NCBI GenBank assembly: GCA_024137785.1
Contig: JAHRHZ010000266.1
Span: 260,738-324,737, forward strand
Reading direction: 5' to 3'
Source: Ginglymostoma cirratum
Lineage: Eukaryota
DNA length: 64,000 nt
Both the position numbers and the translations under genes were made by a program. How positions within the stretch are numbered: the first letter of the stretch is position 1; each line of letters starts with the position of its first letter. The notes beneath the pieces were generated by a model. It made no database searches, had not been told where the DNA came from, and saw nothing but the letters and a program-made list of their open reading frames with translations. Shown in pieces: positions 1 through 64,000 of this stretch.

Positions 1-111
1 AGTGGAAGAGGAGAAAATTAGTGAGGAAAGATTGATCCAGGGTCATCGTTTGCTGTTAATTCAACACAGAGTCATATTGCTTTATTAAATATCACTCACT
101 ACAGAACTGAC

Positions 112-213
112 CTCCTTTCTTCCTGAAGGTAATGAAGATGATGATGATGATGAGCAGGAAGCTGAGCAGTGGGATGACCAGCTGATATATGGTGGTGGGC
201 TCAGTCCTCCTCA
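112..213 (-). pseudogene. Exon 4, transmembrane exon (RRTEPTTIYQLVIPLLSFLLIIIIIFITFRKKG) with mutated acceptor
   Basis: Hydrophobic run followed by an RKK stop-transfer. GTCAGT donor after 112; an alternative same-phase GTGAGT donor lies after 100. The pyrimidine tract ends ttttacAA instead of ttttacAG. An (ATC)5 repeat encodes the poly-Ile. Confidence 0.8.
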
Positions 214-2398
214 TTGTAAAATGGAAAGAACAATGTTGGTTTCTAATGTCTCAACCCCAGATGTGTTTATCGTTCAGTCATTCTCCAGATTGTCCAAGAT
301 GGTAGTGCTCCTGTCTCTGTCAGAAACCTGTAGGTTCAAGCCCTACTCATAACCTAAGCATGTAACCAAGCCTGATGATATGCAGTGTTACAGTGTCAGA
401 AATGTGGTGTTTTGGATTTGTTGTTAACCCTAGCCAGAGTCTACTTGATCAAGAGGATGCCAAAGACCTTCCACATTTTCCCAGGGAGAGTAGGAAATTC
501 TGCTGGTGGCCTGCCAGGATTTTAAATAACTTACTCGAGCATGTGGTCACGCAGAAATCTTCCAAGTATCAATTGCTCATTATTCCCTTGAACTTGCTAT
601 ATGTGTAAGTGACCACATAGCACATGCCATGCATTGGAATAAATAGGCACCTGTAACAAAAATGGTTCAGAGGACTATTGGTTCTGTGCAGGTTTCATCC
701 ATCAACCAATTGAAACTAGCTGGTGTGGGTTTCCCCACATAATAAAAGCTCTTACACATCCAGAGTTTTTATTTGACTACAAAGCACTTTGGGATGTCTT
801 GAGGATGTGAAGGATGTTCTATCTTTGAAAACTCTCTCTTTGGTATATGCAACTGAATATGTGTATGGAGAGGATCATCAATGATCTCTTGTGGAAATAG
901 TTGCAAATATTGGCAGGGCAGAAATCATGGCCCAGATGCTGTACCTGAATCATGGCCCTGTTCCTGTTCCTGCCCCTGCTCCTGCCCCAAGTTCACATGC
1001 CACTCTCCACCCTAAGCATAGGGGCACCCCAATAGCCCCAGGCCTCAGTTCTTAATCCCTGATGTAACTCCCACCGTCACAAAGCCCTGGTTCTCAGAGT
1101 ACCATTATGTCCCACTTTCCTGCAGTGGAACTTGGGACAGGACTACAGACAATTAGATTGAATGCATAAAAAGGCTGTTTAGCCCTTATCAGTGTCTATG
1201 TTCCAAGAAGGTTATTCCCATTCTAATTCATCCGGTCCTATGTATGCCCTTCTATTCTATGCACCTTCTGTACTTACCTTGCTTTCCCTTCAACATACCT
1301 GTACTATTAAACTATTCATTGTGTTAGGAAGGTCCACATTTCATCCAGTCATCAGGTAATAATATTTTATTTCACATGATTGGTCAGTAATGCTCCAATA
1401 TATATGGCCTTCGTTATTTTCTCTACAAATGTTGAAGCATTTTGACCACATCTTCCTATCAAAACTAGCAACTTTGTCTGTAAAGTCTCTACTGTGCATC
1501 TTTTCCAGCCTTGTTAACTGGCTGTGAAGAGATGTTTCAAGTCCAGAGAAGCCAGTTCACAAAGCCCGCCCTGAAGTATTGTACCTACAGCTCTGTCCTC
1601 TCTACAGCTCACCTTCTTCTCTTGCTTTGAGGAGATGGATGTTCTCTGAGATACTAGTTCCATGTAACTGTCATGTGGAATTATATAATCTTGCAGCAGA
1701 AAAGGTGCCCATTCTTAATTGGAGCAGTCCCGTTCATCCCGCTCCCTCTTCCCTTCCCACAGACCTGTAATTTTCTCCCCTTCAAATACTTACCCAATTA
1801 TCTCCTGAAAGTTCCCATTGAATCTCTCTCCACTGCACTTTCAGGTAGTGCATTATAGATCAGAACAACTCCTGAAAGATGCAGCTGCTTAATTCTGTGA
1901 CACAAAACATAAGTTTAGATGGATATTTTAAATTAACCCACTGGGTATTTCCTGAATCTGGTGCTGACTTAGCTGGGAAAACAGAAGGAGCAGCATTTAG
2001 CTCCTGCTTCAGGTTTGAGTAAGAATTGGCAATCGTGCTACCTCCTCAGAATTCCTGCTCCCTGCTGCTAATCCACATGTGAATGTAGGGCTCAGATAGG
2101 TCCCACATGGCTGTGATGCCTCACACAGTCAGATGGACACTGGGGGATGTACTTGCACTGAAGGGACTATTTCTGCTGAAAGTGTGAACACTTCCATTGT
2201 AACCAAGACGGACACATTAGACTGTTGCACCTTCCTGCTCAAGGAGATTATCTCAATGTCAGTATAACTTTGGGTTGCTTGGAGATTGAACTGAATGTTC
2301 TGAGTGTATCAATGCCTTTTAACACTAACATCAGAATGCACCTAAAAGGATCAGCACATCAAATTATATTAAATATTTTAAAAATCAAACTTCAAACA

Positions 2399-2510
2399 CA
2401 ACAGCAAAATACTGCAGATGCTAGAAATTTGAAACAAAAATCAAAATGCTTCAAATACTCAGCAGGCCAGAAAACACCTGTGAAGAGAAGCTGGGCTAAT
2501 GACCTTTAAC
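2399..2510 (-). mobile_element. Degenerate PLE 3' end (pLTR/tail)
   Basis: actgcagatgctagaaatttgaaacaaaaa...ctcagcaggccag resembles the reverse complement of the 14340-14465 unit. Confidence 0.5.
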
Positions 2511-2601
2511 CAGAAAATCAAATTGAAAGAAGTTTACAGAACCTGTTACACTCTCACTGTACACAGTTTACAGACTGAAGAATATGTGAACAGTTTCTTA
2601 C

Positions 2602-2949
2602 CATATACCTGAAGCCGAGTCTGTTTCTGGATCAGGTGCTGAAAATTGAGTCCTGATCTGTATTCCACCTGACACGGGTAAGTGTGATTGTCCCTCACAC
2701 GCAGTTAGTTTATCCTGGTCAAGGCATTTCCTTCCTCTGGGTTCCCGATGAGCTCGTATCGATTTCCACCATTTACAATTGTCCGATTTCCCTGTGATTG
2801 GGCTGAAAATGTAACGATATGTTGGTGGGGCTTCTTCCTCATCCAGGTAATAGTGGTCAGGGTGTCGGAGTCTCTGGTTATGAAGATACAGGGTAAAGTA
2901 ACTGAATCTCCCTCTGTCCCGCTCACCACTGAGGTATTTCCCTGAGCAG
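2602..2949 (-). pseudogene. Exon 3, second V-set Ig domain with in-frame stop
   Basis: ttttccttag acceptor, GTAAG donor, 348 nt. Translation EGDSVTLPC..ITW..RYELIGNPEEGNALTRIN*LRVRDNHTYPCQVEY...TRLQVY; the frame stays V-like after the TAA at 2707-2705. Confidence 0.85.
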
Positions 2950-3619
2950 CTAAGGAAAAGACAAACATCAGAATTGATGAGGTCAGTGTGCAGAAGTTCT
3001 TGATTGAATTTGTTACACTCCTTTCAACTTCATATTTAAATAAAAATTTAAGAACGCCCCTCAAGTCTCTCATGGGTCTATCCTAGACATTCTGTTACAA
3101 GAGTCAAAATGATCCCCAACTGTCTCCTGACCTGTCATTTTGAAATCCTTGATCACAAGACACTTACAGATCAGGAAATCTACCGAACTCAGCTAAATCC
3201 ATTCATTCAGAACCCAACATCTCTCCTTCCATTGTAAAATGTTAATATGTTTTTAAATTAGTTCAAGGATTCTACAGTCTACTCTGATCTCTCTCTGTCC
3301 AGGAATCACATTCTAAGTATGACCACACCTTATATGAAGTAGAACCCCCTGATAACACTCCTAATGTGACCTTTCACTAGTTCAAAACTGTGACGTTCAC
3401 TATGAGCACAGGTTAATTCAAATATGCGTTCCAGATTAATGTTTTTGACACCAATTGTGATTTTTTTGGTGAGGCGAAGATCAGCTTCATGGCTGTTTAC
3501 CACCTTCAAAGGTGAACAACACTGACAGAGGTTCCTCCTCCCCTCCGTATTAAATGAGGGACCTCTCAACATCTACCAAGCCCACTCAGAATCTTACATG
3601 TTTCAATAAAATCAGTTGT

Positions 3620-4075
3620 CATTCTTCAGGAACTAACTGCCCCATCTTATCCTTAGGCAACAGAGACAGTTAGTAACACAATGATGTTCTCAGTCAATGG
3701 TAGCTGGACATGAGCTGAACTCATGTCCTCAACCAATGGGAGGGAGCTGTATATTACATCACACTCCCCCAACCCCTTAGCAATATGCTGATCCCATGAG
3801 AGCTCACCCAATGGTGATAGAACAGGGCTGTCATAGGAGCTTGAATCCTCAGTGGTGTTTTCTTTGTTTGCTACCTGAGAACACTCAAGACAGTTTGAAC
3901 ATGATAAATGAGTGTGTGAGAGACTGTGAGAGGTTTCAGAGTCAGGGGTGGAATGGTCTATAAATCCCAGTCTCCTTCCCCTCTCTTTCTTTCGCACTGC
4001 CTCCTGCCTGGGACCAACTGAATGAGGCCAGGACAAGGAGCCAACGCAAGAGCTCCTGGACTAGCTGGAGCCTGT
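3620..4075 (-). mobile_element. Possible old LTR retrotransposon 3' end (PPT + LTR start)
   Basis: The minus strand reads a purine tract GGGGGAG into TGTGATGTAATATA, with a short palindrome ggacatgag-ctgaa-ctcatgtcc nearby. Confidence 0.3.
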
Positions 4076-4124
4076 CCCCATTAAGCTGTCAGGGCAGTGA
4101 CACCATCAGGACATTGTCCCTCAC

Positions 4125-4508
4125 CTTCCACTTCCAGATTTGTGCAATGCTGTGTTTGAAAACTGTTAATATTGAGCTCCACTCGACACCGATAAACACC
4201 AGCATCCTCCTGGCTCAGTCTGTCCATCATTATTGAAACATCTTTGTTGCTGAGGTTCCCCACAAAACTAAATCGATTCCCACTGTCCCGCTGTATCACA
4301 TTCTCACACAGCTCACCCTGGGAATGGCCTGGACTAGGATATGTACAGTTAAAGATAACACCTTTGTTAGATTTAATCCATATCACGGATCCGGTGAGTG
4401 TAAGATTAGTGTCTGGGTGGGTGAAGCTGCAGGGTAAGACAACAGATCCTTCTTTCTCAGTCCTCACACCATCTGCGACTGTCATTGACCAAACACTAGC
4501 AGAAAACT
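4125..4508 (-). CDS. Exon 2, V-set Ig domain resembling the Siglec-15 V domain
   Basis: Polypyrimidine-CAG acceptor, GTGAG donor, 384 nt. Translation WSMTV...VLPCSFTHP...IW...IFNC...ELC...NRFSFVGNLSNKDVSI...DAGVYRCRVE parallels the Siglec-15 motifs (WSMQV, VLPCTFTHP, VFRC..ELC, GRFRLLGN, YFCRVE) as recalled. Confidence 0.9.
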
Positions 4509-4844
4509 CTGTGAGGGGGGAAAGAGAGAGAGTGTTAATGTTATATTAACCCAGCACGGATAGCAAGTAGTGAGGTGGTGTATTGACTAAGTACAGGAAT
4601 AGGGGAAGGATGGATATCTCATCTTGACACACTGGGCTGAACGGCCTCCTGTGCTGTAAATTACCAATAATTCTATGAATCTTCGGAGTTCTGTCCCCCA
4701 AAGAGCCATGGATTCTCAAATGCTGAATATGTTTTGGGGACTAAGAGAATAAAAGGACATGGGATACCTTCCTACGTGGAGTTCATGTGGAAGAATAGCC
4801 AACTCTGTCTCCTTTTTTAATGGAGGATGATGTTATTTTTGCAG

Positions 4845-4970
4845 AAGAACAAATACAGTGGATACTGGAAGCTTATAACAAAAAAAGAAAATGCTAGAAA
4901 TACTGAACAGGTTAGACAACTTCTGTACAGAGAGAAACAAAGTCAATTGCCAGGATTTTCATTCTTGAGG
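4845..4970 (-). mobile_element. Degenerate PLE 3' end
   Basis: Same layout as 2399-2510 (aaatac..ggatactggaa..aaaaagaaaatgctagaaatact..agagagaaacaaagtcaa). Confidence 0.4.
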
Positions 4971-5235
4971 CAGGTGGTGGCAATCGTGGAACTTTTCTGG
5001 CTCAGCTTCCCTGCCTTAAGAGAAAGTGCCTGCAAAGTGGAGGAGGGGAAAGTGCAGGCTGTACTCTGACTGCAGGCTGACCTAGTCAAATATAGTGGCT
5101 GCAGATATCCAGAGCTGTGAGACTTCATTCCAGTTACAATAAAAGCTGAATACTCTCCAACCCTCACCTTTCACACTCCTCACATTAACCCTACCCCAAT
5201 GAACTCCCTATTCCCATCCATGTCACCTCTTGGAG

Positions 5236-5592
5236 GTGGCACAGCAGCTCATTGGTTAACGCTGCTGCCTCACAGTGCCAGAGACCCTGGGCTTGATTCC
5301 ACACTCGGGCAACTGCCTGTGTGAAGTTTGCACATTCTCCTTGCATTTGTGTGGGTTTCATCTGGGTGTTCCAGTTTCCTCGCATAGTCCAAAGGTTAGG
5401 TGCAGCTTAGGTGTACTGGCCATGGTAAATTGCCCCGTCATGTCCAGGGATATACAGGCTAGGTGGGTTAGCCATGGGAAATGCAGGGTTACAGGAATGG
5501 GGTGGATTTGGATGAGATGCTCTTTGGAGGGTCAGTGTGGACTCGATGGGCCGAATGGCCTGCTTCCACACTGGAGGGATTCTATGATTCTA
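5236..5592 (+). mobile_element. HE1-like tRNA-derived V-SINE
   Basis: tRNA-like head, V-domain-like core (gtgtgaagtttgcacattctcc...), CR1-type tail ending gattctatgattctat. Confidence 0.85.
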
Positions 5593-8073
5593 TTTGGAGT
5601 TCTTTTAAAATGGTGCATCATAGCCTGTCTGATAATAATCAAAACTTAACATGGCTTCCATGCTAACTTTGATGAATCATTATTCCACAAAGCAAAATCA
5701 GTTATGATGGACTTTCCAGTAGTATCATTTCACTCTCAGAAGTTTTGAATTCTCACACCTTTAGAAGAGTTAAACAAATTCTAAAGGTTTCCCTTTGTGG
5801 TTCCTGCTGAGATAACATGGCATTTCTTTTCCGGCTGTAGTAAATCAACAAGGACAGTCATATAACTTCTGGGAGCCACTTTGCAGGATTGTGTGTCAAT
5901 TTTCACAGACTGGCTAGCCTTTTCATAATATATATAATAGTGTAATTACACAGTCCTGACAGACTCCAAATTTATGAAAATGGGTAATGAGACACACTAC
6001 CTTAAATGTCTCACCAATGATTTCAGTGAGCAAACTGCAAGAGGATGGTCAAAGACTAGAGGCATAGACCCATAGAAATGATTCGGCACAGAAGGGAGCC
6101 ATTCAGCCCATCTTGTCCATGCCAACCCAAAGACACCCAGATGCTCTTTCTAATCCCATCTTCCTGCATACGTGCAATAGCCCTGCAGAATACAGCACTT
6201 AACATGGCAATCCAGGTTCCTTTTAAAAGAGTTTAGGGTCTCTATCTCCACTGTCAACTCAAGCAGCAAATTCCAGACATTCCCTCAACCTCTGCATTAA
6301 AAAAGATTTTTTCTCCTGTTCTATCTAATCTTTCTGCCATTTAGCTTGAATTTTGAACTCTCTGCCAAGGGAAATAGGTTTCTCCTGTCTTCTCCATCTC
6401 TATCCTTCACAATTTTGGAAATCTTGTGGAGTAGCAGACTTCCCTCACCTATGTCCGGGATCGATTAGGAGCAGCCGCCTACCCGGGAAATGTGGAAGAC
6501 ATACTGGACTTCAGGTGAGACTGAAGATTCAGGATTTCACAATTCCCCCTCCCCAGCATACTCCTGGCAAATGCCCAAGCCGCTGAGAACAGTAATGGAT
6601 GAAACTAAAGCTAGACTCACCTTTCAAAGGCAATTGAGAGATTGCTGTGTGCTCTGTTTAACAGAGACATGGGTCACTCCTGCTATACTTAACTGTGCCT
6701 TACAACCTCAGGGTTTCTCAATTCACTGAATGAACCACTAAACTTCCTCAGGCAAGGCAAAGTGCGGTGGGGTCTGTCTCCCAATCAACACGTCTTGGTT
6801 CTCAGGCGTAGTGACCCTTGCAAATTGCTGCTTGCTAGAATATCTTATAGCAAAATGCCATCCGTACTACTTGCCGTGTGAATTCGCCTTTGCTACCCCA
6901 ATAGCAGTCTACATCCCACCCCATGCAGAAGTGGAGAGTGCACTTGATGGAGTATACAAAGGTACAAATAGTCTTATGACAGAATACTCCAAGGTCTTGT
7001 TGATCATATCCAGTGACTTCAACCAGGCCAACCTCAACAGCATGCTACCACAATACCATCAACATGTCTCCTGTCCAATCAGAGTTCTGGACGTCCTTGA
7101 CCACTGCTACACAACCGTCAAAGATGCCTACTACTCTGTCCCCAGTCTGCATTTTGGAAAATCAGATCACAACACTATGCTCCTCCTCCCAGCTTACAAA
7201 CAGCAACTGAAGTGTAAGGACACAGTACAGAAAGTAGTACAGTGCTGGTCTGAGGCAACAGGACTGCTTAGAGTCAGTGGACTGGTCCATATTCAGCAGC
7301 TAACCTAAACAGGTGTGCTACTACCATTACAAGCTTCATTAGTAAGTGTGTAGAAGATATTAAGAAATGAAGAAATTAATCCAAATGTTCCCTAACCGGA
7401 AATCATGGATGAACCAGGAAATCCACTCCCTACTGAAGGGCAGGTCTGAGGCGTACAAGTCAGGCAGCCCTGACCTATACAGGAAATCCAGATATGACCT
7501 CCATAAGGCCTTCGGAGATGCCAAGAGACAATACCAAACTAAGCTTGAGACCCATATTAATTACAAGGACAAGGTGTGGCAAGGTTTACGTGACGTAGTG
7601 GGCTACAAAGCAAAGTCAAACAGAATCACAGGCAACAGTACATCCCTACCCAACAAGCTCAATGCATTCCATATTCGCTTTGAACAGAAGGTCAGTGAAA
7701 CAATGTCACCTATCCCAAAAGCCTCAGTTGCACCTGTACCCACGGTCACTTCTGCAGACGTCAGATTGAACTTCTTGAGAGTGAACCCATGGAAAGTGAC
7801 TGACCTGGATGGAGTCCCCAGCTGTGCACTCAGACCCTGTGCAGAGCAGCTGGCGGGAGTATTTGCAGACAGCTTTAATCTCTCCTTACTCCAATCTGAG
7901 GTACCCACCTGCTTCAAGAAGACCGCCATCATCCCGATGCCAAAGGAAATGCATACAGTGTGCCTCAATGACTGCTGACTGGTGGCTTTGACGTCCATCA
8001 TTATGAAGTGCTTTAAGAGGTTAGTCATGGCTCACATCAACTCCAGCCGACCAAATTGCCTTGATCCTCCTAT

Positions 8074-8413
8074 GAGGAGATGATGGCCTCGTGGTATTAT
8101 CGCTGGACTGTTATTCCAGAGACCCAGATAATGTTCTGGGGACCTGGGTACGAATTCCACCACAGCAGATGGTGGAATTTGAATTCAATAAAATATCTGG
8201 AATTAAGGATCTAATGATGACCATGAATTCATTGTTGTCAGGAAAAACCCATCTGGTTCACTAATGTCCTTTAGGGAAGGAAAGTACCATCCTTATCTGG
8301 TCTGGCCGACATATGACTGCAGACCCACTTGACTCTTAACTGCCTTCTGGACAATTGGATAGTGATAAATGCTGACTAGCCAGTGACGCCCTCATCCCGT
8401 TAATGAAAAAAAA
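8074..8413 (+). mobile_element. tRNA-headed SINE (SacSINE1/Deu-like) inserted in the Rex1 element
   Basis: A/B-box-like head, central ccatctggttcactaatgtcctttagggaaggaaa core, A-tail; short atcct duplication at the junctions. Confidence 0.7.
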
Positions 8414-9117
8414 ATCCTTTGTAATTCACCCACCAGAGCAACAAGTCCACTGCAAATGCTATCTCCCTGGCCCTACATTCATCCCTGAAACATCTGGATG
8501 GCATATATACCACGGTCAGGCTCCTACTTATTGACTACAGTTCCACCTTCAACACCATAATTCCAACAAACTCATCTCTAAACTCTGAGACTTAGGTCTC
8601 AGCTCCTCCTCTAAAACTGGATCCTCGACACCCTGACCCATAGACTGCAATCAGTAAGAATAGGCGACAACACCTATGAGTGCAAGTCTGCGTACTCAGC
8701 CCTCTACTATACTCCTTATACGTTCACAACTATGTGGCCAAATTCTGCCCCCACTCCATTTACAATATTGCTGATGACATCACTGTTGTAGGCTGAATCT
8801 CAGACAATGACGAGACAGAATACAGGAAAGAGATTGAGTGCTTAGCGGCATGGTGTAAAGACAACAATCTCTCCATCAACGTCAGTAAAATGAAGAAGCT
8901 AGTCATTACTTCAGGAAGTGGAATGAAGGACACACCCCTGTCTGCATCAACGGTGCTGTGGCGGAGATGATTGAGAGTCCAGTTCTTGGGAGTGATGATC
9001 ACCAATAATCTGTTTTGGTTCACCCACTTCAATGTGATGGTCAAGAAAGGACAACAATGTCTCTACTTCCTCAGAAAGCTAAGGAAATTTGGCATGTCCA
9101 CAAGGACTTGCACCAGC

Positions 9118-9452
9118 GTGGCACAGTGGCTCAGTGGCCAACACTGCTGCCTCACAGTGCCAGAGACCCTGGTTCAATTCCAGCCTCGGGTGACTGTCTG
9201 TGTGGCGTTTGTACATTCTCCCCATGTCTGCGTTGGTTTCCTCTGGGTGCTCCAGTTTCCTCCCACAATCCAAAGATGTGCAGGGTAAGTGGATTGGCCA
9301 TGTTAAATTGCCCATAGTGCCCAGGGATGTTTAGGTTAGGTGGGTTAGATACAGGAAATTAGGGGAATGGGTCTGGGTGGGATGCTCTTCAGAGGAGCAG
9401 TGTGGACTTATTGGGCCGAATGGCCTGTCTCCACACTGTGGGGGTTCTATGA
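9118..9452 (+). mobile_element. HE1-like SINE
   Basis: Matches 5236-5592 end to end. Confidence 0.85.
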
Positions 9453-10299
9453 ATTTTTAAAGATGCACCTTAGAAAGCATCTTATCTGGATGCATCACAG
9501 CACAATATGGCAACTGCTCTTCCCCAGACTGCAAGAAACTACAGAGAGTCATCAACACAGCCCAGTCCATCACGCAAATCTGCCTTCCATCCATTGACTT
9601 TGTGTATACTTTCTGCTACCTCAGAAAAACTACCAACATAATCAAAGACCCTTCCCATCTGGTTATACTGTCTTCCACCAGGCACAAGATTTCAAATTTG
9701 AATACATGTAGAATCAGATTCAAGAACAGCTTCTTCCACACTGTTATCAGACTTTTGAACAGAGCTCTCAATTGTTAATTCTGATCTCTCTCTCTGCACG
9801 TTCTCTGCAGCTGTAGCACTCGAGTGTATTCTGCACCCTGTGCTACTTCCCTGCTGTACTTTCTGTGGTACGGTCTGCCTGTGTAGCATGCAAAACAATA
9901 CTTTTCACTGTATCATAGTGTAAGTGACAACAATAAATAATCAATCAATCTCAATCGTGTCATTCCTCAGCCTTGTCAGTTTCAAGGAAAACAACCCCAA
10001 CCTCCTTTACTAAAGTATGTTGTGTCCCTGTTGTACTCACATTTTCTGTGGTGGGTTTAGTTTGTATTTGCCTCATAGAAACAGCAATTACACATCATTC
10101 AATAAATCTGAATGGTCAGCCTGACAGTAGCACTCATTTTGATGAAGCAGCAGGTTTGGATTTTCATGTACATTCACAGTAACAGGAAACTTAGTTAGCC
10201 GAGCAAGTTAGCGTTTCTCTCTCTCTGAAACCTGGCTGTGACTGAAGCATCTTTTTCACCCCTCACAGTCTGAGTGCCCTCATCACCTTAGGTCACAGT

Positions 10300-10556
10300 A
10301 TAGGGATATGGGGTAGATAATTTATGACTGAGGTGAGGAGAAATTTCTTCACCCAGAGAGTGGTGAGCCTGTGGAATTCTCTGCCACAGAAAGTAGTTAG
10401 TGCCAAAACACTGAATGTTTTCAAAAAGCTGATAGATATAGTTCTTAGAGCTAAAGGCCAAGGAAGTATTGAGTTGGACGATCAGCCATGATCATATTAG
10501 TTGGCAGAGCAGGCTCAAGATTTAATTGGCCTACACCTGTTCTCATTTTCTATGTT
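10300..10556 (+). mobile_element. CR1/HER1-like LINE 3' end
   Basis: F.TEVRRNFFTQRVVSLWNSLP motif followed by a typical 3' UTR. Confidence 0.75.
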
Positions 10557-10806
10557 CCTTTTTGTACTGTCTGACTTGATGCTCATGCGGTATTGGTTTA
10601 GTGGTTTTAGTTAAATAATTGTACCCTGTTTTGATGTTCGCTGGTAAGGCAAACATTTCTTCCAGTTTAGAAACTGAGTGAAGACATGACACATTGTGCT
10701 GGATAACACAAGGCTTTGGTCACTATAATTAAGTTAACAGATCATGAAAACAGCAATTACACGTTAACAAAATGAATTTGAACAGTTAGCATAAGAAAGC
10801 ACTTAC

Positions 10807-10867
10807 TAGAACCCTGCACTGAGACCGACAGCAGGACTATGGAAAGCCAAATGTAGAGAGAACTCAT
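10807..10867 (-). CDS. Exon 1, signal peptide MSSLYIWLSIVLLSVSVQGS
   Basis: ATG with A at -3, 20 mostly hydrophobic codons plus 1 nt, then a consensus GTAAGT donor (10806-10801). Phase 1 matches the V1 exon. Confidence 0.85.
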
Positions 10868-11080
10868 CGTCAGTCGTTCACCTTTGTCATTGGCTGCTTC
10901 TCGCCTTTTGACACTGAATTAGAGAAGTTACTTCAAATGTTTCTTTACTTCCTCTGAAAACCCCCACAAAATACTAAACAATCTCAATCAAGAGAAGAGT
11001 AAGTGGGCAGTCCATGCTTGTTTAGCAGTAGCAGAGATATTTATAAATCCATGAGAAAACTGAGGCACCAACCACATCAT
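10868..11080 (-). promoter_or_regulatory. Putative proximal promoter/5' UTR with Ets/PU.1, RUNX and TATA-like motifs and a short uORF
   Basis: On the minus strand: GAGGAAGT (10954-10947), TATAAAT (~11045-11039), TGTGGTT (11076-11070), and uORF MTKVND* (10890-10870). Confidence 0.45.
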
Positions 11081-11409
11081 CTGCAGAGGACAAAAGTGCT
11101 GCATCAGCTTCACGAAACTATAACAGTAGAGGCAACATTTTCTATTTCAGAGTCAGCGTCAACAATCCTAGAGCTGGTGCAACATGACATTTCAATATAC
11201 AGTAGAGATTCCTCCAGGGGTTGATGAGCTCAGTTAGTTGGATGCCAAGAGCACAGATTCATGTTCCACACCAAGGTCACCATGAAGCTCCTGCCTTCTC
11301 AACCTTGCCCCTCGTCCAAGGCATGATAAACCTTAGGTTAAACCACCACCAGTCATCCCTCACCAATGTAAGAGTGGGACTCTGGTGACCTTATTTTTTA
11401 AAGTATGCT

Positions 11410-11925
11410 CTACATTGTTGCCATTAAACATCCCCAGGGCAGGGACAGCATGGGGTTAGATACTGAGTAAAGCTCTGTATTAACTTTACCCATCAAAAAC
11501 TCCCAGGATAGGCTTAGGACAGCATTAGATAAACAGTAAACTTTCGTCTACACTTTCCACTTCAAACACTCCCTAGACAGGTACAGAATGCAGTTAGATA
11601 CAGAGTAAAGCTTCCCTTACTTTTATTTTAAACTGAGAGTAAAGCTCCTCTACTCTTTTAAACTGAAAATAAAGGTCTCTCTACACTGTCCTATCAAATA
11701 CTCCCAGCACAGAGATAGCACAAAGTTAGATACAAGTTAGATACTCTACTCCTTCAGACTGAAAGTAAAGCTCTCTCCAGACTGTCCCGATCAAACACTC
11801 TCATAACAAGGGCAGCATGGGGTTAGATATAGACTGCAACTCTCTCACACTTTGCTCATCAAACACTCCCTAGATAGATACAGCATGCAGTTAGATACAG
11901 AGTAAACTCCTCTACACTTTCACTA
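11410..11925. repeat. Degenerate ~60-70 bp minisatellite (about 8 units)
   Basis: Recurrent acactgtcc.atcaaacactccc...acagcatggggttagatacagagtaaagct units. Confidence 0.85.
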
Positions 11926-11964
11926 GGAAATATGAGGCTATCCTCCTCACTACTTATCACCCAT

Positions 11965-12715
11965 AAGACAGCAAGAAATATGAACAGGAGTAGGCCATTC
12001 GGCCTCTTGGGTCTGCTTGCCATTCAATAGGCTCGTGGCAGATCTGACATTCCTTCCGTCACTTTCCCATCCTTTCTCCATACCCCTTGATTCCCCAATT
12101 GATCAAGATTCTATCTATCTCAGCCTTAAACATACACAAGAACTCTGCTCCCAATAGTTCTCCATCGCAAGGAGTACCAAAGACGCTCAACTCTCTGATA
12201 GAAGAAATCCTCCTCATGTTGGTCTTAAATTGGCACTGCTTTTTCCTGAGACTATGCCCTCTGATCGTGGACTCTGCCATGAGAAGAAACATCCTCTCAG
12301 CATTTACCCTGTCAAGCCTCTTAAGAATCCGATACATTTCAGTGAGATCACCTCTCTCACCTCTCATTCTTCTACATTCTAATGATTATCATCCCAACCT
12401 GTTTGAAAATTGCTCATAAGTTCATATCAGGGATTATCCTAGTGAACCTTCTCTAAACTGCCTCCAATGAAATAAAATCTTACCTTTCATGAGGGGACCA
12501 AAACGGCTCACAATATTCTAGATATGGTTTTCAATGACACCTTGTACAGTTGCAGTAAGACTTCCCTACTCTTCTACTCTATCTCCCTTGAAATAACAGC
12601 CAACATTCCGTTAGCCTTCCCGATTACCTGCTGTCCCTGTGTGCTAGCTTTCTACGTTTCATGTACAATTGACCCAAGTTCCTTTGTGTTGCAGTTTTCT
12701 GCAGTTTTTCTCAAT
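11965..12715 (-). mobile_element. CR1 LINE 3' fragment
   Basis: RGDLTEMYRILKRLDRVNAERMF...RGHSL in ORF 12059..12367. Confidence 0.8.
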
Positions 12716-12719
12716 TTAA

Positions 12720-13520
12720 AGGGGTACCCCATCAATTTTCATATCATCTGTGAGCTTATAGGTTATATTTGTTAAGCAAAAAGAACTGAGCTGACTTGTT
12801 TCTGATAACAAATTAAATACAGGGTCATTGAAAGGGGGAAATAATGTTTTAAAAGAAAGAAAATAACAGTTCAGGTTTAGCAAAGTGTGGAGCTGGAGGA
12901 ACACAGCAGGCCAGGCAAGGGTCCCAAACCAAAACGTCAGCCTTCCTGTTTCTCTGATGCTGCCTGGCCTGTTGTGTTCCTCCAGCTCCACACTTTGTCA
13001 TCTCTGACTTCAGCATCTACAGTTCTTGCTATCTCAGTTCAGGTTTATTGTATTCTAGAGTAAAACTACACTCAATAAAATATTACATTTCAAGGCATGC
13101 ATGTTTCCGCAGCAGAAGCGGATTAATTGACCACCAACAAATTGAAAACTCTGGCTAGGCAGTTGCAGATAAAATTCAGACCAAAAGCAAAGAAACAAGA
13201 AATTTTAAAACGAGTGGCCAACTATCTGGTATTAAATTGGGAGATGCAGATAAAGTGTAGAATTCTGGGCAAGGGTTCAATTAGACCAGAAGGACATGGA
13301 ATGAGAATTTCAAAGGAAAGAGAAAAACATTTCAAAAAGTAAAAGAGAAGACAGTTAGGAAGAAACAGAAAAAGTGAAAGAGGCAAGAGGGGAGAGATAT
13401 GGGAATTTTTAAAAGTTTGAACTTAGAGAGGAGGATCAACTGAAATCAGTGAAGGTGCTGACGGGAAAAGGTCTCCCTCAACCCAGGGCCAAATGAGGTG
13501 TTTTTCATATTATAAACATT
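12720..13520 (+). mobile_element. Possible Gypsy gag N-terminal remnant
   Basis: LKTLARQLQI...KKQEILKRVANYL followed by an E/K/R-rich stretch, resembling fish Gypsy gag starts. Confidence 0.35.
12880..13034 (+). mobile_element. PLE mini-hairpin with TSD
   Basis: Inverted arm caaagtgtggagctggaggaacacagcaggccaggc, then a forward unit plus tail. TSD cagttcaggttta at 12867-12879 and 13035-13047. Confidence 0.85.
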
Positions 13521-14233
13521 TACTGTGAAAATAGAAACTAGGAGCATGAGTACGTTATTCAGCCCTTTAATCCTGCTCCTGTTCGATACGATCATGACTG
13601 ATCCTCCATCTCAACACCATATTCTCACCTTCTACCCTTGACATTATCTACCTCCTTCTTAAATATATTTGGTGATTTGGTCTCCACAGCTTCTGTGGTA
13701 GAGAATTCTGCAGGTTAACCATCCTCTGTGTATAAAATTATTTCCATATCTCAGTACAAAAGGGCCTACCCCATATTCTGAGACTGTGACTTTCAGTATT
13801 CCTGATTCTTAGGTGTATTTTTCTGCTTTACACCTTTTCTTTCTCGTGTTAATTTCTACCTCTGTGGTCATCCAGTGATCTCTGAATTTGTTTGTCCTAC
13901 CTTTTGTATTAGAGGGAATACATCTCAACTGTACCTGAACGATCTGATCCTTGAAGGTGTCCCTTTGATCGATTACTGATCTTCCTGCCAACATTATTCC
14001 AATCAATCCTACTCAACTTTGATCTAGTCCCAATAAGGTATGGTCTCTGCCAATTGATTTTTCTTATTTTGGATTATTGCATGTCATTCTCTAAGATCAA
14101 CCTGAACCTTATGATATAATGATCACTATCTGCTAAATGTTCCCCTACTAACTTTTGTTAGGTGAAATTTGAAATGACATGTACTGTTCTGGTTGCTACA
14201 TTATCGAGTACAGAAACAGTTTACCAGGATGTT

Positions 14234-14465
14234 ACAAAAACAGAAGTCGCTGGAAAAGTTCAGCAGGTCTGGCAGCATCTGTGAAGAGAAATCAAAGTTA
14301 ATGTTTCAGGTTTGGTGACCCTTCCTCAGAATGGTTCTGAGGAAGGGTCACTTGACCCGAAACGTTAACTTTGATTTCTCTTCACAGATGTTGCCACACC
14401 TGTTGAGCTTTTCCAGCAACTTCTGTTTTTGTTTCTGATTTACAGCATCCACAGTTCTTTCGGTT
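14234..14465 (+). mobile_element. PLE mini-hairpin (family B) with TSD, inserted in CR1
   Basis: ~98-bp inverted arms meeting at cctcagaa-tgg-ttctgagg, plus a tail. TSD tttaccaggatgtt at 14220-14233 and 14466-14479. Confidence 0.9.
14334..14370 (+). ncRNA. Minimal type I hammerhead ribozyme motif
   Basis: CTGAGGA-a-GGGTC-actt-GACCC-GAAA-CG-TT-A. Confidence 0.7.
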
Positions 14466-14959
14466 TTTACCAGGATGTTGCCTGGTTTAGAGGGTATTAC
14501 CTATGAGGAGAGATTGGACAAACTTGACTTTATTTCACTTAAAAGTCAAAGGATGAGGGGTGAACTGATAGCAGTTCACAAAATTATGAGGCATGGATAG
14601 AATGGATAGTTGGAGTCTTTTTCCCAGGATAGAAAGGTCAATTACTAGGGGACATAGGTTTAAGGTAAAAGACACTAAGTTTAAAGAAGATATGAGAGGT
14701 AAGTGGTAAGTGCCCAGAATGCACTGCCAAAGGAGGTGGTGGAGGTAGATGCAATAGCAACGTTTGAGAGGAATCCTGACAGATATATGAATGGGCAGAG
14801 AATAGAGGAATATTGATCGCATACAGGCAAAAAATTTTTAGCTTAGGAAGGCAACATGTGGAAGCACAGTCTTGGAGGGTGAAAGGGCTTGTTCCTTTGC
14901 TGTATTGTTCTTTGTTCTTTGACAGTTCATCCACTTGGCCCACCTCATTTCTAAGGATC

Positions 14960-15300
14960 AGGTTTATTTTGACTTATTCTTCGGATGAAGGCATCACTGA
15001 CTATGCTGGCTTTTATTGCACATCCTTACTTGTCCAGAGAGCAGTTAAGAGTCAATCACCTTGTTATGGTTATGGAGTCACATGTAAAGGTAAGGTTGGC
15101 AGATTCCTTCCTTCAATGACATTAGTAAACCAAATGGGTTTTTTCAACAATCAGCAATAGATTCATGGTCATCATTAGATTCTTAATTCCAGATTGTTAT
15201 TGAATTCAAATTCGACTATTTGCCACGGCAGGATTTGAACCCAGGTCCGTTGGTTTCTGGATTAACAGTCCAGCGATAACAACACGAGGCCATTGCCTGC
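14960..15300 (-). mobile_element. SacSINE1/Deu-like SINE
   Basis: Reverse complement of the 8074-8413 family. Confidence 0.7.
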
Positions 15301-15329
15301 CTGGGTCCAACAGTGCATCCTTCTTTGTT

Positions 15330-17310
15330 GGACTGGACACACACTGTCATAGGAACCTCTCCTTAATACAGTCCTATAACACCTGCCCCTTGTTGCCCCT
15401 TACGCAACCAGTATCCCAGTCTGTATTTGGGTAAGTGAAGTCTCCTATCACAATTGCTCTATAATGTTGGCATTTGTCTGTAATTTCACTGCAGATTTGT
15501 TCATCTATATCCTTTTCACCAGAGGCATAGAGTCATAAGGCACAGAAACAGACTCGTCGGTCTAACTGGTCCATGCCAAACATAATCCCAAACTAAACTA
15601 GTCCCACCTGCCTGCTACTGGTCCATATCCCCCCAAACCTTTCATATTCATGTACTTATCCAACTATCTTTTCAACACTGTAACTGTGCCTGCATCCACC
15701 ACCGTCTGTGTAAAAAAAAACTGCCCCAAATCTTTTTAAAATTTTTCTCCTTTCACCTTAAAAATGCGTCCCCTTGTCTTAAAATCCCCAATCATAGGGA
15801 AAAGACACCTACCATTAACTTCATCTATGCCCCTCATGATTTTATAAACCTCTTATGCTTCCATGAAAAAAGTCACAGCTTATCCAGACTTTCCTATAAC
15901 TCAAACTGTCCATACCTAGCAATAAGCTGGTAAATCTTTACTGAACCCTGTCTGCATAATAATATCCTTCATAAACAGGGTGACTAGACTGGACACAGTA
16001 CTCCAGGAGAGGCCTCACCAATGTCCTGTACAACTTCAACATGACACCCAAAATTTTGTACTCAAGGACTGAGCAATGTAGTTTCTGTAATAGCTATGAT
16101 GTCCCAATCCCGTGTTCCTAAACATGCCCTGAGTTCATACCTATAAGACTTCTTGGATTGAAATCAATGCAGTTTAATTCTTCAGTATTATTACATTCTC
16201 TAACTTTCTCTTGTCTTTCTTTTCTCATCAATTTGCTCTTTCACATTCAGAACTTTCCTCATCAATCTTTCTATTTACACTGCTACTTAGAATTCCCCCA
16301 CTCCTCCATCTCTAGCAGTATAAGGTCTCCTTTAATGGAACTCACAATTCTCGCTGCTAAAGATATTGGTCCCTTTCCAGTTCAGGTTAAACTGCTTCTT
16401 TTTGAACAGGTATTTTCAGTTCCAGAACAGATTCCAGTTGTCTAAAAGCCTGAAACCCTGAAGATTACACCACCTTTTCAGCCATTGACTTATCTCCTTT
16501 ATCCTTTTGTTCCCTCCCTCATTCGAGTTTGGCATTAGGAGTAAACCAGAAATTGCTACTTTTAATGAGCATGGGGCTGGATGAACACAGCAGGCCAAGC
16601 AGCATCATAGGAGCAGNNNNNNNNNNNNNNNNNNNNNNNNNNNNNNNNNNNNNNNNNNNNNNNNNNNNNNNNNNNNNNNNNNNNNNNNNNNNNNNNNNNN
16701 NNNNNNNNNNNNNNNNNNNNNNNNNNNNNNNNNNNNNNNNNNNNNNNNNNNNNNNNNNNNNNNNNNNNNNNNNNNNNNNNNNNNNNNNNNNNNNNNNNNN
16801 NNNNNNNNNNNNNNNNNNNNNNNNNNNNNNNNNNNNNNNNNNNNNNNNNNNNNNNNNNNNNNNNNNNNNNNNNNNNNNNNNNNNNNNNNNNNNNNNNNNN
16901 NNNNNNNNNNNNNNNNNNNNNNNNNNNNNNNNNNNNNNNNNNNNNNNNNNNNNNNNNNNNNNNNNNNNNNNNNNNNNNNNNNNNNNNNNNNNNNNNNNNN
17001 NNNNNNNNNNNNNNNNCAGCATCTGCAGTACCTTTTATCTCTGATACATTGCTACTTTTAATGTTTCTTTTTAAACTCCTACCTAACCTCTTATATTCAC
17101 TCTGTAAAGTTTTAGTCTTCTCCCTTAAAATGTTATTCCTATCAATGTGTACAATAATTTCCGACTTCTCAATCTTCGATTTAACAATATGCTTGAAATG
17201 TTTTGAGACGTCCTTAAACTTAGTACCAGGAAAGCAACATGCCATCCTAAGTTTACGCTCACTGCTGCAGAATTTCCTGTCTGTGCCCCAAAGCTGCTTA
17301 TAGCAGTTAA
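15330..17310 (-). mobile_element. CR1 fragments (3' end, endonuclease, ORF1 SGNH-esterase part)
   Basis: ORF1-like CFPGTKFKDVS..IVHIDRNNI and ISGLL..WC..QGFRLLDNWNLFW; 3' end at 15525-16075. Confidence 0.7.
16568..17047 (+). mobile_element. Young PLE inverted element spanning an assembly gap
   Basis: Inverted arm before the N run and tail after it. TSD attgctacttttaatg at 16552-16567 and 17048-17063. Ends closely match the 51788-54471 subfamily. Confidence 0.8.
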
Positions 17311-17454
17311 AGGAGTCTGTAAGGACAAATCAGGTCTTACAACTTATGCTATGGATGTTATGGATAGAGGAGGGTTCGCACGTGTAAAACAGCATCATTA
17401 TCACCTCGGTCCTAAGAAACGGCCCACCTGAAAGAAGCAACCCATGTTGGAAAA

Positions 17455-17933
17455 GACCCAATGGAAGGAGTTCTTGTGGTGTAGTGGTAGTGTCCCTACC
17501 CCTAAGCTAGGAGTCCCAGCTTCAAGTCCCACCTGCTCCAGTCGTGTGTCATAACATCTCTGAACAGGTTGGTTAGAAAAATAGGTTAAATTTAAAAAAC
17601 GGAAATCGGTGGTGGTGGGCAAGGCCTCTTGTGGTATGGTGGTAGTTTCACTAGCCCTGGACTAGAGGGCCCAGGTTCAAGTCCCACCTGCTGCAGAGGT
17701 GTGTAATAACATCACCAAGGAAGTTGATTAGAGAAGTAGATTAAATAAGAAATCTGAGGTATTAAGGTAGAAAAGAATGAGTACCAAAACAAATCTGTCT
17801 TTTCCTTTACGTTCTTTTTGATTTGTTCATGGCATGTGAGCGACATTGGCTAGGCTAGTATTAAAGTAAAAGAACTAATGGAAAGAGCTCTTGTGATGCA
17901 GTGGGAGTATCCCAATCCCTAAACCAGGAGACC
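17455..17933 (+). repeat. Tandem array of short tRNA-like SINE units (left part)
   Basis: Units with tggtgtagtgg (A box), ggttcaagtcc (B box) and acctgctccag..ataacatctct; the third unit is cut at 17933. Confidence 0.7.
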
Positions 17934-19839
17934 GATGAAATAACTCCACAGCAGCCGGTATCCCCTCACCAAGTCACTCTTTATTTACACATGAAGTGCT
18001 CTTGCCTCCAGTACGACCTCATTCAGACTCAGCCCTCATCGTACAGAACCTCTGACATTCCTCTTTTTATCTGTCAGCCAGGGCTCCCTGTTTGGACCAG
18101 ATCAACAGCTCTAATCAGGGAACTCATTTTCTATGAGTTCCAGCTGGCTGACCTTATAACAATCACTACATCCCTTCCATTCTGAGTCCAAGGCTATAGT
18201 CCGGTCCTTTCTCTTGGAGAGTCTCCTGGCGTGTTTTTACTCCGGGTCAGTTTTCCCTGACTTGGCATCTGACACAGGTAGCATGTAATGCACAGGAGCT
18301 CACCTCTTGCACCAGGAGCACCTCGTGTGATTTTCACTTTCTCCTTCCAGTGGCAAAGGCATTGAGGTGGCTACATCCATCATGTCCATCTCTGATTCAG
18401 AGGACCCATCAATGTTTGACAGAGAGGGTGAACGCATGGGTTACGGCAGCTATTCTGGTGATGTCCCTGTATTTGCATGGGGGAGGTGTGGTCCTATAAT
18501 CAAATAAGAACCAGGATAGCTTGGTATCTAGCGAGGCTGCAGGCTGTTTTTCAAGTCTGCCTTCAAAGTGTGGACTGCTTTGCCAGGTCATTGGATGTGG
18601 GATGGTATGGAGCTGGACTTGTATGTCAAATCCCATTCAACTTTAGGAAACACCCAAATTCCTTGCTGGTAAAGGATGGATGGCCCATTATCTGTGAACA
18701 ACATTTTCAAGACTTCATGCATTGAAAAAGACACACGCAATTTTTCTATCATCATCCCCATGTTTGACAAATGGACTCTATGCATGTCCAACCACTCTGA
18801 GTGGGTTTTTACAATGACTAAGAACATTGAGCCAATGAAAGAACCTGCATAGTTGACATGCAACCGAGCCCAAGATTTACCCAGCCATTCCCACATAAGT
18901 GGGGAGCTGTTGGCCAAACCTTTTGTCCATGTTGGCACTCTAGGCATTGCCACCGCCAATGCAGATTTATCTGCATTCAAGTCTGACCTCCAGACATAAC
19001 TTCTCGCTAACATCTTCATTTTGGAGACTCCCTGGATGGCCCTGGTGGAGTTCAGCCAATATTACCGGTGACATTTGCTCGGGACAATCACTCTTGCTCC
19101 CTATAATAATATGCCGTCCTCTATTGTAAACTGGTCTCTCCGGGTCAAATAAGGTTTCAATTCTAGTTGTGATGGCCCTTAGGTATCCTCCATCACCACC
19201 AGTTGTTTCAGTTTGACAGGACTGGATCTTTATGTTCAAAGTCTGATATAGTCAGCTGTGACTGGGAACATGTTAAGAAAATTTAACACCGTTACAGACT
19301 CTTCCATTGGGGTTACCACCAGTGGTGTACCTGCTGATAGGAGGTGGCTCAATGCATCCACATTCACTACTTGGCCCCCCAGACGGTGTTCTAACTTGTA
19401 ATTATAAGCACTTAATATTATAGCCCACTGCTGAGTGCCTTGTCCTCTTTGAGCAGACTCGGTAGAGGTTTGTGGTCCTTGATAATCACAAATTTTCATC
19501 CACAAAGGTATTGGTGAAACTTCCAGACTCCAGATATGAGCGCCAATCCTTCCCCCTCTATCTGGATGTATTTACGCTCTGCATTGGCCAAAGTCCTGAA
19601 TGCATACGTTCCTCTCCACTGGGCCACCTATGAGCTAATACCACCCTAATGCCATGCAGGGAGACTTTGTATATCAATACCAGATCTTTCTTGGGATCAT
19701 AGTGTGCCAATATCTCAGAGGATGATAGCTGTTTATTTACTTTCCTGAAAGCTAGGGCTTGGCTACATGGTCATTTCCAAGGCTGGCCCTTTTTCAGGAG
19801 TTGATGCAAAGGTGCGAGGATGGAGGCCAGGTTATGTAT

Positions 19840-22800
19840 GTACTAGTCTTGGCAACATCCTCGTAAATTTTCTTTGCACACTTTCCAGTTTAACTATGTC
19901 TTTCCTATACAAGGGTGACCAAAACTGTACACAATACTCCAAACGTGGTCTTATACAACTTAAACACTTACACAACTGTAACGTAACGTCCCAACTCCTA
20001 TACTCAATGCCTGAACTGATGAAGGCCAGCATGCTAAATGCTTTCTTTACTACCCTATCTACCTGTGATGCCACTTTCAGCGAACTATGTACTTGTACTC
20101 CTAGGTCCCTCCGTTCCACAGCACTCCCCAGGACCTTGTCATTTACTGTATAAGTGCTATCTTGGTTTGATTTTTCAAAGTGCAACACTTCACACTTATC
20201 TGTACTGAATTGCATTTGCCAAACCTCAGCCCACTTCCCCATCTGATCAAGACCCTTCTGTACTTTTTGATAATCTTCCTCACTATCAACGATACCTCCT
20301 AATTTTGTATCATCCTCAAACTTACTACTCATGCCTTATACATTCACATCCAGACCATTTTTGTAAATAACAGATAATAAAGGTCCCAGCACCAACCCCT
20401 GTGGCACTCCATTAGTCACAGGCCTTCTTTCCGAAAAACGACCTTCAACTACCACCCTCTGCTTCCTACCATCGAGCCAATTTTGAATCCAATTAGCTAG
20501 CTCTCCCTGGATCGCATGCAACCTAATCCTCATGACCAGCCTTCCATGTGCGACCTTGTCAAAGGCCTTATGAGAGTCCACACAGACAACATCCACTGCC
20601 CTACCCTCATCTTTCCTTTTGGTTACCTCTTCAAAAAAACTTTAAAAGATTTGTCAGACATGACTTCCCACGCGCAAACCCATGCTGACTATCCCAAATC
20701 AGACTTTGACCATCCATACATAGGTTGATCCTGTCCCTTGGTATCCTCTCCAATAACTCATCTACTACTTATGTCAGGCTCACTGGCCTGTAATTCCCTG
20801 GCTTGTCTTTGCCAGTTTCTTAGGCAATGGAACAATATTAGCCACCCTCCAGTCTTGCAGAACTTCACTCGTGGATAAAAATGAAACAAAAATCTCTGCA
20901 AGGGCCTTTCAATTTCTTCCCTAGCCTCCCACAATGTCTGAGGACAGACTTGATCAGGCCCAGGGGATTTATCCACTTTGATGCACTTTGAGGCTGCAAA
21001 CACCTCCTCTCTGGTAATACGTATGCAGTCTAAAACACCCCCACTTGTTTCCTGTATTTCCTTAGCATCCATGATTTGCTCCTCCGTAAACAGTTTGGAG
21101 AAATATTCATTAAAAATCTCCCCCATTCCTGTGGCTCCACACAAAGACAGCCATGCTGATCCTTAAGGGGACCTATACTCTCCCTAGCCACTGTTTTACT
21201 CTTAATATAGCTATAGAACCTCTTGGGATTATCTTTAACCTTACCTGCCAGATCCATCTCATACCCTCTTTTTGCTCTTCTGATTTTCCTCTAATGCATA
21301 GATCATAGAATCCCTACAGTGTGGATACAGGCCCTTCAGCCCAACAAGTCCACACTGACCATCAGACCTTCCCACCCAGCCCATCCCCCTATAACCCACC
21401 TAGTCTACACATCCCTGAACACTATGGGCAATTTAGCATGGCCAATCCACCTAGCCTGCACATCTTTGGACTGTGGGAGGAAACCAGAGCACCTAGAGGA
21501 AACCCACACAGACACGGGGAGAATGTGCAAACTCCACACAGACAGTTGCCCGAGGGTGGAATCAAACCTGGGACCCTGGTGCTGTGAGGCAGCAGTGCTA
21601 ACCACTGAGCCACCATGCCACCCTCTACGTGCTCCTACACTTCTTACAGTCAACTAGGGATTCACTTGAACTCGATAGTTTAAACCCAATGTATGCCTTC
21701 TTCTTCTTCCTGACCAGAGCCTCAATATCCCTTGTCAAGCAGGGATCCCTACTCCCACCAGTTTTTCCCTTCACCCTACAAGGGTCATACTGTCCCTAGA
21801 CTCTTGATATCACACTTTTAAAAGCCTCCCATTTGCCAGTCGTTCCTTTTCCTTCAAACAGATTCACTCAATCGACCTCTGCTAAATTGGCCCTGCTCCA
21901 GTTTAGCACCTTAACCTGTGGAAGAAAGTTATGGTCACTGGACCCAAAGTGCTCTCTGACTGACACTTGCCCGACCTCATTTCCTATGGGAGGTCCAGTG
22001 CTGCACCCTCCCAAATAGGGCCCTCGACAGACTGATTTAGGAAACTTTCTAGGACACATTTAACAAATTACACCCCATGCAGGTCTTTTACAGTCTGGGT
22101 GGCTCAGTCAATACAGAAGAAATTAAAATCTCCAACCAATACTACTCTACTTTCCTACAGATGTCTGCAATCTCTCTACACATGTGCTCCTCTAGTACCT
22201 TCTGGCTGTTTGGGGGCCTAAATACACTCCCAACAGAGTGACCATCCCCTTTTAGTTTCTACGTTCTAACCATATAGCCTCATTTGATGACCCCTTAAGA
22301 ATATCCTTTGTAAGCACTGTTGTTGTGTCCTCCCTTATCAAAAGGGCAACTTCCCCTGCTCACTTACTTGTACTTCTATCACACCTGTAGCTTCTGTATC
22401 CTGGAACAGTGAGCTGCCAGTTCTACACTTCTCTCAACCATGTTTCTGTTATGGCTATAGTATCCTACTCAACAGAGCTAGTCCATGCTCTGAGCTCTCT
22501 GCCTTACCAGCCAGGCCTTATGTGTTGAAATAAATGCACTTAAAACCAGACGTCTTTTCTCTCCATTTACTGTGCTTCTGACTATCCTGAATAGTAAACT
22601 TGCCCTCGATGGCTAATGTATTTTCCCCTAACTTCTCGATGACCTCTCTCTTATTCAGAGTCCCATGTGCCCCAACCCCCACCAAACTAGTTTAAACATT
22701 CCCAGGTAATACTAGCAAATTTCCCTGTGAGGATATTGGACCCTCTCCGGTACAAGTGCAACCCATCCCTCTTGTACAGGTCACGTCTACTCCAGAAGAG

Positions 22801-23590
22801 ATCCCAATCATCCAAGAACTGAAAACCCTTCCCCCTACACCAGCTCCACACCCATGCATTCATCTGGCCAATCTTTGTATTTCTATCCTCACTGGCGCAT
22901 GGCACTGGAGTAACCTGGAGATCACTACCCTTGAGGTCCTGCTTTTTAACTTCTTACCTAACTGCCTGTACTCATTTCACAGGACCCCATCCCTTTGTCT
23001 ACCTATGTCATTTGTACTGATGTGCACAATGACCTCCAGCTGCTCAGTCTCCCCCTTCAAAATGTTCTACAACTGCTCAGAGACAACCTTGACCCTGGAA
23101 CCTGGGAGGCAACACATCATCCTGGTGTCTCTCCTGCGGCCACAGAATCTCTTGTTTGTCCCCCTCATAACTGAGTCACCTATCAGTATCACTCTGTCAG
23201 ACTGCACACTTTCCCTCTGAGCCTCTGAGCCGGTCACTGTGCCACTGACCTAACTGCTGTTGCTAGCTCCAGAAAGGTCATTCCCTGTAATAGTATCCAA
23301 ACCTTTTATTGAGGAGCATGGCCACAGGGGAACTCTGCACTATCTGCCTTGCCCCCTTACCTCTTCTGGCAGTCACCCAACAACCTGCAGCCTGTACCTT
23401 TGGAGTGACCACTTCACTAAAGCTCTTATCAATGATGTTCTCTGCACCCTGGATGATCCTGAGTGCATCCAGCTCCAACTCCAGTTCCCTAAAGCAGCTG
23501 CAGCCGGGTGCACTTCTTACAGGCATAGCCACCAGGGACACTGGAAGTCTTGCTGATTTCCCACATCCTGCAAGAGGAGAATGCCACTGC
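19840..23590 (-). mobile_element. Long CR1/HER1-like LINE (ORF1 esterase, APE, RT) inserted in the Gypsy pol
   Basis: GFQFLDDWDLFW..DGLHL, HFGSSDHN, DKSPGPD, KAFDKV, GVPQG.VLGP, KFEDDTKLGG, RPRLEYCVQFWSP. Confidence 0.9.
21303..21620 (-). mobile_element. HE1-like SINE
   Basis: Full-length reverse-complement copy inside the CR1. Confidence 0.9.
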
Positions 23591-25287
23591 CCTAACTGGC
23601 ATCCCTACTGCCTTCAGTCTAGACAGAAAGACAGTAGAGTTAAAGAGCCCTTACCTGCTCTTAACTGTAACCCTGCTCAGACTCTTCGCACCGAAAATTT
23701 TTGAACACTTCAACTCTAACACTGGCCAACTCTCTTAATAGCTGCTCCCTTGTACACCTTTACCTTGCCAATCGTCCTCCTCACAGAGCCCTTTTGTTTT
23801 GGTCAGAGGAGGAGAGAGGGAGGGAAACACCAATGTACTTCTGGGAATCTTCGTCTAAACACAATTGCAAGTAAGCATGGCTCATGTCCAGCCTTGTGAA
23901 AGACAGCATCCCCCTGCCAGCTCTGAGTATAAATCCTCTAAGGGATTGGGTATTTATCCAGCTGCAAAAAGCAGTTTACCATTTATTTAAAATCCCCACA
24001 AAGGCGAACTGGCCATTGGGCTTCACAATCGGTAGAACTGGTACTGCCCATTCTGCAAATTGGACTGGTTTGGTTAATTCCTTCTGTTTCCAGCCTTCTG
24101 ATTTCTACCTCTACTTTTGCCCATAAAGCAAATGGCACTGGTTGGGCCTTGCAAAAGTGTGGAATTGCTTCCTGGTTAACAAAAAAAGTGGCCTTGGTTC
24201 CTTTGATAGTCCATAGACCTTCCTGAAAAACCCCAGGGTATTTAATCAGGACTTCACTCAGGCAGCTATTTTCCAATTGAAAAATATTGAGTCAATCTAG
24301 GTGAATCTTTCTCGCCCAATTCCACCCCACCAAGCTTGAGACTGAGCCTTTTACTACAATCAGTGGTAACTGAACTAGTTGCTTGTCATAAGAAACCACA
24401 ACCGAAATTGTACTCTTAATCTGTAAAGGTTTCCTTGTTGAGGTTCTCAGCCTAGCTGCGATCTGGTGCAATCTTAAGGGCTATAGTCCAGAGCGAATTT
24501 TGTTAAAAACTGATTCAGCGATCACTGATACAGCTGTGCTGGTATCAACTTCCATTAGAACCAGGTGACTTTTAACAAGCTGTCTATTTTGACTGGTTCT
24601 AATTTTGATGTTGCTAAGCATATTTAACTGTTCCAAACCAGATGTAAATGGACTTTCCAGTGTATGAACTCGACTGCATACTCTCCTAGATAATGGTCTA
24701 TGAGTTCTCTTACTCAATTTAGGCCATTTAGCCGTCTTGAGATTGCATACCTGCAGCAATTAACAGCCAGCCTGCATCCTGAAGAAAATTTTAACCATTT
24801 GGCCGAGGCTTGGTTTTGTTTTGGGGTTTTGCAGTGAGCTGACTTAGACTCCCTCTGATCATGATATATCCTGAGAAAGGCTACGTAATTGCCTGCATTC
24901 AAGTGGTGTTCCCCAAACTCAGTTGGCTGGCGAAAGTGATCACTTCCATCAGCATAGCCTGCAACTCATATGCTCCACTTGCCACATTTTCCAATGATAA
25001 AGCCAGTTGCAGTGCATGTTTGAAGTCCAGTTGGACTTCAGCTAGTAGGCTGTTTTGCATAGTTGCATCATTAATCCCACTCTTGTCACCCCTTTCACCA
25101 AATCACCCTTTACACACGAAGAGTTCTTGCCTCTAGTACAACCTCATTCAGACCCAGCCCTCAGAGTACAGAACCTCTGACATTCCTCTTTTTATCTGTC
25201 GGACAGGGCTCCCTGATTGGACTGGATTAACAACCCCAAACAGGGATCTCATATTCAGTGAGGTCTATTGAGCTGACCTTGGTACAA

Positions 25288-25502
25288 GGTGTAGAGCTGG
25301 ATGAACACAGCAGGCCAAGCAGCATCACAGGAGCAGGAAAGCTGACGTTTCGGGCCTTGACCCTTCTTCATTTTTTCTGAAGAAGGGTCTAGGCCCGAAA
25401 CGTCAGTTTTCCTGCTCCTCTGATGCTGCTTGGCCTGCTGTGTTCATCCAGTTCTACACCTTATTATCTCAGATTCTCCCGCATCTGCAGTTCCTACTAT
25501 CT
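25288..25502 (+). mobile_element. PLE mini-hairpin (family A) in the Gypsy 5' LTR
   Basis: ~85-bp near-perfect inverted arms joined at cttcttca-tttttt-ctgaagaag, plus tail. TSD ctgaccttggtacaa at 25273-25287 and 25503-25517. Confidence 0.9.
25374..25407 (+). ncRNA. Minimal type I hammerhead ribozyme motif
   Basis: CTGAAGA-a-GGGT-ctag-GCCC-GAAA-CG-TC. Confidence 0.75.
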
Positions 25503-25518
25503 CTGACCTTGGTACAAT

Positions 25519-25865
25519 CCAGGTTTAAGTACCACCTGCTCCAGAGGTCAGTAATAACATCTCTGGACAGGTTGATTAGAAAAATATGTTAAATAAAAAA
25601 ATAAGAAATCTGAGGTAATGAGGTAATAAAGAATGAGTACCAACCCAAGCCAGTCTTTGTGTTTATGTTTTTTTTTTATTTGTTCATGGGATGTGAGCAA
25701 TACTGGCTAAGCCAGCATTAATAAAAAGACCTAATGGAAGAGGCCCTTGTGGTGCAACAGTAGTGTCCCAATTCCTAAGCCAGAACATACAGGTGCAAGT
25801 CACCCCCCACCCACTCCAGAGGTGTGTAATAACATCTCTGGACAGGTTGATTATGAAAGATTAAG
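25519..25865 (+). repeat. Tandem tRNA-like SINE array (right part)
   Basis: Resumes the unit broken at 17933 (gagacc | caggtttaagtacc). The spacer at 25603-25750 matches 17747-17895. Confidence 0.7.
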
Positions 25866-27429
25866 ACCTGATGGAGCCCAGACATGCTAGTGTCAAAATT
25901 TGACGGTTCAACTGATACAGCAAAGTTAACGCAGTAACCAGGAACCACAATTCCCTGCCCAAAGGATTGTATTAACTGGGTTGGAATTAAGATGCATCTG
26001 CTGAAGGGATACAGGCAGGTTCCCTTAATATACAAATCTGCTAAGTCTGACAGTTAACAGTTCCTGCTACAACTCCATGTCAACAATAATCCAATCCTCT
26101 TTTTATGCACAATAGATTGTGTTCCCTTTCCAAGATTGGCTTATTGCATCGCAGTCTTGATCAGTCCAGCTTTGACTTTGTGTTTACTTTTAGCAACAAT
26201 TAAATACTACCTTATAATATCATTGAATGGTTACAACATTTTGCTTTGGGGAGGCAATGATGTAATGGTATTATCATTGGACTAGTAATTCAGGGGCAAA
26301 GGTAATATTCCAATGATGCAGGATCAAATCCTACCACAGCATATGGTTAATTTTACTTTCACCAATATGTGAAATTAAAGGTCTGATGATTATGATAAAA
26401 CAACTGCTAATTGTCCTAAAAGCCCATCTGGAATACTAATGCCCTTTCGGGAAGGAAATCTGTTGTCCTCATCTGATATGTGACTCCAGCATGGGGACCT
26501 ATATTATCAGAAGGGGCATGGCAAGATTTTTAGTTGTGCCAAACTACTGAAAAGCTTCAAAAAAAAAAGGAACTTAACTGGGCAGATTACCTAGGCATTG
26601 ATTTCGACACTGAAAATGACAACATAATCAGCCCCGTCAACACTGCTCATGCTTCTTACCAAAATTTGGGACCAATGCCAAATTGGGAGAGTTGTCTTAA
26701 TGACTAGTCAAGCAGCAGCCGGACTTATTTAGACTCACCAACTCATACCTTACAATGTCCCTGACAACACCATCACCAGGCATGATGGGCATGTCCTGTC
26801 CCACTAGTAGAGCGTGGCCAGCAGAGGTGGTGGTACAGGAAGGGGTCTGTTCTGGAGAACTCAATATTGACTCCAGATGCTTTGACATTTCATGGCATCA
26901 GGTCAACTATGGCAAAGAAACCTCCAGCTGACTACCCTGTACTACCCTCCGCAAACACTCTCCCCATCATGAACTGATGGATAGTGTTTCCTATGTCAGA
27001 CACCTCTTGGAAGAACCATCGAGGGTGGCAAGGTTGCAGAATGTATTCTGGTGGGAGATTTCATTGTTCACCACAAAGAGTTGTTTGGCGGCAAAACTAC
27101 CATTCAAGTCATAGAGTCATTCAGCGTGGAAACAGACACTTCAGTCCAATTCGTCTATGCCAGCCAGGCATCCCAATCTGACCTAGTCCCATTGGCCAGC
27201 ATTTGGCCCATATCCTTCTAAACCCTAGACTGGGTCTGCAAAAGTGGTGAGGGAAACAACATGAGGGTGAAACATGTTTAAACTCATTCTCACCAATCTG
27301 CCCATTGCAGATGCATCTATCTATGACAGTATTGGTAAGACTGACCACGGTGCAGTCCTCGTGAGACAAGATATTGTCGTCAAAATGAGGATACAGCTAA
27401 ATAAGAGCCCATGGTGTACTGACAAGGAT

Positions 27430-28745
27430 AGAATCGGTATCAAAGGGATATTTTTTAGTATATCAGCAGTGACCAGTGGAATTCAGTGGGGCCAGAGTTG
27501 GGACAACAATTAGTCACATTATACATTAACAATCTGGACAAAAGAACTGAGGGCATTGTTGCTATGTTTGCAAATCCTATAAAGATACGTGGAGGAACAG
27601 GTGGTGCTGAGGAAGCTGGGAGGCTGCAGATAAACTTTGATAGGCCAGGAGAGTGGGCAAAGAAGTGGCAGATGGAATACAATGCGGGAAAGTGTGAAGT
27701 TGTGTAGTTTGTTTGGAAGAATTGAGGCATTGACTATTTTTCTGAATTGGGGTAGGCATCGGAAATCTGAGGCACAAAGGGTCTTGGGAATCCTAGTTCA
27801 GGATTCTCTTATGGTTAACATTTAGGTTCAGTTGGCAGTGATGAAAGCGAAAGTAATTTGAGCATTCATCTCAAAAGGGTGAGAATAAAGAGGCAGGAAT
27901 TTACTGATAAGGCTGAAAAAGGCTCTGGACAGAATTTGGTACTTTGTGAGCAATCTTGGGCCCCATATCTAAGGAAGATAGAATCACAGAATCCCTACAG
28001 TGGGAAAACAGGACATTCGGCCCATCGAGTCCTCACTAGTCTCTCTGAAGATCATCGGCCCCAGACCCACTCCCATACCCTGTCCCTGTAACCCTGCATT
28101 TCCCATGGCCAATCCACCTAATCTACACATCCCTGGACACAATGGGCAATTTAGAAAGGGCAATCCACCTAACCTGCTCATCTTTGAACTGTGGGAGGAA
28201 ACTGGAGCACCCAGAGGAAACCCACACAGACACAGATGATGTGTTGGCTTTGTGGAGGGGGTCCAGAGGAGATTCACAAGAATGATCATGAGAATGAGGA
28301 GCTTATCATACGCAAAGTGGTTGAGGACTCTGAGTCTGTACTCAATGGAGTTTAGAAGGATGGTGGGGTTTCTCGTTAAAATTTACATAATACTGAGAGG
28401 CCTGGATAGAGTTGACGTGCAAAAGGTATTTCCACTAAGGGGAGAGACTAGAACCTGAGGGCACAGTCTCAAAGTGAAGGGATGATGTTTAAGAACTGAG
28501 ATAAGGAGAAATTTCTTCAGCCGGACTGTGATGAATCAGTGGAACTTATTGTAGCAGAGGCCTGTGGAGACCAAGTCACAGAATGTATTTAAGAGATAGC
28601 TAGGTTCTTGATTAGTAATGGGAGCATAGGTTGCAGGGAGAAATCAAGAGAATGAGGTTGAGAAACATTGCAGCAATGATTGAATGAGTAGATTGATGAG
28701 CTGAATGGCCCAATTCTGCTCCTATATCTTATTGTTCTATGGTCT
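27430..28745 (+). mobile_element. CR1 RT/3' fragment containing a 5'-truncated HE1 SINE (minus, 27979-28234)
   Basis: WAKKWQMEYNAGKCEV, VQRRFTRMI, RGLDRVD. Confidence 0.8.
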
Positions 28746-28789
28746 CCACCTTGTTGTGTGACATTATCACCATGCTAAACTGGAAAGGA

Positions 28790-29092
28790 GTTAGTTGACT
28801 TGCTCGCCCAGCTGGCTTGTTTTCGTTCAGACATTTCGTCACCATGCTAGGTAACATCATCAGTGAGGCCTACGATGAAGCGATCGTGTTCTACTCCGCT
28901 TGGAATTTATACTGTCTGGTCTGTTATGGTGAGTAGTGTCATTTCTGGTTTTGATCTGTATGGGTTTGTATATGGGGTCCAATTCTATATATTTGTTGAT
29001 TGCATTGCGCGTTGAGAATGAAAACAAGCCAGCTTGACAAGCAAGTCAACAACCTCACCCACAACCCAAGCTCCAAATCTTTGCTAAAACTT
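28790..29092 (-). mobile_element. Poseidon-type PLE 3' fragment with inverted end and tail
   Basis: The minus frame reads FSTRNAINKYIELDPIYKP. Inverted gttgacttgct..ctggcttgttttc / gaaaacaagccag..gcaagtcaac. TSD taaactggaa at 28776-28785 and 29093-29102. Confidence 0.75.
28828..28866 (-). ncRNA. Hammerhead ribozyme motif (distinct family, longer stem II)
   Basis: Minus strand CTGATGA-t-GTTACC-tagcat-GGTGAC-GAAA-TG-TC. Confidence 0.7.
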
Positions 29093-29547
29093 TAAACTGG
29101 AATAGACTTTGAGCAGATCCAGCAACTCAAGACTGGGCATCCCTGCAACAATATGGGTCATTAGCAGCACCAGAATCATAATCCAACACAATCTGCAACA
29201 TCATGGCTTGGCGTATTCCCCTCTCTACCTATGCCATCAAGCCAAGGGAGAAACCATGGATCAGTGAAGATTTCAGGAGAGCATGCCAGGAGCAGCACCA
29301 GGAATAAATAAAAATGAGTTGTCAGTGTGGTGAAGTTACAACACGGAGATACTTGTGTGTCAAACAGGAGAGGCAGCCAGTGATATACAGAACTAAACAA
29401 TTCCAGAACCAATGAATCAGATCTAAGCTTTGTGGTCCATAAGGGGAGGCTCCATAAACATCCCCGCCATCAATGATGGGGGAGCCAAGCACATCAGTGC
29501 AAAAGATAAGGCTGAAGCATTTTCAATAAACTTCAACTGAAAGTGCC

Positions 29548-30420
29548 ATAAGACTATAAGGCTAGAAGTAAGCCATTCAGCCCATTTAATGAAATCATAG
29601 CTGCGCTGATAACTGTCAAATCCACTTTCCTGCTTTTTTCCCCATAATCTTCAATTCCCTTACTGATTAAAAATCAGCCTATGTCTCTACATTCTATCAC
29701 GGAATGGTCACTGTTTCCTCGGGCATAGCTTACTCCGACATCATTTATTCTACCCGCCTCATCAGATATTGCTTGATCCAAAATTGTCTAATTCCCGAAC
29801 AAAAACAAAGTTGCTGGAAAAGCAACCTAAGGGTCATCGGACCCGAAACGTTAACTCTGTTTTTTCCTTCACAGATGCTGCCAGACCTGCTGAACTTTTC
29901 CAGCAACTTTGTTTTTGTTCCTGATTTACAGCATCCGCAGTTCTTTCGTTTTTTTATTTTGCCTAATTCCTGGTTGGATCCATTATATATTGTTCCAAAA
30001 AATTGTCCCAAATGTATTTGATGAATTTTTCCATGTGGCTACCTCTGCCAATCTGTCTGTATGAAGATTAACGTCACACTTGATTAATACACTGCCTTTT
30101 ATCTAAACACCACTATTGTCATGTCCTGATTTATTCTCTGTTCTGCCATTAAGCTATTGTCGGTAGGCCTACAAACTACTAGTCCTACTAGTGTCTTCAT
30201 TTCCTTTTTATGTCATGCCTCCACCTATATGGATTCTACATCTTCTGATCCAAGATCATTTCTTGCTATCATACTAATTCCATCCCACACTAACAGTGCT
30301 CCCCACCACCATTTCCTTCCTGTCTGTCCTTTCAAAATGTCACATGTTCCTAAATATTGAGTTTCCAGCTTTGATCTCTTTGTAACCATATCTCCATAAT
30401 AGTTATACGATCACATCATT
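29548..30420 (-). mobile_element. CR1 fragments
   Basis: 3' UTR with taagac repeats and endonuclease-region remnants. Confidence 0.55.
29797..29958 (+). mobile_element. PLE mini-element (family B) with a short inverted arm
   Basis: Arm gaacaaaaacaaagttgctggaaaag; the unit starts inside the hammerhead (gggtc-atcg-gaccc-gaaacgtta). TSD ttgYctaattcc at 29784-29795 and 29959-29970. Confidence 0.85.
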
Positions 30421-32360
30421 TACACATACCCAGGACATCTGTGCAGACATGCCCGTTTTCCAATCATCTTCAGCTGCTTCAATGACCTTTCTGCCATCAT
30501 TACGTCAGATGTGGGCACTTTTGCTGATGATTGCACAATGTTCAGCACCATTTGTGACTCCTTAAATAGTGAAGCAGTCCATGTCCAAATTTGATAAGAT
30601 CTGGACAGCATCCAGGCTTGGACTCAAAAGTGGTAAGTAACATTCACATGACACAGAACCAGGCTTTAAACCATCTCCAATGAGAGATTCTAACCCTATC
30701 TCCTCTTGACATTCAATGGCATTACCATCACTAAATCTCCCACTATCAACATCCTGGGGTTAAATATTGATCAGAAACTGACCCGATCTAGCCATTCAGT
30801 ACTGTGACTACAACAGCAGTTCAGAGGCTAGGAATACTGCAGCGAATAACTCACCTCCTGACTCCTCAACAACTCTTCACTATCTAAAAGGTACAAATCA
30901 GATGTATGATGAAATATTTCCCACGTGTCTGGATGACTGGAGCTTCAACAACAGTCAAGAGTGTCGACACCAATCAAGCCAAAGCAGCCCGATTGTGGGT
31001 GGTAATCAATCGACCACCTTTGCCATTCACTTCCTTCACCACCTAAGTCCAGGCACAGCAGTGTATAGCATCTGCCAGATATACTGCAGCAACTCACACG
31101 GGCTCCTCCTTTAAAACCCACAATCTTCATGACCTAGAAGGACAAGGACAGCAGATACATAAGAACTCTACCACCTGCAGTTATATTCCATCCCATCCAA
31201 GTTATATTCTACCATATTCTACTTGGAGACATATCCCTGTTCCTTTACTGTTCCTGGGTCAAAATTTGTGTAGTCCCTGAGTGCATTGTGGGTGCACCGA
31301 CATTCCAAGTATGTAGTGATTAAAGACAGTTCATCATTCCCTTCTCCAGGGCAAATAGGGATGGGCAATAAATGTTCTCTAATGGAGAAAGAAAATTCAC
31401 AGCCCAACAATGGTGAAAAGTCATATATAGCTCATTTGCAGCTTATTGTGAATTTTGAAAACTGACTCTACTTATGAAGTAAATGTTGAATTGTCTCTGC
31501 TCTTGCTGTTTCAGAGCAGTACTTCCTCATTCATAATGTGACCAGAAAAACTGAGCAGCTAGGAAAGAAACAGAAAAGACTTTGAATTTTACAGGGCAAT
31601 CAGCTTCACCAAATCTCAGGTCAAAATCCCCACCTGATCATCTTGCCCCTTGAATAATTTTTTCCTTATCCTTTCTCTCATTTCCATTTCATCTGTTTCG
31701 TGTTCATTTGCCTTCTCTGACACTTTGCTGCTCAATTTTGTCCTTATTCATCAAAAATAGACATTGCTGGCAAGGTCAGCATTTATTGACCATCCCTGAT
31801 TACTCAAGTATACTGGAAACCCTTGATGTTCACTTCCCTTCAAATCCACTTCAATGAATGTATAATTCTGCATGATGCTGAATTCTCCACCCCCTGCCCA
31901 ATTCTTTGGCTGGGGAATGTCCCCCATTCAGCAGACTGCTAAAAAATTTTAAGAATTTTTGTTTCACCGAGATCATACCCACAGGCTTCTCGTCCTCTAT
32001 TGACCTTTTCAGCCATCCCAAATTTCTCGACTCATCTCATTCATTCTAAACTCAGAGCACAATGTTCTCTCAAGTTCAACCCAAGGCTTCGCTATTATTG
32101 TTCAGTGAATAGACCACCATCTTGTAGGGGTTGAATTCCAACTCACTCACCAACATCTTCTATCTAGACGCAGCACGGTGGCTCAGTGGTTAGCACTACT
32201 GCCCCACAGCACCACGGACACGGGTTTGATCGCAACCTCAGGCTGCTGTCTGTATGGATTTTGCACATTCTCCCTCTGTCTGTATGGATCTCTTCCGGGT
32301 GTGCCAGTTTCCTTCCACAGTCCAGGGATGTGCAGGTTAAGTGAATTAGCCATGGGAAAT

Positions 32361-32492
32361 TTTTTCTGATGAAGGGTTTAGGCCCGAAACGTCAAGTTTT
32401 CCTGCTCCTATGATGCTGTTTGACCTGCTGTGTTCATCCAGCCCCATGCTTGTTATCTCGGATTCTCCAGCATCTGCAGTACCTTTTATCTC
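32361..32492 (+). mobile_element. 132-bp solo PLE 3' unit starting at the hammerhead
   Basis: Perfect TSD tagccatgggaaat at 32347-32360 and 32493-32506; near-identical to the reverse complement of 51786-51916. Confidence 0.92.
32363..32396 (+). ncRNA. Minimal type I hammerhead ribozyme motif, intact core
   Basis: ttt-CTGATGA-a-GGGT-ttag-GCCC-GAAA-CG-TC-aag; predicted cleavage after C32393. Confidence 0.8.
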
Positions 32493-32722
32493 TAGCCATG
32501 GGAAATGCAGGGTTACAGAGATAGGTTGAGGGATTGGAACTGGGTGGGCTGCTCTTTAGATGGTTGGTGTGGACTCACTAGACCAAATAGCCTGCTTCCA
32601 CTGTGTAGGGATTTTATCAGGACCATGAAACATCAGGCCATTTTTCTGCACATTTATCACTGACCTCACCCCTTCTAATCTCCTTAAGCTCATGGCCTCT
32701 AACCTCATTAGAATGCAAGAAT

Positions 32723-34110
32723 TTTTATTTTAATTCATTCATTGGATGAGGTCTTGGCTGGCTAGGCACGCATTTATTGCCCAGCCCAATTGCCCAGAAG
32801 CAGGTAAGAGTCAACAACATCACGATGGGTCAAGAATAACCTACAGACCAGACCAGACAAGAACATTAGTCAACAAGATGGGATGGCAGGACTGAAATAT
32901 GAAGAGAGATTGGATTGGTTAGGACTATCATATTAGAGTTTTGAAGGATGAGGGGGACCTCATAGAAACCTATAAAATTTTAACACAACCGACAGGGTAA
33001 GTGAAAGAAGAATGCTCCTGATAACCAGGAAGTCCAGAACCACAGGATCTAAGGATATGGCCTAGACAATTTAGGACTGAGATAAAGGGAAACTTCTACA
33101 CTCAGAGAATAATGAGTCCATGACATTCTCTGCCATTTAAGGTGGTTAAGTCCACAGCATTGAATGCTTTCAAGGATACAATTCTTTGGGCTAAAGAATC
33201 CAAAGGAGAGGGAAACTGGGTAGCGAGTTGGATGATCAGCCACAATCATATTGAATGGCACAACAGGTTCAAAGAGTCGAATGACCTACTCCTACTCCTA
33301 TTTTCTATGTTGCTGTGCTAATGAAAATCAATAGTAATTACATGGTTGCAATTACACTAACTTTATATTCCAGATATTTAATAAATTCATATATCACCAT
33401 GTGCCATAGGAGTATTCAAGTCCCCAGAGCACCAGTCCAGTTACAGTACCATTACACCACTGCTTCACTTAATTGGAGCTGGAGTCCGTCATTTGACGCT
33501 TTGTGCCTGCTCAGCCATTTGGAGTCATGGAGTCATACAACACAGAAACAGACTCTTTAGTCCAAATCATCCATGCCAACAGGTTTCTCATACTGAACTA
33601 ATTCCATTTGGCCCATATCCTCCAAACCTTTCCTATTTATGGACCTGTCCAAATGTCTTTTAAATGTTGTAACTGCACTGCCTTACCACCTCCTCTCATT
33701 CAATATACACACCACCTTCTCTGTGAAAAAGTTGCCTCTTCGGAGCCTTTTAAATTCTTTTCCTCTCACAGGGCATAGGGCTACGCCCTCTAGTTCTGGA
33801 ATTCCCTACTCTTAGCTATTCACCTTATCTATGCCCCTCATGACTTTATAAACCTCTATAATGTCACCCATCAGCCTCCAACGACTCTAGGGGAAAAGCC
33901 CTAGTCTATCTAGCTTCTCTTTATAACTCAAACCCTCCAATCCCAGGAACATTCTCATAAATTTTCCCTTTTCTAGTTTAACAACATCCTTCCTATAGAA
34001 GGGCAACCAGAACTGTATGCGGAATTTTAAAAGTAGCCTCACCAATGTCTTGTACAGCCGCAACATGACTCTCAACTCTTATAATCAATGCTCTGACCAA
34101 AGAAGGCAAG
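32723..34110. mobile_element. SacSINE-like pieces and CR1 3' fragments (plus 32880-33310, minus 33520-34110)
   Basis: CR1 C-terminal motifs (LYKTLVR..QFWLP..LEGLSYKEKLDRLGLF); SINE halves at 32723-32880 and 33330-33465. Confidence 0.65.
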
Positions 34111-34228
34111 CAGTTTGGACTGAGATTTACCAGGTATCAGCTATATTTTTGGTTAGTTTCATGGAGGGTCTCTCTCCGTGAGGCCCTGTGGGTTTTCTCA
34201 TGCCAAGTTCCTGAGCTGGCTTCATTAT

Positions 34229-34399
34229 CAACATTCCCTCTAAACTGGGCAGCTGCACAGACATGCGGCTGCTCCAAGATTCCACGCATGGTGATCAGTG
34301 TCAATACACCAGTCGCAGAACTGACTTCCAAATCCAGGCACTACCAAGCACAAACCTCGAAGGCCTGCATAGTTGGCAAGAAAATGAGAGGGAACACTG
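34229..34399. mobile_element. hAT-type MITE
   Basis: TIRs caacattccctct / agagggaacactg; 8-bp TSD ttcattat (34221-34228) and ttcattac (34400-34407). Confidence 0.7.
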
Positions 34400-34759
34400 T
34401 TCATTACCTATGGCGTCCCGCTCATCCAAGGCAGACATTCCTGACACTGCTGAAAAATCCCAGGATCCCTGGCCCAGTCAAGCACTTTCAGTCTAGAGAT
34501 GCCCTTCACCGTGTGTATACTGGGACAGCAACCACAAACCAACACATCTCAGGACACAGAGACGGCACAGCTGACACTTCATTGCATGTACAAGTAGACA
34601 GTTTTACATCGATCGCTGTTTAAGCACCAAGCCGCACAGTGTACCCATACTTACCCTTTTACCATCTTATAGCTCTGTCCAAGTCCGTGCCAATCCTTCT
34701 CCAATGCAGTGTTGTCTCATTGGTCAATGTGGAACTATCAGATATATAGATACATATGT

Positions 34760-35625
34760 AGATATGTAGAAAATAGGTGCAGGAATAGGCCATTCAGCAT
34801 TCAATCCTGCTCCATATTACAATATGATCATGGCTGATCAGCCAACTTGTTATCCTGTTCTCAGTTTTACCAAAATCCTTTAATTCCTTTAGCCCTAAGG
34901 ACTTTATCTAACTTCTAGAAAATATTCAATGTTTTGGCCTCAACCGCTTTCAGTGGCAGAGAATTCTGCAGGGTCACTACTCTCTGGATGAAGAAATTTC
35001 TCCTTATCTCAGTCATCTATGACCTACACCATATCCTTAGACTGTGATCCATGGTCCTAGATTTCCTGGTCATCGGGAATATCCTTCTTGCATTTATCTT
35101 GTCAGATCTGTTAGTATTTTCTTGGTTCCCAGGTGATTCCCCTGCCATTCTTCTAAACTCCTGTGAATACAGTCCTGACCAATCCAGTCCCTTTTCATAT
35201 GTCGGTTCTTCCATCCAATGAATCAGCCTGGTAAACCTTTACTGCAAGCCCTCCACAGTCAGAACATCTTTACTCAGATAAGGAGACCAAAACTTCACAC
35301 AATACTCTGGGTGTGGTCTCACCAAGAACCCATAAAATTCCATCAAAACATTCCATTCCTGCACTCGTATCTTCTTGTTATGAAGACCAACATACCATTT
35401 GCATTCTTCACTGTCTGCTGCACCTCCATATTTACAAGGGCACCCAGGTCTCATTGTACAACCCTCTTCCCTAATCTATTGCCATTCAGATTATAACCTT
35501 TCTGTTTTTCCTATGAAAATGGATAACCTCACATTTATCCACAATGCACTTCATCTGCCATCAAGTTGCCCACTCACTCAACCTGTCCAAATCACACTGA
35601 AGTATCTCTGCATCCTCCAGATTGT
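34760..35625 (-). mobile_element. CR1 3' fragment
   Basis: LVRPHPEYCVKFWSPYL; 3' UTR. Confidence 0.8.
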
Positions 35626-35924
35626 TCACACTCCCACACAAGAAAGTCTTTCAGGTTCGAAACATTCACTATTAATTACCAACAGCAAAAGTAAACAAAA
35701 ACAGAAAGAAGCTCCACTTGCCTTTGAGACCAGGCACGGACTGCTTGCTTTTCAAGCAGCAAGAAATTTACAGCAAGAGTGATGACTCCACCCAGCTCAC
35801 ATCTATTGGAACTGACATCAATTCCACTCATGAAATTCCATTAGTAAGAACTTTGATACATTTGTGGTTCAAGGATTGAGATATCTCACACACATCCCCA
35901 GTGGCTTTTTGGAAGCAGCCAGTT

Positions 35925-36230
35925 ACATAAACGTTACCTTGATGGCCACTGGGATAAGTTGGTTACACACTCCTCATGTCCTGTTCCAGCAGTTGGCACA
36001 GTTTTGTGACAGTGTCCCGGGTCATCTTCAGTCTGCGGTGACACTGTACCACACTCATCTCGAGGAAACGGCATCAAGGACAATAGGCTCTGGCACATGC
36101 TGAGAAGACCTTCAGCTGCAGCATCCTCAGGTGAAGGCTGTTCTGCATCCACTGGAGATTGCTGCTGATCCTGGGATAGCGGGTGCAAATGTTCCCCTTC
36201 CATTTCTCTGTGCCTCACCGTTACCTGACA
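35925..36230 (-). mobile_element. Harbinger (HARBI1-like) transposase N-terminal remnant
   Basis: A minus frame not in the ORF track reads FLEMSVVQCHRRLKMTRDTVTKLCQLLEQD, then after a frameshift IPVAIKVT. Confidence 0.55.
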
Positions 36231-36279
36231 ATAACTCGTGTTGTGGCCCTATCTATTGGTCATGCTTGCAATGAACTAG

Positions 36280-38300
36280 TGTGAAACAAATAGGAGGAGA
36301 GGAGGCCATTCATTAGTCATGCTTTCTCCCCATAACTGTTGACCCCATTTGCCCCAAGTGCTATATCTAGTCGCCTTTTGAATGCATTCAATGTTTTGGC
36401 ATCAACTATTTCCTGTGGTAATGAATTCCGCAGGCTCAGCACTGTTTGGGTGAAGAAATGTCTCCTCATCTCTGTCCTAAATGGTCTGCCCTGAATCCAC
36501 AGACTGTGACCCCTGGTTCTGGAGACACCTAAAATTGGGAACATCGTCCCTGCATCTACCTTCTCTAGTCCTGTTAGAATTTTATAAATCTATATGAGAT
36601 TCCCCCTCATTTGTCTGAACTCTAGCAAAAACAATCCTAACCTAGTCAATCTCTCCTCATACATCAGTCGTGCCATCCCCCGAATCAGTCTGGTAAACCT
36701 CGCTGCATTGCCTCAAGAGCAAGAGCAGCCTTCCTCAGAAAAGGACACCAAAACTGCACACAATATTCTAGGCATGGCCTCACCAAGGCCCTTCATAACT
36801 GCAAAAACACATCCCTGCTCCTGTACTCAAAACCTCTCACAATGAAGGCCAACATACCATTTGCCTTTTTTAGCTGCTGTACCTGCATGATTACTTTCAG
36901 CAACTGGTGCACAAAGACACCCGGGTCTCGCTGCATACTCCTCTCTCCCAATTTACAGCCAATCAGGTAGTAATTAGCCTTCTTGTTTTGGCTTCCAAAG
37001 TGAATAACCTCACATTTATCCAAACTGGACTGCATCTGCCATTGATTTGCTCACCCACCCAACTGCTAAGGGATCTCTGCATCTTCGTCACATTTCACCC
37101 TCCCACCCAACTTGGTATCCAACTGCACATTTTGAGATGTTACATTTTGTTTCCTCATCCAAATCATTAGTTTATATTGTTTACAGCAGGGGTCCCAGCA
37201 CCAATCCCCGTGGCACACCACCAGTTAACTCCTGCCAATTTGAAAAGGACCCATTAATTCCTACTCTTTGTTTCCTCTCTGCCAACCAGTTCCCTATGCA
37301 TCTCAATATACTTCTCCTAATCCCATGCACTTTAACCTTGCACAATAATCTCTTATGCAGGATTTTGTCAAACGCTTTCTAAAAGTTCAAACGTACCACA
37401 TTGACTGGCTCCTCCTCATCAACTCTAATAGTTACAGCTTCATAAAATTCCAACAGATTGTTCAAGCATAATTTCCCCTTCTAAATCCATGTTGACTCTG
37501 ATCCTGCTACCACTTTCTAAATACTCCGCTGCAAAGTCCTTGATTATGGATTTGAAAATTTTCCCCACTACCAATGGTAGGCTCACGGGTATATAATTCC
37601 CTGTTTTCTCTCTGCCTCCCTTTTTGAATTACTGGTGTGACATTAGCTACCCTCCAATCTGCAGGGACTGTCCCAGAGTCGAGAGGATCCTGGAAGATGA
37701 CCGCCAGTGCATCCACTATTTCTAGAGCCACTTCCTCAAGTACTCTGGGATGTAGATTATTAGGACCTGGGGATTTATCTGCCTTTACTCCCATCAATTT
37801 TCCCAGCACCATCTCTCCACTAATATTGATCTCCCTCAATTCTTCCCTCTCACTAAATCTTGCATTCTCTAACATTTCCTGTATCTGATTTGTGACCTCT
37901 TTTGTGAAGACAGAGCCAAAGTGTGTATACAGTTGCTCAGCCATTTCTTTGTCCCATATTATACATTCCTCCATTTCTGTTTGCATGGAACCTGCACTTG
38001 TCTTCACCAATCTCTTTCTCTTCACGTACCTATAGAAACTCTTACTGTCAGTCTTTATGTTCCCTGCAAGCCTACTTTCAGACTGTATTTTCCTCATCTT
38101 AATCAATCCTTTGGTCCTTCTTTGCTGAATTCTAAACTGTTCCCAATCGTCAGATGTATTATTTTTCTTGGCCAATCTGAATGTTTTTGTGCCAGACAGG
38201 AATAAACAGTAGTTGCACATCCCCCATGCATCCCCAATCTATCAAGGCCAACTCACGCCTCATATCTTCATAGTTTCCTTTATTAAGATTCAGCATCCTA
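36280..38300 (-). mobile_element. CR1 ORF2 fragment
   Basis: KSFYRYVKRKR, DKSPGPNNLHPRVL, PADWRVANVTP, HFFTQTVLSL. Confidence 0.9.
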
Positions 38301-38302
38301 GT

Positions 38303-39946
38303 CCAGTGACCCTTCCTCAGAACTGATAGTAGCTAGGAAAATGTTGGTTTATACGCAGAAGATAGGGTGGGTGGAGAGGGTAAGGAGTAAACAATAGGTG
38401 GGGATACAGCAGATAACAATCCAACTAATAGGCTGAATAGCTAAAAATGGGGATTGTTAGTGCCTTACAATGGGTTGTGTGTAATAGCAGACTATGTGCT
38501 ATGCCTTCAGCGGTGCAGGGTGAGGTGTCTTGGAGCTGTGGAGGGTTGTTAGGAGTGAAGGAAGAGTGGACCAAGGTGTCCCAGAGGGAACGGTCCCTGC
38601 AGAAGGTGAACAAGGGAGGGCAATCATGTCTGGTGGTGGCATCTTGTTGGAGGTGATGGAAATTGCAGCTAAAGGTCCTCTGGATGTGAATGCTGGTCTG
38701 ATGGAAGGTAAGGTCAAGGGGAACCCTATTGCTGTTGCCAGAGGGAAGAGAGGGGGTAAGGGCCAAAGTGCGGGATATGGGTCGGACCCAGCTGAAGCAC
38801 CTGTCAACGTTGGTTGAAATTAGTATCATTGAAACATATGCGATGAAGACGGAGGAACTAGGAAATGCAATAGTGTCTTTACAGGAGGCAGCATGTGAGG
38901 ATGTATAGTCCAGGTAACTGTAGGAGTTGGTGGGTTTATAATGGATATGGGTGGCCAGTCTATCCCCAGAAATGGAAACAGAGATGTCAAGGAAGGGAAG
39001 GAAGGAGTCAGAGATGGACCAGGTGAAAATGAGGGCAGGGTGGAACTTGGAACCAAAATCGATTACCATAGAAGGTGTAACTCCTGTCCATTTACCTCCT
39101 CCCTCCTCAATATCCAAGTGTCCAACTATACCTTCCAGGTGAATTAGCCTTCACACAATCTAGCCTACTGCATTCACTGCTCACAATGTGGTCACTTCTA
39201 TCTTGAGGCAACAAAATGTAGTCTGGGTGACCACTTCGCAGAACACCTACTATCTGCCTGTAAAAAAGGCCCTGAGCTTCCAGTTGTCTGCCACTTCAAC
39301 ACACCACTCTGTTCCCTGGCCAATATATCTGTCTCAGGATTGCTGCAGTACTCCAGCAAAGCTCAGCATAAGCTGGAAAAACAACACCTCATTTCTGCTT
39401 GGGGACCTAGCAGCCCTCTGGACACAATATTGAGTTCAATAACTTTAGGGCTTGAACTCTCCCATCTCCTCGCCCCTAACCCCACGCAGCAGGCCTTGTT
39501 ATCACATAGTGCGCTATTACACACAACCCATTGTTGGCTACTGGCAATCCCCATTAGTAGTTATTCAGACAGGAGGCTGGAAGAACATAGCAAGCCAGGC
39601 AGCATTTGGAGGAAAGGAGTAGTCAACATTTCGGGTATTACCCTTCTTCAGGATTGTAGTTAGTAGTAGCTATTGGTAGCTTTTAGTAGCTATTCAGCTT
39701 CCTAACCAGATCGTTATCCACTCCTTTATCTGTCCAACTGTTCTTCCCTGTCTTTGGGCTCTATCCCCATCTATCATCTACTCCTTAGCCCCTCCCTCAA
39801 CCCTGTACCCACATAAAATCCAATATCTTCCTAGCTACCATCAGTTTTGAGGAAGGTTCACTGGACCTGAAATGTTAATTCTGATTTCTCCTCACAGATG
39901 CTGCCAGACCTGCTGAGCTTTTCCAGCAATTTCTTTTGTTGTTTCT
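38303..39946. mobile_element. Rearranged PLE with inverted ends (RT/thumb on minus, GIY-YIG on plus)
   Basis: FHPALIFTWSIS..LPFLDISV..IHYKPTNSYSYLDY on minus; GIY-YIG-like segment 39110-39450 on plus. pLTR/hammerhead remnants at both ends and an extra unit at 39569-39653. Confidence 0.75.
39621..39653 (-). ncRNA. Hammerhead ribozyme motif (CpG-decayed stem III)
   Basis: Minus strand CTGAAGA-a-GGGT-aat-ACCC-GAAA-TG-TT. Confidence 0.55.
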
Positions 39947-40009
39947 TGGTTAATTTATACTTGAGAGCCTTATCCGAGTCAGTAATAAGATTATAAGGCA
40001 GTAAAATCA

Positions 40010-40900
40010 TAAGACTATAACAAACGCGAACAGGTGTCGGCTGTTGGGCCCATCGAATCTGCTGTACCATTCAACAGAATCATGGCAGATCCGACAATCC
40101 TCTAGTCCACTTTCTCGCCCTTTCTCATGAATCCTCAACTTATCAAAAATTTATCTCAGCTTTTAAATGTACACAAGGACTCTGCCCCAACAGTTGTCTT
40201 AATATTGACTACATATAAATGAGGCTCAAGCATTGATTCATACAACCAACCATAAAATATTCAGTTTACTTTATTTCTACTCTGTTTTCTGTAGATTAAC
40301 AAATCCCCAATCTATTACATATTATTCCCAATCCTATGAGCCCTAATTTTATCAATCTCTCATAGATCTTATCGAATGCTTTATGAAAACCCAAGTACAT
40401 TTCAAGCGCGGGATTCACCTTATCAGTTCCCTGTGCTCATACCACTAGACATATCATCAAAAAAGAATCAAACAGATTTGTCAAAAAGAACTTCTCTTTA
40501 ACAAATCAATGTTGCTTTCTATGATCCATAGAAAGCCCTGCATACCCTACTTTTAACTCCTTCTCGAGGACCACTAACAAAGCTACCTTAATAGTCACAT
40601 TGTTTCAACCTTCCCTTGCCCAATGAAATGTGCTTCCTCCTACCTCCCCTTATTTTTCCTTCACTTATCCAGTTTCTTTGGACTTATAACTGTGACATTT
40701 CTGACAATTTCTGACATTTTAACAGCTTCCTACACATAAGACATAAGGGCCAAAGTAGGCTGTTCAGTCCATTTAGTCTGCTCCCCCATTCGATGAGATC
40801 ATGGCTGATCTGATAATCTTGAACTTGTCTTTCCTGCTATTCCCATAATCCTTAATTCCCTCACTTTAAAAATCTGTCTATCCCAGACTTGAATATATTT
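40010..40900 (-). mobile_element. Old CR1 fragments and 3' UTRs
   Basis: taagac tail repeats; remnant of the RT KAFDK region at ~40370. Confidence 0.5.
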
Positions 40901-41585
40901 ATAAAACCATAAGGGCCCCTGAATGACTCCCTCTCACCACGTGGACGTACAATCCCCCTATATTTCCATCACCCACCAGGGTGGCTGCAGATGGACTGGC
41001 CAATCTCTATTGTAAGAACTGTGTCTTTTTATTTTTTACGTGTTTAAAAACTATTGAAAAACTATTGACTGAAATGAGTAAAAGCTGTTTAGAAGAAAAA
41101 TGTATTCAATAGGGTAGTTGTATGTTTTGAAAACCAATTAAGCTAACACCCATTGGTTGAACAAACAATAACTGAAGTTTGAACTGCAGATGGACCTGAG
41201 GGATGTACTGATGCAGCTTTCAGTGGCAGCAGGAAATTGCACTGGTCCATGGACTTGTGACTAGTTATCAATGACAGCAACCTTTTGCCTGACAACAACC
41301 GTACAACTGATTGTCAGGTAAATGAGCAGCTTGGAGCTGGGATCAAATTACAAAGTGAGAGAATTGTAAGTTCTTCTCCAGCTCAGGAGTGGTCTCTCTT
41401 GTCTCTTCAGTCAAAAAATAGCTTATGTTTCCTGCAACAGTTGTTGAATGCTGTGACTTTTAACTGGCTATTTGGTGTCTCTTACCAACTAGTAGAAGCA
41501 TCTGGAGAAAGGTGACTAAGTGCTGGCCAGCAAGAAAGTCATAAAGACCATCTCAACAACAGTTCAAAGGAACAAAGATTACTGA

Positions 41586-41677
41586 TAACACAGTGTGGAG
41601 CTGGAGGAACACAGAAGGCCAGGCAGCATCAGAGGTGCAAGAAAGTTGACGTTTCGGGTTGGGACCCTTCTTCAGAA
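41586..41677 (-). mobile_element. 92-bp tail-less PLE unit starting at the hammerhead
   Basis: TSD aaagattactga at 41574-41585 and 41678-41689. Confidence 0.85.
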
Positions 41678-41678
41678 A
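41645..41678 (-). ncRNA. Minimal type I hammerhead ribozyme motif
   Basis: Minus strand ttt-CTGAAGA-a-GGGT-ccca-ACCC-GAAA-CG-TC-aa. Confidence 0.75.
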
Positions 41679-41723
41679 AAGATTACTGAACTGTCTTTCC
41701 AGATTTTCTCCTCTGTACAGCGC

Positions 41724-41724
<1 letters not shown>

Positions 41725-41758
<34 letters not shown>

Positions 41759-41761
41759 TGT
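41725..41761. repeat. (TG)n microsatellite
   Basis: About 15 uninterrupted TG units. Confidence 0.95.
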
Positions 41762-42455
41762 ACAAAATATTATACCTTAGGCCTCCCAATAGCCAGCAGG
41801 AGATAGAGGAACAGATATATAAGCATATCAGGGAATGATGCAAAAATAATAGAATTGTTGTAGTGGGTGATTTTAACTTCCCCAACTTTGACTAGGACTC
41901 CCTTAGTGCCCAGGGCTTAGATGGGACAGAATGTGTTAGCTGCCTCCAGGAGGGATTGTTGAAACAATATATAGATTGCCCAACTAGGGAAGAGGCTGTA
42001 CTCGACCTTGTATTGGGGTATGAGCTTGGCTAGGTGATTGAAATTTCAGTGGTGTGCATTTTGGAAACAGTGATCATAATTCAGTTAAATTTTAAGATAA
42101 TTATGGATAAGGATAAGATTAGTCCTCAGGTGAAAGTACTAAATTAGGAGAAGGCTAATTATAATGCAAGGAGTAAGGAACTGGAGAAATTAGATTGGAG
42201 AGTGGCTGTTTGAGGGTAAATGCATTCCTACATGGTGGGAGTCTTTTAAAGACCAGTTGATCAGAATTAAGGACCAGCATGTTCCTGTGAGGATAAAAGG
42301 TAAAGATGGGCAGACTCAGAAACCCTGGACGCCAAGGGAAACTGAAAGTTTAGTTGAAAATAAAAAGGAAGTATTTGTTAAATTCAGAAAATTAACATCA
42401 GATAACGCCATTGATGAATATAAGAGAAGCAGAAAAGAACATAAACAAATATTAG

Positions 42456-42657
42456 CTATAACACAGTCTAAAGCTGGAATAACACAGAAAGGCAGGCAGC
42501 ATTGGAGGAGCAGGAAAGTTGACGTTTCGGGTCGGAAGAAGGGTCCTGACCCGAAACATCAACTTTTCTGCTCCTCTGACGCTGCCTGGCCTGCTTGTGT
42601 ACTTCCAGCTCCATACTGAGCTATCTCTGATTCCATCATCAGCAGTTCTTGCTATCA
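42456..42657 (+). mobile_element. PLE mini-hairpin (family A, older)
   Basis: Inverted arms meeting inside the hammerhead, plus tail. Imperfect TSD ataaacaa..attag at 42441-42455 and 42658-42672. Confidence 0.8.
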
Positions 42658-43580
42658 ATAAACAAGAATTAGGAGGGCTAGAAGGGGCCATAAAATGCCC
42701 TCGGGAAGAAGGATTAAGAAAAATTCCAAGGCATTTTATACATTTTTTAGGGAGATGCTAAGATTCCTAAAATACGTATAAAATGCCTTAGGATTTTTCT
42801 TAATCCTTCTTGCCAAGGACATTTTGTGGCTCCAGAAGATTCTAAGGCATTTTATATGTATTTTAGGAGAAAAAGGGTAACTATAAAAAGGGTAGGCCCA
42901 CTCAAGGACTAAGGAGGAAATTTATTTTTGGAGCCAGAGGAATTGGGTAAGGTCTTTCATGAGTACTTTGCATCCAGTATTTACAAAGGAGAAAGACATG
43001 GATGATGTAAGATTTGGTAGGGACATATTGGTATTTTAGGGCATGTCGATATTAAGACGTAGACGTGTTTGGTGTCTTGAAAAATATTAAAATAGATAAG
43101 ACCCCAAGGTCTGATGGGAGCTATCCAGAGGTACTGAAGTAAGTGAGGGAGGAGATTGCTGGGGCCTTGACAGAGGTCTTTGTATTCAATTTAGCCATAG
43201 GCAAGGTCCCATAAGATTGGAGAATAGCCGACATTGCTTTTTTGTTTAAGAAGGATAATCCTGGAAATTGTAGGTTAGTGAGACTTACATCGGTCAAAGG
43301 AGGATTATTGGAGAACATTCTTAGGGACAGGATATATTTGCATTTGGAAAAGAGTGGGCTTATTAGGGATAGTCAGCATGGCTTTATGCAGGGCATAACT
43401 TGTCTAACAAAATTAATTGAGACTTTTGACAGTGACAAAGATGATTGATGAGACAGTGGATGTTGTCTAAAGCATTTGACAGGGTTCTTTATGGTAGCCT
43501 GGTCCAGAAGATTAAATCACAGGAATCTATGGTAAGTCGGCAAATCGCTGGGTCATAGGAAACAGAGGGTAATTGTGGAG

Positions 43581-43665
43581 ATAACAAGGTGCAGAGCTGG
43601 ATGAACACAGCAAGCCAAGCAGCATCAGAGCAACAGGAAGGCTGACATTTTGGGCCTAGATCCTT
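43581..43665 (-). mobile_element. Tail-less PLE unit inserted in CR1
   Basis: ataacaaggtgcagagctggatgaacacagc...gggcctagatcctt; the host frame resumes after it. Confidence 0.75.
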
Positions 43666-44401
43666 GAGGGGTGTTTTTGTTTGACTGGAAGTCTGTGACC
43701 AGTGGTGTTTCGCAAGGATCAGTGCTGGGATCTCTGTTGTTTGTAACATACATCTATTTAAATGATGAAAATGTAGATGGTCCAAATTGTAAGTTTGTAG
43801 GTGACACAAAAATTGGTGGAGTTGTTGCTAATGAGGAAGGTTATCAAAGGATGCAGCAGGATATAGATCAGTTGGAAAGTTGGGCAGAGAGATTGCATAT
43901 GGAGTTAATGTGGACAAGTGTGAGGTGATGCATTTTGGGAGGTCAAATGCAAAAGGATACAGTTAATGGCAGGACCCTTAGGAACACTGAGACAGATCTT
44001 GGGATCTAAGTCCACAGCTCCCTGAAAGTGACAACACAAGTGAATATGGTAGTAAAGAATGCGTACAGCATACTTACCTTCATTGGTTGGGGCATCGAAT
44101 ATAAAAGTTGGCAAGTCAAGTTGCAGCTGTACAGCACAATAGTTTGGCCACATTTGGAGTATTGTTTGTGGTTCTGGTTGCCACACTATAAGAAGGTTGT
44201 GAAGGCTTTGGAGAGGTTGCAAATGAGGTTTACCAGGATGTTGCCTAGATTGGGGTATTTGAGCTATAAAGAGAGTTTGGTTCGACCACATGTGGAATAC
44301 TGCGTACAGTTCTGATTGCCACATTACCAAAAGGATGTGGATGCTGTGGAGAGGGTGCACCAGGATGTTGCCTGGTCTGGAGGGTGCTAGCTATGAAGAG
44401 A

Positions 44402-44697
44402 GAATCATAGAATCCCTACAGTGTGGAAACAGGCCCTTCAGCCCAACAAGTCCGCACTGAACCTCAGAGCATCCACCCAGACCCACTCCCCCAACAACAC
44501 TACGGGCAATCTAGCATGGCCAATCCACCTAACCTGCACATCTTTGGACTGTGGGAGGAAACCAGAGCACCTGGAGGAAACCCACACAGACATGGGGAGA
44601 ATGTGCAAACTCCACACAGACAGATGCCCGAGGCTGGAATCGAACCCAGGTCCCTGGCGCTGTGAGGCAGCAGTGCTAACCACTGAGGCACCATGCC
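44402..44697 (-). mobile_element. HE1-like SINE
   Basis: Full-length reverse-complement copy. Confidence 0.9.
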
Positions 44698-45139
44698 AGT
44701 TGAGTAGATTAGGATTATTTACATTAGAAAGATGGAGGTTTAGGGGGGACCTGATCGAGGTCCACAAAATCATGAGAGGTATAGAAAGGGTGGATAGCAA
44801 GAGGCATTTTCCTAGAGTGGGGGACTCAATTACTAGGGGTCACGATTTCAAGGCAAGAGGGGAGAAGTTTAAGGGAGATAAGCGTTGGAAGTTCTTTACA
44901 CAGAGGGTGGTGGGTGCCTGGAACGCTTTGCCAGCGGAGGTGGTAGAGGCGGGCACGATAGCGTCATTTAAGATGTATCTAGGCAGATACATGAATGGGC
45001 AGGGAGCAGAGGGATACAGATCCTTGGAAAATAGGCGACAGGTTTAGATAGAGGATCTGGATCGGCGCAGGCTTGGAGGGCTGAAGGGCCTGTTCCTGTG
45101 CTGTAATTTTCTTTGGTCTTTGTTCTTCTTTGTTCAAAC

Positions 45140-46660
45140 GTGGATGGTTTCTGCTAGATCATCAGAAGCATTGAAAATTTTTGGTTAATCAGGTTTCATA
45201 ACAGATAGGTCATGCCTGACAAATTTTATTGAATTTTAAAAGAGGTGACTAAGGTACTAGAAAGAGAATTATCTATGTATGTTGTTTATATAGATTTCCA
45301 GAAGGCACTTAATAAATTTCGACATAAGAGACTGTCAGCTAAGGTATAAGCCCATAGACTTGACAGCAAATTACTGACATGATTGGGAAATCGGTTGAGT
45401 AGTAAGCAGCAAGTAGGAATAATGGGTAGGTAATCAAATCGGCAGGATGTGACTAGCAAGTTCCAAAAGAATCTGTGTTAGGCCCTCAATTATTCACAAT
45501 GTTTATTAACGACTTGGATCACAGCATAGAAAGTCATATAACTAAATTTGTGGATGCTACAAAGTTTGGCGGCATTATAAACTATAGATAACAGGATAAA
45601 ATTAAAAAGGGATATTGGTAGGCCAGATGAATGGGAAAACCATGGCATTTAGATTTCAATGTAGGCAAGTATGAAGTCCAAAAAATGATAGATCAGGATA
45701 CTTTCTAGATGCCATGAAGTTAAATACAGTGGATGTCCAAAAAGACTTGTGATTCAGATGCATAGATCTTTAAAATGCCACAAACAATTGCTTAAAATAA
45801 TCAAGGAAGCTAATGGGTAGTTGGCCTTTATATCCAGAGGACAGAAGTTAAAGGATTAAGAAGCTATGCTGCAGCTATGCAAAACACTGGTTAGACTTCA
45901 TTTGGAATACTGTGAGCAGTTCTGGGCGCCACATCTTAGAGGGAGTACAACATAGGTCTTCAAGACTGATTTCTGGACTTCAGGGATCAAGAAATGAGAA
46001 GAAATTATGTAAATTAGGCCTGTTTTCTCTAAAACTTAAAGGTTAAATGGTGATCTGATTGAAGTATTCAAGATATTATCAGGAAAAGACTGGGTAGATA
46101 AAGACAAACTATTTCCACTTGTTTGAGATTCTAAAACTAAGGAGCGTGGTCTAAAAATTAGGGCTAGACCGTTCAGGATAGATGTTAGGAAGCACTTCTA
46201 CACACAAAGGGTGGTAGAGGTTTAGAACTCTCTTCCACAAAAGGCAGTAATGCAGATTCAGTTGTTACTTTTAAATCATAAAAAGCTAGCATTCAACATG
46301 GTAAAAGGGAAGGCAAATGGAATGTTGCTAAAACTATACAAGTCACTAGTCAGACCATAGCTGGAATACTGTGAACAGATTTGGGCCCATTATCTAAAGA
46401 AAGATTTACTGGCATTGGAGGCAGTTCAGAGAAAGTTCACAAGGCTGATGCTGGGTCTGGAGAGACTGTCTTATGAGGAGGTTGTGTAGGTTGGGCCTGT
46501 TCTCGTTGGAGTTTAGAAGAATGAGTGGCAACCTTACTGAAACATACAAAGATTCTTAAGGGACTGACAAGTAGATGAGGTGATATTGTTTCCCCATGTA
46601 GGAGAGTCCAGAGGGCATAATCTCAAAATAAAGGTCGCACATTTAAGAAAGAAATAATGA
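45140..46660 (+). mobile_element. Older CR1 RT/3' fragments
   Basis: DFQKA, KFVDATK, LEYCEQFWAP motifs. Confidence 0.75.
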
Positions 46661-46661
46661 G

Positions 46662-47586
46662 GAATCCCCCTTGTCCTCACATATCACCCCATCAACATCC
46701 GTATCCAATATATCATTCTTCGTCACTTCCGCCACCTACCATCCGACCCCACAACCAAAGAAATATTTCCCTCCCCACCCCTGTCTGCCTTTAGTAGGGA
46801 CCACATTCTCTGTGACTCCCTCATTTACTCCACACTCCCCACTAACCCCACACCCCCCAGCACCTTTCCCTGCAACCACAGTAAGTGCTACACCTGCCCC
46901 TACACCTCCCCCCTCACCTCCATTCAAGGCACCAAACAAACCTTCCACATTAGACAGAGGTTCACCTGCACATCTGTCAATGTGGTCTATTGCATCCGTT
47001 GCTCCTGACGTGGCCTCCTCTACATCAGTGAGACCAAGCGGAGGTTCAGAGACCATTTTGTAGAGCACCTGCGCTTTGTTTGCAACAAACGACAATACCT
47101 TCCGGTCGCAAGCCATTTTAACTCCCCCTCCCACTCCCGGAGTGACATGTCCATCCCAGGCCTCCTCCATTGTCACAATGATGCCACCTGCAAACTGGAG
47201 GAGCAGCACCTCATATTCCGCCTTGGGAGCCTACAGCAGAATGGCCTAAACATGGATTTCACCAGTTTTAAAATCTCCCCACCCAGGCCTCATCCCATGA
47301 CTAAGTCTCCCTCTCATCCCTGTCTCCTTGACCTGACACAACCTGTCCACCTTCTCTCCCACCTTTCCGCCACTCCCACCTCACTGACCAATCCCACCAC
47401 TCCCAACTTGCACTCACCTATCACCATCCCACCTACCTTCCCCAACCCCACCCCTCCTCTCTCTATTTATTTCTCAGCACCCTTGCCTCTCTCCATTTCT
47501 GAAGAAGGGTCCCGGCACAAAACGTCAACTTTCCTGCTCCTCCGATGCTGTCTGGCTGAGTTCCTTCAGCTCGACATTGTGTTATA
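46662..47586 (+). mobile_element. 5'-truncated PLE (GIY-YIG to pLTR), same family as 52581-54471
   Basis: CNHSKCYTCP, VVYCIRCS..GLLYISETKR, LEEQHLIFRLGSLQ; decayed hammerhead at ~47496-47529. Confidence 0.85.
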
Positions 47587-47751
47587 CATAGAACTGGGGA
47601 GTCATAGTTTAAAAATAAGGGCTTGCCCATTTAAGACAGAGCTGAGGAAATATCATTTTTTTCTCTCAGAGTGTTGAGTTTCTTTGGAATTCCCCTCCTT
47701 AAAGATTCTGCATCCAGTGCCTTTTAACTCTTTTTAAGGCAGCAGAAGGGG

Positions 47752-48068
47752 AGACACAGTGGGTCTGTGGTTAGCACTGTTGCCTCACAGTGCCAGGAAC
47801 CCGAGTTTGATTCCACCCTTGGGCGACTGTCTATGTGGAGCTTGCACATTCTTCCTGTGTCTGCGTGACTTTCCTCCAGGTGCTACAGTTTCCTCCCACA
47901 GTCCAAAGGTGTGTAGGCTAGGTGGATTGGCCAAGCTAAATTGCCCACAGTGTGCAGGGATGTGTAGATTAAGTGGGTTATGGGGATGGGTCTGGGTGGG
48001 ATGCTCTGAGGGTTGGTGTGGACTTGTTGGGCTGAAGGGCCTGTTTCCACACTGTAGGGATTCTATGA
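47752..48068 (+). mobile_element. HE1-like SINE within a CR1 3' end
   Basis: HE1 head, core and tail. Confidence 0.85.
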
Positions 48069-51000
48069 AGATATATTTCGATGATCATGGGGATGAACAA
48101 TTATCAGGAAAATATAGAGCTGTGAAATCAGATCAGCCATGATCTTATTGAATAGCAGAAACAGGCGGCATGTACCGAACAGTAGCCTGTACCTTGCACC
48201 CGGAGCGTCTCAGAAGAAATTCCTCCTCCTCTGCAGGCGGTCATGGTATCGAGGTGGTGACATCGACTGTGTCCATCTCAGACTGAGATTTCTTCAATGC
48301 AGGCAGAGTGAGAATACCCATGGTTTCTGACAGCCTTTCTGGCTGTTTCAAGGGACCGGGTATGTTTTGGTCCTTCCCTGTTTGCAAGGTACTAGCTTTC
48401 ATGCGATCCACTTGTTTGTTCATGGCCGCCTCACCAAGCCGAACTTACAGTGTCAAGGGATCTGACCTTGCGGCGACCTTGTCTTGTACTCATGCAGTGC
48501 CATTTCTATGGTTTCAACACTAAACTTCGTCCCCTTGAAGTAAACTGTCCTACTTAGAGGAGGCATGCAGTCAGTATTGGTGCTTCTGATGCTGTTTCAC
48601 CCTCATATGCCCCCTTCCCCCACAGATCCAGGAATATCAGGTTTAACCTAGTGCAGAGTCTTCTCCCCATCAGCAGCTCTGCTGGAGCTATCCCTGTTGT
48701 TGTGAGAGGGGTGGTCCTATAATCAAATAGGAGCTGGGACAGATTGGTATCAAGTGAAGTGGTGGCCTGTTTCTTTAAGCCTTCCTTCAAAGTTTGGATT
48801 GGTCTTCCCACCAGACCTTTGGATGATGGATGGTATGGAGATGTCTGAACATGCCAAATGCCATTCAACTTTAGGAAATATTCAAAATCCCTGCTGGTAA
48901 ATAACCTTCCATTGTCTGTGACCAATATTTCCAATGTGTGCATCTTCTCTATCGTCACCCCACCATGTTTAACATATGAACTCTATGCATGTCCAGCCAC
49001 TTTGAATGGGCATCCACAATATCTAAAAACATTGAGCCCATAAAAGGGCAGGCATAGTCAACGTGTAATTGAGTTCAGGGTTTTCCCAGTGATTCCCATG
49101 AATGTGGCGGATCTGCTGGCACTTTGGGCATGGTCCAACAACGCAGCTATGTCGGCATCCAAACCTGGGCACCGGACATAACGTCTCACCAACATTTTCA
49201 TTTTGGGATCTCCTGGATGACCCAGCTGGAGTTCAGCCAGGATCAGGCAGCGACCTTGACTCAAGACCATCACTCTTCTCCCTATTATAATATGCCATCC
49301 ACTACAGCGATCTGGTCTTGCCGAGTTCAGAAAGGTTTCAATCCTGGTTGTGATGACCTCTTTTGTTTCCCCCATTACCACCACCTATTTTAGTTTTGCC
49401 AGGGCGGGATCTTTTTGTGGCCACAGTCAGATATTGTCAGTGGTGACCAGAAGGGTGTCCAGAAAGATTAAAACCAGAATGGACTCTACAGGGCGGCACC
49501 ATCGATGGTGTATACGCCAGTGGGAGGTGGCTAAGGCATATGTATTTACCACTTGGCCTCCGGACAGTGTTCCATCTTGTAATTGTACGCACTGAGAATA
49601 AGGGCCCACCACTGAATTTGACCAGAAGCTATCGATGGCAGAGCATTGTCTTTTTTAGGTAGCCCTAACAGGGGTTTGTAGTCCCTTACTATAATATATT
49701 TATGGACATAAAGGCATTAGTAGTATTTTCTCAGACCAGAGATGCCCACCAAACTTTCCTTCTTCAGCTGGGTGCATTTGCATTCAGCAGCAGCCAAAGT
49801 CTGAGAAGCATCCGGTATTGGGCATTCCTCTCCACTGAGCCACTAGCGAGCCAACACTACTCTGAGAGGCATCATATGTCAGCACCACGTCTCGCTTGGA
49901 ATTGTAGTGGGCCAACACCTTAGACAGTGATAGCTCTTTTTCACCTCCCTAAAGGCTATTTGGTGGCTACGTGACCACTCCCAAGGCTGACCCTTTTCAA
50001 TTGCAGGTGTAAGGGTTCCTAGATGGAGGCCAGGTTACATATGAATTTCCTGTAATAATTCATCAACCCAAGGAAAGACCTAAGCTCCAGTTCAGACAAA
50101 GGAGCTGGAGAAACCTTGAGCGCTCTCACTTTATCTTCCAATGTGTGTAACCTGGTCTTGCAACTCTGCAGCACAAGTAAGACACTTGGGGTCCCTGGAA
50201 CACACAGTTTTCCATTTTAAGGGATGCGCCCACCTGGAAAAATGTTTAACCACTATGTCCAAATTCTCCAAGTGTTCTTTATTGGTCTTCCCATTATTAG
50301 CACGTCCTGATAAATGGACACCTGGGGTAGATTTTGGAAACGTTCTCCATAGTCCACTGGAAAAGGGCACGGGTTGATGATACAAGTCTTGGCAGACTTG
50401 TACATTGGTACAAATCCTAATGGGTATTAATTGTGGCATACTTCTGGGACTTCTCATCTAGTCACAGTTGCAAGTACGCATGGGTCACATCCAGCTTCGT
50501 GAATGATAGCCACCCCGTGCTATCAATTTTGCGTACAAGTACTCTACACGAGGGATTGGGTATTTATTCAGCTGCAAGAGGTGGTTTACCATTTGCTTAA
50601 CTTCCCACAAAGGTGAACTGAGCCAAGAGGCTTCACAATCGGTGGAGCCTATTCTGCAAACTGCCCTGTTTGATAATTCCTTCGCTTTCCAGCCTCCTGA
50701 TTTCTGCCTCTACTTTTACACACAAGGCAAATAGCACTGGGCGGGCCTTGAATAATCACAGAATTGTGTCTTGGTCAACATTCAAGGTGGCCTTGGCTCC
50801 TTTAATAGTCCCAAGAACTTCCTGAAAATGTTTGGGTATTTAATTAGGACTTCACTCGGGCAGCCATTTTGTAATCAAAAAATGTTGAGCCAATTAAGGT
50901 GAATCTTTCTCAACCAATTCCGCCTCATCAAGCTTGGGCCCAAGCCTTTTACTATAATCAGTGGCAACTGCACAAACTACTTCTTTAGGAGACCAGAACC

Positions 51001-51882
51001 AAAATTGTACCCTTAATCTGTAATGGTTCTCAGTTATATGTATTCTCAGTCTGGCCGAGTCCTTGCGCCAAATTAAGGATTGGAGTCCAGAGCGAATCTT
51101 GTCAAAGACTGGCTCTGCACTGGTATCGACCTCCTTTAAAACTGATCAGTTGTGATTCAGATGTTGCTAAGCAACTTAACTGTTCCAAACCATGTGTAGG
51201 TAGACTTTTCAGGGTTTGCACTCTCCTGGATACTGGTCCATGAGTTCTCTTATTCAAGTCAAGCCTCGTAGGACTCCTTTGCTGTCTCAAGTCCACATAC
51301 TGGCAGCAACTACAATGGCTTGCCAGGCCAGATCCTGAAGACCACTTTAGCCATTTGACCGAGGCTCAGCTTTGTTTTGGGGTTTTACTATGGGCTGATC
51401 TAAGGTCTCTCTGCTCAGGATACGTCCTGTGTGACGCTCTGCGATTGCCCACACTCATGCGGTGTTCCCGAAGCTCAGCTGGACAGGTGAAGGTGTCCAC
51501 TTCCACTGGCATATCCTGTAGCTCACACGCTCCACTTGCCACATTTTCTAATGACGAACCCAGCTGTAGTGCTTGTTTGAAGTCCAGTTGGGCTTCAGTT
51601 AGTAGGTGCTTTTGCATGGTTATGTCATTAATCTCACATACCAAACAATCTGTCAGAATCTCATTCAGGGTTAACCCAAAAATCACACACCTCTGCCAGT
51701 CATCTTAACCTCGTCAAAAATACCAATACAGATTAGAGATAGTAGGAACTGCAGATGCTGGAGAATCTGAGATAACAAGATGGACAGAGATAAAAGGTAC
51801 TGCAGATGCTGGAGAATCCGAGATAACAAGCATGGGGCTGGATGAACACAGCAGATCAAGCAGCATCATAGGAGCAGGAAAA

Positions 51883-51916
51883 CTTGACGTTTCGGGCCTA
51901 AACCCTTCATCAGAAA
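51883..51916 (-). ncRNA. Minimal type I hammerhead ribozyme motif in the left pLTR
   Basis: Reverse complement identical to 54381-54414. Confidence 0.8.
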
Positions 51917-52580
51917 TGGGGGAGGGGAAGAGGGTTCTGAAATAAATAGGGAGAGAGGGGGAGGCGGACAGAGGATGGATAGAGGAGAGGATAGGTGGAG
52001 AGGAGGCAGACAAGTCGAAGAGGCGGGGATGGAGCCAGTAAAGGTGAGTGTAGGTAGGGGGGTAGTGAAGGGGATAGGTCAGTCCAGGGAGGACGGACAG
52101 GTCAAGGGGGCGGGATGATGTTAGTAGATAGGAGATGGGGGTGTGGCTTGAGGTGAGAGGAAAAACAGGTGAGGGAGGTGNNNNNNNNNNNNNNNNNNNN
52201 NNNNNNNNNNNNNNNNNNNNNNNNNNNNNNNNNNNNNNNNNNNNNNNNNNNNNNNNNNNNNNNNNNNNNNNNNNNNNNNNNNNNNNNNNNNNNNNNNNNN
52301 NNNNNNNNNNNNNNNNNNNNNNNNNNNNNNNNNNNNNNNNNNNNNNNNNNNNNNNNNNNNNNNNNNNNNNNNNNNNNNNNNNNNNNNNNNNNNNNNNNNN
52401 NNNNNNNNNNNNNNNNNNNNNNNNNNNNNNNNNNNNNNNNNNNNNNNNNNNNNNNNNNNNNNNNNNNNNNNNNNNNNNNNNNNNNNNNNNNNNNNNNNNN
52501 NNNNNNNNNNNNNNNNNNNNNNNNNNNNNNNNNNNNNNNNNNNNNNNNNNNNNNNNNNNNNNNNNNNNNNNNNNNNNNNN

Positions 52581-54431
52581 GAACTCATCTCCACCTACCT
52601 AGACTCCATTTTCACCCCCTTGGTCCAGGAACTCCCTACCTCCGTCCGTGACACCACCCACGCCCTCCACCTTCTCCAGAACTTCCAATTCCCCGGTCCC
52701 CAACACCTCATTTTCACTATGGACGTCCAGTCCGTATACACCTGTATTCCCCATGCTGATGGCCTAAAGGCCCTCTGCTTCTTCCTGTCCCGCAGAACGG
52801 ACCAATCCCCCTCCACCGACACCCTCATCCGCTTAGCCGAACTCGTCCTCACCCTCAACAACTTTTCTTTCAATTCCTCCCACTTCCTACAGACAAAGAG
52901 GGTGGCCATGGGTACCCGCATGGGCCCAAGCTATGCCTGCCTCTTTGTAGGTTACGTGGAACAATCCCTCTTCCGTACCTACACTGGCCCTAAACCCCAC
53001 CTCTTCCTCCGTTACATTGATGACTGCATCGGCGCCGCCTCGTGCTCCCACGAGGAGCTCGAACAGTTCATCCACTTCACCAACACCTTCCACCCCAACC
53101 TGAAGTTCACCTGGACCATCTCCAACACTTCTCTCTCCTTCCTGGACCTATCTGTCTCCATCTCGGGCAACCACCGAGAAACAGATGTCCATTTCAAGCC
53201 CACTGACTCCCACAGCAACCTGGAATACACCTCCTCCCACCCACCCTCCTGCAAAAATGCCATCCCCTATTCCCAATTCCTTCGCCTCCGCCGCATCTGC
53301 TCCCAGGATTAGACATTCCACTCCCGTACATCTCAAATGTCCTCATTCTTCAAGGACCGCAACTTCCCCCCTACAGTGGTCGAGAACGCCCTCGACCGTG
53401 TCTCCCGCATTTCCCGGAACACATCCCTCACGCCCCGTCCCCGCAATAATAACCAAAAAAGAATCCCCCTCGTCCTCACATACCACCCCACCAACCTCCG
53501 GATCCAACGCATCATCCTCCGACACTTCCGCCATCTGCAATCAGACCCCACCACCAAAGACATTTTTCCCTCCCCACCCTTATCTGCCTTCCGGAGGGAC
53601 CACTCCCTCCGCGACTCCCTTGTCCGCTCCGCACTCCCCTCCAGCCCCACCACACCCGGCACTTTTCCTTGTAACCGCAGGAAGTGCTACACCTGCCCCC
53701 ACACCTCCTCCCTCACCCCAATCCCAGGCCCCAAGAAGACTTTCCACATCAGGCAGATGTTCACCTGCACATCTGCCAATGTGGTATACTGCATCCGCTG
53801 TACCTGTTGTGGCTTCCTCTACATCGGGGAAACCAAGCGGAGTATTGGGGACTGCTTTGCAGAACACCTGCGCCCAGTTCGCAACAAACAACTGCACCTC
53901 CCAGTCGCGAACCATTTCAACTCCCCCTCCCATTCCTCAGACGACATGTCCATCCTGGGCCTCCTGCAACGCCACAGTGATGCCACCCGAAGGCTGCAGG
54001 AACAGCAAATCATATTCAGCCTGGGAACCCTGCAGCCCAATGGCATCAATGTGGATTTCACAAGCTTCAAAATCTCCCCTCCCCCAACCGCATCCCAAAA
54101 CCAGCCCAGCTCATCTCCACCTCCCTCACCTGTTTTTCCTCTCACCTCAAGCCACACCCCCATCTCCTATCTACTCACATCATCCCGCCCCCTTGACCTG
54201 TCCGTCCTCCCTGGACTGACCTATCTCCTCCCTACCCCCCTACCTACACTCACCTTTACTGGCTCCATCCCCGCCTCTTCGACTTGTCTGCCTCCTCTCC
54301 ACCTGTCCTCTCCTCTATCCATCCTCTGTCCGCCTCCCCCTCTCTCCCTATTTATTTCAGAACCCTCTTCCCCTCCCCCATTTCTGATGAAGGGTTTAGG
54401 CCCGAAACGTCAAGTTTTCCTGCTCCTTTGA
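52581..54431 (+). pseudogene. PLE polyprotein: reverse transcriptase + GIY-YIG endonuclease, one nonsense codon, 5' end in the gap
   Basis: MDVQSVYT, AMGTRMGPSYA, RYIDD, FLDL, KPTD; CNRRKCYTC linker; VVYCIRCTCCGFLYIGETKR..EH. ORFs 52620..53312 and 53337..54431 are the same frame, separated by TAG at 53310-53312. Confidence 0.9.
54381..54414 (+). ncRNA. Minimal type I hammerhead ribozyme motif in the right pLTR
   Basis: ttt-CTGATGA-a-GGGT-ttag-GCCC-GAAA-CG-TC-aag; predicted cleavage after C54411. Confidence 0.8.
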
Positions 54432-57259
54432 TGCTGCTTGACCTGCTGTGTTCATCCAGCCCCATGCTTGTTAACAAGATGTACAGCTGGATGAACACAG
54501 CAGGCCAAGAGCATCAGAGGAGCAGGAAAGCTCTTCAGAAAATGAAGAAGGGTCTGGACCCAAAACATCAGCTTTCCTGCTCCTCTGATGCTGCTTGGCC
54601 TGCTGTGTTCATCCAGCTCTGCACCTTGTTACCTCTACCAATACAGATTCCCCGGCTCCGAACTGTCAAATAAAACCGATAATATCTCAGAATTAGAGGA
54701 GGCTGGGATCGTAATATTCCGTAACTAAATCCATCAAATCTTGAAAGATTTTGGTATCTGGTGTCTTGGATGAAAAGGTCCTAATAACCGTTGCTTTTCA
54801 TGTATCCCCAATGTCATTTGCCCAGAAAAATTAACACATTCTTTCCATACACTGGGCCCAGTCTCCGATGGCATGATCAAACAAGTCAAGTTTCCCAAAT
54901 AAAGGCATGATGCCAGAAATGCTTACCCCAACTCAAAGACGACTGTTGCAAGCAAATTTTCTTCGGGAGCGTACTGTTTTCTCTCGTTGGCACTTAAATA
55001 GCTCCAAGGAGGCCGATATCCTGTCATCAAGTCTCGCTTTATTTACATATGCTCGGTACATGGGCTCTGACCAGCTGGCGCAGAGCAAGTCCCTACAGTG
55101 ACGAAAATTCCCAAGACTCCTATTTTTATGTGTCAGTCAGGGTTCCCTGATTGGCCCAGGTTAACAGCCTCAGTAAGGGAACTCATATTCAATGAGATCT
55201 ACCTGGCCAACCTCATTCCAATCACTACAGATACACTTCATGGTCAGCAGCCTCACACAACCCACATTCGTGGATGTTGGCCTCTAACATGTGCCAGCCT
55301 CTCTGCACCTTCATGGCATATCTCAGAACCATTTGGATTGCACCGGCACTATTGGAATGTTACTGCGAGGGCTCTACATACACAAGGACAGCTCACAGAT
55401 TAGACAAAGCAGTAACTCAGGGCCGCTTGCTCACCAACTTTGTGCCTACCTGGATACCTTGCATTTTATGCTTTGCCATCTCAGCCACACCATAAAGGCT
55501 CACAGTACTTCTATCTTGTCTTGCAGTCTAGAGCAGGAAAAAGGCCAAGCAGTTGGCCATGCTAGTCAGCAGTCAGTCAAACAGGGTGCACATATTACTG
55601 TACAGCACAGCATTATACCACGCATCCAGCTGCACCATGTGCCAGCAACATATACAAGAAACACATTACAAATAAAGCAAGCAAATGTCATGTTTCAAAG
55701 TCTAAGGGGAGTAGTCCTCAGGTAGGTCCAGGGAAACACCCTTCAGTCAGGAGGTCTGTGTACATTAAGTCATGGGCAGCCTCTCAATGGGATAAGCCAC
55801 AGTCAATCATGAGGCTCTGTACACTAAAAGTCAAGGGTAATGATTATCAGGGACTACTTCTTGGAAAGATAGCTGGGGGACAGCCATGGTATCACCATAG
55901 GCTAAGTTAACCAAGTCTGAAAGGATATTGCTACGAGACTGGGCCCGTGGCAAGTGGCAAGGGAACCAAGAGAGAGAAAGACATTTAACCTCACCAAACT
56001 AACTGTCACACACATGCACTTATTGTTTGCATAGGTAGACGCTGTCATGGAGGCAAGGTCCCATCTTCACATGGAAGGTATCCTCTATCATTTTGTATGA
56101 CATCATCACCATGTAGATTTTGAACAGATGTAGCAACACTAACCTGGGCATTCAAGAGATGCTGAAGCAATCAGAGGCAGAATTGTATTAAACCTTATGG
56201 CCCAGACTACTGGGGAGGTGATGGTGTAGTGATATTTTGGCTGGGCTAGTAATCTAGAGACCCCAGTAATGTTTTGGGATGACTGATGGTGAAATTTGAA
56301 TTCGTTAGAAATCTGGAATGAAAAAAACCTAACAATGATCATGGAATTGATTGTCAATTGTCAGAAAAATCGATCAAGTTTACAAATGTCCTTCAAGGAA
56401 GAAAATCTGCCATTCTCACCTGGTCTGGCCTACCTGTGACTTCAGACCTTTAGCAATATTGTGGACTCTGAACTGCCATCTGATATACCCTACAAAGCCA
56501 TGCAGTTGTATCAACCTGGATGAAATTCTCCAAAATGAATGAAACTGGACCAATCTCCTGGCATTGACTTCAGTACCAAAAACAACAATGACAAACACAG
56601 TCCTGTGGATCCTGCAAAGTGATCCTTACTAACGTCTGAGACTCAAAAACTACTCGAGGAGCAGCTCAGAAAAGTAATTACACACACAACATCCCAGACA
56701 ACACCAACACCATCCAAGGTATCTGCTGTCCCACCACAGGTGACACCTAGCAAAGGTGACAGCACAGCAGTATGGTCAGGAGGGAATTATGCTGACAGTT
56801 CTTAAATTACTTCTGGACCCCATGAGGTTTCATGGCATCAGGTCAAACATGGGCAAGGAAACCTCATGCTGACTAACATGTAACCCAACACACCTCCCCA
56901 GTAAATGTTCAGCACCAAGTGTGGCTCGGCAGCATCACTATTGAGCAAACTGGTCAAATCATAAAGGACATTGCTGCCAGACTGGGTATGTAGCAGGTGG
57001 TGAGGGAACCCACAAGTGGAAAAAAAAACTTAACCTCATCCTCACCAATCTGCCTCAGTTTGATTTATCCTGGGAATGAAAACTAGCCTAAATAGAGGTG
57101 AGGTGTGTAAGGGGACAGTAGTCGTTCTGGCATCATGAATAGCAGCCCATGGACATTGGCCAAGAGGATTTAGACAGGCGATTGACACAGTATTCATGTC
57201 CAGTCCCCGAAATAAGATATATTAACAGAGACAGGTGGGACAGAGAGAGAGACAGACAG

Positions 57260-57660
57260 AATTTGTTCACCAGGACTTCCAGGTACCTGTCCCCAAAGCG
57301 GGATGCCGATTTTCCTTTGCTTGCCATGTCTAGGCCAATGACAGGAACCATGCAGGGCAGCTGTGAACTGAAGAATTTAATCTAGTACAAAAGAGCCTTT
57401 TAAATATGGTATTGCTGGCAGGAATCTCAGGATGTTGCACCAGTGCTGAGTACCTCCACCTACAGCAAATGGAAGAATACAAGAAGAACACAGGGACATG
57501 GTGCATAGGTAATTAAGCAAGTCTGGGAAATAGCATGAGAAAACATGCTAGGTTGTAATGGAGAGAGGGGCCCCACCATGACACTCATTAAAATGACACA
57601 GCCAATTTCTGCTAAAATTTAGCTTCCGGCGTGAATTGCTCTCGTCCCAAAAAGCAGTCA
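57260..57660 (-). mobile_element. Possible Harbinger Myb/SANT-like ORF start
   Basis: MASKGKSASRFGDRYLEVLV resembles the xPRFxDxxLExL N-terminus of Harbinger DNA-binding proteins. Confidence 0.35.
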
Positions 57661-58099
57661 GTCAAGCAACTTTGGAGGTTTAAATGAAGTAATTCTCAAC
57701 TTTTGATGGCTTGAATACAGAGTTCCCATTATTGGCATATTCTTCCTAGTTATGTCACAACATATGCCTTCTAGAGCATTCAGTGTTAGAATTCCTTCCC
57801 TAGCGACCTTGTGGGTCTGCCTCCAGCACACGGACTGAGGCAGTTCAAGAAGGCAGGTCACCACCAGCTTCTCTAAGCCAACTATGAAAGCTAGCCCAGC
57901 CAACGTTAACAATATTCCCTGAATGAATAAAAAATTACTTATCATACAAAGTCTTCAAGTTGATAAGACTACAAACTAAAATCAAAGTGTGAAAATGTGT
58001 GATTTGTGGCTTCCTATTCATGACAACAGTGCCAGAAGTGCCTCTTTGGACCGCTTCCTTGGCCTGTGATAAAAGTCAGTGTCACCACCAACATCAAAG

Positions 58100-58720
58100 T
58101 GAATGAACTCATAAACCACAGCCCTACAGAACAAAAGTGAAGCAAAATAGTACAGGAAGTGGTCAGCAGCTATACTAAGATTAGTAGCACTCTCTCCACA
58201 TTAGATCATATTATGTTTAAGTCAATGCCAAAATAGCTAAGACTATTTCTATCTCTTGCCCTTTACCCCACCCCTCCCTCTACCTCAAGTCTTCAGCATA
58301 TATACCCCTTCTTTCTTGCTACCATCAGTTCTGAAGAAGGGTCACTTACATTAACTCTGCTCTCTCTCCACAGATGCTGCCAGACCTGGAGTGCTTCCAT
58401 CAATTTCTGTTTTTATTTCAGATTTCCAGTATCTACAGTTCTTCATTTGATTTTAAGTAAGGCAAGTGTTGGCTTTGGAAAGTTACAAAAGAAATGGTCT
58501 GAGAGTGAAGAAGTTCTGGTCTCCCAATAAAATTGAAGTCATATAGACCGGTTGTTCTCAGTCTTGTGCTTGTGAAACAGATAGTTTATGCAGAGAAGCT
58601 AGACCACTTTCACGTGTCTTGCTTGTACAGACAGCTCAAGATTGGATGGCAAGATCAGGTTGCCAATACTGAGATGCGCTCACTGATCAACATGCCTTGC
58701 ATTCAGACTTGTATAAAGAC
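58100..58720 (+). mobile_element. RTE-type LINE fragment with an inserted PLE 3' end (~58245-58455)
   Basis: KASVGFGKL, IKLKSYRPVVL, LDHFH.SCL..LKIGWQDQVANTE; ctgaagaagggtca remnant at ~58331. Confidence 0.6.
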
Positions 58721-58789
58721 CAGGGATCAATACCTCAACTGTATGGAGAGTGGGGATCAATGCACACCCGTATGGAGAGCAGAGATCAA

Positions 58790-59655
58790 TGCCCACCTGT
58801 AAACATTTAATATTCTCTTAAGTAAATAAATGTATAGTGACTAATTTAAGGGAAGGCTATGGCAAGGCAGCTTGGCCACGTCTCCTGTGCAGTGTGGTAA
58901 ATCAGGGATACTTCCAATGTCCAGGGTGACGAGGCATGCAGAAAGTGTCTTCAGTTATAATTATGAGAAATCTCCATTTCGATCTGGAACATCAGCTGGA
59001 ATCACTGTGTCACATCTGCACTGTTGAGGTTATCACATACAGTGAGCTGGCCACTCTGCAGGTAAAGAGTGCAAAGGCAGAAATGGAAATGAATGACAAA
59101 GTAAAAGCACTAGGGCAGGTGGTGCAGGAGGCCCTGAATTCATCTCCCTCTGTAATAGATCTTCCATGTTGGTTATGACTGGAGAAGATGGCTTCTCAGC
59201 GAAATGCAGCGAGCGCCAACTCTGCGGCACACAACTCACTGGGAGATGGAAGATTAAAAAACAAGAGTGGGAGAGTACTGACAGAGGATTCTATCATAGG
59301 AAGAACATTTGGATGTTTCTGCAACTGCAGATATATCACTAGTACTATTTGCAGCCTCCTCAATGCCAAGATCAAAAACGTCACAGAGTTCCCACAGGAC
59401 TTTCTGAAAGGCGAGGGCAAACAGCCAGAGGTTGGGATCCATGTCAGAACTAGTGACATAGAGAAAGAAAGGGGTGAGATCCTGCAAGAAAATACAGGAA
59501 GCTAGGAAATAATTAAAAAGAATGACCTTAAAGGTAATAATTTCAAGATTACTCCCAGTGCCACATCCTAGCAAGATCAGGAAAAGAAGAATACAGTGGA
59601 TTAGAGAGAGATGGTATGGCAGGGAGGGATTTATATTGCTGACCCACTTGGGCCA
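58790..59655 (+). mobile_element. CR1 ORF1 (zinc finger + SGNH esterase) remnant
   Basis: C..C...CRKC; DSII; LKGEGKQPEV.IHV; KVIISRLLPVP. Confidence 0.7.
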
Positions 59656-60499
59656 CCCCATCAGTCTATTCTCGATCATCAGTGAAGAGGTCATCAACAG
59701 CAATATTAAGCAATACTTACATAGCAATAGCCTCCTTATCATGCTCCATTTGAGTTCCACTTGGACCTCTCAGCTCCTGATCTCATTACAGCTTTATTTC
59801 AAACACTGACAAAACAGCTGAACTCCAGAGGTGAGGTGAGAGTGGCTGCAATGACCACAGCTGTCCAGGTGTGGTACCATGGAGCCTGACAAAACTGGGG
59901 TTAATGGGAATCAGGGAGAAAACCGTCCATTAGCTGAAGTCTTATCCTGCACAAAGGAAGATGATAATTCTGGGTGGACACCTGTCAGCTCAGGTCCAGC
60001 ACAACTCTGCAAGAGTTCCTCAAGGAAGAGCCCCCAGCCCAACCACCTTCACATGTTTCATCGATGACATACCCTCTATCCAAAGGTCAGAGCTGGAGAT
60101 GCTCACTGATGACTGCATCATGTTCAGCACCATTTGTGGCTGATCACATGTTGAAAAAGACCATTTCCAAAAGTGGCAAGACTGGAACTGTATCCACTTT
60201 GAGCTAATAAGTAGCAAGTAACATTTGAGTCATACAATTGCCAGGCAATATTCATATCCAACAAGAGAGAATCTAACCATCATCCTTCAACATTCAATGG
60301 TATTACTATCATTGAATCCAACATTATCAAAATCCTGAGTTACCATTGACCAGAAACTGAACTGGAGCAGTCATATAAATATTGTGGCTACAATAGCAGG
60401 TCAGAGGCCAGGAATCCCGCTACAACTAACACAACTCCTGACTCCCCAAAGTCTATCCGCCATCTACAAGGCACAAGTCAGGAGTGTGATGGAATACTG

Positions 60500-62610
60500 G
60501 GAGACAATAAGGACTGTAGGTGCTGGAAGCTAGAGTCTGTAGGTCTGAGGCTGGAAAAGCACAGCAGGTCAGGCAGCATCAGAGGCGCAGGAAAGTCAAT
60601 CTTTTGGGCCGAAACCCTTTGTCAAGACTTGGGAGAGGGAGGGTAGCCCAGAAATACATAGGTGGGGGTGTGGGGCTGGGCAAAGGTTAGGGAGAGATGG
60701 TGATAGGTGGATGCAGGTAGGGGTTTATGGAGATTGGTTCATGGGAAGGGTGGAGCAGATAGGTGAATAGGAAGATGGACAGGTTAGGTCAGGTCAGGAA
60801 GTGGAGGGCTGGACATGGGATAAGGCTAGGGGTGGAGGGATTTTGGAGCTGGTGTAATCAATGTTCAGGCCCTTGGGCTGTAAGCTCCCAAGGTGAAATA
60901 TTAGGTGTTGTTCCTCCAGTTTACATTTGGCCTCACTCTGACAGTGGAGGAGACCAAGGATGGACATGTTATCAGGGGAGTGGGAGGGAAAATTAAAATG
61001 GATGGCAACTGGAAGGTCGGTTGATACATGCAGAGTGTAGATACTCTGTGAACTGGTCCTCGAGTCTGCATTTGGTGTACAAGAGACCACATCAGGAGCA
61101 ATGGATGCAATAGATAATGTTGAATGAAGTGTAGGTGAATCTCTGCCAGATCTGGAAGGATTGTTCGGGGTCTCAGACGGAGGCGAAATGAGTGGTGTAG
61201 GGGCAAGTGTTGTACCTCCTGTGCTTACTGGGAAAGATACTGGGTGTGGTGGAGAGTGTAGAGTTAACAAGGGAGTTGCGGACTGACTGGTCCCTGCAGA
61301 AAGCAGACGGGGGTGAGGAAGAAAACTTGTGCGGTGGGGTCTGTTTGTAGGTGGCAGAAAAGTCAGAGGATGATGCATTGAATCCGGAGGTTGGCGGGGT
61401 GGTCCGTGAGGACTAAGAGAACGCTATCCCTATTGCTGTTGGGGGAAGAAGGTTTGAGGGAAGAAGTGCAGAAAATGGAGGAGAGGCAGTCGAGGGCATC
61501 CTTAATTACAGAGGAGGGGAAATTACAGACCCTAAAGGAGGAGTATATCTGGAATGTCCTGGAGTAAAATGCTTCATCCTGGGAGCAGATGTGGCAGAGG
61601 CAGAGGAACTGGGAGTATGGGATAGCATTTTTGCAGGATGGTGGGTGACAGGAGGTGTAGTCAAAGTAGTTCTGGGAGTCAATGCGGTTTGAAATGGATG
61701 TCGGTGGTGAGTCGGTTTCCAAAGATGGAGATGGAGAGGTCCAGAAATGGGAGGGAGTGTCAGAAATAGTCCAGGTGAATTTGAGGACAGGGTGGAAGGT
61801 GTTGGCGAAGTTGATGAACTGCTCAAGCACTTCATGGGAGCACTAGGTCACACCAATGCAGTCACCAATCTAGCGGAGAAAAAGGTGAAGGTGAAGGTAG
61901 TTGTGGAAGAGGGGCTGTTCCACAAATCCTACAAAGAGGCAGGCATAGCTCGGGCCCATGTGGGTGCCCATAGCCACCCCTTTGGTTTGTAAGAAGTGGG
62001 AGGAAGCAAAGGAGAAATTGTTGAGTGTGAACGCCTGTTTAGCAAGCGAATGTGTCAGTGGAGGGAGACTGGCTGGACCTACAGAAGAAGAAGAAGAAGC
62101 CTTCCATGTGGGCAATACAGGTGTATAGACTCTGTATTTCCATGGTGAAGATGAGGTGTTGGGAGCCGGGGAGTTGAAAGTTTTAGAAAAGGTGGAGGGC
62201 ATGGGTTGTGTCACGAATTAAGGTAGGAAGTTCCTGGACCAAAGGGGATAGAATGGAGTCTAGGTAGGAGCAGATGAGCTCGGTGGGGCAGGACCAGGCA
62301 GAGACAATGGGTCAACTGGGGCAGTCAGGTTTATGAATTTTGGGTAGGAGATAGAAACAGGCAGTGCAGAGTTGGGGAACTAACAGATTGGAAGCTGTGG
62401 ACAGGAGTTCTCCCGAAGTGATGAGGTTGTTGATAGTCTGGGAGATGATGGTTTGGTGATCAGAGGTGGGATCATGATTGAGAGGACGGTAGGAGGAGAT
62501 ATCAGAGAGTTGGCATCTGGCCTCAGCGCTGTAGAGGTCAATACTAACACCACGCTCTCCTTGTCAGCAGGTTTAAAAGTGAAGTTGGGGTTGGAGTCAA
62601 GGGAGTGAAG
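60500..62610 (-). mobile_element. Decayed PLE (RT + GIY-YIG + pLTR + tail)
   Basis: KPADK, QTKGVAMGTHMGPSYACLF, CSQDEAF, LEEQHLIFHLGSLQP; degenerate hammerhead at ~60595-60628. Confidence 0.85.
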
Positions 62611-62729
62611 GGCTGCCCTCTTGCCTGGATGAGTGCAATTCCAATAACACTCAAGAAGCTTTACACCATCCAGGACAAAGCAGCTCACTTCACTGGCAGC
62701 ACAACCACAAACCTCCACTTCCTCTTCCA

Positions 62730-63038
62730 CGGTGGCACAGTGGTTAGCACTACTGCCTCACAGCACTGGGGACTCGAGTTCGATTCCAGCCTCGGGTGAC
62801 TGTCTGTGTGGAGTTTACACATTCTTCCTGTGTCTGCGTGGGTTTCCTCTGGGTGCTCCGGTTTCCTCCCACAGTCCAAAGATGTGCAGGTTAGGTGGAT
62901 TGGCCATGCTAAATTACCTGTAGTGTTCAGGGAGGTGTAGATTAGGGGGATGGGTCTGGGTGGGATAGCCTTGAGGTTCGGTGTGGACTTGTTGGGCCTA
63001 AAGGGCCTGTTTCCATACAGTAGGGATTCTATGATTCT
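62730..63038 (+). mobile_element. HE1-like SINE
   Basis: HE1 head, core and gattctatgattct tail. Confidence 0.9.
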
Positions 63039-63439
63039 CTACAACCAACAATCAGTAGCAGCAGTATGTACCACCTGCAAGATGCATTGCTGAAATTCAC
63101 TAAGGCTCCTTATATAGCACCTTCCAAACCCATGACTACTACCATCTAGAAGGACAAGAGCAACAGATACATGGGAACACTACCATTTGCATGTCACTCA
63201 CCATCCTGACTTCAAAATGTGTTTTTGCTCCTTCACTGTTGCTAATCAAAATACTAGAAGTCCCTCCATAACAGCATTGTGGGACTACCTACAGTAAATT
63301 GACTGCAGCAGTTCAAGAAGACAGCTCACCATCACCTTCTCAAGGGCAACTAGGAATGGGCAGTAAAAGCTGGTCCAGCCAATGATCCCACATCCCATCA
63401 ACAAATGAAAAGGTTAAAAAAAATGAGAAAGAACCAATG

Positions 63440-64000
63440 AATATGAAGCATTGGGGTTTTGATAAAGTCCCTCATAACAAGTTAGTATACAAAATTAAAG
63501 TACATAAGATTGGAGATATCATGAATTGAGAATTGGCTAACAGGAAATAAATTGGAATAAGTCAGTCTTTCTTAGAATGGAAGACAGTAACTAGTGGGGT
63601 CCCATAAGGATCAGTGTTTGGGCCAGTTATTCACAACATCGATCAACGATTTGGATTTGATTATCAAAGGTAATATTTCCATGTTTGTTTAAAACAACAA
63701 AATTGGTGGTATTGAGAGTGGTGAGATGCCAATAAAGAGGTTCAAAGCAATTTAGACAAATTGAGCTAGTGGCCAAATACAGAATAACATGGGTAAACAT
63801 GAAGTTATCCACTTCAGTAAGAGGAGCAGGATGACAGAGTAATATTTAGAAGTGATAGATTGGAAAGTGTTCATGTACCCCAATCACCAAAGCAAGCATG
63901 TAGACGCAGCAAACAATGATGAAGGCAAATGGTACGTTGGCCTTTATTGCAATAGGATTTGAGTGCAGGAGCAAGGATGTCTTTCTGCAGCTGTACAGGG
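63440..64000 (+). mobile_element. CR1 RT fragment running off the window
   Basis: FDKVPH, VTSGVP.GSV.GP, KANGTLAFIA.GFECRS. Confidence 0.75.

What the first reader, a model, noticed from the sequence alone, without database searches (positions are those of the whole stretch)
12867..54649. Family of tiny hammerhead-bearing Penelope derivatives inserted as hairpins or solo units with 10-16 bp TSDs
Seen: at least 10 insertions of ~90-300 bp (12880, 14234, 16568 across a gap, 25288, 28790, 29797, 32361, 41586, 42456, 51735/54472). Each has its own TSD and consists almost entirely of the PLE 3' terminus with a complete or truncated CUGANGA-stem II-GAAACGUH motif; most are head-to-head inverted pairs. 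At least three sequence families share this layout. Established: PLE pLTRs carry minimal type I hammerheads whose palindromic ACGU stem III is thought to need dimerisation. Inference: these are either stereotyped abortive PLE insertions or an independently amplifying non-autonomous, retrozyme/MITE-like class, here at roughly one per 5 kb.
Basis: partly seen in the sequence, partly recalled or inferred. Interest (0 to 1): 0.8.

Follow-up and report, generated by a model that had tools for sequence, protein, structure and literature searches.

The report
Mini Penelope retrotransposon insertions with hammerheads
This shark DNA holds about nineteen insertions of Penelope-like retrotransposons, most only 90-300 bases long, often as inverted pairs, some still with a minimal hammerhead ribozyme motif; the pattern is real, but it matches how these elements are already known to insert.

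Summary
All ten listed insertions exist. Eleven insertions have target-site duplications of 8-16 bp. Nine minimal hammerhead cores are present against 0.29 expected by chance, and 11 tail motifs against 0.37. I count about 19 Penelope-like (PLE) insertions in 64 kb. Four or five are long copies with reverse-transcriptase and GIY-YIG remnants.

The short units are the 3' end of such a PLE. The solo unit at 32361 is 98.5% identical to the end of the coding copy at 51786-54471.

Published work already covers every structural feature:
- heavy 5' truncation;
- an adjacent inverted 5'-truncated copy;
- a 30-40 bp tail at one end only;
- assembly breaks at these structures;
- two adjacent reverse-transcription start sites, with both DNA strands cut and extended;
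- thousands of mostly solitary minimal hammerheads, some paired on opposite strands.

Every hairpin junction in the window is different, and there are no tandem arrays. They are therefore best read as stereotyped by-products of PLE integration, not self-propagating hairpins. SINE-like spread of solo units is not excluded.

Two regularities deserve a look. Short arms start at the 5' edge of the hammerhead. All nine inverted pairs carry exactly one tail.

The scan has reported this same class many times elsewhere in this genome. No ribozyme activity or RNA evidence could be obtained.

The parts
12880..13036 (+). Family D inverted pair. Left arm 12880-12917 is inverted and tail-less. Right arm 12918-13036 has a truncated, mutated hammerhead and the tail. 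TSD CAGTTCAGGTTTA.
14234..14470 (+). Family C inverted pair. Arms are 98 nt and 90% complementary, with a 3-nt centre 2 nt upstream of CTGAGGA. Complete core at 14337-14366 (+) and a decayed one at 14300-14329 (-). Tail on the right arm only. TSD TTTACCAGGATGTT.
16569..17046 (+). Family A inverted pair broken by assembly gap 16617-17016. Left side 16569-16616 is an inverted tail-less arm. Right side 17017-17046 is a tail end. 16-bp TSD ATTGCTACTTTTAATG.
25288..25503 (+). Family B inverted pair with arms 95% alike. Complete core at 25377-25404. The centre lies at the 5' edge of the hammerhead. Tail on the right arm only. TSD CTGACCTTGGTACAA.
28787..29095 (-). Family E. The minus-strand copy carries about 140 nt of upstream sequence and the core CTGATGATGTTACCTAGCATGGTGACGAAATGTC (28830-28863), and is tail-less. 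The short plus-strand arm starts just after the cut site and has a 37-nt tail. TSD TAAACTGGAA.
29796..29962 (+). Family C. A 27-nt inverted internal piece is followed by a forward arm that lacks CTGANGA and has the tail. TSD CTAATTCC, 8 bp.
32361..32492 (+). Family A solo unit of 132 nt: complete core 32366-32393, body and tail. TSD TAGCCATGGGAAAT. It is inserted into another high-copy repeat; other copies of that repeat lack the inserted 145-155 nt.
38301..39946 (.). Long family C inverted pair with RT and EN remnants on both arms. The centre is near 39085. The outer ends are decayed and no TSD was found.
39572..39655 (-). Solo tail-less unit nested in the previous element. Core CTGAAGAAGGGTAATACCCGAAATGTT.
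41588..41678 (-). Family D solo unit of 91 nt. Complete core at 41648-41675. Tail-less, ending at ...cacactgtgtta. TSD AAAGATTACTGA.
42449..42657 (+). Old family D inverted pair with arms 79% alike. The left arm ends inside stem II. The right arm starts at GAAGAAGGG and has the tail. TSD ATAAACAA, 8 bp.
43572..43668 (-). Family B solo unit with a decayed core, ending at ...ttatctc without a tail. No clear TSD.
46664..47585 (+). Long D-like PLE fragment: EN remnant 72% identical to the A copy, C-rich 3'UTR, decayed core. It ends at the internal boundary without a tail.
51735..51785 (-). Tail and outer end of a family B inverted pair. The A element inserted into this pair and split it. The rest of the pair is at 54472-54636. 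TSD of the whole structure is TACCAATACAGATT.
51786..54471 (.). Family A PLE inverted pair.
- The minus arm 51786-52180 has the tail, a complete core (51886-51913) and the 3'UTR.
- Gap 52181-52580 follows.
- The plus arm 52581-54471 has the RT (RVT_1), one in-frame stop at 53310-53312, the GIY-YIG EN, the 3'UTR and a complete core at 54384-54411. It is tail-less.
- Its own TSD is TAACAAGATG.
54472..54636 (.). Remainder of the split family B inverted pair. The left arm has the hammerhead core deleted. The right arm has a decayed core and ends at ...ttacctc without a tail.
58240..58445 (+). Family C fragment with 3'UTR, a decayed and deleted core, and the tail.
60501..62242 (-). Long PLE copy of family F with RT and EN remnants, a decayed core, and the tail at 60501.
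2411..2489 (-). Old C-like terminal fragment with a tail motif.
4877..4946 (-). Old C-like terminal fragment.

Best explanation
These are integration products of endonuclease-bearing Penelope-like elements (PLEs), from at least five sequence families, in a shark genome.

**The unit.** It is the PLE 3' terminus: a minimal type I hammerhead of about 32 nt with no helix III, a conserved body of about 60 nt, and an optional tail of 35-45 nt.

**Shown here:**
- the unit is identical in sequence to the end of an RT + GIY-YIG copy;
- TSDs are 8-16 bp;
- the 3' ends fall in two classes, with tail and without;
- each inverted pair has exactly one tailed arm;
- the fold-back junctions are all different.

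**From published work:**
- PLE protein cuts and extends both DNA strands.
- It starts reverse transcription at two adjacent internal RNA sites, and the spacing between them is the tail.
- PLE insertions are typically 5'-truncated, with an adjacent inverted truncated copy.

**My inference:**
1. Each hairpin arises in one event. The two staggered nicks prime on one RNA, one at each of the two start sites, which gives exactly one tail per pair.
2. Both cDNAs run towards the RNA 5' end.
3. One strand then jumps onto the other cDNA, leaving a few filler bases at the centre.
4. Solo units come from priming on one strand only.
5. The frequent 5' end just upstream of CUGANGA marks the 5' end of a short template RNA, for example a transcript starting in the pseudo-LTR and primed at the start sites nearest its 5' end.
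6. The copies are mostly dead on arrival. The hammerhead is carried along and is not needed for insertion.
For: **PLE identity**
- RVT_1 at E 1e-5, with GIY-YIG at E 0.007 in the same frame downstream.
- The motif VVYCIRCTCCGFLYIGETKR is present.
- Three further coding remnants are in the window.

**Same terminus in short and long copies**
- The solo unit at 32361 is 98.5% identical to 51787-51916 and 97.8% to 54381-54473.
- The 3'UTR of the two A arms is 98% alike over 267 nt.

**Insertions**
- 11 TSDs against a background of 0.2% for 10 nt or more.
- In contigs from four studies, other copies of the host repeat skip 145-155 nt at 32339-32349 -> 32493-32499.

**Two classes of 3' end**
- Tail motif: 11 hits against 0.37 expected.
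- Tail-less ends are seen at 41588, 43578, 47585, 54471 and 54636, and on every inverted arm.
- Genome-wide, contigs read ...TCTACACCTTGTTATCTC and then continue into unrelated AT-rich letters (loose ends behind 32442).
- 9 of 9 inverted pairs have exactly one tail. If each arm had an independent 50% chance of a tail, the probability would be 0.002.

**Junctions and arrays**
- Junctions differ at every locus.
- There are no tandem arrays of units.

**Literature**
- PMC8557442: 5' truncation, inverted 5'-truncated copy, tail at one end only, assembly problems.
- PMC11167929: two RT start sites define the tail; both strands are cut and extended; hammerhead mutants still insert.
Against: - The 5' ends of short arms cluster within -5..+3 of CUGANGA in 9 of 13 readable arms. 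Simple random 5' truncation does not predict this. It would also fit a dedicated short template.
- The dual-priming and template-jump step is my inference. No intermediate was observed.
- Arm-to-arm identity is only marginally above identity to other family members in 5 of 7 pairs and below it in 2. A single-event origin of each pair is therefore not proven by sequence.
- Families B and E have no long coding copy in this window.
- Rfam models do not recognise the motif, and no cleavage or RNA data exist for this species.
Confidence: 0.72

Rival explanations
1. Solo units running from the hammerhead to the tail form a SINE-like non-autonomous family. They carry the reverse-transcriptase recognition and start sites, are transcribed on their own or by read-through, and are copied in trans by PLE protein. 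On this reading their number reflects their own amplification.
For: - The 5' end at the hammerhead edge is stereotyped in four families.
- The unit spans the conserved blocks GATGCTGCC, CCTGCTG, TTCCAGC and CAGCATCYRCAGT, which are shared by diverged families.
- In vitro, the Anolis PLE needs only a short RNA around this region (PMC11167929).
- 8,500-12,500 distinct contigs per run match the unit.
- A 2026 preprint argues that vertebrate retrozymes, including monomers, are non-autonomous PLE derivatives (10.64898/2026.07.22.740005).
Against: - The A solo unit is 98.5% identical to the coding PLE's terminus, with only private differences.
- About half of the loose-end consensus in front of the unit genome-wide is PLE 3'UTR-like.
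- No promoter has been shown inside 130 nt.
- No RNA run was available.
- A short template cut from the PLE's own transcript explains the same facts.
Confidence: 0.2
2. The hairpins are themselves the mobile unit, a MITE- or retrozyme-like fold-back element that copies itself as an inverted pair.
For: Seven or eight of the ten listed insertions are inverted pairs, with TSDs outside both arms.
Against: - Centre position, filler bases and arm lengths differ at every locus: 14234 is symmetric, 12880 joins +53 to +9, 29797 has a 27-nt arm, 42458 ends inside stem II, and 54472 has a deleted core.
- The arms are always asymmetric, with one tail.
- Long coding PLEs have the same architecture (38301-39946, 51786-54471).
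- None of the 15 best-supported joints changed strand.
- A hairpin transcript would pair its sense hammerhead with the antisense copy.
Confidence: 0.04
3. The inverted arm comes from snap-back. The first-strand cDNA folds on itself at the RNA 5' end and copies itself backwards, and the hairpin is then replicated into an inverted repeat.
For: - The centres at 14234 (3-nt loop) and 25290 (7-nt spacer) are nearly perfect palindromes.
- Both arms share the same 5' end.
Against: - This does not explain why the returning strand always stops 35-45 nt short, at the same internal boundary that solo tail-less copies use as their 3' end (41588, 43578, 47585; loose ends).
- It does not explain asymmetric junctions such as 12880 and 29797.
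Confidence: 0.04

Closest known systems
Endonuclease-bearing Penelope-like elements (Penelope/Poseidon, Neptune) and their insertion signature, as described in Craig et al. 2021 (PMC8557442) and Frangieh et al. 2024 (PMC11167929)
   Same: - RT followed by a C-terminal GIY-YIG EN.
- A hammerhead in the terminal repeat region.
- Heavy 5' truncation and an adjacent inverted 5'-truncated copy.
- A 30-40 bp tail at one end only.
- Two alternative 3' ends.
- TSDs and assembly breaks.
   Different: - Here most copies are extremely short (90-300 bp).
- Their 5' ends pile up at the hammerhead's 5' edge.
- No partial-tandem (pLTR-ORF-pLTR) copy is present in this window.
- The PLE clade was not assigned.
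Minimal hammerheads (min-HHR) of metazoan PLEs, Cervera and de la Pena 2014 (PMC4209133)
   Same: - The core is CUGANGA, a long stem II, then GAAA, with no helix III (ACGU).
[quoted passage not shown]
- Helix I is short, at 3-4 bp.
- The motifs are mostly solitary, and some occur as pairs on opposite strands.
   Different: - Shark families were not in that survey.
- Activity is untested here.
- One family has GAAAUGUC and family C cuts after GUU.
Animal non-LTR retrozymes, Cervera and de la Pena 2020 (PMC7229834); Li et al. 2026 preprint
   Same: They are short, non-coding, carry a type I hammerhead, and are PLE-related.
   Different: Retrozymes are head-to-tail tandem arrays that give circular RNAs. 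In this window there are no tandem arrays, only solo units and inverted pairs, and the units do not begin at the cleavage site.
5'-inverted LINE-1 insertions formed by twin priming
   Same: Two strands prime in one insertion event, giving an inverted segment inside a single pair of TSDs.
   Different: In L1 the inverted piece comes from a part of the RNA further 5' than the direct piece. Here both arms cover the same region, and each starts at a defined internal start site.

Membership tests
Penelope-like element (EN+) | Reverse transcriptase domain | tested here: met
   RVT_1 at E 1.1e-5 and 25.7 bits, below Pfam's 29.6 cut-off, on a copy truncated by the gap. tblastn finds three more copies in the window.
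Penelope-like element (EN+) | C-terminal GIY-YIG endonuclease in the same reading frame | tested here: met
   GIY-YIG at E 0.0071 and 17.1 bits, sub-threshold. The motif ..VVYCIRCTCCGFLYIGETKRSIGDCFAEH.. lies downstream of the RT in the same frame. One in-frame stop at 53310-53312.
Penelope-like element (EN+) | Insertion signature: 5' truncation, inverted 5'-truncated partner, and a 30-40 bp tail at one end | tested here: met
   Nine inverted pairs, each with exactly one tail of 35-45 nt.
Penelope-like element (EN+) | Partial tandem organisation (pseudo-LTRs) | tested here: not met
   No head-to-tail PLE copy in this window. This concerns full-length copies and is not required of fragments.
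Penelope-like element (EN+) | RT clusters with the PLE/telomerase clade in a phylogeny | not tested
   No large protein search or tree was run. PDB sequence searches gave nothing useful.
Minimal hammerhead of PLEs (min-HHR) | Conserved core C3 U4 G5 A6 N7 G8 A9 ... G12 A13 A14 A15.1, then U16.1 H17 | tested here: met
   Nine matches to CTGANGA-N6-30-GAAAYRTH against 0.29 expected. Six of them have GAAACG.
Minimal hammerhead of PLEs (min-HHR) | A stem II that can pair, with changes between families that keep the pairing | tested here: met
   The stem reads GGGU..GCCC in A and B, GGGUCA/UGACCC in C, GGGUC/GACCC and GGGU/ACCC in D, and GUUACC/GGUGAC in E. RNAalifold keeps the stem.
Minimal hammerhead of PLEs (min-HHR) | Self-cleavage, as a dimer or with protein help | not testable with these tools
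   No RNA runs exist for the species. Rfam hammerhead models give no hit. MFE folding is uninformative.
Non-LTR retrozyme | Head-to-tail tandem repeats, each with a hammerhead | tested here: not met
   TRF finds no such array. The only period-51 hit is two adjacent tails produced by a nested insertion.
Non-LTR retrozyme | Circular or unit-length RNAs with ends at the cleavage site | not testable with these tools
   Only DNA contigs were available.
MITE / fold-back DNA transposon | Fixed terminal inverted repeats and a fixed internal structure repeated at many loci | tested here: not met
   Arms are asymmetric and the junctions are unique at each locus.

The most novel reading that the evidence does not exclude
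The 95-132 nt module from hammerhead to tail is the complete cis-acting template of shark PLEs, and it spreads as a SINE-like parasite of the PLE machinery. The strict rule of one tail per inverted pair would then record a mechanism not yet described: one RNA with two adjacent start sites is used once by each of the two nicked DNA strands, followed by a template jump.
Probability: 0.2. Interest if true: 0.55.

Novelty: new member of a known kind. Interest (0 to 1): 0.25.

Why it matters
PLE integration is still poorly understood. A genome with very many young mini-insertions records its outcomes naturally. The fixed pair of 3' ends, the rule of one tail per inverted pair and the 5' pile-up at the hammerhead edge could be counted genome-wide. 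That count would test the two-start-site, two-strand model proposed from in vitro work on an Anolis element.

In practice these inverted pairs cause assembly gaps (two lie in this window) and produce spurious microRNA-precursor hits. Transcribed hairpins could also yield double-stranded RNA against PLEs. That last point is speculation.

As a discovery the class is already described, so the value is confirmatory.

Tried and rejected
- **Rfam**, at gathering score and at E<=10: no hammerhead family matched. The sub-threshold microRNA hits simply reflect the long inverted repeats.
- **MFE and cofold of the cores**: stem II forms, but the catalytic fold cannot be judged this way.
- **RNAalifold on nine units**: it pairs GAUGCUG with CAGCAUC in the tail, but the pairs are nearly invariant. 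There is therefore no covariation support, and a 7-mer complement is expected about 0.5 times by chance in 130 nt.
- **Arm-to-arm versus between-copy identity**: too few and too short to prove single-event origin.
- **Sequencing runs**: only low-coverage DNA kept as contigs, with no RNA. Cleavage-site ends, circular junctions and copy-number steps could not be measured.
- **Laid contigs**: they confirm boundaries and abundance only. I laid them on the solo unit, which lacks the 3'UTR, so the ratio of mini to long copies was not obtained.
- **PDB sequence searches** and **the protein atlas**: nothing usable.
- **A conserved ORF start in the unit:** rejected. The frame differs between families A and B, and family C has a stop.
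Full report
**What is there**

The window is shark DNA, according to earlier notes of this scan. Reading the ten listed sites confirms short insertions that share one module:

- a hammerhead-like core, CTGANGA-A-stem II-GAAACGTY;
- a body of about 60 nt with conserved blocks GATGCTGCC, CCTGCTG and TTCCAGC;
- an optional tail of 35-45 nt containing CAGCATCYRCAGT (alignment).

Counts against chance:

| Feature | Found | Expected by chance |
|---|---|---|
| Strict core | 6 | 0.07 |
| Relaxed core | 9 | 0.29 |
| Tail motif | 11 | 0.37 |

Eleven insertions have exact TSDs of 8-16 bp, median 13 and 67% A+T. In random window pairs a match of 10 nt or more occurs in 0.2% of trials.

I count about 19 PLE-derived insertions in 64 kb.

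Rfam reports no hammerhead at any threshold. This is expected for a motif without helix III, but it means that the ribozyme is recognised by motif only.

**The gaps**

- *Gap 16617-16 to 17016.* It sits inside one insertion. The same 16-bp TSD flanks an inverted tail-less arm on the left and a tail end on the right.
- *Gap 52181-52580.* It sits between two oppositely oriented arms of one PLE. Reading frame across it is not an issue, and its true length is unknown.
- Published work notes that such inverted PLE structures break assemblies (PMC8557442).
- I left both gaps as they are.

**Source of the units**

- *The coding copy.* At 52620-54110 on the plus strand there is a reverse transcriptase (RVT_1, E 1e-5). 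In the same frame lies a GIY-YIG nuclease (E 0.007; motif seen). One stop interrupts the frame at 53310-53312.
- *What follows it.* A C-rich 3'UTR comes next, then the hammerhead at 54384, then the body.
- *Its inverted partner.* The partner at 51786-52180 is 98% identical over the UTR and carries the tail.
- *Identity to the solo unit.* The solo unit at 32361 is 98.5% identical to this terminus.
- *Other coding remnants.* Three more lie at 38557-39405 (itself an inverted pair), 46664-47284 and 60803-62242. Each is joined to a unit of a different family.
- *Nesting.* The A element is nested inside a family B inverted pair, with its own TSD TAACAAGATG. This explains the apparent 51-bp tandem found by TRF.

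The units are therefore the 3' termini of PLEs.

**Regularities**

1. *Two 3' ends.*
   - Copies end either after the tail or at an internal boundary near the first TTATCTC.
   - Both ends finish in the same short motif.
   - Contigs from four studies show the tail-less end genome-wide, followed by unrelated AT-rich sequence.
2. *One tail per pair.*
   - All nine inverted pairs have the tail on exactly one arm.
   - If each arm had an independent 50% chance of a tail, the probability would be 0.002.
3. *A preferred 5' end.*
   - Nine of 13 readable short arms start within -5..+3 of the C of CTGANGA.
   - That is not the ribozyme's cut site.
   - Long copies read straight through into the UTR at this point.
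4. *Unique junctions.*
   - 14234 is symmetric with a 3-nt centre.
   - 25290 has a 7-nt spacer.
   - 12880 joins +53 to +9.
   - 29797 has only a 27-nt inverted piece.
   - 42458 ends inside stem II.
   - 54472 has its core deleted.
   - 28787 has one arm with 140 nt of upstream sequence.
5. *No tandem arrays*.

**Comparison with the literature**

- *Craig et al. 2021 (PMC8557442).* PLE insertions are highly 5'-truncated and often have an inverted 5'-truncated copy next to them. A 30-40 bp tail is often present at one end only.
- *Frangieh et al. 2024 (PMC11167929), on a purified Anolis PLE protein.*
  - The protein cuts and extends both DNA strands.
  - It starts reverse transcription at two adjacent internal RNA sites, and the interval between them is the tail.
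  - It needs only a short RNA around this region.
  - It inserts equally well with hammerhead mutants.
  - The authors found no RNA-seq reads ending at the cut site.
- *Cervera and de la Pena 2014 (PMC4209133).*
  - They found thousands of minimal hammerheads per animal genome, mostly solitary and probably from truncated PLEs.
  - Some were pairs 100-700 bp apart on opposite strands.
  - Activity was weak and dimer-dependent.
- *A 2026 preprint.* It links vertebrate retrozymes, including one chondrichthyan, to PLE termini.

Every element of the finding is thus a known property of PLEs.

**Mechanism**

I conclude, with confidence about 0.7, that these are by-products of PLE integration.

My own inference goes one step further:

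1. Each inverted pair forms in one event.
2. The two staggered nicks prime on one RNA, one at each of the two start sites.
3. Both cDNAs run to the RNA's 5' end.
4. A template jump joins them.

This accounts for four observations: the rule of one tail per pair, the shared 5' end of symmetric pairs, the filler bases, and the TSD outside both arms.

The 5' pile-up suggests a short template whose 5' end lies just upstream of the hammerhead. One candidate is a transcript that starts in the terminal repeat and is primed at the start sites nearest its 5' end. This is untested.

**What remains open**

- Solo units contain all the conserved blocks and may be copied in trans, which would make them SINE-like. 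I give this 0.2.
- Self-propagating hairpins are contradicted by the unique junctions.
- A hairpin transcript pairs a sense hammerhead with an antisense one, so it cannot provide the sense-sense dimer.
- No RNA data were available. Ribozyme activity, transcription starts and circular RNAs are therefore untested.

**Verdict**

The element is a new member of a known kind, of low to moderate interest.

The scan has already reported the same class repeatedly on other pieces of this genome. Earlier follow-ups there reached the same conclusion.

The alignment tool's automatic majority line for the 130-nt non-coding termini was not used.

Noticed in passing
window 32200-32360 and 32493-32600: The solo A unit sits inside another very high-copy shark repeat (..gtgcaggttaagtgaattagccatgggaaat | gcagggttacagagatagg..). 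Contigs from four studies hold many copies of this repeat that lack the insertion.
   Followed up: partly
window 42684-42868: An AT-rich fold-back repeat lies directly after the family D pair. Arms are 68 nt at 87% and 33 nt at 91% complementary. It has no hammerhead or tail motif. It gives the best sub-threshold Rfam microRNA-precursor hits and may be a MITE.
   Followed up: no
window 53337-54431: The reading frame of the A-family PLE stays open for about 110 codons beyond the GIY-YIG domain. It runs through the C-rich '3'UTR' and the hammerhead and stops at 54429-54431. This may only reflect the C-rich composition.
   Followed up: no
window 32412-32418 with 32468-32474, and the same columns in families B, C, D and F: GATGCTG, about 20 nt after the cut site, and CAGCATC in the tail are complementary and invariant across diverged families. 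RNAalifold pairs them, enclosing the internal 3' boundary, but there is no covariation.
   Followed up: partly
window 41725-41761: A (TG)18 microsatellite lies 46 nt from the solo unit at 41588. Some PLE clades are reported to favour microsatellites.
   Followed up: no
window 51773-51785 and 54472-54482: One PLE has inserted into the body-tail boundary of another PLE unit (TSD TAACAAGATG). This fits the published report that PLE protein nicks its own terminal region.
   Followed up: partly
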